Part shown: positions 1-64,000 of the stretch, piece by piece
How the letters are laid out: every line of letters starts with the position of its first letter
How positions within the stretch are numbered: position 1 is the first letter of the stretch
Origin: a virus
Lineage: Duplodnaviria > Caudoviricetes
Length of the DNA: 64,000 bases
Reading direction: 5' to 3' (one strand)
IMG/VR virus record: IMGVR_UViG_3300043084_000165
Span: 1 to 64,000 of that record
The notes under the pieces: model-generated
What the model saw: only the letters and a program-made list of their open reading frames with translations
What the model was told of the DNA's origin: nothing
Databases searched by the model: none
Position numbers and translations under genes: made by a program

Positions 1-11
1 CATATTGCTTG

Positions 12-91
12 TTTATTTGCGCTATATGCGCTTCAAATGTTCTAACAATGTAATTCTATAGGGACAGCTGAGATCGCGCAAATAACGCAAA
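12..91. repeat. dispersed palindromic intergenic repeat, copy A (divergent core)
   Basis: TTTATTTGCGCTATATGCGCTTCAAAT...GAGATCGCGCAAATA. Confidence 0.7.
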
Positions 92-94
92 GTT

Positions 95-538
95 TTACTC
101 ATGGAACCCCCAGCCGCGTTTTTTGCAGGCAGCCAGGAACTTGGAGTCAAGTTCATCAGCATTGACCGAACCCGGACGTGCATAGTAGTAATAGTCTGGG
201 TTTGCAGCTTCGAGTGTAACGCGAGTTGCCTCACTGTCAGCCCAGGTGACAAACATGGGAGAGTCCTCAACAGGTTCCATGCGAGCGCTTGGGAAGCGTA
301 CATGGTCAATGGTGCGTTTGAGATGGCGCCAAAACTTATACACAGTCACACGCTGTCGGCGATGAGTGTACTTGGGGATTCCCAGCGAATCCATGGCACC
401 CTCATAGGACTCTTTGGTTCGTCTGTATTTCTCCTCCGTGCGAGGTTCCTTCTTCTTGACAGCCTTAGCCTCCTTGGCACTGTTCAGGGATTTTTGTACT
501 GATTCTTTTAGTTTCTCGTTAATGCTATTTTTGCTCAT
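95..538 (-). CDS. hypothetical protein
   Basis: 147-aa ORF; its start overlaps the stop of the upstream gene. Confidence 0.7.
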   Translation of the reverse strand: MSKNSINEKLKESVQKSLNSAKEAKAVKKKEPRTEEKYRRTKESYEGAMDSLGIPKYTHRRQRVTVYKFWRHLKRTIDHVRFPSARMEPVEDSPMFVTWADSEATRVTLEAANPDYYYYARPGSVNADELDSKFLAACKKRGWGFHE

Positions 539-999
539 TTGTTCATCATTTTTAGAAGTTCATCATATTCATTCAGAGGCAACTCAAATACCAACCAGCC
601 GCGTTCACGAAACTTCTTGTCGTTGTGGATGAGACCATCATCAACAGGTACATCATCAAAGTAGTGCTTCGGTCCGCGTGCGTTCCCAGTTGATACAGAG
701 AAGAATGTCTTGTGATTGAATCCGCGGTCTGCCATGTTGTAGCAGGGACGGCGCACATGCGCACCCATTCCGGGACCCATGAAGCGGATGTGAGGATTCA
801 GCCAGTACTGTGAGTTGATGGCGATGTATGCTTTGGATGCTGAACAAGCTGCTCGTTCGGGGAGCTCCTTCAGGTTGGCCTGTATGTATTTACGCAAGTC
901 TCCAATCTTGTCGTTGGGTGCCTGGAGTACAGTCATCACCTTCTCAACCAGCTTGCTCATTACCTGTACATCTTCTATATCGTTGCTTAATATGCTCAT
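535..999 (-). CDS. hypothetical protein
   Basis: 154-aa ORF directly downstream of the promoter motif at 1021-1050. Confidence 0.75.
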   Translation of the reverse strand: MSILSNDIEDVQVMSKLVEKVMTVLQAPNDKIGDLRKYIQANLKELPERAACSASKAYIAINSQYWLNPHIRFMGPGMGAHVRRPCYNMADRGFNHKTFFSVSTGNARGPKHYFDDVPVDDGLIHNDKKFRERGWLVFELPLNEYDELLKMMNK

Positions 1000-1020
1000 A
1001 TTATTCTTTTTATTTCAATC

Positions 1021-1050
1021 ATAAATAACAAAGGGACCTCCTAAATTTAG
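1021..1050 (-). promoter_or_regulatory. phage promoter motif CTAAAT-N13-TTGTTAT
   Basis: One of 8 copies with identical spacing upstream of minus-strand genes. Confidence 0.75.
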
Positions 1051-1067
1051 AAGATCCCCCTTGATTT

Positions 1068-1400
1068 TTAGCCGAATATTTTCTTATATATGTTCACGTC
1101 AGACCCAACCGGGACCCTGATGAACACATTATAATCTATTCCGTGCATGTTAACCACTCCCAGGTATGCACATTCGTTGAGCGAGATAGTCACATCATCA
1201 CCGATGTCATACATATATACCTCTACTGGTTGGTTGGGTGGTCCTGGTTCCGAGTCACGTGCAGATGGTATGTAATATAGGTTTGCATGGTTGCAGAATC
1301 TGGCTTGTGAACCAGCTACTGACAAAATCATAGACCCCGCGGGTAGTTGGATGGTCTGTTCCCTGCGCACAGGTAGGAACTCAACATGTAGCTTTCTCAT
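1068..1400 (-). CDS. hypothetical protein
   Basis: 110-aa ORF translationally coupled to the ligase stop. Confidence 0.7.
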   Translation of the reverse strand: MRKLHVEFLPVRREQTIQLPAGSMILSVAGSQARFCNHANLYYIPSARDSEPGPPNQPVEVYMYDIGDDVTISLNECAYLGVVNMHGIDYNVFIRVPVGSDVNIYKKIFG

Positions 1401-2749
1401 ACGTTACGTTCTCCTTCATATACATACTTGAGTGTTGGGAATCGCAGCGACCAGGCTCCCGTTTTGGAGTCCTGAGATTCGGAGAAATATTGGATGGTAA
1501 CGGTCTTGCCAACGATCTCTTCAGGATGTTCAATCCAGCGTTCGCGCTGTGCACGGGTCAGACCGGAACCAACACGCACTTCGTTACCCTTGTGCTCAAT
1601 AGTCAGCGCACTCACGCCATGAATAATCTCGCTGCCGCGTTCAGAGTTATAAGTCAGATCACCCTCAATGATGCCAGTAACAACATACTCGTCGTCCTGC
1701 ATCGGCTTGATTTTCAAGAGGTTATTAGTGCGCTTACCTTCATATGGCACATCCTTGCGCACCATTATACCCTCCCAGCAGCCTTCTTCGCGACGTCTCA
1801 GCCATTCGTCCAGGTCTGCCTGGTTGCGGATGGGGCCTTGTTCAATGACATCAATGACCTCACCATCATATATGCGAGAGCCGCGGAGGAGCAGTGCTGC
1901 ACGTTCACAAAAAGTAGCAGAGCGTTCACGACCCCAGAACTGATCCTCAGTCACAATATCAAACACCTTATATCGCGGACGTTCGATGGTATAGTCTTTG
2001 CGGCGCGCCACTGACATGAGTTCATAGAAGTCTTCAGAACCATCGTCCTTGAGCACGCACATCTCACCGTCCAGCACCCACTGACCACTTTCCAGGATTC
2101 CATTGCAGAACTCCAGCACATCCTCACGAGCGCGATCAAGTGTAGTAAATTCCTTGCCCTGACGCGAGACGAAGCGTACGGTTTGTTTATCCAGGTCTAC
2201 ATGAGCATGGCAACGCATACCGTCCAGCTTGTGTGAAGCATACCAGGTACCGTCCAGGATGTCTACATTCTTGACCTTCTCAAGTACATTGGCTAGGCAA
2301 CATGGGTATTTTTCAGTCACGCCCGAGTCGTTGGAGAATGTATTGCCTGCACCGATACGCAAGTTGCCGTCCAGGATGCGCGCCAGCCACACCTGATCTG
2401 CATAGCGGTAACGACCGATAGCCTCCTCGACTGCATATACTGCGTTCTTGCCAGTGATGGTGCGTGAAGCGAGCGCGTCCAGCAGGCTATGAAATTTGCC
2501 GTAGTCTTTATCAATGGTAAGCGCATCGTGATGACCGCAGTCAAGAACCTCATACTTCTTGACAAAGTACTTACGACCGCCATAAGTGTCTGCCAGGATC
2601 TGCTCGATCACCGGGTTCATGTGGTTTTTGAGGAACTCCTCCTTTTGGAGCTTTCCCGAGGTCATACTCACCAATCCAAACACATCTGCAATGGTCCCTT
2701 CATCGGTGAACATTGCTGGTCGATTCTTTATTTCTGTAGATGTTGCCAT
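1397..2749 (-). CDS. lig: ATP-dependent DNA ligase
   Basis: Motif I KLDG, III VLDGE, IIIa VFDI, IV EGIMVR, V LLKIK; OB domain with VGSG and SLRFP. Confidence 0.95.
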   Translation of the reverse strand: MATSTEIKNRPAMFTDEGTIADVFGLVSMTSGKLQKEEFLKNHMNPVIEQILADTYGGRKYFVKKYEVLDCGHHDALTIDKDYGKFHSLLDALASRTITGKNAVYAVEEAIGRYRYADQVWLARILDGNLRIGAGNTFSNDSGVTEKYPCCLANVLEKVKNVDILDGTWYASHKLDGMRCHAHVDLDKQTVRFVSRQGKEFTTLDRAREDVLEFCNGILESGQWVLDGEMCVLKDDGSEDFYELMSVARRKDYTIERPRYKVFDIVTEDQFWGRERSATFCERAALLLRGSRIYDGEVIDVIEQGPIRNQADLDEWLRRREEGCWEGIMVRKDVPYEGKRTNNLLKIKPMQDDEYVVTGIIEGDLTYNSERGSEIIHGVSALTIEHKGNEVRVGSGLTRAQRERWIEHPEEIVGKTVTIQYFSESQDSKTGAWSLRFPTLKYVYEGERNV

Positions 2750-2753
2750 ATTG

Positions 2754-3041
2754 TTATGCTTTTTCGTAAATATCTGATAATACTATGTTCTCAGGACCGC
2801 CTGCGTAGTAGTAAGCTTCGATCACGTTCTTGGCAGCGAGTTCTGCTCCTGTGAACGCATCATAGACGGAGTCAATGGTAAACACCCCATCGTTGAATGT
2901 TCCCTCATAAACCAGTGCGCTGTACTCAGCTGACATGTGTGTCAGGCTTTTTGCCAGCGACTCAGTGGGGCAGCCTGTGAATTCAAATGCTTCGCTATCT
3001 CTGTTGTAGCGCGCAGTGATGGCAATTTTTCTTCCTTCCAT
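2754..3041 (-). CDS. hypothetical protein
   Basis: 95-aa ORF, first gene after the hairpin-array leader. Confidence 0.7.
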   Translation of the reverse strand: MEGRKIAITARYNRDSEAFEFTGCPTESLAKSLTHMSAEYSALVYEGTFNDGVFTIDSVYDAFTGAELAAKNVIEAYYYAGGPENIVLSDIYEKA

Positions 3042-3057
3042 ATTGTTTATTGTTTTT

Positions 3058-3150
3058 GAAGATATATTGAGCAGAGCTCAACTAGATTCGAGTGTGCTCG
3101 AAGATATATTGGTTACCCAACTGGCTTCTGAGCTTCGCTCCGAAGATATA
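3058..3150. repeat. tandem ~42-bp hairpin units delimited by GAAGATATA
   Basis: GAAGATATA at 3058, 3100 and 3142; 3058-3092 matches 48801-48835 at 34/35 bp. Confidence 0.85.
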
Positions 3151-3194
3151 TAACAAAATCCCGCACAAAATTTAGTCATTCTGTGCGGGATTTT
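3142..3194 (-). promoter_or_regulatory. phage promoter motif embedded in a hairpin/terminator
   Basis: CTAAAT in the loop of the AAAATCCCGCACA/TGTGCGGGATTTT stem. Confidence 0.8.
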
Positions 3195-3202
3195 GATAAA
3201 AA

Positions 3203-3649
3203 TTAGATGTCATAGTTGTGCACATTTCGTATAGGATTCCATACTCCGATTACACGACCAATCAGCGTATGTGACAGATAAGTTTCGTTTCCATCAAATA
3301 TCTCAGGCATGGATCCGCCTGCAGCAGCGATGCACTTCACAATACGATACTGGTCGTCCTTTTCAAATAGTCCAAACTGGTTCTTGTCATAAATACCGTG
3401 CATGGTGTCTACCAGCAACACATCACCACGTTTCCACTTTTCACCGTCCTGAGCGGCTCGCGCAAGGATAATGTCATGCCTGCGTACACCCTCAATGGGA
3501 CCCAGGTGCCAAAGCTCATGTTCACATCCCTGGAAATAGTCTGTGGTTCCTGCAATCACGCATTTATATGTGTTCAGATGGTGCCGAACAACCATATACA
3601 CTGATGCGGTCACGCATGCAAAGCATAAAAGTATTAAAAAATTCAGCAT
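3203..3649 (-). CDS. hypothetical membrane-anchored protein
   Basis: 148 aa with an N-terminal hydrophobic helix. Confidence 0.7.
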   Translation of the reverse strand: MLNFLILLCFACVTASVYMVVRHHLNTYKCVIAGTTDYFQGCEHELWHLGPIEGVRRHDIILARAAQDGEKWKRGDVLLVDTMHGIYDKNQFGLFEKDDQYRIVKCIAAAGGSMPEIFDGNETYLSHTLIGRVIGVWNPIRNVHNYDI

Positions 3650-3655
3650 ATGTTG

Positions 3656-4360
3656 TTAAAAATTATAATTGATACCTACTCCAACCTGAGGGCCCCAGTC
3701 AAACTGTTTGTTGTTTAATCCATATTGTACACCAAATCCGGCGTGTACACCAAAACCCCAGTGTTCACGTTTTTTGATAGTCTTGCTGTTTATAGTAGAT
3801 GTAATGTCTGTAACCGTCACATAGGGGTTAGAGGTACTGACAAAGAATTTATAATCATCACTCATGCCAATGGTTAGGGGGACGCTGGTTGAAATGTTAT
3901 ATAAGTTAGTTGTAACCAAACCCCCACCATAGTGCACCCGACCACTAATGGATAACCACTTGTCGCTGAATGAGATAGGTGCTGAGATACTGTCACTAGT
4001 CAGTAAGTCGGGTTCTGATTCAATATATATAGAATCAATCTTCACAACTGTCTGTACTTTTGCCGCACTTGCGAGTGACGAATTTAGCTTCTTTTTGAGA
4101 TCAGCCATCTCATCCTTTGTCATATCCAGTTGCTCACGCATCTGTGATTCAGATAGGATATAAGAGCTTCGTTCGGCCAGCAGTTCCCCGTTTTTGAGTT
4201 TGTAGTACTCAACCGAGTCATTGGCTGCTTTCCAATTCTGCTCATAGACCGCGATTTGCTGCGATTTAACAGAGTTTCGATGGTACAGGAATATAAATGT
4301 ACCCAACAACACAAAGAGCGCAATACAAGCGCTTAAAATACGTTTATTTGTTTTGCTCAT
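3656..4360 (-). CDS. envelope protein: N-terminal TM, coiled coil, C-terminal amphipathic beta strands (spanin-like candidate)
   Basis: TM at about residues 8-26; ends WGFGVHAGFG...VGVGINYNF with a terminal Phe. Confidence 0.55.
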   Translation of the reverse strand: MSKTNKRILSACIALFVLLGTFIFLYHRNSVKSQQIAVYEQNWKAANDSVEYYKLKNGELLAERSSYILSESQMREQLDMTKDEMADLKKKLNSSLASAAKVQTVVKIDSIYIESEPDLLTSDSISAPISFSDKWLSISGRVHYGGGLVTTNLYNISTSVPLTIGMSDDYKFFVSTSNPYVTVTDITSTINSKTIKKREHWGFGVHAGFGVQYGLNNKQFDWGPQVGVGINYNF

Positions 4361-4399
4361 AAGATAGAGAGGGGCCAGACGAATCCAGCCCCAATATTT

Positions 4400-5077
4400 T
4401 TAACCAAAAATTGCCCGAACTAATTTTCGAATACCTTCGTGATAGTTTTCAACATTCTCATCAGTTACATCAATGGTGGAAGCTGCTGTTTGAGACTCCC
4501 CAGGAACCTCCAGTCGGAGCGCCGCCTGGCGCTTGAGGATGGCTGCAAGGATTGTATTATAGATGTCGCGAGCAGATTTGGCTCGATCTACACGATCAGC
4601 TACAGCGTCATGACGACTACCAAGTGAGCTGATTTCTGAATTTAATTGATCGATCTGTTTGTGAAGATTTGACAATTGTCTACTGATAAAATCCAAAGTG
4701 TAGACCTCATGATTTTCAGTGGTTGTCAAGAAGTCCAGGATCTGATGGATCTTTGTTTCATAATTAGTAAGCTCATCATCATACATCTGAGCGATACGAG
4801 TTGAAATGAGCTCACGCACAGATTGTGTCACCGCACGAATGTCAATGTTATCCGACAAGAACGAATCATTCAGATTGTTCAAATCCTGACTACTTTCAAA
4901 CAGCGGATACAGGGACTTAGTATCCTCACCCAGGTCATCAGTATCTACTGTCTTAGTCGAGGAATATGTCTCCAGGGAACCACCCTCACTAAGGATGCGC
5001 TGAACCTCGGCATTATACTCCTGGATGTTGTCAAACTTCTTGCCGTTTACGGCGCCTTCAAATACTACTTTTTTCAT
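4400..5077 (-). CDS. hypothetical coiled-coil protein
   Basis: Likely ATG start at 5077 (MKKVVFEG); heptad-rich central region. Confidence 0.7.
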   Translation of the reverse strand: MKKVVFEGAVNGKKFDNIQEYNAEVQRILSEGGSLETYSSTKTVDTDDLGEDTKSLYPLFESSQDLNNLNDSFLSDNIDIRAVTQSVRELISTRIAQMYDDELTNYETKIHQILDFLTTTENHEVYTLDFISRQLSNLHKQIDQLNSEISSLGSRHDAVADRVDRAKSARDIYNTILAAILKRQAALRLEVPGESQTAASTIDVTDENVENYHEGIRKLVRAIFG

Positions 5078-5225
5078 ATAGTTAGTTTTAATCATTATAT
5101 GAACTAATATAGTAGTTTGGGCATACAGGTTTAGTATGATTTCATCATCAGTCTTGTTGCAAGAGCTGATATATGCAAAAAAGACCACCACCAAGTGATG
5201 ATCTTTTGATTTTCAATGAGTTATG

Positions 5226-6575
5226 TTATTTGTGAACTACTCTATCAAGTATCTCAGCCTTCTTACCAAATGATTGTTTATCATATGTTGAACTCAAATA
5301 GCCTGTGACTCTGTCAAGCGTTGTCCATTCTCCTCCACAATGAGGGCAGGTGGAACCAAATCGGTGCAGATTCGGATCATTGGACTCATAGTTACAATCC
5401 TTACAACGACCCTGAGTGTGGTTGATAGATGAGTACCCCACGTTATTATCCCAGGCCATTCGGTTGACTGCGTCCACATACTCTGGATTCTTCGTCAGGT
5501 CAGCATCGGCCTCTACGTAGAAGATGTGACCGGCGGGCTCCAGTGCGTGATATGGACCCTCAATCTCGGCCTTGTGTGCTGGTGTGCACTGATACCACAC
5601 AGGTACATGTGATGAATTGGTGTAGTACTCTTTATCGGTTACATGCTTGATGATGCCATACTTCTTAGCATCAACCACTGTGAAACGTCCCGACAATCCC
5701 TCAGCCGGCGTTGCAAAACATGAATAGTTGTGGTCATATTCATCAGAATAACCCTTGCACAAGTCATTCAAATAACCTATAATATCCAGACCGATTGCCT
5801 GTGACTCATCGGATTCGCCATGATGCTTGCCTGTGAGCATGATAAGTGCCTCGGCAAGACCGATAAAGCTCACACCCAGCGTTCCATGCTTGATGACTTC
5901 CTCAACTGTCTGATGACGTTTAAGGTTCTCTGAACCCATCCACACACCTGACATAAGCAACGGAAACTGCTCCTTGAGCGCGGTTGCCTGGAACTTATAT
6001 CTGTCATCTAACTGCTTGGCCACGAGGTCTGCATACTTCTTCAAGCGAACTTTGAAATTAGCCACGCGCACCTCCATGGGCACGGTGCAGTCTGGATTGA
6101 ATACATAACCATCCTCAGATTTCACATATGCGCCAGTTTCAATGGCGGTTTCAATAGCAATCTTTGGAAGATTGATAGAAGTGAAGCTCAAATTACCGCG
6201 ACCAATGGAGGTCGGTAGTCCAAATCGATCACTCCATGTACGTGTACGGCAACCCATCGTAGCCACCTCATAGTTGTAGCGAAGTGGATCTTCTGCCCTC
6301 CAACGATCATCTCTATTGAATGTTGCATCCAGGTTGAGATAATTTGGGAAGAATCTGCGCGCCGTTACGGCCCATGACATCTTATATAAGTCATAGTTCG
6401 GATCGCCTGGGTTCTTATTAACACCTTCCTTCATCTTCATTACATGGATTGGGAAGATGGCGGTCGCACCATTACCCACACCCTGCATTGTGCATGTCAG
6501 GAGCTCTTTAATCACCAATCGCCCTTCGGCAGATGTATCTGTTCCATAATTGATTGAACTAAACACTACTTGATT
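5226..6575 (-). CDS. nrdD: anaerobic ribonucleoside-triphosphate reductase, exon 2
   Basis: Resumes at NQVVFSSINYGT; contains MGCRT, TPAEGLS, YYTNS, two CxxC Zn pairs and the glycyl-radical motif RVTGY. Confidence 0.95.
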   Translation of the reverse strand, partial: NQVVFSSINYGTDTSAEGRLVIKELLTCTMQGVGNGATAIFPIHVMKMKEGVNKNPGDPNYDLYKMSWAVTARRFFPNYLNLDATFNRDDRWRAEDPLRYNYEVATMGCRTRTWSDRFGLPTSIGRGNLSFTSINLPKIAIETAIETGAYVKSEDGYVFNPDCTVPMEVRVANFKVRLKKYADLVAKQLDDRYKFQATALKEQFPLLMSGVWMGSENLKRHQTVEEVIKHGTLGVSFIGLAEALIMLTGKHHGESDESQAIGLDIIGYLNDLCKGYSDEYDHNYSCFATPAEGLSGRFTVVDAKKYGIIKHVTDKEYYTNSSHVPVWYQCTPAHKAEIEGPYHALEPAGHIFYVEADADLTKNPEYVDAVNRMAWDNNVGYSSINHTQGRCKDCNYESNDPNLHRFGSTCPHCGGEWTTLDRVTGYLSSTYDKQSFGKKAEILDRVVHK

Positions 6576-7756
6576 CGGTTTTGTTATCAGTAGGCTTTTT
6601 ATCCTACCTTCTGCAAGATTTCCATGCAGCCCAGCGTACCTATTCATCCTGAAAATATTCAGGAGCCCCACACTCTTGGAAGCATTATATTCCATAAATG
6701 GTTTCAGCTTCTACGCGTTACGGTGACGTCAAATATTACTTTGAACGTTTACCACGGGATTGCCTTGAGTCCAACGATTATACTTGCGAATTAAATATAA
6801 ATCAGATTTATCTTTATATAAATACTGACCGATCAAGAAATTATCCTTTTTTGAATACCACCCAGTACTCCAAACTCCGGTTCGTGGATTCTGAGAGATT
6901 TTGTTTTTAGAAACACCGAGCTTCTTTACAAGAACATTTTGTATATCCTCAACAATTTTTTTATTGCCGCAAATAGAAAATCTACCTCTTTTATCAACAT
7001 ACCCATCGCCATCAAATACCCCTCTGAGGAGGTGTGACATGTGAATGGTATCTGTTATAGTCACCGAGCTATGTTTATTAGGAATCACCCCGTATTGTGA
7101 CAAATCCTTCACCCATTCAGCTGAGTATTGAGTTATAGCTGATAAGTGGGATGTCTTTTGAACTTTTTTGCGAATCTTTGTTGTGATCCCTGTATATTGT
7201 GCGAATTTTGAAAGTATATAATCATCACTGGATTCAATCATGATTCGAACCTGATTCTTATATATATTACCATCCGATATCAACCAACCTAAAAAATAGG
7301 CCTGTGCTGGAGTATCAATAGACTTCCAAAAATTTCTTTTAAGCTCAAATGCGCCTTGTGGGTTATTACGTGCTACATTAAATTGTTTGAGTATATCGCA
7401 TATAGTCTTAACAGTTGTGTCATATAATCTTGCGATCTGACCCGTAGTCTGTCCTGACTTATAGGCTTTAACTATCTCTTGCTTCGGATACTTACTTTGT
7501 TTCTTTCTTGATGTTATATTCTTTTCTTTAAGTACATGACTGATAGTACCAATGCTCACATCATATCTTTCAGCACACTGCGCAAGTGTCTGCCCTGATT
7601 GATAATCGTTAATGATTTGAGTTTTAATATTTTCAGCCACTTTCATATGTTTGAACTTTTAGGTGTCCCCCGTATTTGCGGGGTTGTTTGCTCAGATGTT
7701 ACCATCCGAGGGAGGCCAATCTAAAACTATAATAAATATAGTTAACCGAGTGTTAA
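6576..7756 (-). mobile_element. group I intron in nrdD
   Basis: Splicing restores HSRGG/NQVVF. The 5' exon ends in U and the intron ends in G (6576). The IGS GATTGGCCTCC (7721-7711) pairs with the exon end GGAGGU (U.G wobble) and with 3' exon AAUC (P10). Confidence 0.92.
6729..7646 (-). CDS. intron-encoded LAGLIDADG homing endonuclease with N-terminal HTH repeats
   Basis: Double motifs YFLGWLISDG and LLRGVFDGDG; two HTH-like repeats at the N-terminus. Confidence 0.9.
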   Translation of the reverse strand: MKVAENIKTQIINDYQSGQTLAQCAERYDVSIGTISHVLKEKNITSRKKQSKYPKQEIVKAYKSGQTTGQIARLYDTTVKTICDILKQFNVARNNPQGAFELKRNFWKSIDTPAQAYFLGWLISDGNIYKNQVRIMIESSDDYILSKFAQYTGITTKIRKKVQKTSHLSAITQYSAEWVKDLSQYGVIPNKHSSVTITDTIHMSHLLRGVFDGDGYVDKRGRFSICGNKKIVEDIQNVLVKKLGVSKNKISQNPRTGVWSTGWYSKKDNFLIGQYLYKDKSDLYLIRKYNRWTQGNPVVNVQSNI

Positions 7757-8665
7757 ACCTCCGCGTGAGTGTATATTGTTACAATTATGAATGAAACTCT
7801 CCATCGCCTGATGAACACGATTCACTGTTCGAGCAATGATGATTTTTGCATATCCTTCAAATCGGTCTACGTCATAATCACCAATCGCTAAATCCTTGTG
7901 CTCGCGAATCTTCGCATCATCCCATCCCAACACTTCGGCGATTTTTTCCACTTCCTCCTCATATGTCTTGCGGACATAAGGTGCCATGTAAAAGTCAAAC
8001 GCAGGAATTGCCTGACCTCCGTGCTGTTCGTTCTGGGTGGTTTCCAGTGAGATAGCAGCAACAATCACAGCCGTCTCAATGCGCTTGGCGGGACGGATCT
8101 CTCCGTGACCTGCATAAAGCCCTCCTTCAAGGAGCTTGTTGAGAGGAGTCTGTACACATGTAGTGCTCTTAGTGGGGTAGTAGTCGAGGTCATGAACATA
8201 CATGTAATTGTCATTCATCGCCTGTCGAATGTTGGGTGCAAGGAAGTACTGCTTTGAGAACGGCTTAGTAAGCTCTCCGGCAAACTTCATCATCATGCCT
8301 GCGGGTGATTGGGCTGACATGTTTGCGTTGTCTGTGGTGATGTCGTTCACCTCCACGTTCACAATAGACATGATGTCCTGCGATTGCATCTTAGCACGTT
8401 GCTCCGCTCTCATGGCGCGATAGCCTGAAAAATGCTTATAAATGTCACGATGGCCACATGAAATCAACAGATCCTCAATTTCGTCCTGGATGCGCTCCAC
8501 TGTAGCAAGCGTCTTGAACTTGTTGATGTTCTGATTGAGAATGACACGGAATGTGGCTGGGCACTTCTTACCACAAGACTCAAAAGCGGAATCTACCGCT
8601 TTGTAAATCTTCTCCATGTCGAAAGGCACCTGATGGCCCGATCGTTTTCGGATTTTTGAACTCAT
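7757..8665 (-). CDS. nrdD: anaerobic ribonucleoside-triphosphate reductase, exon 1 (ATP cone)
   Basis: ATP cone (IRKRSG...FDMEKI), NANM, HDLDYY, TCVQ, QNEQHGGQ; spliced product is 752 aa. Confidence 0.95.
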
Positions 8666-8790
8666 ATATTTATACTATTTAGTTATATGTACTAATATAA
8701 TGATAAGCAACTTGCGCTTTAGAAAAGAAAAAGGATTATCGCAAAAAATGGATAATCCTTTGTTTTTCAAATGGTTAGCTCAAGATCTGT

Positions 8791-9180
8791 TTATTTATCT
8801 GTTTTATTTTCAGAATTTTTCAGAGTCTCAAGTTTTTCAAGGTACTTGTCGAAATCAATGTTTTCTGCAAAGATTCGTACCAACAAATCAATGTTCATCA
8901 TGATCTGCTGATGAATGTCCCATTTCTCATGGGTGTCTGTATCAGGCCAACCATGCAGAACAATTTCGTATTCACAGCGTGCCCAGTACATGTACCTGGA
9001 CTTACCTTCAATCCAGTTACGAAGCTCAGCATAGCTCTTTGGCAACCTCTCGCGAAGATGCTTGTGGGACTTGTCATATTCCCAGGTTCTCATGAAGTAT
9101 GGCATAACATCATACGGCCCAAACTTCTGAGCATTGAAATCTTCTATGATGCAATAGAAGGGTGTGATGTTCTTTTTCAT
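8791..9180 (-). CDS. hypothetical protein
   Basis: 129-aa ORF downstream of the promoter motif at 9213-9238. Confidence 0.75.
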   Translation of the reverse strand: MKKNITPFYCIIEDFNAQKFGPYDVMPYFMRTWEYDKSHKHLRERLPKSYAELRNWIEGKSRYMYWARCEYEIVLHGWPDTDTHEKWDIHQQIMMNIDLLVRIFAENIDFDKYLEKLETLKNSENKTDK

Positions 9181-9210
9181 ATACTGCTTATATTAAAGTG
9201 TTATGTATAA

Positions 9211-9254
9211 AGATAACAAACCCAGCGCAGATATTTAGCGTTCTGCGCTGGGTT
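9211..9254 (-). promoter_or_regulatory. phage promoter motif embedded in a hairpin
   Basis: AACCCAGCGCAGA/TCTGCGCTGGGTT stem around ATTTAG. Confidence 0.78.
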
Positions 9255-9279
9255 CTTGCATAAAAATATAAACTGGTAA

Positions 9280-11890
9280 TTATGACAGGTCTCCTACTAT
9301 AGCATATCGGTTCATTGCATTCCAATTCTCGGGCAACTGACTAATAATGCTGAGTTTTGTAATTGGGTCTGTTACATCTCGTACACGAAGCATTGAATAG
9401 CCAAGGAGCTTACCTTCCTCAAGATCTGTTGGCAGGTTTTCAAACATATTCTTAGCCGACTTTAGGCTTGAGAACAGAGAATAGGTGCTTATGCTTCGCA
9501 ACATCACACTATTTGCAAACATATAATCGAAGTTGGTTACAGCGCTCATATCAAATACATCTATGTTCAATGAGGTCATGGTTCTGCAGTCATAGAACAT
9601 ATAAGACATGTCTGTAACTGATGAGGTATCAAATCCGGTGAAGTCTATTTTAGTCAGGTCCATGCATGAATCAAACATATGAGTCATGGTTGTGACATTG
9701 GAAACATCCAGATTGCTCAGGTCAAGATTATCCATCATTCCACAACAACGGAACATATAAGACATGTCACGAAGACTATTGGTACCATAAAGAACTGGTG
9801 GGTTGATCATGAGATAGCACTCATTGAACATATATGATGCATCAACAACCGATGATATATTTTCAATGTTCACATCTGTCAGACACTCACACCCATCAAA
9901 CATATGTGACGTAGTGGTCACGCCGCCGGTATTTATATATCCCACATTGCATGTTTGTAGATTTTTACATCCAGCAAACGCATATGCAGCCTGAGTCAAG
10001 ACATTCGTGCTGTAGGTATCAGCATCACAAATAAATTCGGTCAGCGATGCACAGTCCTTGCACATATTTGTAATAGTTGTCACTGCACGCATATCTATTC
10101 CTGAGAAATCGAGTGTGCTGAGTGATGAGCACCCCTCAAAGAGTCCATTCATACGCATAACCGAATGCAAATCTTGTGGCATGGTTATGTTTTGGAGGCT
10201 CTTGCAGCCATTAAAACATCCTTCAAGAGATGTTGTGCAACCGCTCACGGGGAAGTCCGCAGATACAAGTGATGAACATCCACAGAACAAATGATCCGCA
10301 GTGGTCAGTTCAGAACATTCACAATCAAAGTAGAATGATTCCATAGCCTTGCAACCATTGAACATATATTGAGCATTTATAAGCCCGGTTAGATCGGCAG
10401 CAATTCCCATGTCATCAAATGATTCGCAACCATCAAACATGTGCTGTGCATATTGTATGGTCACACCACTACCAAACTCCACGGTACGCAGCTTCTTGCA
10501 ATTGTAGAACATATAAGACATGTCTGTGATGAGGCTGAGCGACATCTTCTCCAAGTCCAGAGCCTCCAGTGAATTGCATTCGCGGAATAGATGACCAATG
10601 GATTTGAGCTTAGTACTTGTAAGACCATCCACATTCAAAGAAGTAAGTGATGAACATCCCTGGAACGCATCTGTGAGTTTGGTGAGTTTTGTTGCGTTGA
10701 TCTTTGATAAGTCCAAGGTTTTTAAGTTGATACAACTCCAAAACGCATAAGACATATCCGTAACTGATGGGGCCTTAAATCCACTCATATCAAGCGTGGT
10801 CAGCGAGGTACAGTTGTAGAACATATAAGACATGTCTGCCAACTTAGCCGCATTGACGTTCTTGAGGTTGATGTTAGTGATATTGTAGCAATTGCTAAAC
10901 ATGTAATCCGCTTTGGAGACTTTTGCCAGGTTCAGCAAGCGCAAATCCACGGACTCAAACGAAGAACAGTTGCAGAATATGCTGGTCATGTTCGTCACCT
11001 TTACAGTGTTCAACGAAGATAGGTCAAGTGTCTTTAATGAATTGCAGCCGCAGAACATATACGACATATTTGTCACGAGTTCTGTGTTAAAACTTGATAA
11101 GTCAATGGATTCCAATGCAGAGCAATCGTAAAATAGGTACGACATATTTGTCACATTTGATGTATCCCAGTTCGAAGTGTTGATATACGTCAGCGATGCA
11201 CACCCATAGAACAAATTGTTGATTGATGTGGCACAAGATGTGACACTGAAATTAAGCTCTTTCAATGAATAACATCCTGAGAACAAGTCGTTTAGGTTAA
11301 CAGCTTTATCAGTCGACAATCCTGATACAGACAGTAGTCCTGAGCATCCATAAAACATATGATCAAATGTTGTGCAGTTGAGCATGTGAGCATCAACAAA
11401 ATCCACACATTTTAGAGATGAACAGTTATAAAAAGAGTAGGCTGCAGTGGTTACTTTGGGAAGCACTAAGTTGTCTGTGTCACAATCAGTAAGCGCCGAG
11501 CATTTATAAAGCATATAACTAATGTCACTTACGTGACGCATGTTACAGCGGCCAAATCTCAATTTTGAAAGTTTGGTGCAGTTTGCAAATGCATAAGATG
11601 CTGAACTGATATGTGCATAATCCATGCACCCCATGTCACATGAAGTCATTGTAGTGACTCCATTGAATAGGTTATCCAGGGATACATTTTTTTCTGAAAA
11701 CTATCTTCACCTTGTGAGATTTCTTGTCAGAAAACTTATACGTGCTTGCCACTGGTATTTGTACACCGTCAACAGATATGCTGTGTATCTGGGTTGTATC
11801 AAAACCAGACCCCAGTATTTGCATAGCCTTTGATGTAGATGTTGGGGTGACATGTGTTACCACATAGTCCCCACGCAGGCCTCTTCTCAT
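9280..11890 (-). CDS. BspA/DUF285-type leucine-rich-repeat protein, frameshifted at an A7 tract
   Basis: Many xxMxxMFxxCxxLxxLDLSxxxT repeats; the 72-aa ORF (11672-11890) joins the 789-aa ORF if one A is removed at 11687-11693. Confidence 0.8.
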
Positions 11891-12004
11891 AAATCTTGAA
11901 ACTTAATATGAAACTATAATAGGCCCGCGTTAATAATTTATGAAAAAAAAAAAAGAAAATATCTGACAAAAGAAAAGGGGGACCGTTAAGATCCTCCTTT
12001 GGTG

Positions 12005-13807
12005 TTATTCTTCTTCAGAATTTTTCTTTTTCTTTTTCTTTTTGCGAGCAATGTGCGCTTTGATGGCGAGTTTCTCATCTTCTGCAAGATTGGCAATCAT
12101 AGATTCAAGAGACTCATTTGACATATCATACGAATCATCACCACCCGCGAGGTGTAAGTCATCAAGCTCCTCTTGTTTGTATTTTTCATTCAGAGCCAAA
12201 TCCTGTGGCGAAAGTTTCAAGTATTTTTCTACCAGGAACTTAGATGCAAAAAACTTAACATCATTACCCTCAGCATCCATATCAACAAGAGCTTCCTTCA
12301 TCTCTGTAATGTGTTGGACACGTTTAGACATGAGCTCTATGTTCATAAGTTCCTCAAACACATTGTAGGACTTAAACTGTAGCGATACCGATTCAAGAAT
12401 CTCCTTCTGCTCCAGCAGCTCAGGATGCATCACAGCAAGCTGAAGCTGGAGCGGCTTGATCATCACTTGCGCAAAGATGTTTCGCATGCGCGTTACAAAA
12501 CGGGCAAAGTCTATCTCCACACGAGCCACTGATGTAGCATCCGAACCAAACCAGGTCTCACCTGATTCCTGATCAAAGCGTGACAGCGGAATCTTAGAGA
12601 TCTTATAAAGCTGGTTCTTGAAGTACTTGAGCTGATCATTATCTGCCAGGTCAGGACCTTCGCCGCCCAGCGTTTCGATCTGAGGCGATCCCGAATCATT
12701 CTCTGGCAACCAGTACTCTTTGTTGAATGGTAGGTTTGTTTGGCCATTGATAGAAAGCTCACCAGTATCCGCCTGGAACTTAATATCTTCTTTATATTGA
12801 TTCATGGCCATGTTCAGCGTTTGCATACCAGTCGCTCTGTTCATACCTTTCACAGGAATGGTGAAGCGCATTTTATAAGATGCATTGGTGATGGTCCAAA
12901 TCAGCTGGGCTTGCTCAATGATACGATATATATTGAACGGGCGAATCAGACGTTCGAGATATGACTGACGAGTGATGGCATTGGTCTCCTGATATGCTAT
13001 ATATATCACCTGTGAGTCCAGTAGCTTACGCTCTTTGCCCGACATTCCTTTGAACTGCACCCAGTACCATTTGTTATTATCAAACTTTTTGGTAAGTGTG
13101 GCTGCGTCAATGGGCACCAGGCCAATGATGCGCTTAGGTTTCTCCAGTGAGTCCCATACAATCTCCCAAGCTAATTCACCCTCGATCAGCCAACGCTTAT
13201 AATCATCCCAGGCACGGTACTTCCAGTTCAACATCTTATAGAAAGTTCTGAATGATCGCGAAAGGTCGTCCTTGAGCTGTTTGCGAACTTTGGGCTTGAG
13301 GTCCTGCAGCTCTTGAATCTCTATGAATGGCTCACAGAAGTAGGTGTAGTCCTCATCATATACAATAGACTCATTAGTCATAGTATCCAGGATGTCTTCA
13401 AGCTCAGGCTGACAGGCCAGGTTGCGAAGCGCTTCGCGTTTCTGTGGAAATGTCTTGCTGAAAAAGTCCTGGTCCTTGTTAGACTTAACCTTCCAGTTGC
13501 TCGCTGCCATGGTGAACAGATCCTGGTTGGTCAGCTGAAATTCTTTCGGAAGCAAAGACTTATCTGCAGGGATGGCGCGCATATTATCAATTACCTGGTC
13601 CTCATAGCGCATACCAAAGCGAGACATCTCTGAAAAGAACTTTGCAATAGTTCGTTTGGTCTTAGGCTTGCCTGGGGAGTTTGAGTAGTGGGGTCTGAAG
13701 TTGGTAGTCTCTTTCATGCCTGGAATGGCCGAGGGGGACATCTCATCTATACGGCGACCCTGCGCATCATAATCAAAAGTATTTGGTTGGTATGTTTCTG
13801 TTACCAT
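12005..13807 (-). CDS. portal protein (T4 gp20-like)
   Basis: gp20-like segments: PELEDILD.MTNESIV, WLIEGE, SYLERLIRPFN, EYWLP...IETLGG, YF...LYK...IP.SRF, EIDFARFV.RMR. Confidence 0.88.
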   Translation of the reverse strand: MVTETYQPNTFDYDAQGRRIDEMSPSAIPGMKETTNFRPHYSNSPGKPKTKRTIAKFFSEMSRFGMRYEDQVIDNMRAIPADKSLLPKEFQLTNQDLFTMAASNWKVKSNKDQDFFSKTFPQKREALRNLACQPELEDILDTMTNESIVYDEDYTYFCEPFIEIQELQDLKPKVRKQLKDDLSRSFRTFYKMLNWKYRAWDDYKRWLIEGELAWEIVWDSLEKPKRIIGLVPIDAATLTKKFDNNKWYWVQFKGMSGKERKLLDSQVIYIAYQETNAITRQSYLERLIRPFNIYRIIEQAQLIWTITNASYKMRFTIPVKGMNRATGMQTLNMAMNQYKEDIKFQADTGELSINGQTNLPFNKEYWLPENDSGSPQIETLGGEGPDLADNDQLKYFKNQLYKISKIPLSRFDQESGETWFGSDATSVARVEIDFARFVTRMRNIFAQVMIKPLQLQLAVMHPELLEQKEILESVSLQFKSYNVFEELMNIELMSKRVQHITEMKEALVDMDAEGNDVKFFASKFLVEKYLKLSPQDLALNEKYKQEELDDLHLAGGDDSYDMSNESLESMIANLAEDEKLAIKAHIARKKKKKKKNSEEE

Positions 13808-13904
13808 ATTTCTTCAAGTGCACTTTGTTGTATATATAATATTCTGAGCACCACCACAAGAGGTCACAATGGTGACAAAATGAACAATTTATCTGCGCTA
13901 GTTC

Positions 13905-13990
13905 AATTGCGCTATATGCGCATTAAATAAAAAGGTGAAGACTTATGAAGCCCTCACCCCGATCTTTTGTTAGAGCGCAAATAAATGCGC
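13905..13990. repeat. dispersed palindromic intergenic repeat, copy B
   Basis: TTGCGCTATATGCGC...AAAAAGGTGAAGACTTA...GATCTTTTGTTAGAGCGCAAATAAATGCGC. Confidence 0.85.
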
Positions 13991-14002
13991 TTATTTGCGA
14001 AG

Positions 14003-14992
14003 TTATCGTCCTGTATACGGAGATCTCAACCACTGGCCGACAATTTTATTTACAGCTGGCACCCATTTTGCCTTCTGTGGTGATGACCAAAAAGAGGTTC
14101 CAACAGATTGCATTAGTTTTGAGCTGCTGTACCAACTGTCAAGCAACCCCTCCAACTGCTTCTTGACTTCATCATACCACTCTACTGTGACCTTTTTCGC
14201 ACTAACGAAATCATATACCTTATGTGCAAGAGCCTCTTTAGTTGGAGATCCGGTACGGGTGAATCCAAACCCATCCAGCAGGTAACGCGGGCGCTGCTTG
14301 TTTGGATCGTCCCAAGTCTTAATAGTGAGGTAGAAGAAACGGCGATCATCTACAAGATACTCCAAGTCATATATGTGCTCATCAATCTTGCAGCCTGCAA
14401 CACTTGAATATGTGTTTTTGAATACGCGGTGGAAGACATGATAACCCAAGTCTGAATAAACACCTGAGATAGAGTCGGCATCGGCCCCGATCTTGTACTT
14501 ACCGCCATTGGTAATTATCTTCTCAAAGTCCTTAGTGAATGTATCAAAGTCTACTGGGGTCTCAGTATCACCGTTCAACACACCCTCTGTGATCGGTGTA
14601 AGAGTGTCGCGGAGATGCGCACTGAGACGCAACAGACCACTTTCGGTGAGGTGCTTGAGCTTATATATAGTAGAATCAATTTGTGACAGTACATCATCGC
14701 AGAGTGATTCAAGCTCGGAGGAGCCGAGTAGCTTGCGGCCTTCTTTGGTAATATCTTTTAGTTTTTCAAGATACTCAAGAGCATCCAAACCCTCGTCCAA
14801 GATATTCTTGTAATCTTTAACTATGTCATTATCAGCCTGATAAGCCTCGATGAGCGCATCCACCTTTTCAGGCATTTCTTTATAGAACTCATCCAGAGCC
14901 ATGTGGCCCGAGTACTTATCAGTTTGTAGGTGCTTACGCCATTCTGCAGTAATGGACTCCTGAAGCGTACCAAAAAATTCAGATATTGTCAT
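14003..14992 (-). CDS. ferritin/Dps-like (DUF5856-like) N-terminal domain fused to an unknown domain
   Basis: H.QT..Y..H.ALDEFY......D.LIE.YQ pattern, with the domain ending YKLKHL. Confidence 0.6.
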   Translation of the reverse strand: MTISEFFGTLQESITAEWRKHLQTDKYSGHMALDEFYKEMPEKVDALIEAYQADNDIVKDYKNILDEGLDALEYLEKLKDITKEGRKLLGSSELESLCDDVLSQIDSTIYKLKHLTESGLLRLSAHLRDTLTPITEGVLNGDTETPVDFDTFTKDFEKIITNGGKYKIGADADSISGVYSDLGYHVFHRVFKNTYSSVAGCKIDEHIYDLEYLVDDRRFFYLTIKTWDDPNKQRPRYLLDGFGFTRTGSPTKEALAHKVYDFVSAKKVTVEWYDEVKKQLEGLLDSWYSSSKLMQSVGTSFWSSPQKAKWVPAVNKIVGQWLRSPYTGR

Positions 14993-15071
14993 TTTTCAAA
15001 AATGTATACATTTTCTCTAATAATAAAAAGAGGACCAACCGGGTCCTCACACACAGCGCACACTTGTGCAC

Positions 15072-15431
15072 TTATTTATTTACCAGTGGATACCAGTCGA
15101 ACAACATGCAAAGTGTAAGTTGGGAAGTGCCCTGGATGTCTACAAAGACAATCTCATCACCGGGCTCTGGAGCGTCACCGTTCAATTCTTCCAGGTAATC
15201 CTTGACGCGATTCAGGTCACCGGCCTCAAAAGGGAGTGCTTTGCGACCGTACACAGCCTCAGCGTGCTCTTTAGCACTTTTGAAGCTCAGGTAATTATCC
15301 ACAGTGAACGGATTGCCCACGATAATGCCATAATTACCACGTTCGTCCTGTGCGGGACAGAGATGATTCTTCACAGGCAGCGCACCACCAATTCGACCCT
15401 CATTTGTGATTGATTCTTGCAATGACTTCAT
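15072..15431 (-). CDS. putative internal head protein (capsid-targeting-like N-terminus)
   Basis: Starts MKSLQESITNEG. Confidence 0.6.
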   Translation of the reverse strand: MKSLQESITNEGRIGGALPVKNHLCPAQDERGNYGIIVGNPFTVDNYLSFKSAKEHAEAVYGRKALPFEAGDLNRVKDYLEELNGDAPEPGDEIVFVDIQGTSQLTLCMLFDWYPLVNK

Positions 15432-15432
15432 A

Positions 15433-16260
15433 TCAATTGTAACAAGCTATGATTGAGCGCGCATTTTCAAACCACTCCTGTGGAGTTAGGTCATCAAAAT
15501 TGCGGGCAAATACTTTATTGTTTTTATCGCGGCGCAGCAGTGCCTGCCATTTCTTGTCATCTGAGTCAAGAGAGAAGTAACGAGCAAATTTGCGGAAGTA
15601 CAGATCACCAAGACCCTCACCGTCCAGCAACTTAGCCAGCATATCGTTCTCTATTTTGATACCCTCATCAAACTTTGTCTCTATGATCACAGTAGTACCT
15701 AGCGCAGCGCCTATGATCTTACCCTCAAACACATGCCAGTGCTCACCAACCACTCTACGTGAGCAGTTCATGTTTTTGGCGATCTCTTCAAGTGAGCGAG
15801 CCTCCAGACAGCTCTGCACATCACCCAACTGAGCCACTGGCTGTGGGATTCGAGATTCACTGGTTGTGTAGCAAGCACATGTGCAATCGCAGGCACAACA
15901 CTTCCCGTCATCCGCTATCTGCTCCACGAGCTCAATAGCCATCTGACCATTCACTGTGGTGATGTTGGGGTGAAGGTTATTGGCACTCAAGAACTCGGAG
16001 AGTGAGTAGTAACCGGATCCGCGGAAATTTGCATTGCCGATGCTACTTGCATAGAGCAAATTGTTCCACTTCTTTGCATCCAGGGTACCAGTGATAACAC
16101 GATGTCCCTCGGTAAGAGTCATGTGAGTGTCAGTCAGTGCACCCCAAAAATTGTTATATGTTCTGCAGACTGGGCATGGGATGGTTTGTTCAGATCCCAC
16201 TGGAGTGTGATGAAATGATGCCACACCAGCTGCGACAAGTTCAGAGAATTTGTTATACAT
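15433..16260 (-). CDS. hypothetical protein with a Cys-rich segment
   Basis: 275 aa; contains CPVC and CCACDCTCAC. Confidence 0.7.
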   Translation of the reverse strand: MYNKFSELVAAGVASFHHTPVGSEQTIPCPVCRTYNNFWGALTDTHMTLTEGHRVITGTLDAKKWNNLLYASSIGNANFRGSGYYSLSEFLSANNLHPNITTVNGQMAIELVEQIADDGKCCACDCTCACYTTSESRIPQPVAQLGDVQSCLEARSLEEIAKNMNCSRRVVGEHWHVFEGKIIGAALGTTVIIETKFDEGIKIENDMLAKLLDGEGLGDLYFRKFARYFSLDSDDKKWQALLRRDKNNKVFARNFDDLTPQEWFENARSIIACYN

Positions 16261-16262
16261 AC

Positions 16263-16520
16263 TTATTCTTTATCTTTGTTACCCGGAGCGAATGACTTGT
16301 TGAGCATGCCGATGAGCTCACCCCATTCACCCCTTTCTACCAACTCTTTATTATCGTCCAACAGACCATCAATGGTCTTGTTCATCTTGTCCTCATCGAG
16401 TTCATCACCAAACACCTCTTCAAACTTTGCACGAGCTGCTTCGCGGAAATCCTTCTCAGACTTGATTGTTTCGTTGGCTTCATTGAGTGATTCGTTCAGG
16501 AATTCAGTAAGACTTTTCAT
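16263..16520 (-). CDS. small acidic putative head/prohead-core protein
   Basis: Starts MKSLTEFLNESLNEA; Glu/Asp rich. Confidence 0.65.
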   Translation of the reverse strand: MKSLTEFLNESLNEANETIKSEKDFREAARAKFEEVFGDELDEDKMNKTIDGLLDDNKELVERGEWGELIGMLNKSFAPGNKDKE

Positions 16521-16831
16521 TTTATATTACTGTTATTTTTAATCGTTTGAACCAAGGAGTGATTGGTGCTAACAGCATTGTCCAATGAACTTTGCATGAT
16601 TCCCTTCACCTCTTGCAATGAATTTATTTTGGTATTAAGTATTCTGATAGAATCTTCTGCTGTGCGCAAATCGCTTTGCAGTCCTGAGATCTCGTTGCGA
16701 ACAGAGTCTACATACTCTGTATGGGCAGCCTTCTCAAATTCAAGTTGACGACGACCTGTGCAAGAGCGGCAGGATTGAATGAGCAACAAAAACCCCAGAG
16801 CTGCAATGAGCGGATATTGGTAATTTTTCAT
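16517..16831 (-). CDS. membrane or lipoprotein coiled-coil protein
   Basis: Hydrophobic N-terminus ending IQSC, followed by a heptad repeat. Confidence 0.6.
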   Translation of the reverse strand: MKNYQYPLIAALGFLLLIQSCRSCTGRRQLEFEKAAHTEYVDSVRNEISGLQSDLRTAEDSIRILNTKINSLQEVKGIMQSSLDNAVSTNHSLVQTIKNNSNIK

Positions 16832-16861
16832 ATGTTAAATGCTTTGTATCAATATACTCTC

Positions 16862-18232
16862 TCAGGGTTTGTATTTTAGATAGCAATCGCTCACAGAAAC
16901 TAGGTTTTCAATCAAGTCACCATCAGTCCACGTGCCTGGCGCTGTCGGCACCATGTGGCGCATAAATTTCTTATATATATCAGAATGAGCACGCAGTGAC
17001 GAATCAATAGTGTTAAAACCGCCACTAAGTGCTTGATTTAGAATGCCTTTCTCCTTGTCACTCAACTGCCCAACAGCATATTTGTATGACTTAACAAAAG
17101 CGTCACGTGACGACCACTTAGTGGTGTCTTCAAGCAATATATATACATCGTCACATGCGAACGTCTCAACAATCTGTTCTTTAGTGAGACCATGCATGTT
17201 GCGCATCAGTGACTCAGTATAGATGTTGAGGATATCCAACAGCATGTCGGTGAGCTGTTTGTTGCTCTTGATGAACTTGATGATCTTCTTAATCACCGAG
17301 TTCTGAATGTTACCCTCAGACATGCCATAGGATTTTGCAATGTCCTTAGACTTCTCCTTCGTGCGGCCGTTGATACCGAAGAATCTATAAAAGATATCAG
17401 TATCGCGTTGGGTAAAGGTTTTGTCTAGTACATTATATAGTTTCTTCCACTTAGAGTCATCGTCACGGTCACGATCTTCAGCACCTATATAACTCAGATG
17501 ATCCAGGTCATCCAAGTTGTCCAGTGAAGCTGCATCCAGTGACGGACCTTCTCCATCGCGTGACTTTTTAGTAGCATACCAGTTAGTGCCCGACAAGGTG
17601 TGTGAATACTCATCCATGTCGTTGAGGATCTGCTGACGGATTCTATAACCTGCATAGGTCTTAAATGAAACAACCTTGCCACCGTTCTCATCCGGTTCAC
17701 GCTTCCAATCGTTCATAGCATTAGCCAACCCCAACATTCCCGCAGAAATGAGTGATGACTTATCCAGTGACGACTTATCCTTAAACTGATTAACAATGTG
17801 CAGCACCAGTGGGGTATAAAGCTTTGATACTGCGTTGCGACCTGTCTGTGACTCCAGGTCAATAGTTGCATCATCCAGCGCCAGCTGCCCCTTCTCAATC
17901 AATTCACGTTCAGAAGCTGAAAGATACTGCGGCATGACCTTGTAGTTCTGCTTGATAGTCTTCATCAAGTTCCACAAGTCCTCCAAGTCACCCTGCGGGA
18001 TGTTATGCTTTCCAGACAGATCTTTAAGCTTTGATTTATTGGCTGTTCTGATCTCATCCAGCACCTCACGCGAAGTGATATCATACTTTGAAGTGATATA
18101 TATAGCTTTCTGCACATCAACCGGAAGGGACTTCTTGAGCTTGTTGACATACTGCGTGATGTCAGTCTGTAATAGATTGACAGCATCTCGATCACCACGG
18201 CCTTCGCTAATTATCTGACTAAATTTCTTCAT
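16862..18232 (-). CDS. sigma-70-family-like factor with N- and C-terminal extensions
   Basis: Region 2 (LISAGMLGLANA...SFKTYAGYRIRQQI) and region 4 HTH (RDTDIFYRFFGI...KDIAKSYGMSEGNI); N-terminus MKKFSQIISEG. Confidence 0.8.
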   Translation of the reverse strand: MKKFSQIISEGRGDRDAVNLLQTDITQYVNKLKKSLPVDVQKAIYITSKYDITSREVLDEIRTANKSKLKDLSGKHNIPQGDLEDLWNLMKTIKQNYKVMPQYLSASERELIEKGQLALDDATIDLESQTGRNAVSKLYTPLVLHIVNQFKDKSSLDKSSLISAGMLGLANAMNDWKREPDENGGKVVSFKTYAGYRIRQQILNDMDEYSHTLSGTNWYATKKSRDGEGPSLDAASLDNLDDLDHLSYIGAEDRDRDDDSKWKKLYNVLDKTFTQRDTDIFYRFFGINGRTKEKSKDIAKSYGMSEGNIQNSVIKKIIKFIKSNKQLTDMLLDILNIYTESLMRNMHGLTKEQIVETFACDDVYILLEDTTKWSSRDAFVKSYKYAVGQLSDKEKGILNQALSGGFNTIDSSLRAHSDIYKKFMRHMVPTAPGTWTDGDLIENLVSVSDCYLKYKP

Positions 18233-18340
18233 CTAATAAAATATATTTGTGCAACTGAAAATTTGCACGTTTACTTAATACTATAATCTCCCAAAACGAA
18301 TATGATATCAATAGAAAAATAAAAACAGAGCACATCAAAA

Positions 18341-18811
18341 ATGTATATCTTCAGATTTATACGCTCATACATAGCCAACAGGTCCTATCAAAAAGCACTG
18401 GATAATGCTTATCAGCAGGATTCTATCATTGCCAAGCTGTCTAATATGTTTGGTGTGCAGTTTCGTCGCGACTGGATTGGGCGCTTATACGCAGTTATCA
18501 ACCCAGCGATCCGTGATGGCAAGTTTGATCGCTCTCAGGCGTTTGAATATGCGGAAGATGGGGTCAACACCACTGAGCATGCCAAGGTGTGGATGATGCA
18601 ACGTCTAACCTTGTTACAAGGATTCATTCAGGCAGAGAACCTGTTTGACCTGCTAACCTATGACATCAAACGCATTGATGATTCAGGAAACTACCTGCTC
18701 ACCATACTCCCCATCACATTACCTGGAGTGTTGAGTGGCGTCAAGAGTGCAGTGATTGAACTACTGATACTCGCAGGGGTAGCCGGCGGAATTTGTTACT
18801 GGTTGCTATAA
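18341..18811 (+). CDS. hypothetical membrane protein
   Basis: 156 aa with a C-terminal TM helix. Confidence 0.7.
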   Translation: MYIFRFIRSYIANRSYQKALDNAYQQDSIIAKLSNMFGVQFRRDWIGRLYAVINPAIRDGKFDRSQAFEYAEDGVNTTEHAKVWMMQRLTLLQGFIQAENLFDLLTYDIKRIDDSGNYLLTILPITLPGVLSGVKSAVIELLILAGVAGGICYWLL

Positions 18812-18867
18812 ACATTCTTTTATTAACATCTATATTGTTATCAAATTTGAAACTCTTATATAAAGTT

Positions 18868-19482
18868 ATGTCAACAGAAAACAAGCTTGTTCGCGAGGAT
18901 GTGCTCGCAAAGGAATCTATTAAAGAGATTAGTGAAATCCTGGAGCTCGATGTAGTAGCATATGCAGAAGCTATTGCAGGTGAGTCAGTGGAGAAACTCA
19001 AGGCGCGTGAGGCTGAGCTCATGGATGAGTTTAAGGCAAATGATGAAATTTTGGCCAAGGCAGCTTACGAGCTTCCTGACAGCATTGATTATGATGGTGT
19101 TAAGCTCACTCGTTCAGAGCTTGTCAACAAGATCATCGGTTTCTTGAACCGCATTGAGGTTGAGTTCCGTGCAACACTGGGTATTTATCAGGGTATCCGT
19201 TTTTGGAAGACTGCAGAGAAGAAACCTATTCCTTATGGCACATTCGACAGCACACTCCGATTGCTGGGTGGCCTGAAGTTCAAGGGTGAGAAGGATTGTT
19301 ACGACATCCTGGTGATCAACAACTGGTTTACCTCTGCTCATGAGGGTTACTCACGTGACAACATTTGGACGCAGTACTTGCATGCATTACATCAGACGAT
19401 TTTGAAGGAGCTGGATGTTGCTGCAAAGCGCGAAAATGCTGAAGAGACTGCATCTGAAGCAACTCCGGACACTGAAGCCTAA
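18868..19482 (+). CDS. hypothetical protein
   Basis: Likely ATG at 18868 (MSTENK); followed by a strong terminator. Confidence 0.75.
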   Translation: MSTENKLVREDVLAKESIKEISEILELDVVAYAEAIAGESVEKLKAREAELMDEFKANDEILAKAAYELPDSIDYDGVKLTRSELVNKIIGFLNRIEVEFRATLGIYQGIRFWKTAEKKPIPYGTFDSTLRLLGGLKFKGEKDCYDILVINNWFTSAHEGYSRDNIWTQYLHALHQTILKELDVAAKRENAEETASEATPDTEA

Positions 19483-19505
19483 TTGCTAAAGTGTGCATAG
19501 AAAAC

Positions 19506-19536
19506 AAAAGCTCAGCGCAAGCTGAGCTTTTTTTTT
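19506..19536. terminator. bidirectional intrinsic terminator
   Basis: AAAAGCTCAGC-GCAA-GCTGAGCTTTTTTTTT between convergent genes. Confidence 0.9.
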
Positions 19537-19551
19537 GTGTACAAACGTGCA

Positions 19552-20127
19552 TTAAATCATATTCTCATCCCACCAGTCACTTACGAAGTTAACTGTCAAG
19601 GTCTGAGCCTCGCCTGAATCATAATCGAAGTCGCCATATCCAGACATATCGCCATTGATCATTGCGTCCTTGAAAAGAATTTCATGGAAGATATCACCAG
19701 CGCGGTTAGCTACAGCGATGTTCAACCAGTCAGCGCAGTACTCGCGCTTAAGTGAACGAGAGCCGGTGTTGACATCATAGCCAAGTGCGGCCCATGCACG
19801 GAAGAGTTTATAAATGTAGTTGTCTGTGTCATCACGAAGGTTGAGGGAGAAGTCTACTGACAGCTCGGCGCGAGTGTTATCCAGCTTTGGAAGGATGTAA
19901 GAACGGTCAGTTCCCATGAACTTCTGAGTACCAGTCTGTGGGGCTCTGTTGAGTGCACCACCAACACCCGAAATCTTCTGAACATGTTCAGTCAGCAACA
20001 GCTCGTCCTTGCCAAAAGTCTCGCGGATTGCCTCTGGGACTGTGAATCTTAACTCAAAGATACAACCATGCACAGGATCCCACTTATTACGACCAGCTTG
20101 CGAATTTTTCAAATGAGGTAAAGCCAT
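19552..20127 (-). CDS. tail tube protein (T4 gp19-like)
   Basis: 191 aa; LFRAW, G.FDY.S.E...LTV.F..DWW pattern typical of myophage tubes. Confidence 0.75.
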   Translation of the reverse strand: MALPHLKNSQAGRNKWDPVHGCIFELRFTVPEAIRETFGKDELLLTEHVQKISGVGGALNRAPQTGTQKFMGTDRSYILPKLDNTRAELSVDFSLNLRDDTDNYIYKLFRAWAALGYDVNTGSRSLKREYCADWLNIAVANRAGDIFHEILFKDAMINGDMSGYGDFDYDSGEAQTLTVNFVSDWWDENMI

Positions 20128-20262
20128 AATCTATAGATATATTTTTGTTTCTTTGATTTATCTTAATAATACTCTTACGAAACTTTTTGTAACTTTGGAC
20201 AAATCATAAAGCAAATGGCGATTTCTTATATATTATATCTATAAATCATACTTCAATTAAAC

Positions 20263-22053
20263 ATGAATATCCCTAACCTGGAAGAGCTTGACTCGCCAAA
20301 AAAGAAAGGAACTCTCTATATAAAGAAACATTATCCTGAATTTCATCAATACATTTTGGATACTTATCCACACATCAACAAGTTCAATGCTGGTATATAC
20401 TTATATTACCGCCACATGGATCATCCCAAGTGTCCAGTTTGTGGAGGTTATGTTCCATTCTTAGATGAGACCCGTGGCTTCCAACGATGCTGCTCAAGCA
20501 AATGTGCTAATTCTGACCCTGAGTTTCGTAAGCGGGTCACAGAAACATGTCTTCGCAAATACGGCACAAAGACCCCGACTGAGAATCCGGAGATCAAAAA
20601 GAAAGCTATGAGCACATATATAGCAAATAATGGAGGCATGGGTAACGCGTCACAGTCGGTTGCGGCCAAGCAGAAAACTACCATGATGGAGCGATATGGT
20701 GCTGAGCATGCACTGCAGTGTGGCCAATTTATCGATAAAGCAAAGACGGTGTTGACTGAACGCTATGGTGGTATGGGTACGGGGTCTAAAGATATAAGAT
20801 CGCGCATTGAAAAAACCAATGTAGAACGTTATGGTAGTAGGAGTTCGTTTGGTTCAAAAGAAGTCCGCGCCAAATCAATCAAAACCAATATTGAAAAGTA
20901 TGGGTGTGAAATTGCATCTCAAAACCCAGAGATAGCAGCCAAGGTATCCAAGGCCAAATCAAAGTCATTCATTGATTTACACTCTGATATAATCAAGATT
21001 GATAAAATTGGTGAAAATGTAATGTACACATGCGAATGTCCCCATCCAGGTTGTGACCGATGTGAGGAAAAAACTTATATAATCAACGCGCGTCGTTATT
21101 GTAACAGAAAACTTGAAGGGACTGAGATGTGTACTCACATTCTGCCAGTGATTCAGGGACGAATAAAAAATACTTATCCTGAGATATTTGTACGAGGTGT
21201 GTTAAGTGAAATCATGCCTGAGATTCAGTTATCATTCAACAATCGCACCCTGATAGAACCCCAAGAGGTGGACATCTATGACAGGGCTCATGGATTAGCA
21301 TTTGAATGTAATGGTTGTTATTGGCACTCAAAAAAGAGTCCATCTTATCACAAGCAAAAATTCTTACAATGTCAGCAAAAAGGCGTGCAGCTGATGACCA
21401 TATGGGAAGATTGGATAAAGACCAAACCTGAAATTGTACGATCGATCATTCGCGCAAAGTATCACCATTTCGACAGGACTATATATGGTCGCAAATGTGA
21501 ACTTAAACCGGTTCAGTCCAAAGATGCAGCTGTATTTTTAGAAGCAAATCATATACAGGGTCAGACACGGGCTAGCGTGCATTATGGTTTATATAACAAC
21601 AACGAGCTTGTTGCACTTGCATCCTTCTCAAAGATGCGTGGGTGTATGGGATCACAGACCTCACGTGAAGGCCAGTGGGAACTAGTACGTTTTTGTAATA
21701 CCCTGAACACGCAGGTTATTGGCGGTGCTGATAAGTTACTTAAGCATTTTATCAAAGACTATAACCCATCATCTATAGTATCGTTTAGCTCAAATGACAT
21801 TAGTGATGGTTCTCTTTATAAACGATTGGGGTTTGAAAAGGGATCTATGAATTCATCCTACTGGTATATAGGGCACAATTATCGCAGATATCACAGATCC
21901 AACTTCACCCGAGCAGCTATCATAAAACTAGGCCTTGCGCCTGACCGCGAGCAATGGACCGAGACAGAGGCTATGATGGAACACGGATTTGTTCAAATAT
22001 ATGACTCAGGACAAACCAAGTGGGTACTACAAATAAAAAGGGAAGACCAGTAA
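20263..22053 (+). CDS. free-standing homing-type endonuclease (Zn finger, RYG repeats, Vsr/PD-(D/E)xK nuclease, GNAT-like C-terminus), paralog 1
   Basis: CPVCG, repeated T..ERYG, EVDIY...AFECNGCYWH, FLEANHIQG, ELVRFC, YKRLGF, IYDSG..KW. Confidence 0.75.
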   Translation: MNIPNLEELDSPKKKGTLYIKKHYPEFHQYILDTYPHINKFNAGIYLYYRHMDHPKCPVCGGYVPFLDETRGFQRCCSSKCANSDPEFRKRVTETCLRKYGTKTPTENPEIKKKAMSTYIANNGGMGNASQSVAAKQKTTMMERYGAEHALQCGQFIDKAKTVLTERYGGMGTGSKDIRSRIEKTNVERYGSRSSFGSKEVRAKSIKTNIEKYGCEIASQNPEIAAKVSKAKSKSFIDLHSDIIKIDKIGENVMYTCECPHPGCDRCEEKTYIINARRYCNRKLEGTEMCTHILPVIQGRIKNTYPEIFVRGVLSEIMPEIQLSFNNRTLIEPQEVDIYDRAHGLAFECNGCYWHSKKSPSYHKQKFLQCQQKGVQLMTIWEDWIKTKPEIVRSIIRAKYHHFDRTIYGRKCELKPVQSKDAAVFLEANHIQGQTRASVHYGLYNNNELVALASFSKMRGCMGSQTSREGQWELVRFCNTLNTQVIGGADKLLKHFIKDYNPSSIVSFSSNDISDGSLYKRLGFEKGSMNSSYWYIGHNYRRYHRSNFTRAAIIKLGLAPDREQWTETEAMMEHGFVQIYDSGQTKWVLQIKREDQ

Positions 22054-22147
22054 GGTCTTCCCATTGTCCCCTTGTATTGCAGAAAAGATTAGCCTGATCG
22101 CGGCATGAGCGTTGGGACATTGGCTAATCACATATTTATAATACAAC

Positions 22148-23488
22148 CTACTTACCGAAATCTTCTGACTTGATGCGCACACATTTTGTCTGCATGTCTT
22201 TATACTTCAGGTCAAATCCGGTATTGTCAACAACAACCCATACTAGGTTCTTCATAGTGCGCGGATTGCGTTTATATTGATCCAGGTAACCATCGGTGAA
22301 GATCATCAGTAGCTCAGTCGGGATACGTGAATATTTCTTATCCTTGAGCAACATGTCAAAGACAGGCTTCACATCAGTACCGCCACCACCTTTGATGGTG
22401 TAGTTGTGCATGTCTTTTTTGAGCTGAGCCAGCGATGTAAACTCCTGCACATCAGCTACTCGAGTATCAAACTGCATGATAACAAGACGAATCGGTTTCT
22501 TTGCAAGAGCTACCTGATAAATCTCATTCAAACACTGCTCCAGGTACTTCTGTGTCATAGAACCCGAGGTATCAATAGCGGCTACCATATAACTCATGTT
22601 ATCATACTTGTCCTTGTCAGTACGCGCAATGCGGTCCTGTGAGATTAGGATGTTTTTATTTGCATAAGCTGAGCGTTTGTCATCGGGTGAGATACACTGC
22701 CCTACAATCTTTTTGAGCTCTTTTTTCCAGTCTTTGGTGGTTTTATATAGACCATCCAGACGCGCCTTGAGCTTCTCATAACCTTCACCCTTACCTTGCA
22801 TCTGCGATGCTGCGCGGAGCGCGCGTTCTTGCCATTCTTTTGCGACAGAATCCTCATTACCACCGTCAGCATCATAACCCTCAGACTTAGCAATCTTGTC
22901 ACCAGTCTGACGAGATATCATACCACCAGCAGCTCCAGGGGTCTTATCAAGCTCACCACCACTGGGCTGTGCACAGTCTTCGGGGCGAACAACTCCCTGA
23001 CCGGATTGCTTACCATTGCGGCTTCTGCCACTTGAACCACCTGAGCCTGAGCCCTGTGATTTACCTTGCTGGTTCTGATTACCCGAACCACCTGATCCGG
23101 ATCCACTCTGCTGATCGCCTTCCTGATCGTCCGGATCCACAGGGATACCTTCTAGTCCATCATCAGAACCTGCTCCTGCGCCGCCACCTTGTGACTTACC
23201 TTTATTCTTCATGGCCTTTTTGATGGCCTCGATGGCTGCTTTATAACCTTCATCCCAGTCCTTGCCTGCCCCGGCCGGTCTTTTGGTTGGACCCGTACCG
23301 TTAGATGTGGGTGCAGGACCAGCAGGCGCACCACCCTCGATTTCAGCAAGCTCCTTGTCAATCTCAGACACGTCTTTACCCTTTGCCAACCACTCCTTAC
23401 GTTTCTGTTTTAGAGCCGCGCGGCGCTTCTTCTGCTCCGGTGTAAGGTTCAATGAAGCTTCTGCTATATAATCTGAAAAACTTTGCAT
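22148..23488 (-). CDS. vWA-domain protein (DUF2201 C-terminal-like)
   Basis: MIDAS motifs DTSGS, GGGGT and FTDG; Gly/Ser/Gln-rich linker; N-terminus MQSFSDYIAEA. Confidence 0.85.
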   Translation of the reverse strand: MQSFSDYIAEASLNLTPEQKKRRAALKQKRKEWLAKGKDVSEIDKELAEIEGGAPAGPAPTSNGTGPTKRPAGAGKDWDEGYKAAIEAIKKAMKNKGKSQGGGAGAGSDDGLEGIPVDPDDQEGDQQSGSGSGGSGNQNQQGKSQGSGSGGSSGRSRNGKQSGQGVVRPEDCAQPSGGELDKTPGAAGGMISRQTGDKIAKSEGYDADGGNEDSVAKEWQERALRAASQMQGKGEGYEKLKARLDGLYKTTKDWKKELKKIVGQCISPDDKRSAYANKNILISQDRIARTDKDKYDNMSYMVAAIDTSGSMTQKYLEQCLNEIYQVALAKKPIRLVIMQFDTRVADVQEFTSLAQLKKDMHNYTIKGGGGTDVKPVFDMLLKDKKYSRIPTELLMIFTDGYLDQYKRNPRTMKNLVWVVVDNTGFDLKYKDMQTKCVRIKSEDFGK

Positions 23489-23493
23489 ATTTC

Positions 23494-24213
23494 TTATTTT
23501 ATTTTTCCAGCCTTGTAGTCAGCAATTGCCTGAGCCCAACCGGCCTTGTAGTCAGCTGAATATTCAGGTTTATTATCACCACCTGAGCCTGAGCCCTGGC
23601 CATTATCACCATCTCCATCTTCACCGTCCTGGTTCTGCTGAGCCTGTTTGGCCTGATCATCATTACTCATGTCATCACTGGAACCCGAGTTGCAAATGTC
23701 ATAAATCTTTTCAAAGCCCATGTCCTTGAATTTCATGTCGATATAGGCTTTGAGATTTTTCACCGTGGACTCTTTGAATAAGCCAATGGATACAAGTGTG
23801 GTGTTCACCTCATAGTCTGCTGCGATGTTTGACTTAGTATGGTCACGGCCTTGTTCGCGGCGTAGGTGGTTCATCAGACAGTGCATGAGCTCATGGGCCA
23901 TTACGAAACACTTACCAGTGAAATCCAGGTTGGCCGTAAACTGCGGGTTTACAAAGATGTTGAAGCCATCAGTTGCCTGAGAAAAAACCTTAAACGTGTA
24001 AATGTATCTTAGCTTACTAATAAATCCACCAAACATCGGGGCAAGGTGGGTGAGCGCGGCCATAGCTTTGTATTGCTGGTCAATCAAATCCACCATGTCG
24101 ATTATCTGACCATCCGGACACACTATGGTTTCATAGTCTTCCCATTTCTTACCGTTAGCATCCTCATCCCAACCGGATTCCAATACCTGTTTTACTATCT
24201 TGTTATCTTCCAT
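23494..24213 (-). CDS. HExxH metallopeptidase-like protein (DUF2201 N-terminal-like)
   Basis: ATDG..I.VNP.F, AHELMH, NIAADYEVN; ATG at 24213. Confidence 0.85.
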   Translation of the reverse strand: MEDNKIVKQVLESGWDEDANGKKWEDYETIVCPDGQIIDMVDLIDQQYKAMAALTHLAPMFGGFISKLRYIYTFKVFSQATDGFNIFVNPQFTANLDFTGKCFVMAHELMHCLMNHLRREQGRDHTKSNIAADYEVNTTLVSIGLFKESTVKNLKAYIDMKFKDMGFEKIYDICNSGSSDDMSNDDQAKQAQQNQDGEDGDGDNGQGSGSGGDNKPEYSADYKAGWAQAIADYKAGKIK

Positions 24214-24230
24214 ATTTCTTGTATGTTGTG

Positions 24231-24261
24231 AATATATAACAATAATATGCGAATAATTTAG
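24231..24261 (-). promoter_or_regulatory. phage promoter motif
   Basis: Upstream of the metallopeptidase gene, same spacing. Confidence 0.72.
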
Positions 24262-24295
24262 TACGACATCAACAAAATGGTCGTTATACCAATCA

Positions 24296-24380
24296 TTTTC
24301 CTGCGCTCTAATCGCTTCAAATAAAAAAGGCGAAGACTTATATAGCCTTCGCCGAGATCGCGCAGTATAGCGCAAATATG
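24296..24380. repeat. dispersed palindromic intergenic repeat, copy C
   Basis: GCGCTCTAATCGCTTCAAATAAAAAAGGCGAAGACTTATA...CTTCGCCGAGATCGCGCAGTATAGCGCAAATA. Confidence 0.8.
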
Positions 24381-24383
24381 ACG

Positions 24384-25091
24384 TTAATCAATCTTATCAA
24401 CTATAACACGATCAATGTTGTTGAGCTTCTTAAATGTTCCGTTTGCATCATCTACATAGTTATTAGTCATGGCTGGGTCATCAAATGATCCCACCATTAC
24501 TGTGTTGAGATGGCATTCTTTTGCATGAATGCCAAGCTTATCAGTGAAGACCTGAATCCAGGGGCGATGGTTACGAGTGGACAAAGTCACTGTGCCGATT
24601 TTAGCATTAGGGAACTTGATTTTGCAAGGTACGTTTTCTGCGCCACCAGGAACAGACCATCTGCCGAACTTATAAGGTCTCTGTATCTTTACATCATTAT
24701 GTGATGAGTCGCTGGTGAATACTTCAAGTCTGTCAAATGGGATTCGTTTATAGAATGCATCAAGATCGACAGAGTCCTGGGCGCATGCACGAACGAGCAC
24801 GTCCTTAGGTAGGCTTGAGCCGCGCGACATCAGTTTTTCTATGTCATCTTCATCCCAACTGCCATCGGTTTGGATAGCAACTACTTTAGAGAAGTCAAAT
24901 TTTGCATCGGCAGGACATTCACTATAAATGCTCTTTGATGATTCAGTGAATACTAGCGCAGTACAGTAAATAGTGCCGGCTTTAGCTGTTGCATAGGTAC
25001 CCATCCAAGCGCTCCCATACTGTTTATATTTACGACAATATGCTGAGATCTCTTTGGCACCTTCAGTGAGATATTGGTAGAGCGAAATCAT
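24384..25091 (-). CDS. hypothetical protein with capsid-targeting-like N-terminus
   Basis: Starts MISLYQYLTEG. Confidence 0.7.
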   Translation of the reverse strand: MISLYQYLTEGAKEISAYCRKYKQYGSAWMGTYATAKAGTIYCTALVFTESSKSIYSECPADAKFDFSKVVAIQTDGSWDEDDIEKLMSRGSSLPKDVLVRACAQDSVDLDAFYKRIPFDRLEVFTSDSSHNDVKIQRPYKFGRWSVPGGAENVPCKIKFPNAKIGTVTLSTRNHRPWIQVFTDKLGIHAKECHLNTVMVGSFDDPAMTNNYVDDANGTFKKLNNIDRVIVDKID

Positions 25092-25651
25092 TTAATATAC
25101 TTAGCATATTTAGGAGCAATATCTATCATGACTTTATCACCATCGCTCATTTCCCATTTTCGTGGATTGATAGCCCACTTGAATCGTTGAGCATATGCTA
25201 TGATGTCCTCAACAGGTGTGGGTGACGTGAAATTGTCCAGTCGGATTCGTCCGTTGCGTTTGAATACTATAAAAGTCTCATCGCAACTATGCCGGTCGCC
25301 ACAGGATATGTTCAAGTCTGTAAACATCTTGTCCAGGTCTTCCCATATCACCCTGAGATTCTTTAACATGGTAATAGTGTCATCCGAAGGCACACCCCAA
25401 ACTCCGCGCATGCTTGCGATGCGGCTGGCGAGTTGAGCCTTGAGATCGTTTGAAAGTTTATCCGAACCGCAATTCTGTTCCATGCAGGCTAGTACAGCAT
25501 CTGAGAAATTCTTGAGCGGTATTGCGCTGATGTGGTAGTATGCATCAAACCAGGCCTTGAATTGTTGGTTCTTGAGGTTTGGCATTTCCACACCCAGGTC
25601 CTCATTATCTATATCTAATATGCCTTCAAAAAGGTGTTGTAGAGAGTTCAT
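25088..25651 (-). CDS. hypothetical protein with capsid-targeting-like N-terminus
   Basis: Starts MNSLQHLFEGILD. Confidence 0.7.
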   Translation of the reverse strand: MNSLQHLFEGILDIDNEDLGVEMPNLKNQQFKAWFDAYYHISAIPLKNFSDAVLACMEQNCGSDKLSNDLKAQLASRIASMRGVWGVPSDDTITMLKNLRVIWEDLDKMFTDLNISCGDRHSCDETFIVFKRNGRIRLDNFTSPTPVEDIIAYAQRFKWAINPRKWEMSDGDKVMIDIAPKYAKYIK

Positions 25652-25667
25652 GCGTTAAGATTATATA

Positions 25668-27395
25668 TCAATTATAATTGCGAATCCATTTTGTTGTGCC
25701 TGTATCATATATTCTAAAATATGGCTTTGTGTCCATAACTTCATACTCAGTACCGTCACAGCTTCCATATTTTTTTACAATGGCTTGTTTAGTAAAACTA
25801 CTTCTGTGATAACGCACAAATGTATTATGTTCTATGTACCAATATGATGACTGAATGCCTGGGACTTTTTCAAAACCCAAAACTTTATACATATTTCCGT
25901 CACTAATGTCATTTGAACTGAATGATACTATAGTTGTGGGTGAATAGTCTTTTACAAATCTCTTTAATAATTTACTCGCTCCCCCGATGATATGAACGTT
26001 CATTAACGAACAAAATCTCGTCAATTCCCACTCCCCCGTTGATGATCGATTTACAATACCCTTTCGTTGACCAAAACTCATAACAGAAACTAGTATATCC
26101 TGTTTATATAACCCAATATATACTGCAGATCTACATGGACCTTGTATGTGATTTTGCGCCAGAAACTTATTTGCAACCCGGCTTGTTATATATTTTACCT
26201 GACATTTTCGCGCATATATAGAGGGGGTGCTGTGGGATAATTTTGTCACCAACATAGATTTGATCAGCTCAGGATTATGTCTATACCAATCCTCCCATAT
26301 TGTGATCAATCGAATCCCATTTTCCAAGCATCTTTTATATTTATCCACATGATACTGTCGCGGTTTTGAATATTTGAAATGGAAATTAGTTTGATGCCAA
26401 TAGCACCCATTACATTCGATGGCTATATTCAATGATGGGATGTATATATCAAGTTCTTGTCCTTGCAATATTGTTCTATCATTTGTTTGATAGGATATTT
26501 CAAGATCATCCAAAATGTCTCTTATAAAAAGTTCCATAGAAGAATATGGAGTGCTTTGAATGGGGAGGAGATTTGTGCACAATTCTCCTCCGGTTTTTAG
26601 ACGACTTCTATATATTTGAGTTTGTGTTATATATTGTTTTTGTTGACATTTGTTGCAATTTGGATGAGGACACTTACATATCCAATCACCATCGGGGGTA
26701 TAACCTATTAAAAACTCGTGTTCATCTACAACATGTGATTGAAATTTGAGTTTATTGTTCATCTTAAATTTATCTGTGGCAAATATATTAGTTTTGCCAT
26801 AATGGTCTAAAAATGTTTTATTTTTTCTTTCCTGGATGATTGTTAATTTAGACACATTATCTACACCATAACGTTCAAGACATGTATTGCGTGCAGCTTC
26901 TCTGTTGTTATAATTTACATCTCCATAACGTTCAAGACACGTTTGTTTGCCCTTTTGTCTTATGGATTTTACCTTAAGTGTGCTATCTACGCCATAACGC
27001 CCAAGACATGTTTGTTTGGATTTTTCAGGGTTGTTATAATTTACATCCCCATAACGTTTCAACTTAGTCTGCTTTACCTTCCGTATTATCTCTTCATTGG
27101 TGTAATTAGAGCGTCTTGTTTGTAATGCTTTATCATGTGTGGCTAATGAGCTACAACGAACTGAACAGTATTCGCGAAATCCATTGGTGAAATCTATGAA
27201 TTTGGGTTCAGCCCCACACAGCGGGCATGGTTTAGGCCCACCTATTAAATCTCTATATAATTTTTCCGAGAATTTTGATCCAGTTTGATATTTTTGTTCA
27301 AGGTACTCAAAATACTCAGGAAATGCCTTCTGAATATGCAATCTCCCAAGTCTATTTACATTTTCTCTGAGATAATCTATATTTGGTTTGTCCAT
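25668..27395 (-). CDS. free-standing homing-type endonuclease, paralog 2
   Basis: Same architecture as paralog 1 (CPLCG, TCLERYG repeats, ELDIYIP...IECNGCYWH, NHIQG, ELTRFC); noticeably AT-rich. Confidence 0.75.
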   Translation of the reverse strand: MDKPNIDYLRENVNRLGRLHIQKAFPEYFEYLEQKYQTGSKFSEKLYRDLIGGPKPCPLCGAEPKFIDFTNGFREYCSVRCSSLATHDKALQTRRSNYTNEEIIRKVKQTKLKRYGDVNYNNPEKSKQTCLGRYGVDSTLKVKSIRQKGKQTCLERYGDVNYNNREAARNTCLERYGVDNVSKLTIIQERKNKTFLDHYGKTNIFATDKFKMNNKLKFQSHVVDEHEFLIGYTPDGDWICKCPHPNCNKCQQKQYITQTQIYRSRLKTGGELCTNLLPIQSTPYSSMELFIRDILDDLEISYQTNDRTILQGQELDIYIPSLNIAIECNGCYWHQTNFHFKYSKPRQYHVDKYKRCLENGIRLITIWEDWYRHNPELIKSMLVTKLSHSTPSIYARKCQVKYITSRVANKFLAQNHIQGPCRSAVYIGLYKQDILVSVMSFGQRKGIVNRSSTGEWELTRFCSLMNVHIIGGASKLLKRFVKDYSPTTIVSFSSNDISDGNMYKVLGFEKVPGIQSSYWYIEHNTFVRYHRSSFTKQAIVKKYGSCDGTEYEVMDTKPYFRIYDTGTTKWIRNYN

Positions 27396-27511
27396 AAAAA
27401 AAGAGAAGAACTATTGCTCTCCTCTTTAATAATATTCATTTGGGGTGTGAAATTTAATGATGCGCTGGTTGATGTGCCCTTTCAAATCAGTTGTGTATCA
27501 ATCAATTAGGA

Positions 27512-29335
27512 TTACCCCAATCCTTCTACACCGTCGACGAGAGCCTGGCTGAAGGCCGCCCCATACGCTTTAGCAAGCATCTGATGACCTACCGAATAGT
27601 CTGGCATAGTGTCAAGCGTGAATCCCCACTTGTCCGTGAACGGTTTGTATGCGTCACGATACATATCTGCTTTGACTGGATCCTGAGCTGCGAGAACCTT
27701 GATCTTCTTAGTCATGATGAACATACCAGGACGTGTCTTCTCAGGCAACATGCCTGCAAATACGTTCTGAAGAATGTCCAAGATATAAGAGGCCAACTGA
27801 TCTGAGTTCTGAGCCACCATCCAGGTGCAGAGGTTCTCAAACTCCTTCTGATCCGGATAGCTCTGTGAGTGTGCTGAAACGACCAACTGTGAAATTGGCA
27901 GTGCTACCATCTGCAGGTCTTTCTTTGCGAGCTTGAAGTTCTTACCACCGTTCTTCCAAATGTCCTTGACTGCTGCATCAAAGTTACCCACCTTAGAGAT
28001 AACATCCAAGAAAGCAATGAATGAATCTACTGCCTGAGCCGGAACATACTGGTTAAGTGTGCGCTGAAGAATACGGCGTGGAATATCAAACAGGGTGAAG
28101 CCCTCAAGAGCACCTGTCTCTGAATAAGTTGCAAGCTTGCGCATAGCATTAGTCCAAGAACGTGGCGTACACATTACCTTTGTTACACCAGCACCTTCCA
28201 TATCCTCGTTCGGGTCCATATAGAAGTACTTACCGCCTGACATATTCTCATGCTCAGGCATTGCGAGCCACTGGAGAAGGAGTGGTGACATATAGTTTTG
28301 TGTCTTAGCCCACTGCATCCAAGTCTTAACTGTTGGTTCGTAGTAAAGCTGGCTGAAGCGGTTTGACAGTGCATTACCGATATCAGACTGGCCAGCCATT
28401 TCGTCCTCGGCGCGGTTGGATGCGCAAATAATCACCCAACCTGAGCCCAAGTGATAACCGTTAAAGATACCTTCATTGATAAGAGGGAGCATTACGTTGA
28501 GTACCTGTGGAGTGGCACGAGAGAGCTCATCAATAAACAACAGCCCCTTACCACATGCATCATCCAAGATCTGATCCTGGTTGCGATCTCCGGTTGGCTT
28601 ATATACAGGAAGCCAAGTCTTAGGAACATCTGTTGCCTTTTCCTGACCATCAACTTCCACATACTTAGGAAGCGTAAAGTTGTCTGGGGTCTCATTAGAA
28701 AGAGTCTTTACAATGAGGTTGTACTCATTGCCGTTTGGAAGTGAGTTGAGCACTGACATCAGGATAGCGGTTTTACCAATACCTGGGGCACCCCAGATCA
28801 TCAGACGAGCGAGATCCTTGTGTTTGAAGCACAAGGCAATTTCTTCCTTGAGCTCATCAGTGTCAACAACATTATATTTTGCTTCGGGGTCTTCTGTGTG
28901 CATCTTTACCTCGTTTACATTTGCGGTTTGGTCTTCAGTAGCCTCGTTGATCTTCTGCCAGTACTGAAGTGAGTTGCCTGAACCGTACAGTTTCTTTGCT
29001 TCGGCCGGTTTGGTGCTGAGTCCTACGATGCGGCGGCCTGCACCTGACATTACCACGAGTGTAGATGCTTTGTTAATAGCCCCATCCTTGTAAGCCTGAC
29101 CTGCGGTCAACGGAGAGATGGCGTTCTGAACATTACCGTTGTCATCCACTGGGCACCAGTAAGAACCTGTGAGTTTCGCAACGATACCAGTCAGGAAGCT
29201 TACAACCTGCTTGAACTTACGCTTGAGAGTATTGAGAATGTCCTTGAGACCCTCATCAATATGCTCCTCACGCTGATCATCGATGAAGTCAACAAGACTT
29301 TGGACCCCGAGAAGCGATTCTTGAATATCTTTCAT
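27512..29335 (-). CDS. MoxR-like AAA+ ATPase
   Basis: Walker A GAPGIGKT, Walker B LFIDE, sensor ASN, Arg finger NRF, TPRSW; likely ATG at 29335. Confidence 0.88.
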   Translation of the reverse strand: MKDIQESLLGVQSLVDFIDDQREEHIDEGLKDILNTLKRKFKQVVSFLTGIVAKLTGSYWCPVDDNGNVQNAISPLTAGQAYKDGAINKASTLVVMSGAGRRIVGLSTKPAEAKKLYGSGNSLQYWQKINEATEDQTANVNEVKMHTEDPEAKYNVVDTDELKEEIALCFKHKDLARLMIWGAPGIGKTAILMSVLNSLPNGNEYNLIVKTLSNETPDNFTLPKYVEVDGQEKATDVPKTWLPVYKPTGDRNQDQILDDACGKGLLFIDELSRATPQVLNVMLPLINEGIFNGYHLGSGWVIICASNRAEDEMAGQSDIGNALSNRFSQLYYEPTVKTWMQWAKTQNYMSPLLLQWLAMPEHENMSGGKYFYMDPNEDMEGAGVTKVMCTPRSWTNAMRKLATYSETGALEGFTLFDIPRRILQRTLNQYVPAQAVDSFIAFLDVISKVGNFDAAVKDIWKNGGKNFKLAKKDLQMVALPISQLVVSAHSQSYPDQKEFENLCTWMVAQNSDQLASYILDILQNVFAGMLPEKTRPGMFIMTKKIKVLAAQDPVKADMYRDAYKPFTDKWGFTLDTMPDYSVGHQMLAKAYGAAFSQALVDGVEGLG

Positions 29336-29430
29336 TTGTAGTTTATCATATATGATTTCTTCTATAATAAAAACAGTCATATCTTTGTGTGGGTAACAAT
29401 ACAGGATATTTCGTATATACTTACTACAAG

Positions 29431-29505
29431 CGTCACGTGACAGTGACAATAAATCTTATATATAAAGAAAAATATTGTCACTGGTGACGATAGTTATGGT
29501 GACGA
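29431..29505. promoter_or_regulatory. GTGAC-rich inverted/direct repeat cluster at a divergent junction
   Basis: GTCACGTGAC palindrome, CAGTGACAATA/TATTGTCACTG inverted repeat around an AT-rich core, and two GGTGACGA direct repeats. Confidence 0.55.
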
Positions 29506-29526
29506 AAAAGATAACTAGTTGATTAT

Positions 29527-30096
29527 ATGTCAGTTATAATGGGTCTTGACCCTTCAATGCGGTCAACCGGCGTGACGGTGTGGGACAGTGACACCAAGTG
29601 TCACAAGTACTATGTGGTTGCGGCACACCCCACCAAGAAATTGTTGAAGTTTGTACATCCGCAATTTTCAGTACTGCCTTATGAACCAGTTCCTGTGAAG
29701 GATAAAACATCAATAGGCAAGGAGGATGCTATCACTTCTAATATAGAGATGGTTTGTAATCTGTGTAAGAAAATTATGTTAGCACATCAGCCTGAGTACA
29801 TAGTGATCGAATCCTGTGCGTTTGGAGCGGCTGGCCGCGTGGCTGACCTTTCCGGACTAAATCACTGTTTGAGACTCACTGCGCGATCACTTAATATTCC
29901 CATATATGCAGTACCACCCACTACCAATAAAATGGAATTCACGGGTAACGGACAGGCCACCAAGGAAATGATGGTGGAATCCTGGAAAGCATGTGACCCG
30001 GTGGCCGTGGAGCTTTGCGGGCTGCATAAATTGGATGATATTGCCGATTCTTACGCTCTCTGTCATTTTCCTAAAAGCAGACTTGTCCTGGCCTAA
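29527..30096 (+). CDS. ruvC: RuvC-like Holliday junction resolvase
   Basis: MGLDPS...TG, IVIE, K...TGNG.ATKE.M, DDIADS. Confidence 0.82.
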   Translation: MSVIMGLDPSMRSTGVTVWDSDTKCHKYYVVAAHPTKKLLKFVHPQFSVLPYEPVPVKDKTSIGKEDAITSNIEMVCNLCKKIMLAHQPEYIVIESCAFGAAGRVADLSGLNHCLRLTARSLNIPIYAVPPTTNKMEFTGNGQATKEMMVESWKACDPVAVELCGLHKLDDIADSYALCHFPKSRLVLA

Positions 30097-30179
30097 AATC
30101 CGGATCCAATCTCATTCTGAAGCTGTATTTTTAATATAGATAAATATAAATGAGAAGTCTTTCTCTAACCAATTTATAA

Positions 30180-31010
30180 ATGAATGAGATTTTACTACAG
30201 GTATTACAGCAATGGGGAACTGCAGGAATCATAGCTCTTGCAGCTGGCTACGTATTGTATGATTCCTGGAAAAAAAGTAAAGAGATTGAAAAGTGGCTTC
30301 GTGACCAATTCAAGATGTCGTCCGAATCCCGCCAAGACTCCACCAACTCAATCCTGAATCTCAGCACCGCCATTGAGCAGCTCCGCAAAGAAAATGAGGA
30401 GTTCCGTGCAGAGATTCGTAGTCAGGTGTCTGCAGTAGAAAACAAAATAGATGCTCATGTGCTGGACTGTGAAAAGAACAACAGTCTTCATTTGAACGCC
30501 ATCTCACAACTCGCTCCAACCATTCACACCATCATCAATGATGGTCTCTCTTCTTGCGCTTGTGACCACATCGCAGTAGCGCTATTACACAATGGTTCGG
30601 TTGCATTGGGAGGAATCCCATACATCAAGTTTGGATTTATTGCTGAGAAGTACAATCCTATTGATTATCCACAAGACGTTGATCTCGTCACCAAATACAG
30701 AGATGATGACATCACCACACACAACAGATTGCCTGTCTGCGTAGTTCAGTATCCGCAGATTGAGTTTGACCTAACAGATGATGATTGTCAGCTGGCGGAA
30801 GTTGATCCAATTATATATAACCGTTGCAAAGCGATTGGTGTGAAACATATTGCTTTTGAGGCCATCCGCGATGCTCACGGCGATACTACGGGATTTGTTG
30901 TCATATATAAATTCAGCCAAGAATCACTGAATATGGATTCCTTGCATACTACAACAACAACTATTGAGCACTTATATCAAAATTTGATGGTTTCCCTGAA
31001 TGAATGTTGA
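30180..31010 (+). CDS. N-terminal TM + coiled coil + GAF-like domain (T4 T holin-like architecture)
   Basis: Single N-terminal TM; C-terminal alpha/beta domain ending in a GAF-like hairpin (IRDAHGDTTGFVVI). Confidence 0.45.
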   Translation: MNEILLQVLQQWGTAGIIALAAGYVLYDSWKKSKEIEKWLRDQFKMSSESRQDSTNSILNLSTAIEQLRKENEEFRAEIRSQVSAVENKIDAHVLDCEKNNSLHLNAISQLAPTIHTIINDGLSSCACDHIAVALLHNGSVALGGIPYIKFGFIAEKYNPIDYPQDVDLVTKYRDDDITTHNRLPVCVVQYPQIEFDLTDDDCQLAEVDPIIYNRCKAIGVKHIAFEAIRDAHGDTTGFVVIYKFSQESLNMDSLHTTTTTIEHLYQNLMVSLNEC

Positions 31011-31041
31011 TATTATTAGATAAACAATCTGATTTATATCG

Positions 31042-31374
31042 ATGAACACTAAATCAACAATACAACTCGTGGCAGAAGTGCTTACTGCAAAGGAAGGGTT
31101 TGCTGAGCATCTGGCAACACTGAATGAAAAGTATAACATTCGCAATAACGTGTTTGCTTGCGATGCTCATCATAATGCTGAGGAAATCACCACAGGATAC
31201 TATGGCGAAGTATCTACTTATGATACCTTAGATGAAGCTATGAAAAACTGTAACATTCTGTTGCAGGGTATTCGTATTCATGAAGGCAAGTACTCAGTGG
31301 GTAACTTATACGCAAAACTTTCAGATGTAAAGGAAGATCTTATCATCGACCTTTCAAATGCACAGGTACTTTGA
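31042..31374 (+). CDS. hypothetical protein
   Basis: 110-aa ORF. Confidence 0.7.
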   Translation: MNTKSTIQLVAEVLTAKEGFAEHLATLNEKYNIRNNVFACDAHHNAEEITTGYYGEVSTYDTLDEAMKNCNILLQGIRIHEGKYSVGNLYAKLSDVKEDLIIDLSNAQVL

Positions 31375-31730
31375 TGGCAGGACTGACTCTTGCGGGTGCT
31401 AAACCCAAGTTAGAAGCTGATCTCAAGCAGCTGCTTGAGGATGCACTATACGAAGCAGAGATGTCCATGCTCAACGAAGGAGCAGATATCGACTCAGGGA
31501 TTGCTGCTCGTATCAAAAACGATATTATAATGCCAGCCAATCGCAAAAAGGCACAAAAATTTGCCGAGCAAGCATACAAACCGCTTGCTCAGGCAATATA
31601 TGATTTTGTCTCAGAGATTGGTATTACTCTCACTCCGAAAGGAACGCTTATTGCTCCTCAGGCTCCATCAGGAGCTCTACCCATCACAGGAGCAGCTTCT
31701 ACCACAACACAAGATTTTACAATAACCTAA
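31374..31730 (+). CDS. hypothetical protein (possibly virion)
   Basis: ATG overlaps the previous stop; followed by a terminator. Confidence 0.7.
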   Translation: MAGLTLAGAKPKLEADLKQLLEDALYEAEMSMLNEGADIDSGIAARIKNDIIMPANRKKAQKFAEQAYKPLAQAIYDFVSEIGITLTPKGTLIAPQAPSGALPITGAASTTTQDFTIT

Positions 31731-31731
31731 C

Positions 31732-31758
31732 AAAAAAGCCCGCATATGCGGGCTTTTT
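31732..31758. terminator. bidirectional intrinsic terminator
   Basis: AAAAAAGCCCGCATATGCGGGCTTTTT. Confidence 0.9.
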
Positions 31759-32019
31759 CTATTCTCCGGTCTTTTTACCTACATTGTTATTCACCTTGAA
31801 TACGTCTGCAACAGAATTGACTCCAAGCAAGGTGGCAGAAACAATCATTGCTGTTGTGATAAGCGATTCAACAGTTTCACTTCCCCCCTCTTTTATAGTC
31901 AAATACACGATACACCCAAAGCATCCGAATAACATCAGCGTTCCGACCGTGCTCTTCTCCAGACCATCAGAAAGCTGATCTGTAGACCATTTCAGGAACT
32001 TCTTTATGTACTCATTCAT
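31759..32019 (-). CDS. two-TM small membrane protein (holin-like)
   Basis: 86 aa, two hydrophobic helices, charged C-terminus. Confidence 0.55.
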   Translation of the reverse strand: MNEYIKKFLKWSTDQLSDGLEKSTVGTLMLFGCFGCIVYLTIKEGGSETVESLITTAMIVSATLLGVNSVADVFKVNNNVGKKTGE

Positions 32020-32456
32020 AGCTTACTAATTGTATTTTCTGTTAATATCTTGAATTTAATATCTTTTGCCTTGCAAAATTCCAGTGCAGCTTTCCACTTA
32101 CATGAGTTGCGTGCCCATTCGCGTGCAGCCCAACAATTGTCGTTCTCAGGAGGCCTAGTCTGATTGGCTGGCTTTATCTCCACCAGCATCTTCGTACCAT
32201 CTGCGAACTCTACGTAGTAGTCTGGAAAGTAGCTGTGCATCTTCCCGTCCACGAAGAGATAAGGTATCTTGACACACTCGGATCCCCAACGCAGCACGTT
32301 TTTGTTGCTTTCCAGCCATAGCATAAACTTCTTCTCATAAGACGAACGATATATCACAGGTTTTGTCGGATCAATCAACTTTTTACAAGACTGCGGATTG
32401 ACATAACCCTGTGTATATCGTGAGCGCCGTGACGGCTTGAGACTTTTTATATCCAT
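32016..32456 (-). CDS. head completion nuclease (T4 gp4/TnsA-like)
   Basis: YRSSYE..FM..L....V..WGSE...IPY, YFPDY, VEIKP, KW.AA..FC. Confidence 0.88.
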   Translation of the reverse strand: MDIKSLKPSRRSRYTQGYVNPQSCKKLIDPTKPVIYRSSYEKKFMLWLESNKNVLRWGSECVKIPYLFVDGKMHSYFPDYYVEFADGTKMLVEIKPANQTRPPENDNCWAAREWARNSCKWKAALEFCKAKDIKFKILTENTISKL

Positions 32457-34516
32457 TAGTTACTTGCTGCTGCGGAGCTGTTAATTTTACGAGCTGCTAC
32501 CTTTGCCTCATATGCTTCCTGATCGGCCTGAGCGGTTTCAGACGTTTCCACAGCTGCTCGCTTGAACGCGCCCTTATCAGATTCCTCAGAAGAGGTAATA
32601 GCAATCGTTCCATCAGAGATACCAAAGTAGTACTGCCAGGTTTTAGCACTCACAGATGAGGACGATATGGCTTTTGCCGTGTTTTTTGCGGTTGCCATGC
32701 CTGACTTGCCAGCAGCTGCAGCTATGCTCTGGGGATCTTGCCCCTGAGTATTATAGCTACTTGAAGTGGATGTCAGTGAATCTACACTATCAGCAGACAT
32801 AGAGGCACTTACCTTTGAAGCATCGTAGTTCTTATTAGTTTTATAGTTCTCAGCAACCTGGTACATATCAGCCAACTTGCCTGACATGGAGTGATAGATA
32901 CGGTCATTACCCGACATATACATATTCTCAATACCATACTGGTCGCGTGGCTTACCGCGGTCGAATGTGCAGGTTACCTTGAGGTTTGTTGGGAAGTCAT
33001 CCAAGCCCAGCGGCCCTGAATGCTCTATCTCTGTGTTGGTGAGAATCATGTTACCCATCTGCATGATTGGGTGATGTGGGTTGCCTATGGTGATGTGCCA
33101 CAGGCCCACAGGAGCATCGGAGATGAGTGAGCTTGCGAAGTAACGAGCTGGACGACCCAGCTTATTGAGCATACCTCCCATGAGCATACCCCCCACCATA
33201 TTCAGCATTTGCTTTGCATATTCAACAATGCCTCCAGCCGATGTGATATTGGCTCTGAGCAGATTTACGCCGGATTTTAAGTCTTTGGATAACGCATCCA
33301 TAAAATCTGTAAAGCCGCCGTTTGCCTTGAAGATGGCCATATTAGAGAATACAGAGCTCTGACGAACACCTCCTCCTCGATAACCACCCTTCCAAAATCC
33401 GCCCGTGGTATAGGTGACTGAAAGAATAGATGCTATCAGGTCCAACATAGCCTGGCGCGGGTTGATGCCATTATAAGAGCGCAGCTCATACTCAAACACC
33501 AGGGTGATCTTTTGATCAAAATCAAGACCCTCTGAAGAACGGCCATATGCTTTTTTGACGCGATCAATATCACCATAGAGCTTTGTCTTATCATATTGAG
33601 TGTCTTTATAAGTGTATGGACCTGTACTGGCGGGTACCATACCAAAGTGGTTGCTGATGAAGTTATCCAGTGCATTATTGGCGCCACCACTTGTATATAG
33701 ACTACGAGCAGTTGGATTGAACATAGCTTCCATACCATTCAATAGGCCGTTATCGCCGCCTTCCTTAGTCAAGTCCTCCCATTGTGCATTCAGTTCTTTG
33801 TATGGCATTTTATAAGAGTACTTGAGGATCTGCTTCATGTCATTGCCTGACACCCCCAACCAGGTCACCATGGTGCCAATAGGGATGGCTAGGTTATCAT
33901 CAGTACTGTTCTTGCGTCTTCGAGCGCGAGTGCCAATGGGTGCGATAGAATCAAGCACAGGGATTGGAAATCTGCGTAGAGTTATCAAATAGTTATTAGG
34001 CACCTTGTTGAGATATTTGCAGTACATGAAGTCTGCATAGGAATAGGTAGCCACTCCAAAGTGACCTTGCTGTGAAGCCTTTACCAACTCACGAACCGTA
34101 CAGCCTGAATGCTTACGCAGCTCTTCACGATTGGTGGGGGTATCCAGCAACGGCACATTATTTGATATGCGCCATTCTGATGCTCCGATAACAGCCTTTT
34201 TAATAGCCTCTTGTGAATTAGACAAGTCTACCTCACCATCCCAGCCAGTCAGTACAGCAGAATACTTATTAAAGATGGAGCGCACACCAGGAGTACCGGG
34301 GAGATCTGGCTTGCCATCACGCGGCTCTTTATCCTCCAGTGTAGTAGCATCCCAACCCTGCGAATGTACATCGTTGAATGTGTGGAAGATACCAAAGTTC
34401 TTATATGTATTGAGCTCAGCGGCCACATCAGCAGATAACAAATCTACACGACCACGGCGGTGTGAAGAATGTGTGGACTGATAGGTCGCTTTGCCGAAAA
34501 TTGAGTTGCTAGCCAT
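32456..34516 (-). CDS. putative baseplate/tube-initiator-like structural protein
   Basis: 686 aa in structural context; tube-fold-like segment WHITIGNP...FPTNLKVTCTF. Confidence 0.45.
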   Translation of the reverse strand: MASNSIFGKATYQSTHSSHRRGRVDLLSADVAAELNTYKNFGIFHTFNDVHSQGWDATTLEDKEPRDGKPDLPGTPGVRSIFNKYSAVLTGWDGEVDLSNSQEAIKKAVIGASEWRISNNVPLLDTPTNREELRKHSGCTVRELVKASQQGHFGVATYSYADFMYCKYLNKVPNNYLITLRRFPIPVLDSIAPIGTRARRRKNSTDDNLAIPIGTMVTWLGVSGNDMKQILKYSYKMPYKELNAQWEDLTKEGGDNGLLNGMEAMFNPTARSLYTSGGANNALDNFISNHFGMVPASTGPYTYKDTQYDKTKLYGDIDRVKKAYGRSSEGLDFDQKITLVFEYELRSYNGINPRQAMLDLIASILSVTYTTGGFWKGGYRGGGVRQSSVFSNMAIFKANGGFTDFMDALSKDLKSGVNLLRANITSAGGIVEYAKQMLNMVGGMLMGGMLNKLGRPARYFASSLISDAPVGLWHITIGNPHHPIMQMGNMILTNTEIEHSGPLGLDDFPTNLKVTCTFDRGKPRDQYGIENMYMSGNDRIYHSMSGKLADMYQVAENYKTNKNYDASKVSASMSADSVDSLTSTSSSYNTQGQDPQSIAAAAGKSGMATAKNTAKAISSSSVSAKTWQYYFGISDGTIAITSSEESDKGAFKRAAVETSETAQADQEAYEAKVAARKINSSAAASN

Positions 34517-34593
34517 GTGCTAATATATTTTCTTTGATTATATAATGTCACGTCATTTCAAGCCGATATTATATAATCAAAGTAAATCGCAAT

Positions 34594-37500
34594 ATGACAG
34601 CAACCGAATGTTTACTACAAATATCTGAGTTGACCAAACAGAATTTGCAGATCTTGCAGGTCCTGAATGACTCTTTTTATACAAAATCCAATCACCTTTC
34701 CGCAGTGGTTGGCGACACAACGTATACCATCCCCTCTTATATAGCGCTTGAGAACAAAGTCAATCACTTACAGGATGCATTTAATAATTTGGTGCATGCT
34801 GCCAAGGCGGGAGAGACCTGGTTTAACTTCGATGGCAATTCGAAGGAGGTGCTTGTTCGCGGTTATCAGCAGGCTCCAAGCCCTGTTGACCTCACACCTC
34901 AGACAAGTTTTGAGACTGAGGCAAAGACTTTATTTAAGGACATGCTCACCCCTCAGCCATATCTCAACTTTGACATGTCTGCACTGCCTGATGACATTCA
35001 CCAGGTAGTTGTGAAGAAAATTGTACCTTATTCGCTGGCGCTCAAGAATCAGTTCTATGCAAACTGCTCTGACATCTCTACTCAGGGCACTGTGCAGCTG
35101 GACTGGACAGATGTTGTTCGCATCCTTGCTTCTGCCGATACAGGTGACTTTGTTTCAGGCACCGACTACCTGGAATATGACACTATCTATGACCTTCCAG
35201 TACGCAACTGTGTGCGCTCAGGTTCTTATATAGTAGAAAAAGTCGTCACTGACCAGATAACAGAGAACCTTGAGAACGTCTTAACCCTTAGTATTCACGC
35301 AGATACACCCCTCACCCGAACCTCATTTGACGGCCGCACCATTGACAACTTACAACCGGGTGACGAACTCGTTACTTATGACGGTTCTGCCAAGCTCAAA
35401 GTCCGCACTATTAACTTCAATTCAGGACTGCTGGAGGTGTTGGTAGAGTCTGGAGAATATGTGAACATCATTGGATCTTCTGATTCGTCTAACCCATCAG
35501 ATTATTCAATACTGAAATTATATAGCTCATCTGAGACAGCTCGGGAGCTTCATATTCCACTTGAAGAGGACCAGTATGTATATATAACTATTGCTCCTCT
35601 CAATCCACGCCTGAACCTTCAGTCAAATTGGAGTACTGGTCTATACTGCAATGTGGATAATCTCACACTGAAAGATACCGACACTGGATTCAGAAAGTAC
35701 TATAATGACAATGTGCTGAACCTGGGTGATGCTCTTATCGAACTGGGTACAGTATCTTATCCGTCTATCACACGTTATACTGAAGATCAGATGGCTACCC
35801 TGACAACTGCTCCCGCTACGGATGATATAAATCTTGATGTAGTACAAATCAATAAGCACCTGAATGATTCAGACACTGTCAAGAACATTCGTGCGCTGTA
35901 TTCACAGAAGAAACAGTACCAGGCAGACCTGTCAGAAGTGCAGTCGCGCATTGCTTCACTCACAGAGTCGCTCGCTGAGATTTCATTTGATGACATGTCG
36001 GGTACGCGTTCGGCTTATACAGCACAGATTGCAGAGCTTCAGGATCAACAGAATGAGCTAACCACATCTATAAACAAGATCATTGATAACATCGCCACCT
36101 CAGCCAACGATGCAACGATTCCCCTTGAATCCGCCAAGTTCCGTGCACGCGGTTACCTGGATGTAGAAGCCATTGCCAAGCGCATCGCAGAAGCCATGCC
36201 GGTGATCGGTTCGTCTGAACTGGGTATTCAAGAGGTGACCACTTCTGTTGAGTCTATCCGCGAAAATATCCTAGGTATCCAGTGCCGTTACAGATATCGT
36301 AATGCAGACATTCCACAGGCCAATGTATCAGTGATTGGTGACAAGTTCTTGTTTACCGAATGGTCCACATACAACCCACCACTCCGCGAGCGTTCTATGG
36401 TATATAGCGATGGCTCTTATGAAATCACGCGCGATGATGTGGATTCAAGCGGCTTTAAGTACTCAGACAATGTACCCAAGTTCAATCAGCTGGACATTCC
36501 CATCTCTCAGGGCGAGAATGTGGAGCTGCAGGTACGTATCATTTGGGGCTTTGGATATCCGTTCGTGACTGTGGCGAGCGAGTGGTCGGATGCACTTACT
36601 GTGGAGTTCCCTGATGAACTTGCTCAGGATGTTCAAGTGACCACCATCATTGAAGAGAACAACTCAGACATTGAGACTAATCGCTTCGATACCATATTGA
36701 GTAATAAGGGTATCACAGCCCATGCAGATGACTCCATTGACGACCAGGACATCACATACTTCCACAAGCCAGAGTCCATCAGTTCAGGCTTCTATACCTC
36801 TGAACGTCGTATTATCCCGCTGAAGGATAAGCTTCAGGACATGTCAGCAGACATCACCGAGCTTCAGGATATGATTGAGGGCACTGGCTCTGATATACTT
36901 TCAGCCAAGTTCATTGTGGATGGGGCGGCGACAACACTACTGCCTGATGTGAACAACGTAGTTCAGCTGCCTGCCTGGATTTCTGTATCAGAATCCGAAG
37001 ACTCAGTGCCAACAGGATCTTCTTATAAGAAAGATAGCTGGGTGTATAGTACAGGAAGCCTTACGCTGACAAATACAACTGAACATACTGTTTATTTATT
37101 CTCTGTATTCCCGGGTTCAAGAGATATTACTGTTGACAAACGACAGTATAAGATATTTCCATCTGATGACTTCCAAATCGACAATGACAAAAGCAAATCC
37201 GGTGTGGGAATTGTATGGACTGCGGATGATACACAAACAACCATCAAATCAGTAGCATACAAACAGCGCTGCAATCAGATCATTACATTCCGTAGAACTA
37301 ATCCATATGATGGTTCGCCACTGGGGCCGCTGGGGGCTTCTGATTACCCAAACTTTAACGAGTATAACGCATCTCATGACCAAGCCACGGGAGTATGCAA
37401 TACAAATAAGCCAGCGGGTCTGTTTGTCTACCCAATGTCTCCGAACCAGTACGGACTGTGTATGGATGCGGATGCAGTAAATGCGAAATATCGTTTAGCA

Positions 37501-37728
37501 CCAGGCGAAACTATTCAGTTTGATTGCATCATTGAGTATATGCTTAACAACACTAAGTCATCTGATGCATGGACGTTGGGTGTGATGGTTCGTACATCAC
37601 TGTATGCTGATCCACTTTATTATCAGATTCAGATTGTTGCGAAGTACAATCAGTCAACATCAGACTTATTGAATTCAGCCAAGACATCGGTTGATTCGTT
37701 GACCAAATATAGTGTAACAGTACGCTAA
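34594..37728 (+). CDS. large acidic putative virion structural protein
   Basis: 1044 aa, internal coiled coil, in an operon with tail/baseplate-like genes. Confidence 0.6.
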   Translation: MTATECLLQISELTKQNLQILQVLNDSFYTKSNHLSAVVGDTTYTIPSYIALENKVNHLQDAFNNLVHAAKAGETWFNFDGNSKEVLVRGYQQAPSPVDLTPQTSFETEAKTLFKDMLTPQPYLNFDMSALPDDIHQVVVKKIVPYSLALKNQFYANCSDISTQGTVQLDWTDVVRILASADTGDFVSGTDYLEYDTIYDLPVRNCVRSGSYIVEKVVTDQITENLENVLTLSIHADTPLTRTSFDGRTIDNLQPGDELVTYDGSAKLKVRTINFNSGLLEVLVESGEYVNIIGSSDSSNPSDYSILKLYSSSETARELHIPLEEDQYVYITIAPLNPRLNLQSNWSTGLYCNVDNLTLKDTDTGFRKYYNDNVLNLGDALIELGTVSYPSITRYTEDQMATLTTAPATDDINLDVVQINKHLNDSDTVKNIRALYSQKKQYQADLSEVQSRIASLTESLAEISFDDMSGTRSAYTAQIAELQDQQNELTTSINKIIDNIATSANDATIPLESAKFRARGYLDVEAIAKRIAEAMPVIGSSELGIQEVTTSVESIRENILGIQCRYRYRNADIPQANVSVIGDKFLFTEWSTYNPPLRERSMVYSDGSYEITRDDVDSSGFKYSDNVPKFNQLDIPISQGENVELQVRIIWGFGYPFVTVASEWSDALTVEFPDELAQDVQVTTIIEENNSDIETNRFDTILSNKGITAHADDSIDDQDITYFHKPESISSGFYTSERRIIPLKDKLQDMSADITELQDMIEGTGSDILSAKFIVDGAATTLLPDVNNVVQLPAWISVSESEDSVPTGSSYKKDSWVYSTGSLTLTNTTEHTVYLFSVFPGSRDITVDKRQYKIFPSDDFQIDNDKSKSGVGIVWTADDTQTTIKSVAYKQRCNQIITFRRTNPYDGSPLGPLGASDYPNFNEYNASHDQATGVCNTNKPAGLFVYPMSPNQYGLCMDADAVNAKYRLAPGETIQFDCIIEYMLNNTKSSDAWTLGVMVRTSLYADPLYYQIQIVAKYNQSTSDLLNSAKTSVDSLTKYSVTVR

Positions 37729-38501
37729 TGGATGACGTAGTAATGAAAATACGAAAAGGAGAGCTGGACTGCAACAACCAGCAGCTCTTCTTTTCTTCTT
37801 TGATAAAGGGCCTGATGGTGGACCTGCGATCGTTTATGAAGATCCGTGGAATCCCAGTCCCCCATATGATTATGAACACCGGCGACAGCACCATGTGGTT
37901 GCTGGAAAAGGATTATGACTTCTCCAAAGAGCCATGTGAGGTGACAAACGAACAGTATATATATAACGCAGTACCACGTTGTACCATAACAATTGGAGCC
38001 CTGGACATGGTGCCGGATCAGCTCACCAACCCATATACTCGAGGCACGTTTCAGTATGACACTGGCGATAAGCTGTATACACTGAGCGCTGAGTTTAGAC
38101 GCATGCCCGTTAAGATGCAGGTGAACCTGGACTATATGCTGGATTCGTTCACTGATGTGCTGGAGATGATGCAGCATGTCTGCACCAAACTCGCTTTTAT
38201 AAGAACTTTTAGCATAGTGTACCTGGGGCAATCCATAATGTGCTCCTATACTATACCTCAAAGCATTGAGGACCAACACCTGACCGAGATTCAGGGTGAC
38301 ACCCAAGAATCACATAGGCGTCATGTGGAGGTGCAGCTCGAAGTGGAATCTAACATTCCAGTGTTTGAGCCGCGCACGGTTATGGAGAACATTCCTATTG
38401 CACATCCGGTACAGAAACTTACTACCAACGAACATGAAATTGCTTCACGCGACTTTGCGTCCCGGTCGGGTTATAGAGGTTCTCGGTTCGGGAAACGTTA
38501 A
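37728..38501 (+). CDS. tail terminator/sheath stabilizer (T4 gp15-like)
   Basis: VPR..I.I..L and MPV...V.L...LD...D.LE..Q pattern; gene context. Confidence 0.55.
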   Translation: MDDVVMKIRKGELDCNNQQLFFSSLIKGLMVDLRSFMKIRGIPVPHMIMNTGDSTMWLLEKDYDFSKEPCEVTNEQYIYNAVPRCTITIGALDMVPDQLTNPYTRGTFQYDTGDKLYTLSAEFRRMPVKMQVNLDYMLDSFTDVLEMMQHVCTKLAFIRTFSIVYLGQSIMCSYTIPQSIEDQHLTEIQGDTQESHRRHVEVQLEVESNIPVFEPRTVMENIPIAHPVQKLTTNEHEIASRDFASRSGYRGSRFGKR

Positions 38502-39105
38502 GGTGGAGGCGCCTGGTCTGTTCTCTGCGGAGGATCAGGAGGTGCTGCCTGCTGTCATGCCATTTTTTGGTCTGCATGCCAATACATACTCCGAACCCAA
38601 GATTCAAGATGAGGTCTGGGTGCTCAATGTAACAGACAATCCGCTGCAACTTTTTTGGTTCCGTAAGGATGATCGCACAGGTCACAATGACAGCATCGAA
38701 GGTGAGGAGAATGTAGAGGTAATATGCAATCGTGAAGCCGGCACGGGGTATGCTACTATATACTTTTCAGATGGCACTGGCTGGATGTTCCGTAACGGAG
38801 ATTCTTATATAAACATCGAAGCGGATGGTAGCATCTTGTTGAACCCAGGTATTGCGAATCGTATTGTGCATCTTTGTGGCGATTCCATATCCCTGGGCTC
38901 AGAAGGTGGTTCGGAACATTCGGCATGCTATGGCGATGAGACCCAGAAGGTGCTGAATATGATTCAATCTTGCCTGGCCACCATTAGACAAGCAGCTGCA
39001 GCAAATCCCTATACACAGCCCATCGCCGAAGCGCTGGGTTCACAACCAGACCGTATCAAATCCGCTATACCAAAGATTATATCAGAAAATGTTACGCTCG
39101 ATTAA
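38434..39105 (+). CDS. baseplate spike/hub protein (gp5/gpV OB-fold-like)
   Basis: G.V......G.VKV..PGL, P.I.DEVWV, followed by beta-rich repeats; ATG at 38434. Confidence 0.65.
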   Translation: MKLLHATLRPGRVIEVLGSGNVKVEAPGLFSAEDQEVLPAVMPFFGLHANTYSEPKIQDEVWVLNVTDNPLQLFWFRKDDRTGHNDSIEGEENVEVICNREAGTGYATIYFSDGTGWMFRNGDSYINIEADGSILLNPGIANRIVHLCGDSISLGSEGGSEHSACYGDETQKVLNMIQSCLATIRQAAAANPYTQPIAEALGSQPDRIKSAIPKIISENVTLD

Positions 39106-39110
39106 AGAAT

Positions 39111-39353
39111 ATGGAATATAGACCAGCAGGCACACGTTACGCCGATATACATCGTTACGATCAGATAAAGCATCGTCCATATGACTATAAAACCAATGGA
39201 CTGCTCAAGCAGGTGCTTCCTGAGGTGATTGTAAATACGACAAATAGCACTACTAGGATTGTTCTTGACTTCATTGAGCATGTGGCACAGTTCTTGCTAT
39301 CCTATGTGGATGAGCTCAAGAATTTTAAGAATCCTAATGCAAAACTGCACTGA
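39111..39353 (+). CDS. hypothetical protein
   Basis: 80-aa ORF at the end of the operon. Confidence 0.65.
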   Translation: MEYRPAGTRYADIHRYDQIKHRPYDYKTNGLLKQVLPEVIVNTTNSTTRIVLDFIEHVAQFLLSYVDELKNFKNPNAKLH

Positions 39354-39355
39354 CT

Positions 39356-39448
39356 TATTTTAATGCGTTATATGCGCAGATAAAAGCAGCCCTGAAGATT
39401 TATATATCCTCAGGGCTGATCTTTTGTTAGAGCGCAAATAAATGCGCT
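39356..39448. repeat. dispersed palindromic intergenic repeat, copy D
   Basis: GCGTTATATGCGC...CAGCCCTGA/TCAGGGCTG hairpin...GATCTTTTGTTAGAGCGCAAATAAATGCGC. Confidence 0.82.
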
Positions 39449-39462
39449 TTATGAGTATTTAT

Positions 39463-39681
39463 TCAATTACGATTGACCTTGCCATTTTGATATCTGCGAC
39501 GAAGCCTGTTATACCAGTCAATCATGTCGTAACCCAACTGACCTGCACCATCGAAGTCCACCAGGGCTCTGCAAACCCCAACCGGGACCCAGATCACATA
39601 CAGCACCGTCATAATGATCAGACCAAGAACTGCGCGTAAGATGTTGCGCAAAATCACTTTCATATTCAAAACACTTTTCAT
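39463..39681 (-). CDS. small membrane protein
   Basis: 72 aa with one TM; overlaps the upstream stop. Confidence 0.55.
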   Translation of the reverse strand: MKSVLNMKVILRNILRAVLGLIIMTVLYVIWVPVGVCRALVDFDGAGQLGYDMIDWYNRLRRRYQNGKVNRN

Positions 39682-40772
39682 TTGTTACGTCCTCCTAATA
39701 ATTGGTTAATGGGTGCAAACGGACCTGTCCATTTGTAAAGATTTCCTTCAAACTCTACTACCACACCTTCCATGCCGTAGATCTTATTTCCTGTATACTT
39801 CCAGCGCATTGAAAACTTCTCTTTCTCGGTCATCAGAACTTCGGGGTCAAACATTGCTGCATTGATGTCCTTTTCAATTAACCCAGCAGCCTGATAAGAA
39901 GTATTGGTGGTTGCATTGAGCCCCTGCGCACCATCAAGGATCTGAGAACCGATACTGAGCACCGCGATATCCAGGAGTTTCTTCGTGTTCCATACGATGT
40001 TCTTTTCATTGTCCAGGATATCCTGAATACCCAACTTAGCGGCTTTGCGAATCTCGCGAAGGTTGATTTTCTCACTGACTCCGAAGAAACGATTGAATAA
40101 CAACCCCATGGTCTTAGGATCCGCATCTATAAATCGTTTCCATTCTTTGTTCATATATAGTGCGTACTCAGCCTTATAGTAGTCTTCAAGTGTGTTCTCA
40201 TCAGTCATACCCAACTTTGCAAAGCGCTCACATGCAAGGTTATAACCAAATGTGCGAGGAATAACATTATCGGGCATTCCATCATATGAGAACGTATCCT
40301 GTGATGCGCTGACTTTCTCAACGCACACGACCTGCCACTTGCCTGTGTTCTCCCAGGTGTATATGTTATGAGGAATCACTTCAGACTGCTCATAATACAT
40401 GATGTTAGTGACACCGCGGAGAACAATCTCTGCATTGAGGGTTGTGTGATTGACATTGAATTCCGGCACATCCTTCCAAAAACCGGCCTTTACAACCATA
40501 TCCCAACCGGCAAGGAATACCTCTTTTACACGACCATTAGCAAAGCGATTTTCAATATCCGCGCGACCAAATCCACCGAACTTGAGATCCTCACCTGAGC
40601 GTGCAAAACGGAGCTCACCATTGTTGTTCAGAATGTGAATATTAAAACCATCCACTTTCTCAGCCATCGGCAACTGACCTGCAAGTGATTTGAACGCGAG
40701 GGTCTTGAACTGACCGATTGTTAACTTAAGATTGTCATGTGGATGCATCATATGTCCTGATAGTCCTCCCAT
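39678..40772 (-). CDS. RNA-ligase-fold nucleotidyltransferase-like protein
   Basis: GHMMHP, EKVDG.N (motif I-like), EGVV (IV), YK.TG.FAP.NQ (V); ATG at 40772. Confidence 0.6.
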   Translation of the reverse strand: MGGLSGHMMHPHDNLKLTIGQFKTLAFKSLAGQLPMAEKVDGFNIHILNNNGELRFARSGEDLKFGGFGRADIENRFANGRVKEVFLAGWDMVVKAGFWKDVPEFNVNHTTLNAEIVLRGVTNIMYYEQSEVIPHNIYTWENTGKWQVVCVEKVSASQDTFSYDGMPDNVIPRTFGYNLACERFAKLGMTDENTLEDYYKAEYALYMNKEWKRFIDADPKTMGLLFNRFFGVSEKINLREIRKAAKLGIQDILDNEKNIVWNTKKLLDIAVLSIGSQILDGAQGLNATTNTSYQAAGLIEKDINAAMFDPEVLMTEKEKFSMRWKYTGNKIYGMEGVVVEFEGNLYKWTGPFAPINQLLGGRNK

Positions 40773-40811
40773 ATTGTTTATATTTTTAACTGTTACTGAT
40801 TTTGTTCTGAT

Positions 40812-40845
40812 GAAGATATATAACAAAGACGCCTCAAAAATTTAG
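40812..40845 (-). promoter_or_regulatory. phage promoter motif
   Basis: GAAGATATATAACAA...AATTTAG on the + strand. Confidence 0.78.
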
Positions 40846-40900
40846 AATGAAGCCAAGAAAAATAAGCTATTATATTAAAAAATTAACTTCGTACAAATAA

Positions 40901-42517
40901 ATGAACAACGAAATCGATTACTCAATATATGAGTCTGTGGATGATCTCAAGGCTGCGTTCAGCATCAACGAAGATAAACGGGACGAACCGAAGGGCTCCG
41001 AGAAACCCGACAAGGTACTCAAGGCCGACAAGTTGCCCGTGGTGTATGCTGATTTGAATATTAAGAAATATCACAATATATTCAAGCACTGGATTATCTT
41101 CACCAATGACCGTTCTGATGAGAACAAGACGCTCAAGAACATTCATGAGGCCATTAAAGATTTTGACATGAAGCCCGAGCTACATATCTTTGTTGCCGCT
41201 GACATGGACGCAGAAGAGGACGAATCGCGTATCACCATCCGTGATGATGAAGAGGAGTTCACTATTGAGAAAGAGTCTAACCTGGACACCCTTGTATTTG
41301 CACGTTTGGGAGTGCAGGGTGAAGATGAATGTGAACATGCAGTTCAGTTGTTGCAGGATCGTGGGTTCCTAGTTCTCAACCCCATCAGACCTTCACAGAT
41401 TGCCTGCGATAAGTATCAGTCAGCATGTTTGTTTGAGAAGGGTAACATTCCTCAACCACGTTTCTGCCTGATGACCAAGGAAGATTTCTATGATGCTGAT
41501 TCGTTTAAGGCACAGATAACTCGAGTATATCCTGACTATAACTTCAATGACCCCGACAAGAACAAAGATAAGGACTTGGTAATCAAGATCTTAGACGGCC
41601 ACGGAGGTACTGGCGTCATGTTGATCGATTGCAAACGCACCACCGCGGTACTTCAAGCTATTTTTGCTATTGACCCGGAACGTAGACTTATTATACAGCG
41701 CAAAGAGGAAGGTGACGGTGGTGACATCCGTGTTCACGTACTAACTCTGCGCAACAAACAAATCATCCTGGCTGCTATGAAGCGTCAGCAACTGGGTGGC
41801 GACTTCCGTTCTAATGTATCACTGGGTGCTGAGGCGGTGCCTATCAAGCTTACCCCTGAACAGGAACAAATTGCACTACGTACAGCCATGCTCTCCAAGT
41901 TACCCTGGTGCGCAGTTGACATCATGCCACTGGTGAAAGGTTCTAACAAGGAGATTGGAGACAATGTAGTTCTCGAAATCAATGCGAGTCCGGGTACATT
42001 CGGAATCTCTGAGGTTATCAAGCGGAACTTTATCAATGTGATGGTGAACGAACTGAATGATCCTTCAGAGTTTATGTTGCAGGATAAGACAGCGGGATTT
42101 GTTGAGTCTATTAACATAAAGTTTGCTGATAATGTTCACGTAGATATGTTAGCGAAATTGGATACTGGCAACTCTACAACGGCTTCAACTATGGAAGTGG
42201 GTAAGTTTGCGGACAATGGTAAAGAGATTTCATTTAAGGTAGGTGGCAAGAACCTTTCCTTTAAGAAACAGAAGTCTATGATTGCCAAGGCTGGTGAAGA
42301 GCAGTATGAGCGCCCGACCATCATAGTACCTGAGATAACGGTGGGGTTGCGTAAGGTTAAGGACGTTCGCTTTGCTGTTGTAAAGTCACGTGAGAACAAG
42401 ACAACCAATGTGCTACTCAATCGAGATGTGCTGTCGCGGTTGGGTTATACCGTGCATCCAAGCACTGCGCACATTCTTACGCCAGAGATGCAGAAAATTG
42501 ATGTAAGCAGATTATAA
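40901..42517 (+). CDS. RimK-family ATP-grasp ligase fused to a retropepsin-like (DTG) domain
   Basis: ACDKY, IPQP, K..DG.GG.GV, DIRV, FRSNVSLGA, VDIM, LEINASPG; C-terminal AKLDTG...LLNRD. Confidence 0.85.
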   Translation: MNNEIDYSIYESVDDLKAAFSINEDKRDEPKGSEKPDKVLKADKLPVVYADLNIKKYHNIFKHWIIFTNDRSDENKTLKNIHEAIKDFDMKPELHIFVAADMDAEEDESRITIRDDEEEFTIEKESNLDTLVFARLGVQGEDECEHAVQLLQDRGFLVLNPIRPSQIACDKYQSACLFEKGNIPQPRFCLMTKEDFYDADSFKAQITRVYPDYNFNDPDKNKDKDLVIKILDGHGGTGVMLIDCKRTTAVLQAIFAIDPERRLIIQRKEEGDGGDIRVHVLTLRNKQIILAAMKRQQLGGDFRSNVSLGAEAVPIKLTPEQEQIALRTAMLSKLPWCAVDIMPLVKGSNKEIGDNVVLEINASPGTFGISEVIKRNFINVMVNELNDPSEFMLQDKTAGFVESINIKFADNVHVDMLAKLDTGNSTTASTMEVGKFADNGKEISFKVGGKNLSFKKQKSMIAKAGEEQYERPTIIVPEITVGLRKVKDVRFAVVKSRENKTTNVLLNRDVLSRLGYTVHPSTAHILTPEMQKIDVSRL

Positions 42518-42522
42518 ACTAC

Positions 42523-42553
42523 AAAAGCTCGAGGTCATCCTCGAGCTTTTTTT
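42523..42553. terminator. bidirectional intrinsic terminator
   Basis: AAAAGCTCGAGG-TCAT-CCTCGAGCTTTTTTT. Confidence 0.88.
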
Positions 42554-44121
42554 ATCCACTTTGTAGTGCCTGCATCATATATCCTAAAGAATCCCAGTCC
42601 ATCCATAACCTCGCGCTCAGTCCATTGTGACTTGTCTGTTGATGGCGCCAAGCCCTTTCTGATGATGGAGTCTTTGGTAAACGTTGACCTATGATACCTG
42701 CGGAACCGCCTATCTACATACCAATAAGAGTTTGAAATGGTACCATCTGTGCTGAATCCAAGCTTCTTATATAAATTACCATTTGATATATCATTACATG
42801 AAAATGATGTAACGATTCCCGGGTTGTAGTGCTTCTCAAAATGCGCTAACAACTTACCCGCGCCTCCGACTATGGTTGTGTTGAGTTTGCCACAGAATCT
42901 TATAAGCTCCCACTCACTATCTGTTGAGTTCTTACCGCCCGACAACTTTGAACGTTTATTGAAAGCCATTACTGCAACTAGTCCATTACAAAATAACCCC
43001 AGGTTCACAGCACTCTGACAACGCCCCTGGATGTGGTTTGCATCAAGAAACTCATTACAAGTTCGTCTGTCGATCTCACGAATCTCGCATTTGCGTGCAT
43101 AAACGCGTTGCTCACAGACCCCCAACTTCGAAAGTATCATAGAGCACACGATCTCGGGCTTGTTAACAATCCAATCCTCCCATATCTGTATCAGTTGGAT
43201 TCCATGATCCCCACACAACCTGAACTTATCCATGTGATAGTTATAAGGTTTCTCGCGGTCTGAATGCCAATACACTCCGTTACACTCAATGGCAACCTTC
43301 TTGTCAGGAATATATATATCAAGCTGCTGTGGTGGGATGATATCGTATGAGCCATCGATATGTTTCACACCATGCTCGTCCAGGAGTTGACGGATAAATA
43401 ATTCAATAGATGAGCAATGATCACGCGATTGTTTAGGCATCAACCTAGTGCACGGGTTAGTACCATCATTGATTCTATTTATATATAAGCGCGGCTCTAT
43501 GCAAAATTGTCGTTCGTCACAGCAGGACCCATCGCATTGTACTATAAAATTGCCGTCCTCAACTCCAATGATTTCTGGGTGTCCCTGTAAGAATTTGCCC
43601 CGCGCATATGTACTGGCTCCGAACTTCTGCTCACAGGCCTGCGCCACCCGATTCTTTATCTCATCTGATGATGATGCACAATCGGTCCCGTAACGCTCTT
43701 GACATGTTTCTTTATACTTTTGCACAAGCTCCTTTGAGGCAAACCCAGTGCCACCATAGCGCTCTTTATTAGTTTCTGCAGCCTTGTGTTGGAATTCAGG
43801 CACCCTGGATACATGATCTCCATAACGCTTCACCATAGTTAAACGAGCCTTAGTCTTGCTGGACTCTGCCGCACCTGCACACTTTCGTCCGCAGAATCGT
43901 TGATAGCCACGGGTGAGGTCCAGGTAAGTGGTTGGCGCGCCGCATGTCTCACAAACATGTTCCGGGCATTTGTGATAGTAGTTATATAGTTTTTCCGTGA
44001 ACTTGGTGCCAGGATAAGTGCGCACCAGCTGATAAAACTCAGGCCAGTGTGTGCTTATGAACTTCTCAGTTGTGCGGTTGCGCGGACGTTCTAATATATA
44101 TTCAAGTGTAGGCTGTTGCAT
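42535..44121 (-). CDS. free-standing homing-type endonuclease, paralog 3
   Basis: CETCG, ERYG repeats, QLDIYIP...IECNGVYWH, NHIQG, ELIRFC, IYDAG..KW. Confidence 0.75.
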   Translation of the reverse strand: MQQPTLEYILERPRNRTTEKFISTHWPEFYQLVRTYPGTKFTEKLYNYYHKCPEHVCETCGAPTTYLDLTRGYQRFCGRKCAGAAESSKTKARLTMVKRYGDHVSRVPEFQHKAAETNKERYGGTGFASKELVQKYKETCQERYGTDCASSSDEIKNRVAQACEQKFGASTYARGKFLQGHPEIIGVEDGNFIVQCDGSCCDERQFCIEPRLYINRINDGTNPCTRLMPKQSRDHCSSIELFIRQLLDEHGVKHIDGSYDIIPPQQLDIYIPDKKVAIECNGVYWHSDREKPYNYHMDKFRLCGDHGIQLIQIWEDWIVNKPEIVCSMILSKLGVCEQRVYARKCEIREIDRRTCNEFLDANHIQGRCQSAVNLGLFCNGLVAVMAFNKRSKLSGGKNSTDSEWELIRFCGKLNTTIVGGAGKLLAHFEKHYNPGIVTSFSCNDISNGNLYKKLGFSTDGTISNSYWYVDRRFRRYHRSTFTKDSIIRKGLAPSTDKSQWTEREVMDGLGFFRIYDAGTTKWIKKARG

Positions 44122-44174
44122 ATCAATGAGTTATCTACATTTTAACACTATTTTAATGACCTATTAAAATAGGA

Positions 44175-44735
44175 TTAAAATACCACATGTTTAGCCTCAA
44201 CCGGCTCAATGATGTTATAACCAATCCCCAACACTTCACATTGTTGCTTCATGGCTGCGATGTTCTCTGCATCATCCTCAAAGATCATCATGTTGACCTC
44301 ATCCTGTTGATTCCAGTACTGAAGCTGATTGACCACTGCTGCCTTGAACTGCGCTACTGTGCTGTATTTATTTGCATCGAAAGTGTGAATGTTTTTATAT
44401 AAGATGTTGACGCCCTTCTCGCGCAACCAATCATACAACATCTCTTTCTTCTGTCGCGCGGTTACGATGTGCGCATTGGTGATGTCCGTACCCAGGTTCT
44501 TGAGAATCTCAAAGGCTGGAAGAGTGGGTTCCTTGAGGATTTGCTCGAGAGATTCAAACTCTGTAAAGTCCCAGTGCATGCCGGGAGATAAGAACTTCTC
44601 TGTGCTATCAGGCGCATTAAACACCTTCGTGCCCGCGCGGAACACCTCGCGTCCGTTGCGGTCCAGTGCACGTACGCATGCGGTGGTTGCAATCAGGGTA
44701 TCATCAACATCGAATATATATAGGGTCTTATTCAT
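44175..44735 (-). CDS. HAD-superfamily phosphatase
   Basis: Motif I FDVDDT, II VTAR, III K, IV FEDD. Confidence 0.8.
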   Translation of the reverse strand: MNKTLYIFDVDDTLIATTACVRALDRNGREVFRAGTKVFNAPDSTEKFLSPGMHWDFTEFESLEQILKEPTLPAFEILKNLGTDITNAHIVTARQKKEMLYDWLREKGVNILYKNIHTFDANKYSTVAQFKAAVVNQLQYWNQQDEVNMMIFEDDAENIAAMKQQCEVLGIGYNIIEPVEAKHVVF

Positions 44736-44855
44736 ATCTTTTATGTTTTGGAGTTCGTTTATATATCTTTTTAGAGTCGGGTCCTCTGCTTATCATCCTG
44801 CGTCTGATGAGTTGGGCGAGCTCTCGCTCACCCCAAGACTCAGAACCAATTCGGA

Positions 44856-45587
44856 TCACTTTTCGAGGAGACTTGCCATTGCTTCGCATATGTCTTCGTT
44901 TGATTTAATATAATCCAGTACCTTCTTGATGCGCTGAGAGATACGACCCGAGGTTACGTTCAGTTCTGCTGCGAGCTCAGTTACTTGCTTCTCCGGCACT
45001 CCACATACTCCGAAGAATGAGTAGAAGCAGTATGCATCAGTGGCGTTGCAATGAGTATCAACCTCGGTCTTCAACAGTTCCATCGGGTCACCGTCTTCAA
45101 ACTTCGCGCTCTCATACACACCGTAGCGCATCTCGCGATTCATATTCTCGTTGTCACCTGCGGGGTTCATCACTGCTGAGATGCTCACCGTGGTGAATGT
45201 GGTAGCGCCAATGCCAGGAGCCGCATTTTCGCATACCTCAGCGTCAGCAGCTACATCAGCCTGAGTCTTCTTGATCTGCTCCTGTGTATAGCTGGTCAGC
45301 TTCACTGTGTGGAGCTCTGTGCAAGAGCAGTTGCGGATGTTGTTCAGCATTGCAAACGCAGCGAACTGAGTGAAGTTCATCTGTGAGCGTTCAGGATCGT
45401 ATGTATTCATCGCGATAGTCAGACCTTCGTAAGCCATGGACTTGAGTGTGTACCAATCGGTCTTGAGACGACGGTGCCACTGCGAAACAATCTTGTTCAC
45501 CAGCGGCTCGAATTGACGAGCGATCTGATTGCGAACTTCTGCAGGTGCTGCAGCAAATGACTGACGGAGATTTGTAATTGCTTCCAT
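44856..45587 (-). CDS. sigma-70-family-like factor (compact, regions 2+4)
   Basis: AYEGL..A...YDPER...FT.FA (region 2); ELAAELNVTSGRISQRIKK (region 4 HTH). Confidence 0.85.
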   Translation of the reverse strand: MEAITNLRQSFAAAPAEVRNQIARQFEPLVNKIVSQWHRRLKTDWYTLKSMAYEGLTIAMNTYDPERSQMNFTQFAAFAMLNNIRNCSCTELHTVKLTSYTQEQIKKTQADVAADAEVCENAAPGIGATTFTTVSISAVMNPAGDNENMNREMRYGVYESAKFEDGDPMELLKTEVDTHCNATDAYCFYSFFGVCGVPEKQVTELAAELNVTSGRISQRIKKVLDYIKSNEDICEAMASLLEK

Positions 45588-45624
45588 ATTTCTTGTTTAA
45601 TTTAATTGTTTAATTTATTCTGAT

Positions 45625-45674
45625 GAAGATATATAACAAGAGCCCCTCAGAAATTTAGTCTGAGAGGCTCTTTT
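45625..45674 (-). promoter_or_regulatory. phage promoter motif embedded in a hairpin, upstream of the compact sigma gene
   Basis: AAGAGCC.CTCAGA/TCTGAG.GGCTCTT stem with an AATTTAG loop. Confidence 0.8.
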
Positions 45675-45679
45675 TCGCG

Positions 45680-46648
45680 CTAATTTTTTGAATATTTTTC
45701 TTGTGCCTGAATGACTGGGTCGTGCCATCCCTGTTCAATGAACTGGTCAATGATGCAGCCAGTCAGATACTTAATGTCGGGGTGTGGAGGTCCAGTGAAC
45801 CCGTGGAAGCGCCAGCCAAAGTACTTAGCCCATTCATCCGGGTATGCCGATACAACCAGTTCCGTCTCAACGTCCATGGGAAGGACGCGGCGCGCCTGTT
45901 GCGGTTTCCAACCCAGCTTGAGTAGACGCAGATACGCCCATTCGGCTGCGCTGTTGGCAAATATCCAAGTATCAATCAGTCCAAACATATCATCTTTGTT
46001 GTTAGAGATAGCCGTGCACATGTATCTGAATGCATTCTCAACCCCTCCCCATTCTTGAGTGTTTGTGATGATTTCCCGATCACTAATCTCCTCGGGTGCA
46101 CATACTGTAATGGCGCCATCATGACCATAGTTGACAAATCGCGTGCTGCGTTCAGTCGGTGAGTTGGCGCGGTGACGGTTTGACTCAGCGCTGACCCCAC
46201 GATCAGTAAACAATCGTACAGTGTATCTGCGGATGTGATTCTCAGTAGGTTCCGTCCAGTACTGCAAATCATCCTCACGTTTGTTCTCGATCAACACACG
46301 GTAGTTGGTTGTAATAAAGTACCATCGTGTGAACGGTGTGCCGCCGGTTGATGTTACCCGTGAGTATGGGTTGTCCTCATAGAAGTTAACGACCTCCTCG
46401 GTTGCGTCATCGTTTACATGAATCGCCAGATACACAGCACCGTGCTCGGCGACTGACTCATGCCGATACTGTTTGACGATTCGTGCGACAAACTCACTAG
46501 CTGTGATAGAGTTACCATTTTCATCATACTTTGTGAACCCCTCAGATCGGTAACAAGTTCGTGCAGCTGCTTCAACCTGCTCCAACATACCTTGAATACC
46601 CGGTTTCTGAGGCATTGCAATGGCTCGTGCTCTTGAATATAAAGGCAT
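45680..46648 (-). CDS. thyX: flavin-dependent thymidylate synthase
   Basis: AARTCY, HESVAEH, RGVSAESNRHR..S..ERSTR, ARRVLP. Confidence 0.92.
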   Translation of the reverse strand: MPLYSRARAIAMPQKPGIQGMLEQVEAAARTCYRSEGFTKYDENGNSITASEFVARIVKQYRHESVAEHGAVYLAIHVNDDATEEVVNFYEDNPYSRVTSTGGTPFTRWYFITTNYRVLIENKREDDLQYWTEPTENHIRRYTVRLFTDRGVSAESNRHRANSPTERSTRFVNYGHDGAITVCAPEEISDREIITNTQEWGGVENAFRYMCTAISNNKDDMFGLIDTWIFANSAAEWAYLRLLKLGWKPQQARRVLPMDVETELVVSAYPDEWAKYFGWRFHGFTGPPHPDIKYLTGCIIDQFIEQGWHDPVIQAQEKYSKN

Positions 46649-46649
46649 A

Positions 46650-46847
46650 TTATTTTCTAAATTTTCTGAATTTTATTTCTATTGATTTGAGTGACTGATA
46701 GGCGCCGTTTGGCAGCCCAGTGTCTGCGTTGCGCGAAGTTAGCAGCCAGTAGTTCATATATACCTTACAGATCAGCAAGTTATATACTTTACACCTCCAA
46801 CCCCAGACAGTTAGGTCCGGCGGCTCCAGCCGCACATGATACATCAT
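46650..46847 (-). CDS. small hypothetical protein
   Basis: 65-aa ORF filling the gap in a tightly packed operon. Confidence 0.5.
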   Translation of the reverse strand: MMYHVRLEPPDLTVWGWRCKVYNLLICKVYMNYWLLTSRNADTGLPNGAYQSLKSIEIKFRKFRK

Positions 46848-47572
46848 GATAGTTCAAACGTTTGTATTTCGTAAGTGACCGAATAATTCTCATCCTTTAA
46901 TGATACGTTCGCAAATGTGGTTCCATTGTAGGTTGCACGTAGGTGTTGACCCGTATGCACATGACCAAAAATATTCAGTCGTGGAGCAATGACTTTGTTA
47001 CTGATAGCATCAACAAGCTCCTGTGAGCCATACTTTGCGCCATAGTTATATACATCCTGTTGCAGCACTGTGCCGAAGTTGTTCAGAGCTGGCGGACAAT
47101 GAGTCAGTAGTACATCTGTGCCCTCAGGGATTTTGTTGAACTTCGCAGAGAGCTCCCCCGATGGTTTATAAAAAGCCCAGCGGCTCAGATCCGGACACCA
47201 CGGGGCACCATAAAACCTATAACCTTTATACATTACCTCAGTATCCTCCAGTAGGGTCAACTTGCTCGGTGCCATGAGCTTTTGTAGGACACGCTTCGGT
47301 TTGCGATGCTGTCCATTGCGATCGGTCCCAAGGTGCTCGAAAATAAAGTCATGATTGCCTGCAACCAGGAAGACTTTCTCACAAGGCAAGCTCTCAATCC
47401 ATGGGAAGAACTGTGTGCACAACCAGGCAATAGAGCTCACCATGTCACTCTGAACATCCAGTGGCATAATGTCGCCACAGATGCAATATACATCAGCAAG
47501 CGGCAGTTCAGTCTTTGGTAAGTAGCCATGAAGGTCTGACATGGCTGCGATAATTATTTTGCTTCTATTCAT
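46844..47572 (-). CDS. metallophosphoesterase
   Basis: SDLHG, CGD, GNHD, THCPP, GHVH. Confidence 0.9.
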   Translation of the reverse strand: MNRSKIIIAAMSDLHGYLPKTELPLADVYCICGDIMPLDVQSDMVSSIAWLCTQFFPWIESLPCEKVFLVAGNHDFIFEHLGTDRNGQHRKPKRVLQKLMAPSKLTLLEDTEVMYKGYRFYGAPWCPDLSRWAFYKPSGELSAKFNKIPEGTDVLLTHCPPALNNFGTVLQQDVYNYGAKYGSQELVDAISNKVIAPRLNIFGHVHTGQHLRATYNGTTFANVSLKDENYSVTYEIQTFELS

Positions 47573-47610
47573 ATTTTATAAGTTGTTATTTCAATATAGG
47601 CAAAAAGTTT

Positions 47611-47934
47611 TCAATCATTCGCGTATGCGAGCTCTTCTTCGTACCACCATTCTATGTGCTTTTCACCCTCTACAATGCGAACCTTATACATGATTTTCGG
47701 TTCACCATTGAGCACACCACGCATACCTATGACTACACCATGGTATCCATTTGCGAGAATAATATCACCTATCGCAAAATTGTTATTATCAGCAACCCAT
47801 TGCTTCAACAGATTGTCTCTGCGACCATAGTACTCGGTTACAATGACCCGACCTCGCTGTTCGAGTCGTGCGCGGTTTGCATGAAACTTCGCTTCATTGT
47901 CCTCAAGTGCTCTGAGCAATTCTGTTTTCGTCAT
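47611..47934 (-). CDS. hypothetical protein
   Basis: 107-aa ORF. Confidence 0.65.
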   Translation of the reverse strand: MTKTELLRALEDNEAKFHANRARLEQRGRVIVTEYYGRRDNLLKQWVADNNNFAIGDIILANGYHGVVIGMRGVLNGEPKIMYKVRIVEGEKHIEWWYEEELAYAND

Positions 47935-47939
47935 ATTCT

Positions 47940-48779
47940 TTATCTTTTTTCAATGTTTATACAAATCCATTTACCCGCTATTTTGCGTAACCTCATACGA
48001 ACCAGGCTGTCCATGAGGATGATGTGCTCACAATCAATTTTGTCCAAACCCATATCATACACCAGACCCTCTGCATCATACAAATCCTCTGCCTTTGGCC
48101 AGTAGCGCTGATATTTTTTATCATTGTTATATAGCGCGCGGACGTGCTTGAGGTTTGATACTTTTTTGGGACCACAGACCTGGGGTTTGACGTGGCAACC
48201 AAAGTAACTCTCAATGTCATATAGGTCAGACATCAAGAACAAAATCTCTGCTGCCTTACCACGGATGTCTATGTGTGATGGGATATCATGGAACATCAGA
48301 CTTTCACAATCAAATTCACAATTATACAGCCCTCTGCGCTCGGGATCCCCAACAAACAGCCCCGTAAACACAATGTTGCGGGCTCTTATATAAGTATCCT
48401 CAAGACGGAATGTGTTGGTGTAGTTGGTGACTTTTGAGTTATAGCTCAGGTTAGGACCCCAGGGACAATCAATGCGTTTTGGAAGGGTGTGGCCATATCT
48501 AAACAGCAAAGTGTGTGCCTGCAGTTCAGTAATACCATAACGTTCCCAGTCGATCTCGTTATATATAACTGTCCGTTTCTCAGATTCGCACCTTAGTACA
48601 CCTCCATTCAGGGACCAATCATCCAGGATCAGTCGCATACCCGAGCGTTCGCAACGATTGTCACCGTCTTTAAGAACTCCCACACAAGAGTGACCCGGAC
48701 CTTTGGGGTCGTATTCTTTGAAGAACTGTTGCGAAGCAACATCATCCCATACATCAATATTTTGAGTTAATATGCTCAT
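47940..48779 (-). CDS. hypothetical protein
   Basis: 279 aa; first gene after the second hairpin-array leader. Confidence 0.72.
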   Translation of the reverse strand: MSILTQNIDVWDDVASQQFFKEYDPKGPGHSCVGVLKDGDNRCERSGMRLILDDWSLNGGVLRCESEKRTVIYNEIDWERYGITELQAHTLLFRYGHTLPKRIDCPWGPNLSYNSKVTNYTNTFRLEDTYIRARNIVFTGLFVGDPERRGLYNCEFDCESLMFHDIPSHIDIRGKAAEILFLMSDLYDIESYFGCHVKPQVCGPKKVSNLKHVRALYNNDKKYQRYWPKAEDLYDAEGLVYDMGLDKIDCEHIILMDSLVRMRLRKIAGKWICINIEKR

Positions 48780-48800
48780 AGTCTTTTGAATTTACTGTTC

Positions 48801-48890
48801 GAAGATATATTGAGCGGAGCTCAACTAGATTCGAGCTATACTCGAAGATATAGTTCTATAGATTTGAGAGCTGAGCTCTCAGAGATATAT
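48801..48890. repeat. second tandem hairpin-unit array
   Basis: GAAGATATA at 48801 and 48844, AGAGATATA at 48881; hairpins between the units. Confidence 0.82.
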
Positions 48891-48929
48891 AACAAAAGGA
48901 GCTCCAATATTTAATTGAAACTCCTTTTT
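48883..48929 (-). promoter_or_regulatory. phage promoter motif (TTAAAT variant) in an imperfect hairpin
   Basis: Same spacing; AAAAGGAG/CTCCTTTT stem. Confidence 0.7.
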
Positions 48930-48934
48930 GTTTT

Positions 48935-49312
48935 TCAAAATTTTTTCACAAGTGCTATCCCGTGGGTGAATTGTGCAACTTCTTCGTAACCACGGCGCTT
49001 ATACCATTCAAGAATCCATAGATCAGAGTCTCGTTCGTCCCAGTCAATTTCAACAGTGTCGACACCATAGGTATTTCTGAGCATATTTTCCATTGTTTCA
49101 AGAGCCCAGGACCCATGATTGTGACCCCGCACTGATTCGTTTACATATAATGAACATATATATGCTCGAATCTTCACATCAGTGGTTGGAATAGTCATGG
49201 GTTCATTGTATACAAACGCCTGAACACTCACCCCAAACTCTGAAAGCAAGAGCAGGCGCCTATGATCGTGCCATTCCTGCTCTTGAAATAATGTTTGAAA
49301 TACGTCACACAT
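48935..49312 (-). CDS. GNAT-family acetyltransferase
   Basis: LYVNESVRGHNHGS (motif A) and WYKRRGY. Confidence 0.8.
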   Translation of the reverse strand: MCDVFQTLFQEQEWHDHRRLLLLSEFGVSVQAFVYNEPMTIPTTDVKIRAYICSLYVNESVRGHNHGSWALETMENMLRNTYGVDTVEIDWDERDSDLWILEWYKRRGYEEVAQFTHGIALVKKF

Positions 49313-49314
49313 GA

Positions 49315-50289
49315 TTAGGTCAACTGTTCAAGTTCGCGGATCTCTGCGGAGGTTACCTCTGACGTAAACTTAGAGTCTTTAATTCCTTTGGTAATCAGGC
49401 CAATTACCGAGCTCTGGTGTAAGCTCTCTGCGTGACACATGAGAACCTTGTAGTCGAGAATGCGTGCGTCTGTATCCAGTTCTTTGGCGAGCACACGGGT
49501 GGCGTCTTCGATGAACTTCTGATAGGTGTAATTGAGTACTGCGAACTCAGCCTCATCCTCACGCTTCACAATCGCCTGACACTCTGTAACCAACGAATTG
49601 CGGCAGTGGTCAATGATATCCTCAATCCATACCATATCCTCAAACTCAATGGTTACAGCTGCTGTGGAGCGCTGAGAATGGGGATTGGCACCAACACCAC
49701 GAACCTCACCAACATAACGCGACAGTGCGGTAGAACACTTACATGCGCTTGAGTACTGCCAATAAACAGTGAGTTTCTTTGTAAACTGACCTGCGCGATC
49801 CAGTGATGCATCCAGTACACAGTGAACAATGTAGTAACCAACATTCGGGTTGCCTGCATCATCTACAGATACCAGCGAGTTCTGAGTGACGTAATAGTCA
49901 AACTCAAGCTTGAGGTTGGTGTTGAATGATTCCTGATCCTTCTGATACTGTTTGAGAATGGCTTCCAGGTGGTTAATGTCAAACACCTCATCCTTTGACT
50001 TATAGAAGGTGCGGATGATGCGCGACATATTCAGACCCAGCTTGTAGGACTGCACATCGCAGAAACCATGAATAGATGCAAGAACTGTTTGAGTGCCACC
50101 ATCACGCTGAGAGATAGTCAACGGAACTCTGAAGTTGGAGATACCAACCATATCAATATAGCGACCCTCGAACTCGGAGTTCTGCATGTCCGGCATGTTA
50201 TCGAGATATTCCTGGGTGGGAACAAACTTGCCATAGAACGGCACGAGATCGCTTACTTTTACTTCTGATTTACTCATATATGTTATCAA
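49315..50289 (-). CDS. folE2: GTP cyclohydrolase IB
   Basis: PDMQ, I.MVGI, G.NMSR, SAC.CS, HSQRS, VKREDE, F.ED..R, HAESLH. Confidence 0.88.
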   Translation of the reverse strand: MITYMSKSEVKVSDLVPFYGKFVPTQEYLDNMPDMQNSEFEGRYIDMVGISNFRVPLTISQRDGGTQTVLASIHGFCDVQSYKLGLNMSRIIRTFYKSKDEVFDINHLEAILKQYQKDQESFNTNLKLEFDYYVTQNSLVSVDDAGNPNVGYYIVHCVLDASLDRAGQFTKKLTVYWQYSSACKCSTALSRYVGEVRGVGANPHSQRSTAAVTIEFEDMVWIEDIIDHCRNSLVTECQAIVKREDEAEFAVLNYTYQKFIEDATRVLAKELDTDARILDYKVLMCHAESLHQSSVIGLITKGIKDSKFTSEVTSAEIRELEQLT

Positions 50290-50327
50290 TTTTTAATGCT
50301 TAAATATAGTTTATTGGTGCGGTTGGT

Positions 50328-50798
50328 TTAATCCATAATGACCAGTCCCGGCTCTTTATCTGCAAGCACTCCCCACAGTCCCACTGAGCGTAGAGTGGTA
50401 GCAATGTCCAGCGCAAGGTGTTTCGGAAGTTCACTTTCTTTCTCAATGAACTGCTCATAGGCGGTTTTCGGTGAGGACTCTTTGGTGAATCGTGAGCACT
50501 CCCAGTCAATCACAAGTGCGAGTGCGTCAATGTCGCGGCGACGTTTATCAAGAGTTGCTTCTCTGTAGTATTCTTTGTGATGCGCGCGATGAGTTCTGTG
50601 CCAGTGCTGCACCCAGTCATAGGGCGAACTTTTTCTGAGTACATACTTTGCCCATAACAGCAAGAACGGCTTCTCTACATCGTGTAAGAGGAATCGCGGT
50701 CTCCATACTCGAAGATTGAGTGCTGTCATCTGATAGGCGCACCAATGAGCAGCTGTATATGCAAAACCTGCTCGTTCGTCTCGGGTGAATTTTCTCAT
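50328..50798 (-). CDS. HD-like metal-binding protein (DUF5662-like)
   Basis: H...HD.EK...HR....HH...IDW pattern. Confidence 0.55.
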   Translation of the reverse strand: MRKFTRDERAGFAYTAAHWCAYQMTALNLRVWRPRFLLHDVEKPFLLLWAKYVLRKSSPYDWVQHWHRTHRAHHKEYYREATLDKRRRDIDALALVIDWECSRFTKESSPKTAYEQFIEKESELPKHLALDIATTLRSVGLWGVLADKEPGLVIMD

Positions 50799-50979
50799 TG
50801 TTGTTACAATTTAGATGTTGAATGATTTAATATAGAAAAAGCCCAACCATGGTTTAGATAGTTGGGCTTGGGAAATGGGTTATGGTGATGGGTTAATTGG
50901 CTGATTATCAGCGTTGTAGCGCTGTAACAGCGCCGTGGTGACAATATTTTGCTCTTATATAGTTTAATAATGGTGATGG

Positions 50980-52404
50980 TTAACGGTCTGGGTGACGTCG
51001 TCGGTCGTCCCAAAACATTGTGATTCCGAGTTTGTTCGTGTACTTCTGCACAGACTCCTTTGAGATGTCTTGCATAAGTGGTGCGTAACAGTAGCAGTAT
51101 GTATTGAGTTGCTTGATATCCTTGTTGTTATCACATAGGTTGTGAATAGCCTTGTACATGTTCCAGTACTCAGAGTCGGGATCAGAGGTGAGCTTGTCTT
51201 TGTCTTTATCCATGAGTAAGTCAAGAACAGTAAATACTACACGATGCTTGTGCCATTTCTTATCATCCTCCTGAGCGTCTTTATATGCTTGCTCCAACCC
51301 CTCAAGATGCTTTTTGACATAACTTTCATAACCCTCCACTTTAGATTTGGTGGTAGAAGAGTCCTGATCAAGCAACTTAAAGGATCCACCGAAGCCTTTG
51401 GTTGGTTCATAATCATGCACATCATGTTCCTCGTTGAACTCTGCGAGCTTCTGTTCGCGTTCCGAGCGAGACTCGATCTTCAGGATGTCCTCAAGCTTTT
51501 CAAATTCCTTCTTGTCATCTGCGCTGAGACAACCCTTTAGCAAGCGTCTATAACGCTCAGAGAACTCAGGAACCTGCAAAATACGCATGTGCATCAGACC
51601 CAGGTGATTGTTATATTCTTTCTTATACTTTGCAATCATCTTCTTGTCAAACTCTGGGTCGTTGACTATATGTAACCATGACTGTGCACCTTCGATATCT
51701 TTATCATACAACATCTGTGCCCATTCCTGAGTGTAGGGGGTTTGCATAACCACAACCACATGCTTATAACCCATCTTTTTAACATAGGTTAAAAAGCGGG
51801 CCGCACAAACCCAGGTGTACTTTTTTGCGATGTCTGGTTTTTCAGCGAAGTGGTCCCATTCGTCGTAACGATATGGATAGTACTGGGAGCACTCAAGCGG
51901 TATGATACCGGGGTTGGAAATGCAGGCGCAGTCTGTAAACGCTCTATACCTGTCCAGGAAAAGATTCTTGCGGATCTTTGAGTCAACATATGGTTTTGAG
52001 TTAGAACACTCAAACACGGTCAACACATCACGCAGACGTTTATTTTCTGATAGACAGAACTCAGTCAGCGTCCAATAGTGCGGGTGCATGAGCTGGTATT
52101 CGGTCTCACCAATCAGTCCATCCAGGTCCCACTTATCACGGGGAATGACCTCTTCTGAGGCTTTGAGAATGGGTACGCAAACGTCTTTTGCATATGCGAT
52201 GATACCAGCACGTTTGTGGTCGCCGGTGATGTTATATTTACGTGTCAACTTTTCAAATCGTGACTTGAAATGTTTCGCCCACAGATACTTGTGCATGCCA
52301 ATCTTGTAATAAATGGCATTGTCAGAGGTGGGAGAGTCTGACGATTCATTTATTGAGTCTATGGAACTCGTGTGGTTCCATAGGTATTCCGAAATGTCGT
52401 ACAT
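50980..52404 (-). CDS. ArcS-like (DUF5591) domain protein
   Basis: FECSNSKPY.DS.IR and ISNPGIIPLE....YP..YD resemble archaeosine synthase PCS..KPY..S and TSP.G.VP.E....YP...YD; lies between folE2 and queE. Confidence 0.6.
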   Translation of the reverse strand: MYDISEYLWNHTSSIDSINESSDSPTSDNAIYYKIGMHKYLWAKHFKSRFEKLTRKYNITGDHKRAGIIAYAKDVCVPILKASEEVIPRDKWDLDGLIGETEYQLMHPHYWTLTEFCLSENKRLRDVLTVFECSNSKPYVDSKIRKNLFLDRYRAFTDCACISNPGIIPLECSQYYPYRYDEWDHFAEKPDIAKKYTWVCAARFLTYVKKMGYKHVVVVMQTPYTQEWAQMLYDKDIEGAQSWLHIVNDPEFDKKMIAKYKKEYNNHLGLMHMRILQVPEFSERYRRLLKGCLSADDKKEFEKLEDILKIESRSEREQKLAEFNEEHDVHDYEPTKGFGGSFKLLDQDSSTTKSKVEGYESYVKKHLEGLEQAYKDAQEDDKKWHKHRVVFTVLDLLMDKDKDKLTSDPDSEYWNMYKAIHNLCDNNKDIKQLNTYCYCYAPLMQDISKESVQKYTNKLGITMFWDDRRRHPDR

Positions 52405-52478
52405 TGTTATAGATATATATACAATAATAGAGCGAAGCTCCTGACGAACTTCGCTCTGTACTATAGATCTGATGCGGG

Positions 52479-53282
52479 TTACACCCCACGCTTGTCATTC
52501 CATATTCTGATGTGTAAGCGGTCGCAGAACCTCCAGCCGGTCCTGATGCATGCATTAACGGTTTCTTTGGATTTTGCTTCAAGCTGCTGGATGGTCGCAC
52601 CCTCAGGCATGAGCATGATGTGTTGATCCAGATGATCAATATCCCATTCGGCACGGGTCCCATACTTGTCGGTGAGTGTATCGTTCAAACGTGCTGCGAT
52701 ATCATAAATCTCACACAATGAATCTTCGCCTGAGTATACAAACTTGAGTTGATAGTCAGATTCAGCCTCGTGGATGATTGTTGCCAGAGCATCGAGGTTG
52801 ATGCGCTTTGACTTATGAGCCTCCTGACGAGCTTTGGGGATATCAGTTCCCTCAAAGTGGCAACTCGTTGAGAGCTTTGGAGATACTGACCAAAAGATCC
52901 CCTCCACCATCAGCTCGGGTTTGGGTGTAATGGTGCCGTTGGTCTCAATGGTGATGAAGTTATACATACCCTGGGCTCGCATACCGGCGATCAAATCAAT
53001 AAGAGAGTCCTGTTGACAAAGCGGCTCACCGCCAGTGATTACGATGTGACACATATCCGCTACTGTATCCTTTAACAACCCCTTAACCGCCTTGATGACC
53101 TCTTCAGTGGTCATGATCTTAGACTTCTCCGGGTTGATGGATGTATAAGGTGTGTCACACGTGGAGCCTCCCTGGAATGCGCAGCACAGGTTACATCCGT
53201 TCAATCGAATAAATACTGAGGGTGCACCTGTATACTTTCCCTCACCCTGAATGGTGGGACCGAAAATTTCGTTAATATTCAT
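52479..53282 (-). CDS. queE: 7-carboxy-7-deazaguanine synthase (radical SAM)
   Basis: EIFGPTIQGEG, CNLCC...CDT, ITGGEP, IETNGT, VSPK, RLH. Confidence 0.93.
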   Translation of the reverse strand: MNINEIFGPTIQGEGKYTGAPSVFIRLNGCNLCCAFQGGSTCDTPYTSINPEKSKIMTTEEVIKAVKGLLKDTVADMCHIVITGGEPLCQQDSLIDLIAGMRAQGMYNFITIETNGTITPKPELMVEGIFWSVSPKLSTSCHFEGTDIPKARQEAHKSKRINLDALATIIHEAESDYQLKFVYSGEDSLCEIYDIAARLNDTLTDKYGTRAEWDIDHLDQHIMLMPEGATIQQLEAKSKETVNACIRTGWRFCDRLHIRIWNDKRGV

Positions 53283-53284
53283 AA

Positions 53285-53893
53285 TTACTGTGCTTTGGGT
53301 AAAACAATCTGTTGTTTAATAGTCGGGTTGGTCACATTTGCACCATCACCAAAGAACATGTTATAGAGCCCCTTCGACCAGCTCTTCAGTACTCCTGTTG
53401 AGAATCCGATCTGCGGAATCCACAGGTCATTCCAAAGATGCTTCACATCATCCACATCGGCAGTGGCGCGACCAGTTGCAGTCTCATGAACTGTCACAGA
53501 CTTAACCTTCAGATCCGGATCCTCGCCATTGGCTGTTATGGTGTGTTCCATGATGAACTGAACCATGCGCAAGAAGAAGACTGACAACATCTCCGCAGAC
53601 GGGTTGAACGGAACCATCACCCAGCGATCATTATGATTTTGGAAGAACTTCACATACTCGTCCGAATCTGTTGAGCAGATCACATGACAGTGGTCAAAGG
53701 TATCAATAAACTCCTTGATAGTGCCTTTCATCAAGCCGAAATCATACAGCATCTCTGCATTGTCCAGCTTGCGACCCTCGAACGTGAGTTCAAGCTTATA
53801 TGAATGACCATGCACACTGTGCGAACAACGATCCGAAGTACAGTTGCGCACCACATGCGAACCTTCGAAGTTGAAAATTTTTGTTATCTCCAT
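53285..53893 (-). CDS. queD: 6-carboxy-5,6,7,8-tetrahydropterin synthase
   Basis: F..SH, C...HGHSY, DFG, FDH, PSAE, V.ET. Confidence 0.92.
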   Translation of the reverse strand: MEITKIFNFEGSHVVRNCTSDRCSHSVHGHSYKLELTFEGRKLDNAEMLYDFGLMKGTIKEFIDTFDHCHVICSTDSDEYVKFFQNHNDRWVMVPFNPSAEMLSVFFLRMVQFIMEHTITANGEDPDLKVKSVTVHETATGRATADVDDVKHLWNDLWIPQIGFSTGVLKSWSKGLYNMFFGDGANVTNPTIKQQIVLPKAQ

Positions 53894-53923
53894 GTCTTAA
53901 AAATTTATATGTAAGAATATATA

Positions 53924-54685
53924 TCATTGAGCATCAGGATTTAGCATTTCTTTCAGGCTTTTAGCCTCGCTAAAGTCCATTGTTACCCCCACACCAGTTA
54001 CTTTCTTTATATAACGCTCCGGAGTTGTCACCTCCTTGTTGTTCATGTCATATACCTGTACCGGCTTAGAACACTGGGTGAGCATGCAAATCGGGTTGTG
54101 GGTCACACAAAGTATAGTTTGGAACTTTTTTGCAATAGTTTCGTTCCAGGTCATCTGCATACGAATGTCCAGACCCTCATCAATCTCATCAATGATAATC
54201 AGCGGATACCAGGCCTCACCAGCGGCGATAGTCTTGTCGCGAATGTCAATAATCTTGCGGATGAAGCGCACGAACTGAATCATAGTGGATTCGCCGCGAG
54301 AGCGTCTCATGGCGATCATACCCCCACCACAGACTAAACCTCCTGCTGTTGCAGCGTTGATAAAACTTGTCGGATCATCTGCCTGTGCGTCAAAACTGAA
54401 GATGTGAGTGAAGGGGGTGTCAGTTTCAATGGTTATATCCTTGTCGCGAATGACCCACTGACCATCTTCAATGCGGTTGTCCACCATACCTTCAAAACTC
54501 TTTTGACGATCTTTGGCAAGCGAGTCATTAGTGGCGCGGAGCGCACGAAGAATTGTTGACTTTCCACAACCATTAGTGCCGGTGACATATGTGATACCGT
54601 CCTGCACAGGAATTGTAAAGGTTTCCCCTGCTTTGAACTTGCGGTAATCCTTATTGATTTTGACTGTGATCCTGTTTTCTAACAT
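53924..54685 (-). CDS. stand-alone ABC-type ATPase
   Basis: GTNGCGKST, signature-like SRGE, IIDEIDEGLD, VTH. Confidence 0.85.
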   Translation of the reverse strand: MLENRITVKINKDYRKFKAGETFTIPVQDGITYVTGTNGCGKSTILRALRATNDSLAKDRQKSFEGMVDNRIEDGQWVIRDKDITIETDTPFTHIFSFDAQADDPTSFINAATAGGLVCGGGMIAMRRSRGESTMIQFVRFIRKIIDIRDKTIAAGEAWYPLIIIDEIDEGLDIRMQMTWNETIAKKFQTILCVTHNPICMLTQCSKPVQVYDMNNKEVTTPERYIKKVTGVGVTMDFSEAKSLKEMLNPDAQ

Positions 54686-54690
54686 GACGT

Positions 54691-54903
54691 TTACGAATTT
54701 GCGCGGTTAACTAATTCTTCCTGGATTCCTGAGTCTACATCGGCCCAAAATGCTGCAGCAGCACCAATCATTCCCTCGGTTCTACAAAGACTCATCCATT
54801 TGAGCCATATGTATTCTGCTCTGTCACCGAAGAGGCTCTTGCACTCGTCTTCGCTCCATGTATTCCACATGTACTTGAGGTAGTTGTCTATAATCTTTCT
54901 CAT
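54691..54903 (-). CDS. hypothetical protein
   Basis: 70-aa ORF directly after the promoter motif. Confidence 0.65.
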   Translation of the reverse strand: MRKIIDNYLKYMWNTWSEDECKSLFGDRAEYIWLKWMSLCRTEGMIGAAAAFWADVDSGIQEELVNRANS

Positions 54904-54934
54904 AATGTTCTTGTATGCGCTTTAGTGCGCTCTC

Positions 54935-54968
54935 GAAGATATATAACAAAGGTAGACTATATATTTAG
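54935..54968 (-). promoter_or_regulatory. phage promoter motif
   Basis: GAAGATATATAACAAA...ATTTAG. Confidence 0.78.
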
Positions 54969-54985
54969 TGTTAGAATCAAAAATT

Positions 54986-55078
54986 TGCGCATTTATTTGC
55001 GCTATATGCGCATCAAATAAAAAAGGTGAAGACTTATATTGTCTCCACCTAGATCGCTCGTTAGAGCGCATTAAAATA
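54986..55078. repeat. dispersed palindromic intergenic repeat, copy E
   Basis: GCGCATTTATTTGCGCTATATGCGCATCAAATAAAAAAGGTGAAGACTTA...CACCTAGATCGCTCGTTAGAGCGCA. Confidence 0.85.
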
Positions 55079-55089
55079 TGTTATGTGAA

Positions 55090-55548
55090 TTACTGCGCTG
55101 CAAGTACCTGATTGAACAACGCTGCAATCTCCCCACCCTGCGCAAGAGGAAGTTTGTTGCGAACCGCTGTCATAAGCGCCTTCATATCTCGTTTAGACAG
55201 CACATAGTCCGGTTTGTCTGCAAGGTACTCCTCGATAGCCTCTGTGAGAGCATCACGAACCTCCTCGGTTGTGGGTCCCTTAGGAATGAACTGCTCCAGT
55301 ACCTCCAGTTCGGCGCGCTCAGCAGCGGCCAGATCTGCACGTCCTCCAGCTTCGTACTGTGTAATAGAGTCTTTGCGTTGTGCTGCCATCTTGAGCAGGA
55401 TCTTATTCTTAGTCTCCTGGTTGATGGTTGCTCCTGACTTCTCTGCGTTGACAAACTCACACTTGATGAGCTTATATATCTCCAGTTCAGGTGAACGCGC
55501 TTTAGTTGCCTGAATGATCAGGTTGTCAATATCTTGTTTTAGTGCCAT
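55090..55548 (-). CDS. GatB/YqeY-domain protein
   Basis: QRKDSI.QY..GGR.DLA..E..EL.VL..F.P, KRDM..LM. Confidence 0.88.
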   Translation of the reverse strand: MALKQDIDNLIIQATKARSPELEIYKLIKCEFVNAEKSGATINQETKNKILLKMAAQRKDSITQYEAGGRADLAAAERAELEVLEQFIPKGPTTEEVRDALTEAIEEYLADKPDYVLSKRDMKALMTAVRNKLPLAQGGEIAALFNQVLAAQ

Positions 55549-56407
55549 ATTCTCTAAATTTATTTACGTTACGAATGATTAAGTCTTTGGTTTTCTGCGA
55601 CAAGCGCTTAGTCATGAAGTCATCGATGATGATGTCCGGTTTGGTTGGCTCCTCTTCCAGCTCATAACCAGCAATTCCACACTTGACAGGATAACCAGTG
55701 TCGATGGTCTTTATGTAGTTCCCATATAACTTCTTTTCCATGGGACAATGTGAGCCCAGCAAGTGCACATGATGGAACTTCTTGAGCAACAACTCAGCCT
55801 GTTTAACGAAGCGAACTCGGCCCGCTGCATAACGCATATCATCTGTACCCCAAACATGACCACCATCATCAGCCATATTATTCACAAACATCTCCATGGC
55901 ATTGTTGTCGGGACACTGTTTATAGAATGAATTGTGAAATGGAATGGCTACGTATTTGAGTCTTTCATTGTAATACAACATCAGGCAATCAAACAATTCA
56001 TCGGCAGTGTTGCCCTGCGCTACAGCCAAAGGCTTCGGGATGTAATGGGCACTGAATGCAAACGAATGGATAATGTCTGAGAAATAATACTGGCTCAGGA
56101 ATTTGAACGTTTTATCAATTGTCTTATCCTTGTCCATGAGCACATCGGGAAGAATGAATAAGTCTGGTCGCAGGTCAATGATAGCATCCGCATATTCAGC
56201 TAAGTCCAGAGTCTCTCCTTTTACATAGAACTCATAAGCCGAGTTGTCAAAGATCATCAGGCGACCCGGATTCTCATGCCTCATCCTCTTGTAGTACTCA
56301 CGGTACTTAGGATACTGCTTATATAGGTGGAAAAGAACAAAATCATATTCATTGAGCTCCATGTTCATATCGAGCATGGTAAGCGGGAGTTCTGAGTTAA
56401 TCTTCAT
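55526..56407 (-). CDS. TGT-fold protein, candidate DpdA-like 7-deazaguanine DNA transglycosylase
   Basis: TIM-barrel motifs in TGT order: DNSAYE, PDVL, AVAQG, HLLG, IDTG; near the que genes. Confidence 0.55.
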   Translation of the reverse strand: MKINSELPLTMLDMNMELNEYDFVLFHLYKQYPKYREYYKRMRHENPGRLMIFDNSAYEFYVKGETLDLAEYADAIIDLRPDLFILPDVLMDKDKTIDKTFKFLSQYYFSDIIHSFAFSAHYIPKPLAVAQGNTADELFDCLMLYYNERLKYVAIPFHNSFYKQCPDNNAMEMFVNNMADDGGHVWGTDDMRYAAGRVRFVKQAELLLKKFHHVHLLGSHCPMEKKLYGNYIKTIDTGYPVKCGIAGYELEEEPTKPDIIIDDFMTKRLSQKTKDLIIRNVNKFREYGTKTRY

Positions 56408-56890
56408 TTACTTGCGTTGTTTATCGTTCTGAAACTGACCTTCATAGGTGTTCTCCACTGGAGCGGTCTCTGTGACAATTGCCTGAGCGATACGGGCACC
56501 CCGGTCGATGATTGTCGGACGAAGTACCTGCAAGAAACATCCTCCCTTCTCGGTCTGGAACCCTGCATCAAACTGACCTGAATGAACTAGCACTCCATTG
56601 CGTACTAGGGAGCTGCGAGTATGAAATCTCAGTGCTGCGTTGTTAGGCACTTTAATGCCTTCCATGAGTTCCGCCTCATAGTAACCAGGATCTAACAACC
56701 AGCTGCCATCTTTGGGCTCAATCTTGCTGGTTTCAGGAAGTGAAGTCTTGCCTTGTGCAGGGACATAACCCACACCCGACAATCTATATAGCGCACTAAT
56801 GCGCACATCTATACCTTGCTGCTGAACAGCATTCTCTGCATAGTTCGAAACAATTCCTGCCTCGACTATTTGTTTTCCGGTGTATTGCAT
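56408..56890 (-). CDS. trimeric dUTPase/dCTP deaminase family protein
   Basis: GIDVR, TRSSL.R.G, FDAGF, G.RIAQ, Y.GQFQ. Confidence 0.85.
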   Translation of the reverse strand: MQYTGKQIVEAGIVSNYAENAVQQQGIDVRISALYRLSGVGYVPAQGKTSLPETSKIEPKDGSWLLDPGYYEAELMEGIKVPNNAALRFHTRSSLVRNGVLVHSGQFDAGFQTEKGGCFLQVLRPTIIDRGARIAQAIVTETAPVENTYEGQFQNDKQRK

Positions 56891-57489
56891 TTGTTCAATT
56901 TTATTGTTTTAACTTCAATATTAAGATAGTCAAGAATCTCATCAGTTATAGCTACACAACAACCGCGCCATAAAATTTTCTTGTCAGGACCGAATGTTGG
57001 CACAAATACGACTTTGATATCATGACCATCCAGTTTTAATGTGGTTGATGTCGTTTTTTGAGATGCGCTCGCAATCTCACGACCCAATTGCCCTAGGATG
57101 TAATTGGCTGCATGTCTGAGGTTTACAGTGGGCACTATACGCACATAGCTGTCCTCACCATCCTCAAAAAAGAAGAAGTGTTCATGTGCTACACTGTCGG
57201 TGCCCCAACCGGGTTTCTTCTTGTCATAGTCACTATATAATTCCACCAACAAGTCGTCCCAGGGTTGTGAGCGAAACTTCTCAGAGATCATCCACTCGCC
57301 TGGCCAGCCCGTTGGGTTGCGTAACACTACATCCACATCATGTCGTTGAAGATTGCCACCATTATTCCAGTCGGGTCTGTAGATGACTTTGTTTGGGAAC
57401 AATTCTTTATATAGTGCATCTGCGCGTGGCCACCAGGTGCGTTCATACTTTAATCCTTCGTTAAATGTATTCATAATCTTACATGTCAA
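56866..57489 (-). CDS. hypothetical protein, possible PD-(D/E)xK nuclease
   Basis: Q..DVD...SEK.R and VEL......PGW pattern. Confidence 0.45.
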   Translation of the reverse strand: MTCKIMNTFNEGLKYERTWWPRADALYKELFPNKVIYRPDWNNGGNLQRHDVDVVLRNPTGWPGEWMISEKFRSQPWDDLLVELYSDYDKKKPGWGTDSVAHEHFFFFEDGEDSYVRIVPTVNLRHAANYILGQLGREIASASQKTTSTTLKLDGHDIKVVFVPTFGPDKKILWRGCCVAITDEILDYLNIEVKTIKLNKCNTPENK

Positions 57490-58429
57490 ATAAGTTTGCT
57501 TCTATGTGACCATCCCAGTTGAGGTCCTTCAGACCTACGTTGCTCAGGATTCGATTGATAGGGTCTAGTACACACTTTTGAAACATTGCCTTACGGTCAA
57601 TGGGTACGTACTGCTCGGCCCACTTGGGGAGCGCTGAGGGTTGGAATGTGAATATCACATCATTGTCGGTCTTCTTTTTCGGAGTGTTGGGCTTTACGAT
57701 GTAATATTTCATCTTACCATTGTACAGGGGTTCGCCTGGCAGACCTTTAGTTTGCCTCAACCAATTGTAAAAAGCAAGACCGCGCACCTGGAATGGACAC
57801 CCTTTCTTAACCACCACTCCCTGTAGAGGATCATCATCTGAGATTACATAGTCCATATAACCATTCACTGAAATGGCAGGTGATATATGGTCTATATCTG
57901 CTACCTCCCAGGCACGGCGCCCCTCTTGGCAGATTGCATTGAGCTCGTGGATGAGAGTGGGCGACTCAGACATCAGCAGGTGTTTAACCAGTTTTGTCAA
58001 CAAGTCGCGTGCGGGTGCTGGGAAGCTTGCCTTAACCATTTCCAAACCCTTGGTTTTAGACTTCAAGTGATCCTCATCGAAGTACTTACCATCCTTGAAG
58101 ATGAGCATCTGTGAATAACGCTTCTTGACATCCAACCGAATCTCTGAGTATGAAATAGTCTCCAGCTCGAATTCATGAACCATGTCCGTGTCTACGTTGC
58201 GTATATTTCTGCCACGATAGTACTCAGTCATGATCTCTTTATTATGACCATTCAAGAACTTCTCGCTGAGCGCTACTAATATCTTTGCCTTATCTGTAAT
58301 GGACATATTCTCAACTCCTTCAATGGTGTCCAACAAACCTTCGTAACAGAAATAAATAGAATCCGTATCCCCTGCCACCGGCTGAACCAGAATGGTTTTG
58401 TCTTTTATATATGTATTTTCAATTTCCAT
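57479..58429 (-). CDS. family B DNA polymerase, C-terminal subunit
   Basis: Motif C AGDTDS, KKRY, KTKGLE, thumb domain. Confidence 0.88.
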   Translation of the reverse strand: MEIENTYIKDKTILVQPVAGDTDSIYFCYEGLLDTIEGVENMSITDKAKILVALSEKFLNGHNKEIMTEYYRGRNIRNVDTDMVHEFELETISYSEIRLDVKKRYSQMLIFKDGKYFDEDHLKSKTKGLEMVKASFPAPARDLLTKLVKHLLMSESPTLIHELNAICQEGRRAWEVADIDHISPAISVNGYMDYVISDDDPLQGVVVKKGCPFQVRGLAFYNWLRQTKGLPGEPLYNGKMKYYIVKPNTPKKKTDNDVIFTFQPSALPKWAEQYVPIDRKAMFQKCVLDPINRILSNVGLKDLNWDGHIEANLFDM

Positions 58430-58467
58430 ATATCAATTTTGTTGGTTAATAATGTTTTAATATACCA

Positions 58468-60087
58468 TTATTCAGGTGCATGTTTAATATACAGCGTATG
58501 TTTGACATGTCCCGAATCCCATATCTTGTGATAGGGTAGTTCAGACATTATCTCAGCCTCCGTCCTGCTTATATCAAACCCCAACTGTGCCAGTCGAGTC
58601 TTGCAGAATGATGTTCTGTGATAACGCTGGTTGGTCTGTTTGTGGATGTACCAATAGGCTGGGGTTATTTTGTTATCAGTTTCAAAGCCCAACTTCTTAT
58701 ATACATCACCATTACTGATATCGTTTGAACTGAACGAAACTATTTTGTCTGGGTTGTGCTGTTTTATAAACATCTTTATAAATCGTGCTGCCAGGCCCAG
58801 GATCTGCCAGTTCAACAAAGTACAGAAGCGGGTCAGTTCCCAGCAATCATCATTCTTTCCGCCGGACAACTTAGAGCGCTTTGCAAAGCACATCACCCCC
58901 ACCAGCTCGTCTTTGTAGTATGCACCCAGGTGCACAGAGGATCTTGAAGCTCCCTGTAAGTGGTTGGCATTCAAGAAGTTATTGCAGTCTCGCGATGGAA
59001 TCTGTCTCAGTTTACATTGTCGTGCGCCGATGCGAACCTCATAAATGCCCAACTTGGACAGTATGACAGACTTAACTATATCAGGGTGATTTGCAAACTG
59101 ATCATCCCATATAGTCAACAACTGATACCCCACACTACGCGCCTCGATGTACTTATCCATATGATATTTATAAGGCTTGAGCGCCTCTGAGTGCCACCAG
59201 TCACCGTTACACTCAATAGCTATTTTGTACTGAGGCAGTACAATATCCAGGCCCTTGTGGGATGGTAGAATGGAGCGATCTTCACGAAGAAGAGTTTGCA
59301 CACCATGGGTTGCGAGCAGTTCTCTGATGGAGCGCTCCGTAAATGACATTTTGTTCTTACCAACTTGCAGTGGGTGTATGGTTGTACAGGGTTCTATATT
59401 GAATTTCTTTCGCGTATGATAGTGTTTGGGGTGGATTTTATAGGTTCGCTGCTCGCATTTGGTGCATTCGGAATGAGGGCATTTACGTATCTGATAATCA
59501 CCGTCCCAGCCGATCAAATCGGGGTCTGTACTGAGATCGCGCAGTATTTTAGAGATTTTTTTTCTAAACTCCGCGGTTTTTGTATGATGATCTACTCCGT
59601 ACTTCTCCAGTGAGTTAGTGCGACGCACATCCTGTACTTCTGCAGCCTGTGACGGATAATCCGTACCATAACGCTCATTATATATAGACTTCAGCTTAGA
59701 CTTAACCTCCTCTGCCTGGTATGGGTTGTCTACACCATAATGCTCCTGACATGTCCTGCGTGCAGCTTTTCGATTGTTATAGTTTATATCCCCATAACGC
59801 TCCATTTTAGTACGCTCAGCCTTACGGACACACTCTTTGTCTTTATAAGTACAGGCTGTCGAGCAATGTACATTATAACCATGTACAAAGTTGCGATAAG
59901 CCGTCGGCGCGCCACAAACAACACAGACATGAGGTTCGGGGTGTAGATATCTATACAGTTTCTCCGAAAAAGTCCCACCATCCAGGGACTCTATGTATTC
60001 ATAAAACTCCGGATAGCGGGCTTTGAAGAACTTTGGACTTGGCTTAGTCAATTTGCATAAACTTTCTTTATCAGGGAAATTTGTCAT
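58468..60087 (-). CDS. free-standing homing-type endonuclease, paralog 4, located between the polymerase halves
   Basis: CVVCG, ERYG repeats, LDI...IECNGDWWH, NHLQG, ELTRFC, IWDSG. Confidence 0.75.
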   Translation of the reverse strand: MTNFPDKESLCKLTKPSPKFFKARYPEFYEYIESLDGGTFSEKLYRYLHPEPHVCVVCGAPTAYRNFVHGYNVHCSTACTYKDKECVRKAERTKMERYGDINYNNRKAARRTCQEHYGVDNPYQAEEVKSKLKSIYNERYGTDYPSQAAEVQDVRRTNSLEKYGVDHHTKTAEFRKKISKILRDLSTDPDLIGWDGDYQIRKCPHSECTKCEQRTYKIHPKHYHTRKKFNIEPCTTIHPLQVGKNKMSFTERSIRELLATHGVQTLLREDRSILPSHKGLDIVLPQYKIAIECNGDWWHSEALKPYKYHMDKYIEARSVGYQLLTIWDDQFANHPDIVKSVILSKLGIYEVRIGARQCKLRQIPSRDCNNFLNANHLQGASRSSVHLGAYYKDELVGVMCFAKRSKLSGGKNDDCWELTRFCTLLNWQILGLAARFIKMFIKQHNPDKIVSFSSNDISNGDVYKKLGFETDNKITPAYWYIHKQTNQRYHRTSFCKTRLAQLGFDISRTEAEIMSELPYHKIWDSGHVKHTLYIKHAPE

Positions 60088-61922
60088 GCTCGTTTTGGTT
60101 TCAATTTGATTCCCAGTTCCTTGTGAAGATCGGTCATTTCATACCAATGTTCTTGAAATAGGGCTGGAATGTCGCGTTCCATAATGTGAATTAGGTTACG
60201 ACCCTCGCCAGTGATGTCATTAGCAAGGTGGATATTAAACCAGGCAAATGCCACATGTGAAGATCCACCGTACATAGAGTTCATAATCAGCTTGATGGCC
60301 TGTTCCTTACATGTCATGAACGTGATGTCATCTTTAAGACGTGGTTTGAGTGCTTTGAAGTTATATTGTGCCAGCTCCTCAGAATTTCTTGCATTGCAAC
60401 CAAACTCTCTAAGTTCTTCCTGCACATGTTCTGAATACTCTCTGAACGGTGCTGTACGACCCTCAATCAAGTGATCAATATCTGTCATTACTGTGGCATC
60501 CAGTTCCTTTGAGAGGTACTTTGTAACACCGCGAAGCTTTTTAAGGCCCCACTGAATGTTCTTAAACGCGTAGTCTTTGTCGTTTTTATATACACATCCG
60601 TTTACTGAAACAAAGTAGTTTGGGTCTTTTTTATATACCTCCAGCTGTTTCTCTGTGAATTTACCATCTGCAAGCGATCCCAAATAGTTCTCAATGGAAA
60701 GATTGCATGTGATGATGACCGATGGATAAAGTGATGCGAAATCTTGGCAGCATACAAATTGGTGCTTACCTGGTGTAGTTTTTCGCACATAAGCACCCAT
60801 CAGCTCTCCACGTTCTCCAGTAAACTTATCCGGCGGAACTACTTTAATGTTGTGTTCATAAAAGTAGTTGAAGAACATGGACTCAGTGATCTTGATCTTT
60901 GAAAATGCTGTTGAGATATCATTTCGACAGATGAGTGACTGTACGTACAAAATACTCAGAGTCTTGAACTTCTTGTCAATCAGCTGCACCAACACAGAGT
61001 CAATCATGTTATAAAAGACATATGTGGCGTAGTCTGTCTCATACAGGTGCTGCAGGTCTCCATCATACTTAATCTTACCCACACCGATACTCTCAGTGGC
61101 GATGTAATCCAGTGCCAAACTCTCTTTAATGGGCATTACCGCCATGTCATAAGTTCCCACAATGTCCATCATATCAAGGATGAGCGTGTGGTTAGGCATG
61201 TTCAAACGCACCTTGTTGCCTTTCATATCAGTGATTTGCTTGCCCTTCATCGTCCAATCCACTGAACAACTATTGAATGAGATCTCCGGGTAGAAGTTCT
61301 TGACACGGTTCTGAATATACTGCCAGTCAAATCCGAGTGAGTTCCATCCTGCCAGTACCGGGCATTTTGCCACGAAATTCCGAAGGAAATAGTTGAGCAT
61401 GTCGCCCTCTGAGCTGAAATAAATGTATTTGGCTGACGGGGTGGGAAGATGCAGGCTCTTGAAGAACTCACACTTGTCCAGCCACTCCTCATACTGACGA
61501 GTCATGTTCTGCAAGTCTTCAAGCGGTTTGATACCCAACACTATGGCATCCAGCTTATCATTCACAATAGAGATGGTGAGGATGGGGAAGTCTGCCTTGT
61601 CGGGCTCGGGAAATATCTTTGGATCTACCTGACACTCAATATCAAATGTGTACAGGCGGGGATTAGTCTTACCTAACAATAATCGTCTATCTGCTTCAGG
61701 GAGCTCCTCAATGAATGTCTTGTACTCAGTCCATTCGGGGCGATCTGTCATGCGAACCGTGCACTTCTTTCCGTTCCAGTTCTCATACTGACCATTGGGA
61801 TCTTCGGCGTAAGTCTTGAATCGATTTACGTTATATTTAAGCAGCGCCTTGCCACCTGTCTCCGTCACATAGGAGATAGTCATCTGATGCTTCTGCTTAT
61901 GGTAATTGTAATCTAATATCAT
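60084..61922 (-). CDS. family B DNA polymerase, N-terminal subunit (exonuclease + motifs A, B)
   Basis: ExoI FDIE, ExoII WN..GFD, ExoIII YN..D, motif A DFASLYPS, motif B K...NSMYG. Confidence 0.92.
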   Translation of the reverse strand: MILDYNYHKQKHQMTISYVTETGGKALLKYNVNRFKTYAEDPNGQYENWNGKKCTVRMTDRPEWTEYKTFIEELPEADRRLLLGKTNPRLYTFDIECQVDPKIFPEPDKADFPILTISIVNDKLDAIVLGIKPLEDLQNMTRQYEEWLDKCEFFKSLHLPTPSAKYIYFSSEGDMLNYFLRNFVAKCPVLAGWNSLGFDWQYIQNRVKNFYPEISFNSCSVDWTMKGKQITDMKGNKVRLNMPNHTLILDMMDIVGTYDMAVMPIKESLALDYIATESIGVGKIKYDGDLQHLYETDYATYVFYNMIDSVLVQLIDKKFKTLSILYVQSLICRNDISTAFSKIKITESMFFNYFYEHNIKVVPPDKFTGERGELMGAYVRKTTPGKHQFVCCQDFASLYPSVIITCNLSIENYLGSLADGKFTEKQLEVYKKDPNYFVSVNGCVYKNDKDYAFKNIQWGLKKLRGVTKYLSKELDATVMTDIDHLIEGRTAPFREYSEHVQEELREFGCNARNSEELAQYNFKALKPRLKDDITFMTCKEQAIKLIMNSMYGGSSHVAFAWFNIHLANDITGEGRNLIHIMERDIPALFQEHWYEMTDLHKELGIKLKPKRA

Positions 61923-62017
61923 ATTCTGTATGTTTATAACAATGTACGTTATAATATAGATTTTTGCCCTGTTGAGTTAAGAGGTGGACCTATTATATAT
62001 TCAAAAGAAAACATTCT

Positions 62018-62797
62018 ATGAAATCCTTATACGACTATATAAATGAAGCGCGTGAGCTGCTGGGTGCTCTCCCATTCACTCGAGAACAATTCAAAGAGTA
62101 CTTGATTGCCGCAAGTGACTATGATGATGAGAGCGAGATTTGGCAGTTCATGGAGCGTACTATCACAGATACTTATGGCGAAAAGGCATGGTCTGGATTT
62201 AAGGGTTGGTGTGAAGGTAATGCTTATGGCTCTGACGCAGATGAGTTATATAACATCCTCACCAAACTCCCCAAAAACCGCATTGCCCGAGTACTGGGTG
62301 CTGGATCTTTTGGAGCTGCCATAGAGATTGGTGATAATAAGGTTTGCAAGCTGTTCCATAAAAATACTCCCATGGAGTCTAAAGATATTAAATTCTATAA
62401 GTATTGCAAAAGTCACAAATCTGATGTATTCCCTCGTGTGTTTAAGTTGGGTTCGAACTTCATAGTTATGGAGAAGCTCAACCTGAACACCGATAAGTGC
62501 AAGCTGTATAATAGCTACTTGGGTATGTCGCCAAAAATCAAATTTGATGGGATCTGCATGGAAAAATTGTTAAAAGGTATACGCAGTCCCAGCATCATTA
62601 CAAAACGAGATTTTCAGAAGTATACTAAACTTGTAAATGCGCTCACCGCAGAGCAGAAAGAGGTATATCACTGGGGTTGGACGATCCTGGATGGCCTGAA
62701 AGAAGCCATTGGTAGTGATGATAGCTTGTTGGACCTGCGTTTGGCAAACATCGGCGAGCGTGTTGGTAGTGGTGAAATTATATTCTTCGATATATAA
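62018..62797 (+). CDS. protein-kinase-like protein with capsid-targeting-like N-terminus
   Basis: LGAGSFG, VCK, VMEKL, catalytic loop DLRLANI, IFFD; starts MKSLYDYINEA. Confidence 0.75.
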   Translation: MKSLYDYINEARELLGALPFTREQFKEYLIAASDYDDESEIWQFMERTITDTYGEKAWSGFKGWCEGNAYGSDADELYNILTKLPKNRIARVLGAGSFGAAIEIGDNKVCKLFHKNTPMESKDIKFYKYCKSHKSDVFPRVFKLGSNFIVMEKLNLNTDKCKLYNSYLGMSPKIKFDGICMEKLLKGIRSPSIITKRDFQKYTKLVNALTAEQKEVYHWGWTILDGLKEAIGSDDSLLDLRLANIGERVGSGEIIFFDI

Positions 62798-63894
62798 TGA
62801 AGTCTGTGTTACGAATATCTGATGGAGTGCGTAGCTATCCTTTTGTATATGAGGATGGTAAAGTGTACTGGCCTGACAATCATCCAGGCGCTTATGGTTA
62901 TAACATTTCTTATAAGTTCATAGGTGGTGCAGTTGAGTGTGTATTTGATGGTCGGGATTGTTTGGCATGCGCTCCGTTCAGATATGAAGGATGTATATAC
63001 AGTCAATACGTAGAGGTAGGTGTAGTGCCTGATAATGTGCTTATTACCCTCACCCCCTGGGTTGATGGAGATGCTGATCCTGACTGGGTATCAGTACAGT
63101 CTGCACACATATCCCCATGGGATGCTGGTTTGAACCTGGTGGGAAGTTTCTCATCACAACCAGTACCTAACCTTATATATATGCTCACTCCAGGCAAAGA
63201 AGACATAAGTGCTCAGTTTGGTGGAGGTTCTGTAGTCATAACCTATGAGGTGGCCCTGATGGATGATGACGATATATATTGGAAGGAGGATAACAATGGC
63301 ATAACTAAGTTTGCTAACTTCCCCATAAAGAACATGTTCCAGTGGAAAGAAGATATGCGCTTTGTGGGCCTGGCCCATGTCACTGTTGATAATGGTGATG
63401 GTAATATAGTACATGTAGATGTGCGCGGCGATTCCATTCCTCTTACACAGCAGATGTGTGCATTTATCATTCAGGGTATGGTGGGTGATCCTTATGTAAT
63501 TGAAAAAGAAGTTCTTGATAAAATGATAGTTCAGAAACCAAGATTGCTCAATAAAACTATTCAGACTGTGGTAGAAATGACCGCACAGACTGATTCAAAA
63601 GCAAATATAGTACAGCCGGTGTTCTTCCGCACACGCGAACTCGCACAGATCATTGTACATCCTGAGGTGACAGAAAACATCTGCATTAACCTCGATGCAT
63701 ACAAGTCACAGGTGAGCAGATTTTACATAAAGATCGAGGGAACTGCGTTCCCTGAGATAGGACGAGTGGAATCAGGTATTGTGTTTAAGGTTCAAGGCAG
63801 CTTGTTACCAGGCACTGTGAAATCCGGCACTTACTATATATTAAATGAAGATATGGACCTGGTGACAACGGGTAAATATAGTTACGAATCATGA
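62797..63894 (+). CDS. hypothetical (probably structural) protein
   Basis: 365-aa ORF, beta-rich, upstream of the gp25-like gene. Confidence 0.65.
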   Translation: MKSVLRISDGVRSYPFVYEDGKVYWPDNHPGAYGYNISYKFIGGAVECVFDGRDCLACAPFRYEGCIYSQYVEVGVVPDNVLITLTPWVDGDADPDWVSVQSAHISPWDAGLNLVGSFSSQPVPNLIYMLTPGKEDISAQFGGGSVVITYEVALMDDDDIYWKEDNNGITKFANFPIKNMFQWKEDMRFVGLAHVTVDNGDGNIVHVDVRGDSIPLTQQMCAFIIQGMVGDPYVIEKEVLDKMIVQKPRLLNKTIQTVVEMTAQTDSKANIVQPVFFRTRELAQIIVHPEVTENICINLDAYKSQVSRFYIKIEGTAFPEIGRVESGIVFKVQGSLLPGTVKSGTYYILNEDMDLVTTGKYSYES

Positions 63895-64000
63895 TAGACT
63901 TTAATCTTAGCGAAGGCGACCCTGTGATCTCCGATGATGTACAGTGTCTGATACAGCAGATCGATATCCTGTTTGGAAGTACCCCTGGGGATCTGATCGG
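63891..64000 (+). CDS. baseplate wedge gp25-like protein (partial)
   Basis: MIDFNLSEGDPVISDDVQCLIQQIDILFGSTPGDLIG resembles the gp25 I.Q.I..L..T.PG motif; runs off the window. Confidence 0.55.
   Translation, partial: MIDFNLSEGDPVISDDVQCLIQQIDILFGSTPGDLI

What the first reader, a model, noticed from the sequence alone, without database searches (positions are those of the whole stretch)
3058..3150. 42-bp-periodic array of paired mini-hairpins in a transcript leader
Seen: GAAGATATA recurs at 3058, 3100 and 3142, exactly 42 bp apart. Each unit holds two hairpins whose sequences change while pairing is kept (TTGAGC-AGA-GCTCAA vs TTGG-TTAC-CCAA; TTCGAG-TGTG-CTCGAA vs GAGC-TTC-GCTC). On the minus strand the last reads GAGC-GAA-GCTC, containing the very stable GCGAAGC mini-hairpin. 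The array lies between the promoter and the first ORF. Inference: processed small-RNA units or decoys (by analogy to pseudo-ToxI antitoxin mimics or RNA anti-CRISPRs), or in-phase DNA binding sites about four helical turns apart.
Basis: partly seen in the sequence, partly recalled or inferred. Interest (0 to 1): 0.75.

Follow-up and report, generated by a model that had tools for sequence, protein, structure and literature searches.

The report
Tandem hairpin cassettes in phage leader
The 42-bp repeat is real: it is a tandem stack of small two-hairpin cassettes, each ending in a copy of the promoter's core, sitting in the 5' leader of a DNA-ligase operon of an uncultured T4-like jumbo phage; close relatives gain, lose and swap these cassettes, but what they do is not shown.

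Summary
Observation confirmed. The 10-mer stands at 3058, 3100 and 3142, exactly 42 bp apart. It occurs 8 times in the 91.7-kb virus record, always on one strand, against about 0.3 expected. The genes here run on the minus strand, where the repeat reads ATATATCTTC.

That 10-mer is the downstream end of a phage-specific promoter: a CTAAAT box, a 17-bp spacer, a TG-extended -10, then a pyrimidine-purine start. The promoter overlaps a terminator-like hairpin.

Each 42-bp period is one cassette: hairpin 1, a conserved linker, hairpin 2 and a new copy of the promoter core. The same cassettes recur at 48801-48890 (also noted earlier by this scan), at 70.3 kb, and in four related IMG/VR contigs. Nothing like them was found elsewhere.

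Orthologous leaders carry 0, 1 or 2 cassettes. One pair of contigs with 99.8% identical flanks has the cassette replaced outright. Core spacing ranges from 22 to 45 bp, so helical phasing fails. No ToxN gene, Rfam family or CRISPR-like repeat was found.

Best reading: a recombination-portable 5'-leader cassette attached to a PeSL-like terminator-promoter. It probably acts in cis on the transcript, but that function is inferred. No expression data could be obtained.

The parts
3154..3195 (-). Terminator-like hairpin after the 148-aa ORF (3649..3203). The CTAAAT box (3175..3170) lies in its loop, and its T-rich tail is the start of the promoter's -10 region.
   Evidence: The terminator scan reports 18 pairs, 7 of them G-C, with a T-rich tail. 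RNA folding energy is -27.1 kcal/mol. The same layout recurs at 1050, 9238, 45658 and 48914 and in relatives, with different stems and G.U pairs only on the sense strand.
3142..3175 (-). Promoter-like motif: a -35-like CTAAAT (3175..3170), a 17-bp spacer, a TG-extended -10 (TTGTTATATA, 3156..3147) and the discriminator TCTTC (3146..3142). Core copy 1 is 3151..3142.
   Evidence: There are 8-10 co-oriented intergenic copies in the record. The motif is also present in a divergent intergenic region at 40845. The -35 and extended -10 parts are conserved in more distant metagenomic relatives, where TCTTC is replaced. Promoter function is inferred, not measured.
3141..3141 (-). Inferred transcription start: a purine following the conserved pyrimidine at 3142.
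   Evidence: The start is inferred from geometry, 6-7 nt after the -10 hexamer. A pyrimidine-purine step is conserved at this point in all promoter copies and in distant relatives. There is no experimental support.
3100..3141 (-). Cassette 1: hairpin 1 (stem GAGC/GCTC, loop GAA, 3140..3130, extended by 3145..3142 pairing with 3128..3125), linker 3129..3120, hairpin 2 (stem TTGG/CCAA, loop GTAA, 3120..3109) and core copy 2 (3109..3100).
   Evidence: Sequence and folds are. The same linker class occurs in a cassette of contig G004.
3058..3099 (-). Cassette 2: hairpin 1 (stem TTCGAG/CTCGAA, loop CACA, 3102..3087), linker 3089..3081, hairpin 2 (stem TTGAGC/GCTCAA, loop TCT, 3081..3067) and core copy 3 (3067..3058).
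   Evidence: Sequence and folds are. This cassette is letter-identical over 52 nt to a cassette in contig G003 (L133:1762-1813) that lies ahead of an unrelated gene. It is the top-scoring class in the covariance-model search.
3042..3057 (-). A-rich, unstructured 16-nt leader with no Shine-Dalgarno sequence, running up to ATG 3041.
   Evidence: The distance from the last core to the ATG (16-52 nt) matches the core-to-ATG distance of cassette-free promoters (19-39 nt).
1397..3041 (-). Downstream genes: a 95-aa ORF of no known family (3041..2754) and an ATP-dependent DNA ligase (2749..1397).
   Evidence: PHROG 114, E = 5.8e-75. Pfam ligase domains are present in its homologues.
48801..48914 (-). 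Paralogous array: promoter variant (TTAAAT at 48914..48909), cores at 48890..48881, 48853..48844 and 48810..48801 (spacing 37 and 43), two cassettes, and ATG at 48779.

Best explanation
The array is a tandem stack of two copies of a small, portable 5'-leader cassette. It is attached to a phage-specific composite terminator-promoter, and it belongs to an uncultured T4-like jumbo phage whose nearest cultured relatives are the PAU and PTm1 phages.

Shown:
- The repeated 10-mer is the -10-distal/discriminator core of a promoter-like motif used 8-10 times in this genome.
- Each cassette consists of hairpin 1 abutting a core, a conserved 8-10 nt linker, hairpin 2, and a fresh copy of the core. The 42-bp period is therefore simply the cassette length.
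- Cassettes occur only downstream of this promoter class.
- Their number differs (0, 1 or 2) between orthologous leaders of close relatives. They are replaced outright between nearly identical flanks.
- The last core sits at the normal promoter-to-ATG distance.

Inferred, origin: cassettes are inserted, lost and exchanged by copy-choice or short-homology recombination. The core at each end supplies the homology. This is the same logic proposed for PeSL regulatory cassettes of T4-type phages.

Inferred, function: transcription starts at the purine at 3141, so the cassettes form the 5' UTR. They also lie in any read-through RNA from the upstream gene. There they fold into two short stem-loops separated by single-stranded AU-rich core copies. 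They act in cis on that transcript, by 5'-end protection or insulation or by modulating elongation or processing. Cassette number would serve as an evolvable expression dial. They are not trans-acting antitoxin-like or CRISPR-like RNAs, and they are not helically phased operator sites.
For: Strand and position: all exact cores lie on one strand and upstream of co-oriented ATGs.

Promoter:
- The catalogue shows an invariant 17-bp spacer, a TG-extended -10 and a conserved pyrimidine-purine step.
- The same -35/extended -10 recurs in distant relatives that lack the TCTTC core and lack cassettes.

Distribution: a pattern scan and a covariance model find cassettes only in this record and four IMG/VR contigs, always after this promoter.

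Pairing:
- 97% of cells pair, against 19-46% in slid controls.
- Three pairs show changes on both sides.
- RNAalifold predicts the same two helices independently.
- The only non-Watson-Crick stem pairs are G.U on the sense strand.

Motif enrichment: GAGC-N2-4-GCTC occurs 11 times against 2.9 expected, and 6 of the 11 lie within 70 nt after a promoter.

Turnover:
- Orthologous leaders carry 0 versus 1 or 1 versus 2 cassettes.
- In one locus G002 and G004 are 99.8% identical over the 400 nt upstream and 95% identical in the CDS, yet the leaders are 64 and 99 nt.
- A 52-nt cassette is identical at non-orthologous loci of two phages.
- Insertions are bounded exactly by core duplicates.
- The last-core-to-ATG distance equals that of cassette-free promoters.

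Precedent: PeSL composite terminator-promoters have the stem-loop between -35 and -10 or over the -10. They mediate indels between close T4-type phages (PMC2839356, PMC4122927).

Lineage: relatives carry a T4-type portal. The window's portal is nearest to those of PAU and PTm1.
Against: No transcript data exist.

The sample is thin. There are five contigs, two of them nearly identical, so the compensatory changes represent few independent events.

The hairpins are weak, about -5 kcal/mol. GAGCACACUC alone does not fold.

Hairpin 1 owes its stability to outer pairs that use the last 3 nt of the core. In first cassettes those bases lie upstream of the inferred start. Yet that outer pair still covaries: C-G six times, T-A six times, T.G once and one mismatch. 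This fits read-through RNA, single-stranded DNA, or purely mutational quasipalindrome correction (PMC7202029) better than promoter-started RNA.

The hairpin 2 stem is invariant in 8 of 10 cassettes while its loop is free. That could mean sequence-specific recognition or very recent common origin, rather than a structural constraint.

Four of ten terminal cores have decayed, so the core copies may carry no function of their own.
Confidence: 0.5

Rival explanations
1. The cassettes are a neutral or selfish by-product. They are hairpin-prone quasipalindromes that spread and expand by template switching at the shared promoter core. They are tolerated in leaders but have no function. The apparent covariation is mutational, because palindrome correction copies one arm from the other.
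For: Turnover is faster than point mutation, shown by 99.8% identical flanks around different cassettes. An identical cassette stands at unrelated loci. Four of ten terminal cores have decayed. Cassettes are absent from orthologous leaders of close relatives with no visible consequence. The outer-pair covariation includes a base that is not expected in the RNA. The quasipalindrome template-switch mechanism is established (PMC7202029).
Against: The linker and the hairpin 2 stem are conserved across cassette classes and genomes while the loops vary. Cassettes are confined to one promoter class and one orientation. Arrays persist at three loci of one genome.
Confidence: 0.22
2. The array controls transcription elongation. 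Each core copy is a -10-like element on the non-template strand. It recaptures the sigma factor on the elongating polymerase, causing a sigma-dependent pause. Hairpin 2, which ends 9-10 nt upstream, would stabilise that pause. The result would be a delay, attenuation or a loading window for an antiterminator.
For: The core copies are identical to the promoter's own -10/discriminator segment. Sigma-dependent pausing at -10-like elements in transcribed regions, including by sigma loaded in trans, is established in E. coli and lambdoid phages (PMC4604602, PMC9191641). The phage encodes two sigma-like proteins. The genome is full of terminator-promoter composites, which an antitermination system would have to pass.
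Against: The core copies lack the TG extension and the -12 T. Some begin CTATAT, or have decayed to ATAGAT or ATATATAAAT. No pausing data exist. Identity to the promoter can be explained by recent duplication alone.
Confidence: 0.12
3. The leader is cut at the AU-rich cores, releasing discrete ~42-nt double-hairpin RNAs. These would act in trans as decoys or regulators. Alternatively the cuts mature the mRNA to a standard short leader.
For: Single-stranded AU-rich cores flanked by hairpins resemble typical endonuclease targets with protected ends. The last core lies at the standard leader distance from the ATG.
Against: No ToxN-like gene was found, though the control was silent. No Rfam family, ToxI or CRISPR-DR match reaches threshold. 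The cassette interiors differ from one another, unlike ToxI repeats. Copy number of 0-2 at orthologous loci argues against an essential trans-acting RNA. No RNA data exist.
Confidence: 0.07
4. The inverted repeats are double-stranded operator palindromes for a dimeric phage regulator that sits over the start site. Or the cores are phased protein-binding sites.
For: Hairpin 2 is a perfect 6-3-6 palindrome with an invariant stem and a free centre in 8 of 10 cassettes. The hairpin 1 palindrome spans -3 to +13 of the inferred start, including untranscribed bases.
Against: Core spacing of 22-45 bp is not helically phased. The distance between the GAG and CTC half-sites is 4 or 5 nt and stem length varies. 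Some half-sites change on both sides, such as GAAC/GTTC and TTGG/CCAA. That fits base pairing better than a fixed protein-DNA code. G.T pairs are tolerated only on the sense strand. No regulator gene is linked to the three arrays, and the downstream genes are unrelated.
Confidence: 0.07

Closest known systems
PeSL (promoter-early stem-loop) composite terminator-promoter cassettes of T4-type phages (Arbiol et al. 2010, PMC2839356; Comeau et al. 2014, PMC4122927)
   Same: Both are conserved intergenic motifs that combine a promoter with an overlapping stem-loop. Both are repeated through the genome of a T4-like phage. Both sit at sites of insertion, deletion or replacement between close relatives, with recombination through the conserved motif proposed as the mechanism.
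   Different: PeSL promoters are sigma-70-like, whereas here the -35 box is CTAAAT. PeSLs shuffle whole ORFs. Here the shuffled unit is a 22-45 nt non-coding mini-cassette inside the leader, stacked in tandem and bounded by copies of only the promoter core. Tandem leader arrays were not found in the parts of the two PeSL papers that I read.
Sigma-dependent promoter-proximal pause elements (lambda PR' and E. coli; PMC4604602, PMC9191641)
   Same: Both involve a copy of the -10 region on the non-template strand of the transcribed leader.
   Different: The known elements are single and lie within about 25 nt of the start. Here there are two or three copies at +43 and +85, interleaved with hairpins. 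Pausing has not been tested.
ToxI antitoxin RNA arrays (type III toxin-antitoxin systems)
   Same: Both are tandem units of about 36-42 nt placed between a promoter and a gene.
   Different: ToxI units are near-identical throughout and are followed by a ToxN endoribonuclease gene. Here only 10 nt is repeated, the interiors differ, no ToxN gene is present, and the downstream genes are a ligase operon and unrelated ORFs.
nut and put antitermination sites of lambdoid phages
   Same: Both are small hairpin elements in the leader just downstream of early promoters, in a genome rich in terminators.
   Different: There is no sequence likeness. Copy number is variable, and cassettes are absent from orthologous leaders. 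The comparison rests on my own knowledge and was not tested.

Membership tests
PeSL-type composite terminator-promoter (T4-type phages) | Conserved bipartite promoter (-35, about 17 bp, -10) repeated in intergenic regions | tested here: met
   There are 8-10 co-oriented intergenic copies with an invariant 17-bp spacer. The consensus is not sigma-70-like. Promoter activity was not measured.
PeSL-type composite terminator-promoter (T4-type phages) | Stem-loop overlapping the promoter and able to terminate upstream transcription | tested here: inconclusive
   The structure is present, with the -35 box in the loop and a T-rich tail. The terminator scan calls it, and stems covary with sense-strand G.U pairs. 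Termination itself is not testable here.
PeSL-type composite terminator-promoter (T4-type phages) | Host phage is T4-like | tested here: met
   Contigs encoding the closest ligase homologues carry Portal_T4. The window's portal matches PHROG 213 and is nearest to those of PAU and PTm1 at 35% identity. The relationship to T4 is distant.
PeSL-type composite terminator-promoter (T4-type phages) | Motif marks indels or replacements between close relatives | tested here: met
   Cassette number differs at four orthologous leaders. Flanks are up to 99.8% identical. What is shuffled is a non-coding mini-cassette, not an ORF.
ToxI-type antitoxin RNA array | Tandem, near-identical repeats of the whole ~36-nt unit | tested here: not met
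   Only the 10-11 nt core repeats. Tandem Repeats Finder reports no array.
ToxI-type antitoxin RNA array | Adjacent ToxN-family endoribonuclease gene | tested here: not met
   The flanking ORFs are a 95-aa unknown and a DNA ligase. A PF13958 search of the record found nothing, but its control genomes were also silent.
CRISPR-repeat mimic (RNA anti-CRISPR) | Unit resembles a CRISPR direct repeat of the host | tested here: inconclusive
   No CRISPR-DR family reaches threshold. The only weak hit (E = 2.2) lies outside the array. The host and its repeats are unknown.
Helically phased protein-binding sites or iterons | Constant spacing in whole helical turns across copies | tested here: not met
   Spacing is 22, 32, 33, 37, 41, 42, 43, 44 or 45 bp over 14 cassettes. 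There is no GC-skew inflection at the arrays.
Intrinsic terminator or attenuator | Stable G+C-rich stem followed by a U tract | tested here: not met
   The mini-hairpins fold at -3 to -7 kcal/mol and are followed by AUAUAUCUUC. The scan calls only the large hairpin at 3195..3154.
Sigma-dependent pause element | -10-like sequence on the non-template strand of the transcribed region, with a pause 12-17 nt downstream | not testable with these tools
   The sequence feature is present, since the cores equal the promoter's -10-distal part. Pausing needs a transcription assay.

The most novel reading that the evidence does not exclude
The cassettes form a copy-number-variable device that controls transcription elongation. 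Each promoter-core copy would recapture a phage sigma factor on the elongating polymerase, and the preceding hairpin would hold the pause. The phage could then set the dose or timing of early and middle operons by adding or dropping cassettes through recombination. It could also use the pauses to load an antiterminator. A portable, stackable sigma-pause module of this kind has not been described.
Probability: 0.12. Interest if true: 0.75.

Novelty: new variant of a known kind. Interest (0 to 1): 0.45.

Why it matters
If the cassettes act in cis, they would be a compact natural dial for gene expression. The dial would be a 42-nt module that recombination can stack or remove at any promoter of one class, which would extend the PeSL idea from shuffling genes to shuffling leader elements. 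The finding also gives a well-defined promoter, terminator and leader grammar for an uncultured clade of about 200-kb T4-like phages related to PAU and PTm1. Nothing is known about transcription in that clade, so the grammar is useful for annotation and for designing reporter tests. If the cassettes are neutral, they are still a clear case of palindrome-driven micro-evolution that mimics RNA covariation. That is a caution for scans based on covariation.

Tried and rejected
- Near and distant DNA searches of cultured phage genomes gave no match to the window or the array.
- A 15-mer promoter-core scan of IMG/VR returned mostly single chance matches and was uninformative.
- Related-locus search with the ligase protein found no close relatives.
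- A metagenome scan with hairpin 2 plus the core found nothing.
- A second metagenome scan with the promoter found more distant relatives that use the same -35/extended -10 but have no cassettes.
- The covariance model found no cassettes in 402 kb of other loci.
- Rfam gave nothing at E-value threshold on the region, and nothing at gathering threshold on the whole window.
- ToxN search: none found, but the control was silent.
- Host-type Bacteroidota promoter (TTTG ... TAnnTTTG), read by eye on the catalogue, does not fit in any register.
- The cores as independent promoters: rejected, because they lack the -35 box and the TG extension. Hairpin 2 or the linker as a -35 surrogate is 6-10 nt too close.
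- A coding reading was rejected. The 33-aa minus-strand ORF 3179..3078 and the 45-aa plus-strand ORF 3016..3153 cannot be conserved, because cassette lengths of 22-45 nt change the frame between relatives.
- Replication origin: no skew inflection, and the array is dispensable at orthologous loci.
- The long-range pairing between hairpin 1 of cassette 1 and hairpin 2 of cassette 2, seen in the minimum-energy fold of this array, is not reproduced in the second array.
- PTm1 and PAU do not use this promoter motif.
- Literature search for promoter or leader elements in the PAU/PTm1 clade found nothing relevant.

Full report
**1. The observation**

The window is the first 64 kb of a 91,703-bp IMG/VR virus record, estimated 56% complete. 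That record holds 8 exact copies of the 10-mer, all on the + strand, where composition predicts about 0.34 on both strands together.

Tandem Repeats Finder does not report the array, because only the 10-11 nt core repeats. The genes around it run on the minus strand: a 148-aa ORF (3649..3203), the intergenic region, a 95-aa ORF (3041..2754), and an ATP-dependent DNA ligase (2749..1397; PHROG 114, E = 5.8e-75). Everything below is therefore read on the minus strand, where the repeat is ATATATCTTC.

**2. The repeated 10-mer is the core of a promoter-like motif**

Printing every copy in context shows a longer motif:
- a CTAAAT box;
- a 17-bp spacer of free sequence;
- TTGTTATATA, which is a TG-extended -10;
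- TCTTC;
- a purine.

The motif occurs 8-10 times in the record. It is always intergenic, always co-oriented with the next ORF, and lies 14-39 nt from the ATG when no cassette intervenes. One copy, at 40845, sits in a divergent intergenic region. It therefore cannot be only a signal at the end of an upstream gene.

More distant relatives in metagenomes keep the CTAAAT box and the extended -10. This includes an orthologue of the gene behind the 40845 copy. These relatives replace TCTTC with other letters that still end in a pyrimidine followed by a purine. I therefore read 3175..3170 as the -35-like box and 3156..3147 as the extended -10. TCTTC would be the discriminator and the G at 3141 the start. 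This is inference from geometry and conservation, and no transcript data could be obtained.

The motif fits neither the sigma-70 consensus nor the Bacteroidota TTTG/TAnnTTTG type. The phage encodes two sigma-like proteins. PTm1 and PAU, the nearest cultured phages by portal protein, do not use the motif.

**3. The promoter overlaps a terminator-like hairpin**

At 3195..3154 an 18-pair hairpin has the CTAAAT box in its loop and the T-rich start of the -10 region as its tail. The same layout recurs at 1050, 9238, 45658 and 48914, and in relatives down to about 60% ligase identity. The stems differ in sequence, and the G.U pairs occur only on the sense strand.

This matches the PeSL composite terminator-promoter of T4-type phages. 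In PeSLs the stem-loop most often lies between the -35 and -10 boxes or over the -10 (PMC2839356, PMC4122927). The lineage is T4-like in the broad sense. Contigs of 70-218 kb that encode the closest ligases carry a T4-type portal. The window's portal is nearest to those of Sphingomonas phage PAU and Tenacibaculum phage PTm1, at about 35% identity.

**4. Anatomy of the array**

After the promoter core (3151..3142) come two cassettes:
- Cassette 1 (3141..3100): hairpin 1 is GAGC-GAA-GCTC and is extended by the core's CTTC pairing with GAAG. A 10-nt linker follows, then hairpin 2 (TTGG-GTAA-CCAA), then a second core.
- Cassette 2 (3099..3058): hairpin 1 is TTCGAG-CACA-CTCGAA, followed by the linker, hairpin 2 (TTGAGC-TCT-GCTCAA) and a third core.

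A 16-nt A-rich leader then runs to ATG 3041. The 42-bp period is therefore the cassette length.

The sense strand folds better than shuffles (z = -3.26) and better than the antisense strand (z = -2.28). Each mini-hairpin is weak, however, at about -5 kcal/mol.

**5. The cassette is a family**

Within the same record there is a second array at 48914..48801, with three cores spaced 37 and 43 nt apart. A single cassette lies at about 70.3 kb.

A specific pattern scan of IMG/VR found the cassette in four further contigs of 22-62 kb. I fetched these whole. In all five records the core is strongly strand-biased. Cassettes occur only directly after the promoter motif.

A covariance model built from nine cassettes recovered only these sites in 402 kb that included the more distant relatives. 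Cultured phages have no match, and Rfam has none.

The cassettes are mosaics of a few modules:
- several hairpin 1 variants;
- three linker classes;
- hairpin 2, which is mostly TTGAGC-N3-GCTCAA with a free loop;
- in some cassettes, hairpin 1 alone.

**6. Pairing evidence**

On the nine-cassette alignment, 97% of cells form standard pairs, against 19-46% when partners are slid. Three pairs show changes on both sides. RNAalifold predicts the same two helices without guidance. Further examples seen in the raw contexts:
- GAGC/GCTC versus GAAC/GTTC;
- TTGAGC/GCTCAA versus TTGG/CCAA, and versus TTGGGC/GCTCAA, which gives a G.U pair on the sense strand only;
- an orthologous leader hairpin with a conserved ACTAAA loop whose stem is GCGC/GCGC here and GGTGC/GCACC in relatives.

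The distance between the outer GAG and CTC is 4 or 5 nt, and stem length varies. This speaks for base pairing rather than a fixed duplex-binding code.

Caveats:
- There are only five contigs, two of them nearly identical.
- The hairpin 2 stem hardly varies.
- The outermost covarying pair of hairpin 1 (C-G six times, T-A six times, T.G once, one mismatch) uses the base just before the inferred start, even in first cassettes.

That last point fits read-through RNA, single-stranded DNA, or mutational quasipalindrome correction (PMC7202029) better than RNA started at the promoter.

**7. Turnover**

Orthologous leaders differ in cassette content:
- One gene has one cassette in G002 and none in G003 or G004.
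- A second gene has a hairpin-only cassette in G002 and none in the other two.
- A third has one cassette in G002 and two different ones in G004, although the 400 nt upstream are 99.8% identical and the CDS is 95% identical.
- A fourth has different cassette classes in G001 and G003.

Insertions are bounded exactly by duplicates of the core or of its ATATA part. The 52-nt cassette 3109..3058 is letter-identical to one in G003 that precedes an unrelated gene. Yet the ligase next to it has no relative above 66% amino-acid identity.

The distance from the last core to the ATG (16-52 nt) equals the core-to-ATG distance of cassette-free promoters. Together this indicates insertion, loss and exchange by copy-choice or short-homology recombination through the cores. 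The same principle has been proposed for PeSLs, but here it moves a non-coding mini-cassette.

**8. What it is not**

- Core spacing of 22-45 bp rules out helical phasing.
- Only 10 nt repeats, no ToxN-like gene is present (control silent), and the neighbours are a ligase operon and unrelated ORFs. The array therefore fails the defining features of ToxI arrays.
- No CRISPR-repeat family matches, although the host is unknown.
- The mini-hairpins are not called as terminators.
- There is no skew inflection at the arrays.
- Small ORFs across the array cannot be conserved, given the cassette lengths.

**9. Mechanism and odds**

I commit to the following, with a combined confidence of about 0.5. 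The array is a recombination-portable leader cassette stacked twice behind a PeSL-like terminator-promoter. It is transcribed in sense as the 5' UTR, and also in any read-through RNA. It acts in cis on that transcript, with cassette number as an evolvable dial. The architecture and the turnover are shown. The transcription start and the cis effect are inferred.

Rivals:
- a neutral, palindrome-driven by-product (0.22);
- a sigma-dependent pause or attenuation array, since the cores copy the promoter's own -10-distal segment (0.12; PMC4604602, PMC9191641);
- cleavage at the AU-rich cores, giving ~42-nt RNAs or a matured mRNA (0.07);
- duplex operator palindromes (0.07).

**10. Verdict**

The ToxI, anti-CRISPR and phased-site readings do not.

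This is a new variant of a known kind, namely the regulatory cassettes of T4-type phages. Interest is moderate. The tandem, core-bounded leader mini-cassettes were not found in the parts of the two PeSL papers that I read. The promoter grammar belongs to an unstudied jumbo-phage clade. Function remains untested, and the sample of relatives is small.

Noticed in passing
window 1031-1062, 9219-9254, 45638-45672, 48894-48927; L183:8989-9078 and 13467-13572; L185:6634-6721; L186:13292-13396: A terminator-like hairpin with the CTAAAT box in its loop, followed by TTTGTTAT(A/C)TAT, is a general intergenic grammar. It holds in this phage and in relatives down to about 60% ligase identity, so it is a PeSL-like composite in a PAU/PTm1-related clade.
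   Followed up: partly
window 54917-54934 (minus strand); orthologous sites in L128 and L134: A leader hairpin directly after the promoter at 54968 has a conserved ACTAAA loop, the same letters as the -35-like box. Its stem is GCGC/GCGC here and GGTGC/GCACC in relatives, a compensatory change. Its function is unknown.
   Followed up: partly
window 20263-22053 (+), 25668-27395 (-), 42535-44121 (-): Three paralogous ORFs of about 530-600 aa match HNH homing-endonuclease families (PHROG 3339 and 559, E down to 1e-109). This is an unusually high load in 64 kb.
   Followed up: no
window 16862-18232 (-) and 44856-45587 (-): Two sigma-factor-like ORFs match PHROG 351, and the shorter one has a weak region-4 hit in Pfam. 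The shorter one lies directly behind a cassette-free copy of the promoter at 45658.
   Followed up: partly
window 52404-52470 (minus strand): A hairpin (AGAGCGAAG ... CTTCGCTCT) is followed by TTGTATATATATCTAT and an ATG 4 nt later. This is a promoter-core-like variant without the CTAAAT box.
   Followed up: no
L129:16181-16706 (G001 36190 and 36706) and the matching sites in G002, G003 and G004: Two further copies of ATATATCTTT, 516 nt apart, are conserved in all four related contigs. They have no CTAAAT box, and one lies next to a divergent gene start. They are unexplained.
   Followed up: no
window 12005-13807 (-): The portal protein is nearest to those of Sphingomonas phage PAU and Tenacibaculum phages PTm1 and PTm5 (about 35% identity) and to portals of uncultured megaphages. 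With A-rich leaders that lack a Shine-Dalgarno sequence, this suggests a Bacteroidota host.
   Followed up: partly

Follow-up and report, generated by a model that had tools for sequence, protein, structure and literature searches.

A candidate T4-type capsid-targeting leader on unrelated proteins of an uncultured jumbo phage

Seven proteins encoded in a 64,000-nucleotide stretch of phage DNA (the window) begin with variants of the same short N-terminal sequence, which is probably a capsid-targeting and cleavage leader of the T4 type, carried by a variable set of cargo proteins. The window belongs to a 91.7 kb contig, ~56% complete, from an uncultured T4-like jumbo phage. The head genes on the contig are T4-type by Pfam, with a Gp20 portal (PF07230, 1.7e-72) and a Gp23 capsid protein (PF07068, 2e-24). 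The 14-26 kb region had no match among cultured phages by megablast, and the host of this group of T4-like jumbo phages is probably a member of the Bacteroidota. An earlier note, made from the sequence alone, had quoted seven N-termini, and all are present at the gene starts given there: six on the minus strand (15431, 16520, 18232, 23488, 25091 and 25651) and one on the plus strand (62018). The portal gene and the seven tagged genes are as follows.

12005..13807, minus strand: portal protein, T4 Gp20-type; PF07230 (Portal_T4) at 1.7e-72; phrog_213
15072..15431, minus strand: tagged protein, 119 aa, no family; starts MKSLQESITNEG, a variant one residue longer (I-T-N-E-G)
16263..16520, minus strand: tagged acidic protein, 85 aa; starts MKSLTEFLNES
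16862..18232, minus strand: tagged sigma-70-like protein, 456 aa; starts MKKFSQIISEG; phrog_351 at 2.4e-13
22148..23488, minus strand: tagged vWA (DUF2201) protein, 446 aa; starts MQSFSDYIAEA; PF09967 at 2.8e-14
24384..25091, minus strand: tagged protein, 235 aa, no family; starts MISLYQYLTEG
25088..25651, minus strand: tagged protein, 187 aa, no family; starts MNSLQHLFEG, a variant one residue shorter (L-F-E-G) and a loose match to the pattern
62018..62797, plus strand: tagged protein-kinase-like protein, 259 aa; starts MKSLYDYINEA

The minus-strand block adjoins the portal gene, which lies immediately downstream in the same orientation. Of 101 gene starts, 5 fit the strict form of the pattern, M-x-[SK]-[LF]-x3-[IL]-x-E-[GAS]; there was no match among the 3,948 remaining ATGs of the six frames or at 630 internal methionine positions. 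The pattern had been claimed for at least seven ORFs; five fit this register, and the proteins starting at 15431 and 25651 are each off by one residue. Scores of 7 or more on an eight-position class scale were reached by 5/101 gene starts and 0/615 internal methionine positions. For a pattern-free test, residues 2-12 of all 101 N-termini were compared pairwise with BLOSUM62, using 500 resamples of internal segments as the control. Thirteen pairs scored 18 or higher (mean 2.2, maximum 8 in the resamples), and the largest similarity cluster consisted of the five core tags. By regex, class score and resampling, the motif is strongly enriched and confined to gene starts. Replication enzymes lack it, as the note had proposed, at least at the polymerase, helicase, ligase, NrdD and RuvC starts.

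Lysine (AAA) is common at codon 2 and the upstream regions have no Shine-Dalgarno sequences, as would fit a pattern that arises from constraints on translation start (early codons rich in A, in a host without Shine-Dalgarno sites). We regard that explanation, or plain chance, as very improbable: the tag is on only ~5-9% of genes, the hydrophobic residues at positions 4 and 8 and the glutamate at position 10 are kept through many synonymous codons, other ATGs and internal methionines gave zero matches, and resampling never equalled the observed clustering. Tag codons differ between genes (six codons are used for Leu4, with the information concentrated in the second codon position), so the leader is not a DNA repeat. 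All-against-all BLAST of the tagged proteins, trimmed of 15 residues, returned nothing better than E 0.04; by sequence comparison the cargo proteins are mutually unrelated once the leader is removed. This dissimilarity behind the leader, together with the differing codons, argues that selection acts on the peptide.

The leader is closely similar to that of the T4 internal proteins. T4 ipII and ipIII (NC_000866) both start MKTYQEFIAEA, and the consensus of 37 tags in the clade is MKSLKEYINESL. In T4, the capsid targeting sequence is present on IPI, IPII, IPIII (and Alt) and is cut off by gp21 (Mullaney and Black 1996; PMC9026906, PMC5694885); targeting depends on residues 4 and 7, and processing on residues 8 and 10 (PMC9026906). 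Orthologues of the sigma-like and kinase-like proteins retain the tag, and positions 4, 8 and 10 are the best kept in these two families. Given this near-identity to the T4 loading peptide, the seven proteins are probably capsid cargo. The leader would be a short amphipathic element in which position 4 is hydrophobic, position 7 aromatic or small, position 8 Ile or Leu, position 10 Glu and position 11 small, and it may bind the scaffolding core during prohead assembly, so that the attached protein is enclosed. A prohead protease of the gp21 family would then cut after hydrophobic-x-Glu, and the mature cargo would stay with the DNA and enter the next host cell. The tagged proteins would thus be packaged, cleaved and injected. 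Their set varies and includes proteins of sigma-like, kinase-like and vWA type along with several small orphans.

Three enzyme labels given in the earlier note are backed, the sigma-like and vWA ones by family matches and the kinase-like one, more tentatively, by motifs and structure comparison. Homologues of the sigma-like protein carry PF04542 and JGI sigma names. Among 120 cluster representatives of this family (43-100% identity), Glu10 is kept in 113 and Phe4 in 111, and a hydrophobic residue is kept at position 7. The conservation profile of the family shows the tag to be conserved no better than the rest of the protein, so the profile test does not discriminate. The vWA protein has a 75-aa N-terminal extension (tag, basic helix and Gly/Pro linker) that is missing in orthologues, which align only from query residue 76; the alignment indicates that the protein acquired tag and linker as one module.

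The kinase-like gene is the first of a baseplate operon. A TATTATAT motif lies ~30 nt upstream of it, and the same motif precedes the portal gene. Putative promoters of the form CTAAAT-N12-TTTGTTATATATCTTC were also seen. Across 13 homologues of the kinase-like protein, M1, K2, L4, E10 and R12 of the leader are invariant, and so are the GAGSxG, VCK, D-x-R-x-A-N and F-D-I motifs, candidate counterparts of the Gly-rich loop, catalytic Lys, D-x-x-x-x-N loop and metal-binding Asp of protein kinases. The protein had no Pfam match, and a relaxed search gave a weak lead to the T7 kinase. In the AF2 model (pLDDT 85.5), residues 4-12 of the tag are predicted to be helical. All Foldseek matches listed were kinases, mostly protein kinases, at E 0.07 or weaker, and the 50 VIA matches listed were all protein kinases or kinase-containing complexes, with Z-scores of only 5.3-7.1.

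For four of the seven cargo proteins no family match was obtained, and Pfam at relaxed thresholds and the ESM Atlas gave nothing usable for the orphans. The 15431 protein has two candidate cleavage sites, L-Q-E↓S and T-N-E↓G, and a predicted mature form of pI 4.7; no orthologue was found in the relatives G002 and G003. Three cargo proteins in all are without an orthologue in these complete genomes. The 16520 protein has more x-x-E sites behind its leader (SLNE↓A, ANE↓T), a predicted mature pI of 4.5 and a G003 orthologue that starts MIDLIDFINEQ. Just two close homologues of the 25091 protein were found among 5.8 billion proteins, and the ESM Atlas gave no usable lead for it. Several of the candidate cargo proteins are acidic (pI 4.5-5.4).

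Neither PF03420 nor PF04586, nor tblastn with the proteases of relatives, matched a prohead protease on the 91.7 kb contig. The contig is a fragment, so a missing protease does not mean that the phage lacks one, and since it is ~56% complete we inferred the protease from relatives. A Peptidase_S77 (gp21) domain is present in four of the five larger relatives searched (G001-G004), in ORFs of ~480 aa; these include all three genomes that are 97-100% complete. Homologues of this protease occur in 686 phage records, many of them T4-like. In the relatives it is fused to a scaffold full of hydrophobic-x-Glu sites, with repeats of the IQKWIVEEYSP type in the scaffold half. The density of [LIV]-x-E per 100 aa in the scaffold part is 8.7 versus 1.7 in G003 and 6.5 versus 1.75 in G002, the top of each proteome. 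The capsid protein conserves N-H-E-[IVM]-[YF]-E↓[GA] around residue 40, in the propeptide region. Scaffold and capsid propeptide together point indirectly to a protease specificity for hydrophobic-x-Glu. Complex prediction pairing the protease domain of G003 with residues 1-40 of the neighbouring tagged protein scored 0.00, which gives no answer either way.

Each of the two relatives examined in full has at least 16 tagged genes (~6-9% of genes in G002 and G003), and in the relatives tagged genes cluster immediately upstream of the protease gene. The tagged products are mostly orphans, plus DUF285, MATCAP and DUF5591 proteins, and cargo content differs between close relatives. Tagged genes lie within head and protease modules, a location that would also suit a leader that brings proteins into the prohead as parts of the assembly or internal core, in the manner of T4 gp67/gp68 or an accessory scaffold, there to be degraded or retained and not injected. 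The T4 prohead protease also destroys core proteins (PMC5694885), and many tagged proteins of the relatives belong to small families of paralogues that have a long leader in common, for example ESLFDxEDDLLDK. We nevertheless consider an assembly role unlikely, because the sigma-like, kinase-like and vWA proteins have no obvious part in assembly and the cargo varies between close relatives, unlike core assembly parts.

Some relatives use leader dialects without Glu10 (ESLFD, ESIIGRKG), and the cultured relative PTm1 has only ~3 tag-like starts. These dialects, together with a glycine at position 10 in the AAA+ ATPase described below, mean that cleavage at position 10 cannot be universal. Acidic cargo, the high number of tagged genes, the Glu10-less dialects, the ~3 starts of PTm1 and the unexceptional conservation of the tag in the sigma-like family count against the capsid reading.

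Looser leaders had also been proposed for several other enzymes. These genes, and two others near the tagged block, are listed here.

14003..14992, minus strand: DUF5856 protein; starts MTISEFFGTLQESITAEW, tag-like
23494..24213, minus strand: DUF2201_N metallopeptidase, partner of the vWA protein, not clearly tagged; PF13203 at 4.5e-23
27512..29335, minus strand: MoxR-type AAA+ ATPase; Pfam AAA_5; phrog_1297
40901..42517, plus strand: RimK-type ATP-grasp protein; PF08443 at 3.3e-20
50980..52404, minus strand: DUF5591 (ArcS-like) protein; PF17884 at 2.6e-5, below the curated cut-off

The proposal was borne out in part. The true start of the AAA+ ATPase is probably Met16 of the longest ORF, giving MKDIQESLLG, which is tag-like but has Gly at position 10. 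A conserved [ILV]-[DN]-E↓[GS] site occurs ~25 residues from the start, and another conserved site, hydrophobic-x-E-small, near residue 128. The DUF5591 leader is degenerate on this contig (MYDISEYLWN ... SINES); orthologues carry canonical tags (MKTLQDFILEQ in G003, MKSLSEYMQES in G002), and the G002 copy sits in the tagged cluster upstream of the protease. The leader claimed for the RimK-type protein (SIYES, SINED) is unconserved in an N-terminal alignment of orthologues, so its tagging is doubtful. Two further candidates were rejected. The DUF5856 gene opens the range of the earlier note, which did not list it as tagged; its start is a conserved domain start (phrog_858 matches from residue 3 and PF19174 from residue 21, and orthologues keep FGTLQQSV), and the G002 orthologue of the protein at 72567-74078 (MDLSSFIKEN) lacks the Glu.

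The DUF2201_N metallopeptidase is fused to the vWA protein in G002, and MoxR, vWA and metallopeptidase genes form a trio in the same gene block here. Such a trio, like the Glu10-less dialects, would fit a leader unrelated to the capsid and recognised by another shared partner, such as a regulated protease, a modifying enzyme or a chaperone similar to the MoxR AAA+/vWA pair. We judge this improbable, as a position-by-position comparison matches the leader to the T4 sequence, the scaffold is saturated with the motif, the propeptide region of the capsid protein keeps it, and tagged genes lie beside the protease in relatives. The head-packaged payload of the earlier note draws partial support from the T4-like tag, the T4-type head genes, the protease and scaffold of relatives and the unrelated cargo, with the lack of a protease on the contig counting against it. 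Its suggested role in host takeover or anti-defence is conjectural, given that over half of the cargo proteins, four of seven, are without a family match.

It is possible, though we put it forward only tentatively, that this lineage uses the T4-like leader as a general loading tag for sigma-70-like, protein-kinase-like, MoxR/vWA and DUF5591 (ArcS-like) proteins. If so, infecting DNA would bring along a promoter-recognition subunit of its own together with enzymes that modify the host, and a virion-delivered sigma factor would replace the virion RNA polymerases of N4, phiKZ and crAss-like phages. To our knowledge, a sigma-like factor delivered in this way would give phages a new route to initiating their own transcription. 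Should the leader function as in T4, it would mark, simply by its sequence, the injected proteins of this large uncultured group (~16 or more per genome), and candidates for early-acting effectors and anti-defence proteins could be picked out directly from genomes. Engineered phages of gut or marine Bacteroidota could also use the tag for loading cargo.

In phiKZ, 201phi2-1 and SPN3US, many virion proteins, some of them enzymatic (vRNAP), are cut after Glu by a gp21-related protease, and the propeptides have redundant cleavage sites (PMC5694885, PMC9026906). Enzymatic virion proteins and a Glu-cutting protease of this kind are likewise predicted here. Propeptides in those phages are often >100 residues long, with the motif A/S/G-x-E and without a shared decapeptide at the extreme N-terminus, and they belong to different lineages from this T4-like phage. 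The Dar anti-restriction proteins of phage P1 are packaged via N-terminal capsid-targeting regions (PMC9024508). P1 resembles the proposed system in that defence-countering enzymes are loaded into the head and injected, although it is unrelated to this phage. The Dar set includes a large DNA methyltransferase/helicase. P1 loading is ordered and needs the partner proteins DarA and Hdf, and it is not known to use a short shared cleavable decapeptide.

T4 itself is the closest parallel, with several differences. Tagged genes are far more numerous here, with seven or more on half a genome and no fewer than 16 in each complete relative. Large enzyme-like products (sigma-like, kinase-like, vWA and DUF5591) are among the candidate cargo, the protease of relatives is fused to the scaffold, and the leaders of some lineages have no Glu10. 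T4 internal proteins are basic, whereas several cargo proteins here are acidic. Shared with T4 are a leader of ~10 residues, M-K-[ST]-[YLF]-x-[ED]-[FY]-I-x-E and then a small residue, its presence on otherwise unrelated, fast-changing proteins, a Gp20 portal and Gp23 capsid protein in the phage and, in relatives, a gp21-family protease and a scaffold rich in hydrophobic-x-Glu.

All seven N-termini that the earlier note had read as capsid-targeting-like starts on diverse enzymes were found at the gene starts to which it assigned them (7/7), and the motif lies above background at gene starts, whether judged by strict pattern, class score or pattern-free clustering. The strict pattern, M-x-[SK]-[LF]-x3-[IL]-x-E-[GAS], occurs at 5 of 101 gene starts, compared with 0 of 3,948 other ATGs in six frames and 0 of 630 internal Met positions; a class score ≥7 is reached by 5/101 gene starts against 0/615 internal Met positions. 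Pairwise comparison of residues 2-12 across all N-termini, with no pattern imposed, gave 13 BLOSUM62-similar pairs scoring ≥18 (mean 2.2, maximum 8 in 500 resamples), and the biggest cluster holds the five core tags. Leader codons vary (six for Leu4), with information concentrated at codon position 2, and the tagged proteins have no mutual similarity once the first 15 residues are trimmed off. The varied codons and unrelated trimmed proteins indicate a modular peptide tag: the shared start comes neither from repeated DNA nor from paralogy. That the leader is an artefact of start-codon context is contradicted by the strict-pattern counts, the codon variety and the pattern-free resampling.

The source, an IMG/VR viral contig, is 91.7 kb long, with the window as its first 64 kb, and is ~56% complete (CheckV). 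It carries T4-type head genes:

12005-13807: Gp20-type portal (PF07230, 1.7e-72)
82511-84268, beyond the window: Gp23-type major capsid protein (PF07068, 2e-24)

Further structural genes encode a tail tube, a head-closure protein and a baseplate wedge, and replication genes a helicase, a ligase, NrdD and RuvC. The capsid protein keeps a conserved N-H-E-[IVM]-[YF]-E-[GA] near residue 40. Among phages that have been cultured or named, its closest counterparts come from jumbo phages (Tenacibaculum pT24, PTm1, Prevotella Lak and Sphingomonas PAU). Shine-Dalgarno sequences are absent at the contig's gene starts, which fits a presumed Bacteroidota host. The structural genes are interspersed with small ones, at 16517-16831 (minus) and, beyond the window, 75886-76077 (minus), whose products have lipoprotein-type signal peptides (…LLIQSC…, …SLFSAC…). 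The contig also holds six copies (~530-600 aa) of one apparent family with alike N-termini (...YPEF...):

20263-22053, plus: phrog_3339, homing endonuclease
25668-27395, minus: family member
42535-44121, minus: family member
58468-60087, minus: phrog_3339, homing endonuclease; interrupts the DNA polymerase B gene, leaving parts at 60084-61922 and 57479-58429
70798-72483 and 80720-82405, beyond the window: family members

The phrog assignments come from the two copies scanned.

Six tagged genes form a single minus-strand block (25651 to 15072) that continues into the portal gene, and the first gene of a baseplate operon, 62018, is the seventh. About 30 nt upstream of 62018 lies a TATTATAT motif shared with the portal gene and several others. 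As TATTATAT(A) it sits 27-44 nt upstream of genes including those for the portal, the kinase-like protein, RimK and a 1044-aa protein, and variant forms lie ahead of the genes for the capsid protein and the AAA ATPase. It may be a late promoter, analogous to T4 TATAAATA. Non-structural operons are preceded by a bipartite motif, putatively another class of promoter, which a phage sigma factor may recognise.

13841, 20231, 34567, 40868, 61991; beyond the window 70807, 76121: TATTATAT(A)
3156, 24242, 40826, 45639, 48895, 54949; beyond the window 70293: CTAAAT-N12/13-TTTGTTATATATCTTC

No prohead protease was found on the 91.7 kb, ~56%-complete contig. Portal-based searches located relatives with contigs of 150-240 kb. 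Five of these were searched, and four, among them each of the three rated 97-100% complete, carry ORFs of ~480 aa with a Peptidase_S77 (gp21) domain:

L021, 481-1914, minus: gp21-type protease
L020, 1456-2898, plus: gp21-type protease
L022, 1426-2853, plus: gp21-type protease
L023, 436-1914, minus: gp21-type protease

Homologues occur in 686 phage records, T4-like cyanophages and coliphages among them, and the PTm1 copy is annotated 'prohead core scaffolding protein and protease'. In the relatives a single protein joins the protease to a coiled coil and a scaffold region, with IQKWIVEEYSP-type repeats filling the C-terminal half. There, [LIV]-x-E reaches 8.7 per 100 aa in relative G003 (proteome mean 1.7) and 6.5 in G002 (1.75), exceeding every other protein ≥150 aa in both, as expected for a scaffold cut up by its protease (PMC5694885). 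The end of the protease domain, ...NENQIAE|SINES, is a likely self-cleavage site.

We joined up the sequences of two complete relatives: G003, at 159 kb, and G002, at 197 kb and with terminal repeats. In each, 16 starts score ≥7, or roughly 25-30 by eye, and the stretch immediately upstream of the protease gene carries tagged genes (at least seven in G002, two in G003). Their tagged proteins include no replication enzyme: most are orphans, and the others are DUF285, DUF5591 and MATCAP peptidase proteins. The MATCAP-family metallopeptidases are encoded at G002 130749-134749 (L039), adjoining a RimK-type ATP-grasp gene, and G003 147872-149017 (L031). About eight G003 proteins have a common 25-residue start, MKNIKEYINESLFDxEDDLLDK. 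Other relatives use leaders such as MKSLxESLFD, MKHLVxxIxEG and MKTLQESIIGRKG, and dialects vary by lineage (L014 and L015, 13-19 kb; L005-L009). Many small paralogues start MK(T/H)(L/I)xESIIGRKG, with no Glu10 and with L-x-E|S at positions 4-6. On a 673 kb megaphage contig (L019 13239-15558), four neighbouring paralogues start M(R/K)xxxK(R/K)(A/S/T)LYESIM(R/K)DVAK, which may be a longer, separate leader family of a Lak-like megaphage.

Among the cargo, the tagged sigma-like factor (phrog_351, 2.4e-13; PF04542 in homologues) is the point of greatest interest. The vWA (DUF2201) protein carries a 75-residue tag and linker extension that is missing in orthologues, and so represents a modular gain. 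The kinase-like protein conserves GAGSxG, VCK, D-x-R-x-A-N and F-D-I motifs, and its listed structural matches, with modest scores, are kinases without exception. The remaining four are orphans, two of them acidic. A conserved trio adjoins the head genes, its peptidase and vWA proteins being fused in G002 (505 aa):

22148-23488: DUF2201 vWA protein
23494-24213: DUF2201_N metallopeptidase
27512-29335: MoxR-type AAA+ ATPase

Looser leaders had also been suggested for the AAA ATPase, RimK and ArcS-like (DUF5591) proteins. For the AAA ATPase, [ILV]-[DN]-E-[GS]-L-K-D is kept in all orthologues and closes a 9-residue leader in G003, the true start here is probably Met16 (giving MKDIQESLLG), and another conserved hydrophobic-x-E-small site lies near residue 128. 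The DUF5591 leader is degenerate on the contig and canonical in G002 and G003, and that of RimK showed no conservation when aligned with orthologues. The start of a DUF5856 protein was rejected as a tag, since it belongs to the domain itself.

The likeliest explanation, which we consider reasonably probable, is that a variable set of cargo proteins carries a T4-type leader for capsid targeting and cleavage. Judging from homology of the head system as a whole, the tagged proteins would be packaged, cleaved and injected. Alternatively, they could be head-internal assembly components rather than injected effectors, or the leader could be a tag for some other partner. Against a T4-type leader stand the fragment without a protease and three departures from T4: far more tagged genes in this phage group, several acidic cargo proteins, and dialects in some relatives without Glu10.

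Knowledge of the capsid-targeting leader principle in T4 goes back to 1996. T4 ipII and ipIII start MKTYQEFIAEA and ipI starts MKTFKEF...ITEA (NC_000866); the vWA protein starts MQSFSDYIAEA, and the consensus of 37 tags from the contig and the two complete relatives is M-K-S-L-K-E-Y-I-N-E-S-L. In the T4 leader, residues 4 and 7 direct targeting and residues 8 and 10 processing, and Asp10 stops cutting while leaving targeting intact (PMC9026906). In the sigma-like family, sampled as 120 cluster representatives at 43-100% identity, Phe4 is present in 111, I/V8 in 109 and Glu10 in 113, with a hydrophobic residue maintained at position 7. M1, K2, L4, E10 and R12 are invariant in 13 homologues of the kinase-like protein, whose residues 4-12 are helical in the AF2 model. 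Both orthologue families largely conserve the T4 targeting and processing positions.

Follow-up and report, generated by a model that had tools for sequence, protein, structure and literature searches.

Phages are known to begin infection by using the host holoenzyme, by injecting a complete RNA polymerase, or by injecting an enzyme that modifies the host polymerase, as T4 does with Alt. Alt is delivered from the T4 head and retunes host RNA polymerase (PMC9026906). The capsid targeting sequence of T4 is MKTYQEFIAE (PMC8442874), and mutagenesis of the internal protein IPIII has assigned residues 4 and 7 to targeting and residues 8 and 10 to processing; cleavage by gp21 follows L/I-x-E, and the T4 protease is located in the prohead core, where it processes head proteins (PMC9026906). 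The virion RNA polymerases of N4, phiKZ-like and crAss-like phages likewise mean that the particle brings the factor which reads first promoters of a non-host type. A precedent for a phage sigma factor inside purified particles is provided by Gp10 of Salmonella phage Arash, found in the virion proteome with 24 unique peptides (PMC10585845). We saw no T4-type leader described for Arash, which we compare by description only. Finally, the group 2 jumbo phages of Iyer et al. (2021), which encode no polymerase, are described as having gp23-type heads together with RpoD-like and minimal sigma factors that are thought to redirect the host polymerase (PMC7824862). The searched passages of two reviews, including PMC7824862, make no mention of a leader, processing or packaging for these sigmas, and we found no paper describing the injection of a sigma factor alone by a phage dependent on host core polymerase.

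The locus considered here lies in a 64,000-nucleotide stretch of viral DNA (the window), which is positions 1 to 64,000 of the IMG/VR record IMGVR_UViG_3300043084_000165. The record is 91.7 kb long and 56% complete; the phage itself is uncultured, has a genome of about 160 kb and is less close to T4 than to the PAU/PTm1/Lak phages. The gene, termed sigma 1, is divided as follows.

16862-18232, minus strand: sigma 1, a 456-aa sigma-70-family ORF with an N-terminal leader (PHROG 351; more than 475 homologues; fold matches to sigma factors)
18203-18232, minus strand: leader MKKFSQIISE, residues 1-10, with a predicted cut after Glu10
17894-18184, minus strand: N-terminal helical domain, residues ~17-113, pI 9.1, from the AlphaFold model and conserved family-wide
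17603-17884, minus strand: sigma domain 2, residues 117-210 (VIA-align Z ~13, rmsd 1.3-1.8 Å over 76-87 residues; FliA alignment)
17468-17599, minus strand: acidic linker replacing sigma domain 3, residues 212-255, pI 4.3
17264-17458, minus strand: sigma domain 4, residues ~259-323, with alignments to holoenzyme sigmas spanning 118-323
16865-17260, minus strand: C-terminal helical domain, residues 325-456, containing YTE340, IVE356 and LLE368

Sigma 1 is a real, conserved sigma-70-family protein. A preliminary description made from the letters of the DNA had given the extent and length of this ORF, its MKKFSQIISE-G start and an I-Y-T-E-S after region 4, all of which we confirm, the last at residues 337-341, and had called it sigma-70-like. 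That identity is borne out by a match to PHROG 351, 'RNA polymerase sigma factor' (E 2.4e-13, covering residues 82-328), by alignment to region 2 of FliA and by the fold of the AlphaFold model. Pfam gave no match to sigma 1 below E 0.01; PF04542 is present in several of its homologues. The best sequence match for domain 2 is FliA/sigma-28 (PDB, E 3e-3), in which L-I-x-x-G-x-x-G-L and F-x-T-Y-A-x-x-R-I-R align with L-I-S-A-G-M-L-G-L and F-K-T-Y-A-G-Y-R-I-R of sigma 1, corresponding to core-binding region 2.2 and -10 recognition regions 2.3/2.4. In the model, about 80 residues of this domain superpose on domain 2 of sigma70, RpoS, SigE and SigA, and alignments to whole sigma factors cover residues 118-323, reaching through domain 4. 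Domain 3 is absent, its place being taken by the acidic linker, which is modelled with low confidence (pLDDT <50 at 212-219 and 228-255). Since group 4 sigmas also lack domain 3, sigma 1 is still admissible as a member of the sigma-70 family.

The arrangement, with a linker between domains 2 and 4, resembles FliA and the group 3/4 sigmas, from which sigma 1 differs in its leader and in conserved N-terminal (~100 residues) and C-terminal (~130 residues) domains without a recognised fold. Folded separately, the C-domain gave a pLDDT of 77; its best PDB match (Z 5.1) is at noise level, and the sole viral match was a homologous phage sigma. A weak likeness of the C-domain to sigma domain 4 or a NarL helix-turn-helix (Z 4-4.7) was within noise and was rejected, and protein-atlas searches with the N- and C-domains were uninformative (scores of 0.84 or less). 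The family comprises 655 cluster representatives (E below 1e-3), is found in animal-gut samples, and includes a subfamily of 390-424 aa that has no C-domain. Throughout, the family conserves both the domain 2 motifs for core binding and -10 recognition and the domain 4 helix-turn-helix, which argues for real promoter recognition. On this sequence and model evidence we propose that sigma 1 is a working sigma factor, with domain 2 binding core and reading the -10 element and domain 4 reading the -35 element.

The leader agrees with the T4 capsid targeting sequence at positions 4, 7, 8 and 10. As in T4 IPI-IPIII and Alt, it is about ten residues long, with hydrophobic residues at 4 and 7, I/V at 8 and Glu10, followed by a small residue. 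Across 119 close homologues it is kept in 113, with F4 in 111/119, S/T5 in 116/119, E10 in 113/119 and A/S/G11 in 92/119, L/F/I at position 7 and I/V at position 8. Further afield it is found in 79 of 93 long distant representatives (clusters at 50% identity) versus 2 of 23 small relatives consisting of domains 2 to 4 only, and the subfamily without the C-domain retains it. The cleavage motif at the end of the leader is I-S-E↓G in sigma 1 (the arrow marking the predicted cut); L/I-x-E is strict in 14 of 23 sequences and relaxes to hydrophobic-x-E in 22 of 23, while indel variants still preserve I-L-E or I-x-E. Codons of the leader vary both among orthologues and among tagged genes, so selection acts on the protein. 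The likeness to a capsid-targeting leader claimed in the preliminary description is thus strengthened, given the match at all four positions mapped by mutagenesis, the deep conservation and the presence of the leader on unrelated proteins. Its second protease site, I-Y-T-E↓S, was abandoned: P3 is Tyr, not Leu or Ile, in 23/23 sequences, and the site falls within a predicted helix. Two other conserved x-x-E sites, IVE356 and LLE368, suit the protease rule better, yet also lie inside the folded C-domain. The sigma factor of Chryseobacterium phage MA9V-1 (ORF23), whose loosely similar start is MSTENFLSYVYSKSINE, was considered as a tagged relative and rejected, being outside the sigma 1 family.

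Sigma 1 is the first gene of a five-gene operon that holds other tagged proteins, and further tagged proteins are encoded elsewhere in the window.

16517-16831, minus strand: operon gene 2, 104 aa, lipoprotein-like signal, no family match
16263-16520, minus strand: operon gene 3, 85 aa, leader MKSLTEFLNE↓S
15433-16260, minus strand: operon gene 4, 275 aa, variant N-terminus MYNKFSELVAAG; adjoins sigma 1 in the relative G001
15072-15431, minus strand: operon gene 5, 119 aa, leader MKSLQESITNE↓G
15030-15048, minus strand: terminator-like hairpin closing the operon
12005-13807, minus strand: T4 gp20-type portal (Portal_T4, E 1.7e-72), no leader, ATTATATA motif at -33
22148-23488, minus strand: VWA-domain protein (Pfam DUF2201/VWA), leader MQSFSDYIAE↓A carried by ~77 additional N-terminal residues
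24384-25091, minus strand: 235-aa tagged protein, leader MISLYQYLTE↓G
25088-25651, minus strand: 187-aa tagged protein, short leader MNSLQHLFE↓G
62018-62797, plus strand: 259-aa tagged protein, leader MKSLYDYINE↓A, ATTATATA motif at -26

The leader pattern occurs at N-termini beyond chance, with roughly tenfold enrichment both in the record and in G001, a 158.6-kb relative. Judged by its internal frequency, a regular expression for the leader should match 0.62 N-termini in the 91.7-kb record; it matched 8. The corresponding figures for G001 are 1.57 expected and 15 found. Only a minority of genes are tagged, and the leader is missing from the portal, tube-like and probable sheath proteins. It is also modular: the G001 orthologue of the VWA-domain protein has 353 aa and no leader, and that of the 259-aa protein retains one, MKDIKDFLFE↓R, behind a short repeat. 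In relatives P0132 and P0147, operon gene 3 is fused in frame with sigma 1, and operon gene 4 is also included in sigma 1 fusion proteins of relatives; junctions between sigma 1 and these two partners, where fused, read V-L-E↓S or I-N-E↓N. Almost none of the Pfam and PHROGs searches with the remaining tagged proteins was informative (DUF285, VWA and a weak DUF5591). The tagged, portal-linked neighbourhood of the preliminary description survives in part: the leaders of operon genes 3 and 5 stand, the linkage to the portal is not conserved in G001, and MTISEFFGTLQE of 14003-14992 was rejected as a leader; its orthologue lacks the Glu, so it is probably part of the DUF5856 domain of that protein. 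The leader-like N-terminus of the capsid protein could be no more than the first part of that protein's propeptide. One genome has 15-23 tagged proteins, far above the number in T4, so the tag may have a broader meaning.

Judged from its genes, the head of the phage is of T4 type, with the gp20-type portal and a major capsid protein of the Gp23 family (81.5 bits). Of five related records, four encode Peptidase_S77, the gp21-type prohead protease, among them each of the three with a completeness of at least 97%; neither a profile search nor tblastn with the protease of a relative found it in the 56%-complete record of the window. Three complete relatives yielded no domain of RNA polymerase beta or beta'. 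A phage-encoded RNA polymerase, the hallmark of the N4, phiKZ and Arash systems, was not detected in the clade: Rpb2_6 and Rpb1_2 are absent from G000-G003, with 14/14 control genomes positive, although very divergent polymerases could escape these profiles. Arash, by comparison, packs its own RNA polymerase beta and beta' along with Gp10 (PMC10585845). With no detectable polymerase in the clade, sigma 1 would have to use host core, and the T4-type setting with host-core dependence that had been assumed for it fits relatives that carry the protease and no detected polymerase.

The host is probably a gut or rumen Bacteroidota; only ~2-4% of genes have a Shine-Dalgarno site, and this near absence favours Bacteroidota. 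The sigma profile matched no more than two short MAG contigs, one assigned to Parabacteroides and one to a Clostridia MAG, which is ambiguous for the host, and a search of bacterial genomes with a piece of NrdD found nothing. With sigma 1 as query, tblastn matched none of 50,697 deposited phage genomes and accordingly yielded no cultured relative.

Promoter-like motifs and a second sigma-like gene bear on when sigma 1 would be made and on what it might read.

18280-18287, minus strand: promoter-like motif ATTATAGT of the head-gene class, 55 nt upstream of the sigma 1 start codon
18249-18268, minus strand: inverted repeat GTGCAA-N8-TTGCAC, between that motif and the start codon
44856-45587, minus strand: sigma 2, a 243-aa sigma-like protein without a leader (Sigma70_r4, E 8e-4; PHROG 351, E 9e-7)
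45633-45658, minus strand: promoter-like motif CTAAAT-N13-TTGTTAT upstream of sigma 2

The head-gene class, of ATTATA type, has 47 sites in the whole record and lies at -70 to -9 of 14 genes (~1.7 expected), among them those for the portal, the major capsid protein and sigma 1. It is found upstream of sigma 1 both in the record and in G001, and sigma 1 orthologues have TTATTATA or a similar word near -30. From the motif common to sigma 1 and structural genes, we infer that sigma 1 would be made late. Late synthesis would allow a sigma to work in the very cell that makes it.

The CTAAAT class has the layout of a -35 CTAAAT, 17 bp and an extended -10 TGTTATAT (class form CTAAAT-N13-TTGTTATAT), and is associated with the untagged sigma 2 and with genes for nucleotide metabolism and DNA modification. 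The minus strand of the window has 7 exact copies of CTAAAT-N13-TTGTTAT and 1 with one mismatch, a count that 0 of 100 shuffles reach. G001, in which sigma 1 is 45% identical, has the same motif ahead of its sigma 2 orthologue. No register allows the motif to be read as a Bacteroidota -33/-7 promoter. The Bacteroidota-type -7 box is TAnnTTTG (PMC7366714); upstream of genes it occurs at chance (7 versus ~5 expected; 10 versus ~12 expected), unlike the phage-specific motifs, which are strongly enriched. The motif named in the preliminary description is real, enriched over shuffles and placed before sigma 2 in both genomes, and the untagged second sigma gene downstream of it is on the minus strand. 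This second gene matches residues 257-341 of sigma 1. Relatives have three sigma-like genes, so the 'two-sigma' cascade drawn from these features is probably incomplete. The CTAAAT class could belong to sigma 2 or sigma 3 as readily as to sigma 1.

Our preferred, if tentative, reading of these data is that sigma 1 is capsid cargo that is packaged, trimmed and injected, and that starts phage transcription with host core. Sigma 1 would be transcribed alongside the head genes from the ATTATA-type promoter class; its 10-residue leader would direct it to the scaffold core inside a T4-type prohead, where the gp21-type protease would cleave after Glu10 (I-S-E↓G). The mature protein (~51 kDa) would remain in the filled head and reach the next cell with the DNA, there binding host core RNA polymerase and initiating at phage-specific promoters, of which the CTAAAT class is the likeliest. 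We infer packaging, cleavage and ejection, as well as the promoters read, and regard sigma 1 as a well-supported candidate for head-cargo delivery. Compared with T4, whose cargo is small basic proteins and an ADP-ribosyltransferase, the candidate cargo in this clade is a sigma factor that is predicted to be packaged, and many more proteins are tagged.

A different and rather unlikely reading makes sigma 1 a conventional middle or late sigma, active only in the producing cell and possibly reinforcing the head-gene class, with the N-terminal peptide serving stability, translation start without a Shine-Dalgarno site or a common partner. Late-gene sigmas are well documented in phages (T4 gp55; group 2 of the jumbo phages), the sigma 1 gene is itself in the structural-gene promoter class, and in genes without Shine-Dalgarno sites the N-terminal coding sequence could influence initiation. 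What is conserved in the leader, however, is amino-acid classes with varying codons, at the four functional positions of the T4 leader and then a small residue; moreover, the tag is confined to a minority of genes, from which the portal, tube-like and probable sheath proteins are excluded, and is wanting in the small sigma relatives.

It is improbable, in our estimation, that sigma 1 is packaged and trimmed without being the starter of early transcription. It would then be an internal protein of the head, a protein associated with the DNA, or a decoy. The decoy would tie up host core polymerase or host factors while early promoters were read by the host holoenzyme or another factor. T4 internal proteins are mostly not transcription factors (PMC9026906), and the basic N-domain and the C-domain of sigma 1 could serve non-sigma roles. 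Against this stands the family-wide conservation of the domain 2 motifs and the domain 4 helix-turn-helix. Slightly less probable still is a checkpoint in which the leader keeps sigma 1 inactive and an assembly-dependent protease couples late expression to head assembly: N-terminal pro-sequences on sigmas have precedents, such as pro-sigma E and pro-sigma K of Bacillus sporulation, whose pro-sequences are taken off by a dedicated membrane protease of SpoIIGA or SpoIVFB type, and the leader does end in a protease-type site, but many non-sigma proteins bear the same leader and a protease sited in the prohead core would probably leave the cleaved sigma trapped inside the head.

The preferred reading, in which sigma 1 is injected and initiates transcription, can be extended to a closed relay, which we consider doubtful. 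Here no phage promoter would be readable by unmodified host holoenzyme: virion sigma 1 would capture host core and read the CTAAAT/TGTTATAT class to give sigma 2 (and sigma 3), which would in turn switch on the head-gene class and hence new sigma 1 for the next particle. The difference from N4, phiKZ-like and crAss-like phages is that these deliver a whole polymerase, whereas the mechanism proposed for this clade would deliver the specificity subunit only. If true, injection of a sigma factor alone would be a fourth and very economical way to start an infection, and would matter for understanding host takeover by abundant uncultured Bacteroidota phages; the leader might double as a portable tag with which to load proteins into such phages. 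Should the relay also operate, transcriptional takeover in a widespread group of gut and rumen phages would need no more than injection of the specificity subunit.

Sigma 1 (456 aa) belongs to a large family with over 475 homologues scoring below E 1e-3 (90%-identity clusters), mostly of 450-480 aa and several on contigs of 130-210 kb; a profile search at the level of 50%-identity clusters returned 655 representatives, of which 115 have E below 1e-30. Its sigma identity, proposed in the preliminary description, is confirmed by matches to PHROG 351 (sigma factor; E 2.4e-13) and to FliA region 2 (PDB), with the core-binding and -10 recognition motifs in register, and by its predicted fold. All 50 chains among the Foldseek matches listed for the AlphaFold model (mean pLDDT 73) are sigma factors; in this model, sigma domain 2 superposes on residues 117-210 (1.3-1.8 Å), and holoenzyme sigmas align with residues 118 to 323, domain 4 included. 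Domain 3 is lacking, since residues 212-255 form an acidic linker of low model confidence. There are two extra conserved helical domains, residues ~17-113 (pI 9.1) and 325-456, for neither of which were recognisable relatives found; the C-domain is missing from a subfamily of 390-424 aa.

16862-18232, minus strand: sigma 1 ORF, 456 aa

The protein begins with the leader MKKFSQIISE|G (the bar marks the predicted cut). Across 119 full-length homologues the consensus is M, K/N/D/R, N/K, F (111), S/T (116), x, L/F/I, I/V, x, E (113), A/S/G (92), R, K, N, and variants with an insertion or deletion still hold I-L-E or I-x-E. The leader is present in 79 of 93 long representatives, versus 2 of 23 small relatives consisting of domains 2 to 4. 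T4 uses MKTYQEFIAE for capsid targeting (PMC8442874); amber-suppressor mutagenesis of IPIII assigned residues 4 and 7 to targeting and residues 8 and 10 to processing, and gp21 cleaves after L/I-x-E (PMC9026906). The four conserved positions of the sigma 1 family are exactly these four, in keeping with the capsid-targeting-like leader first suspected here. Because the codons at leader positions vary among orthologues and among tagged genes, the constraint is on the peptide and not on the DNA or a mobile cassette. A second cleavage site had been proposed at IYTE|S; this is a poor candidate, as P3 is Tyr in 23 of 23 aligned sequences and the site lies within a predicted helix, and the candidate sites IVE356 and LLE368 fit the T4 cleavage rule better. 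Sequence evidence gives good support to sigma 1 being a sigma factor with a head-loading and processing tag of the T4 type.

The leader regex matches 8 N-termini in the record against 0.62 expected, and 15 against 1.57 in the related 158.6-kb genome G001. It is absent from the portal, a tube-like protein and the probable sheath protein of G001, the last called solely from its size and N-terminus. The capsid protein starts MNSKWSQIIKE|E, a version shifted by one residue, which may instead be the beginning of its own propeptide.

12005-13807: T4 gp20-type portal (Pfam Portal_T4, E 1.7e-72)
15072-15431: tagged protein, leader one residue longer
16263-16520: tagged protein
22148-23488: tagged protein with VWA domain
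24384-25091: tagged protein
25088-25651: tagged protein, leader one residue shorter
62018-62797: tagged protein
82511-84268 of the record, beyond the window: Gp23-family major capsid protein

The tag is modular, since the VWA protein here bears it on additional N-terminal sequence and the G001 orthologue starts untagged. The VWA-like gene forms an operon with a DUF2201_N metallopeptidase (23494-24213) behind a CTAAAT promoter, and only the VWA protein is tagged here. A paralogous family in G001 shares ~22 N-terminal residues starting MKNIKEYINE; in at least six proteins (loci L014-L021; for example 16708-17406, 47084-47800, 56726-57496, 92939-93166, 98347-99096 and 110917-111672) the shared N-terminus is MKNIKEYINESLFD-EDDLLDK, a tag plus an acidic stretch, and the remainder of each matched no known family. 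A 474-aa protein (50980-52404) starts MYDISEYLWN, tag-like with Asn in place of Glu; its G001 orthologue has a full tag, MKTLQDFILE|Q, and a weak DUF5591 match. In the T4 leader, Asp at position 10 blocks cutting and leaves targeting intact.

Two of the three window copies of a multi-copy ORF family (530-600 aa), an unusually large expansion for a single phage, interrupt the block of tagged genes. PHROG matches cover the window copies; the three beyond it are linked only via shared G001 homologues. Two genes are split: NrdD (anaerobic ribonucleotide reductase; 5226-8665, minus strand), which is a single 798-aa gene in G001, and a large gene in 57479-61922 (minus strand), where a 539-aa ORF separates two ORFs matching one 905-aa G001 protein, so this gene is split by an insertion.

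5226-6695, minus strand: NrdD C-terminal piece
6729-7646: LAGLIDADG/HTH ORF separating the NrdD pieces
7742-8665, minus strand: NrdD N-terminal piece (ATP-cone and start of NRDD)
57479-58429 and 60084-61922: pieces of the large gene
58468-60087: inserted 539-aa ORF
20263-22053 (plus), 25668-27395 (minus), 42535-44121 (minus): multi-copy family, PHROG 3339/559 'homing/HNH endonuclease'
70798-72483, 78958-80688, 80720-82405 of the record: further copies

Sigma 1 heads a compact run of five genes that extends from 18232 down to 15072 and is closed by a terminator-like hairpin (15048-15030). In two distant relatives, of 747 and 752 aa, sigma 1 is joined in frame to counterparts of genes three and four of the run (BLASTP E 1e-20 and 7e-14), which indicates a functional tie between these proteins. 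The junctions read V-L-E|S or I-N-E|N, and would fit polyprotein processing at hydrophobic-x-E sites. The reported linkage of sigma 1 to the portal is not kept in G001. Three sigma-like genes are found in relatives, namely the tagged one (~460 aa), one that is small (~220-243 aa) and one of ~400-434 aa (63026-64219 in G001, likewise in G002, G003 and G005). The last was not seen in the 91.7-kb record and may sit in the part of the genome that the record lacks. The proposed two-sigma cascade is therefore probably incomplete.

The source contig (91.7 kb, the window being its first 64 kb) is estimated to be 56% complete, which implies a phage of ~160 kb. The closest cultured portals, 30-39% identical, are those of Sphingomonas phage PAU, Tenacibaculum phages PTm1/PTm5, Chryseobacterium phages MA9V and Prevotella Lak phages, a set that corresponds to 'group 2.2' of Iyer et al. 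(PMC7824862) and is distinct from T4 proper. Peptidase_S77 (T4 gp21) was not found in the incomplete record; it scores above the Pfam cut-off in four of five related records, among them all three of 97-100% completeness, as the N-terminal part of a ~480-aa protein whose repetitive tail is probably scaffold-like. RNA polymerase beta or beta' domains were not found in the related genomes G000-G003 (controls positive in 14/14 genomes), so these phages would need the host core enzyme. A Shine-Dalgarno core was seen upstream of 2 genes out of 92 here and 6 out of 153 in a relative (~2-4%); A makes up 46-50% of the 17 nt that lead into start codons (whole record and G001). Such scarcity of Shine-Dalgarno sites is typical of Bacteroidota. 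Together with the binning of two short homologue-bearing MAG contigs (Parabacteroides from buffalo caecum, and a Clostridia MAG), it points to a gut or rumen member of Bacteroidota as the likely host.

The motif CTAAAT-N13-TTGTTAT, noted earlier upstream of the small, untagged sigma 2 gene, is real: seven exact copies and one with a single mismatch lie on the window's coding strand, a count reached in 0 of 100 shuffles. It extends to TTGTTATATATCTTC, recurs with the same bipartite form and spacing in G001 (where sigma 1 is only 45% identical), and precedes sigma 2 in both. We read it as a putative sigma-70-type promoter (-35 CTAAAT, 17-bp spacer, extended -10 TGnTATAT). Genes downstream here have no known function, or act in nucleotide metabolism or DNA modification; hairpin units ATATATCTTCGAGC...GCTCAATATATCTTC are repeated in leader regions downstream of several such promoters (2754-3175 and 47940-48914 of the window; 69775-70275 of the record). 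The Bacteroidota -7 box, TAnnTTTG (PMC7366714), occurs upstream of genes in the record and G001 only at the chance level expected from site density. A second class reads ATTATA[TG][AT] or TTATTAT[AT] and lies at about -25 to -55. It is rare, with 47 sites counted over both strands of this genome, and precedes 14 genes against 1.7 expected; sigma 1 and the tagged 62018 gene are among these, as are the genes for the portal, the capsid protein and two large proteins of structural type. The sigma 1 copy, ATTATAGT at -55, is the variant that precedes the capsid gene; in G001 the class is found upstream of sigma 1 and of the genes for the portal, the protease, the capsid protein, and the tube-like and probable sheath proteins. 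The main alternative, that a late-made sigma 1 acts in the producing cell and the peptide serves another purpose, we consider less likely than the full chain but of appreciable probability.

We found no literature that connects sigma factors to capsid targeting sequences. On this subject a 2026 review (PMC13282480) states only that sigmas encoded by polymerase-less jumbo phages probably work with the host enzyme. A sigma factor has been detected in particles in one earlier case, Gp10 of Salmonella phage Arash, by virion mass spectrometry (PMC10585845), there accompanied by the phage's own beta and beta' subunits. Sigma 1 is likely to be packaged in the head, and it is plausible that it would be injected and start the early programme. 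The full chain, in which a tagged sigma 1 would be packaged, injected and set the early programme going, we advance tentatively, at slightly below an even chance.
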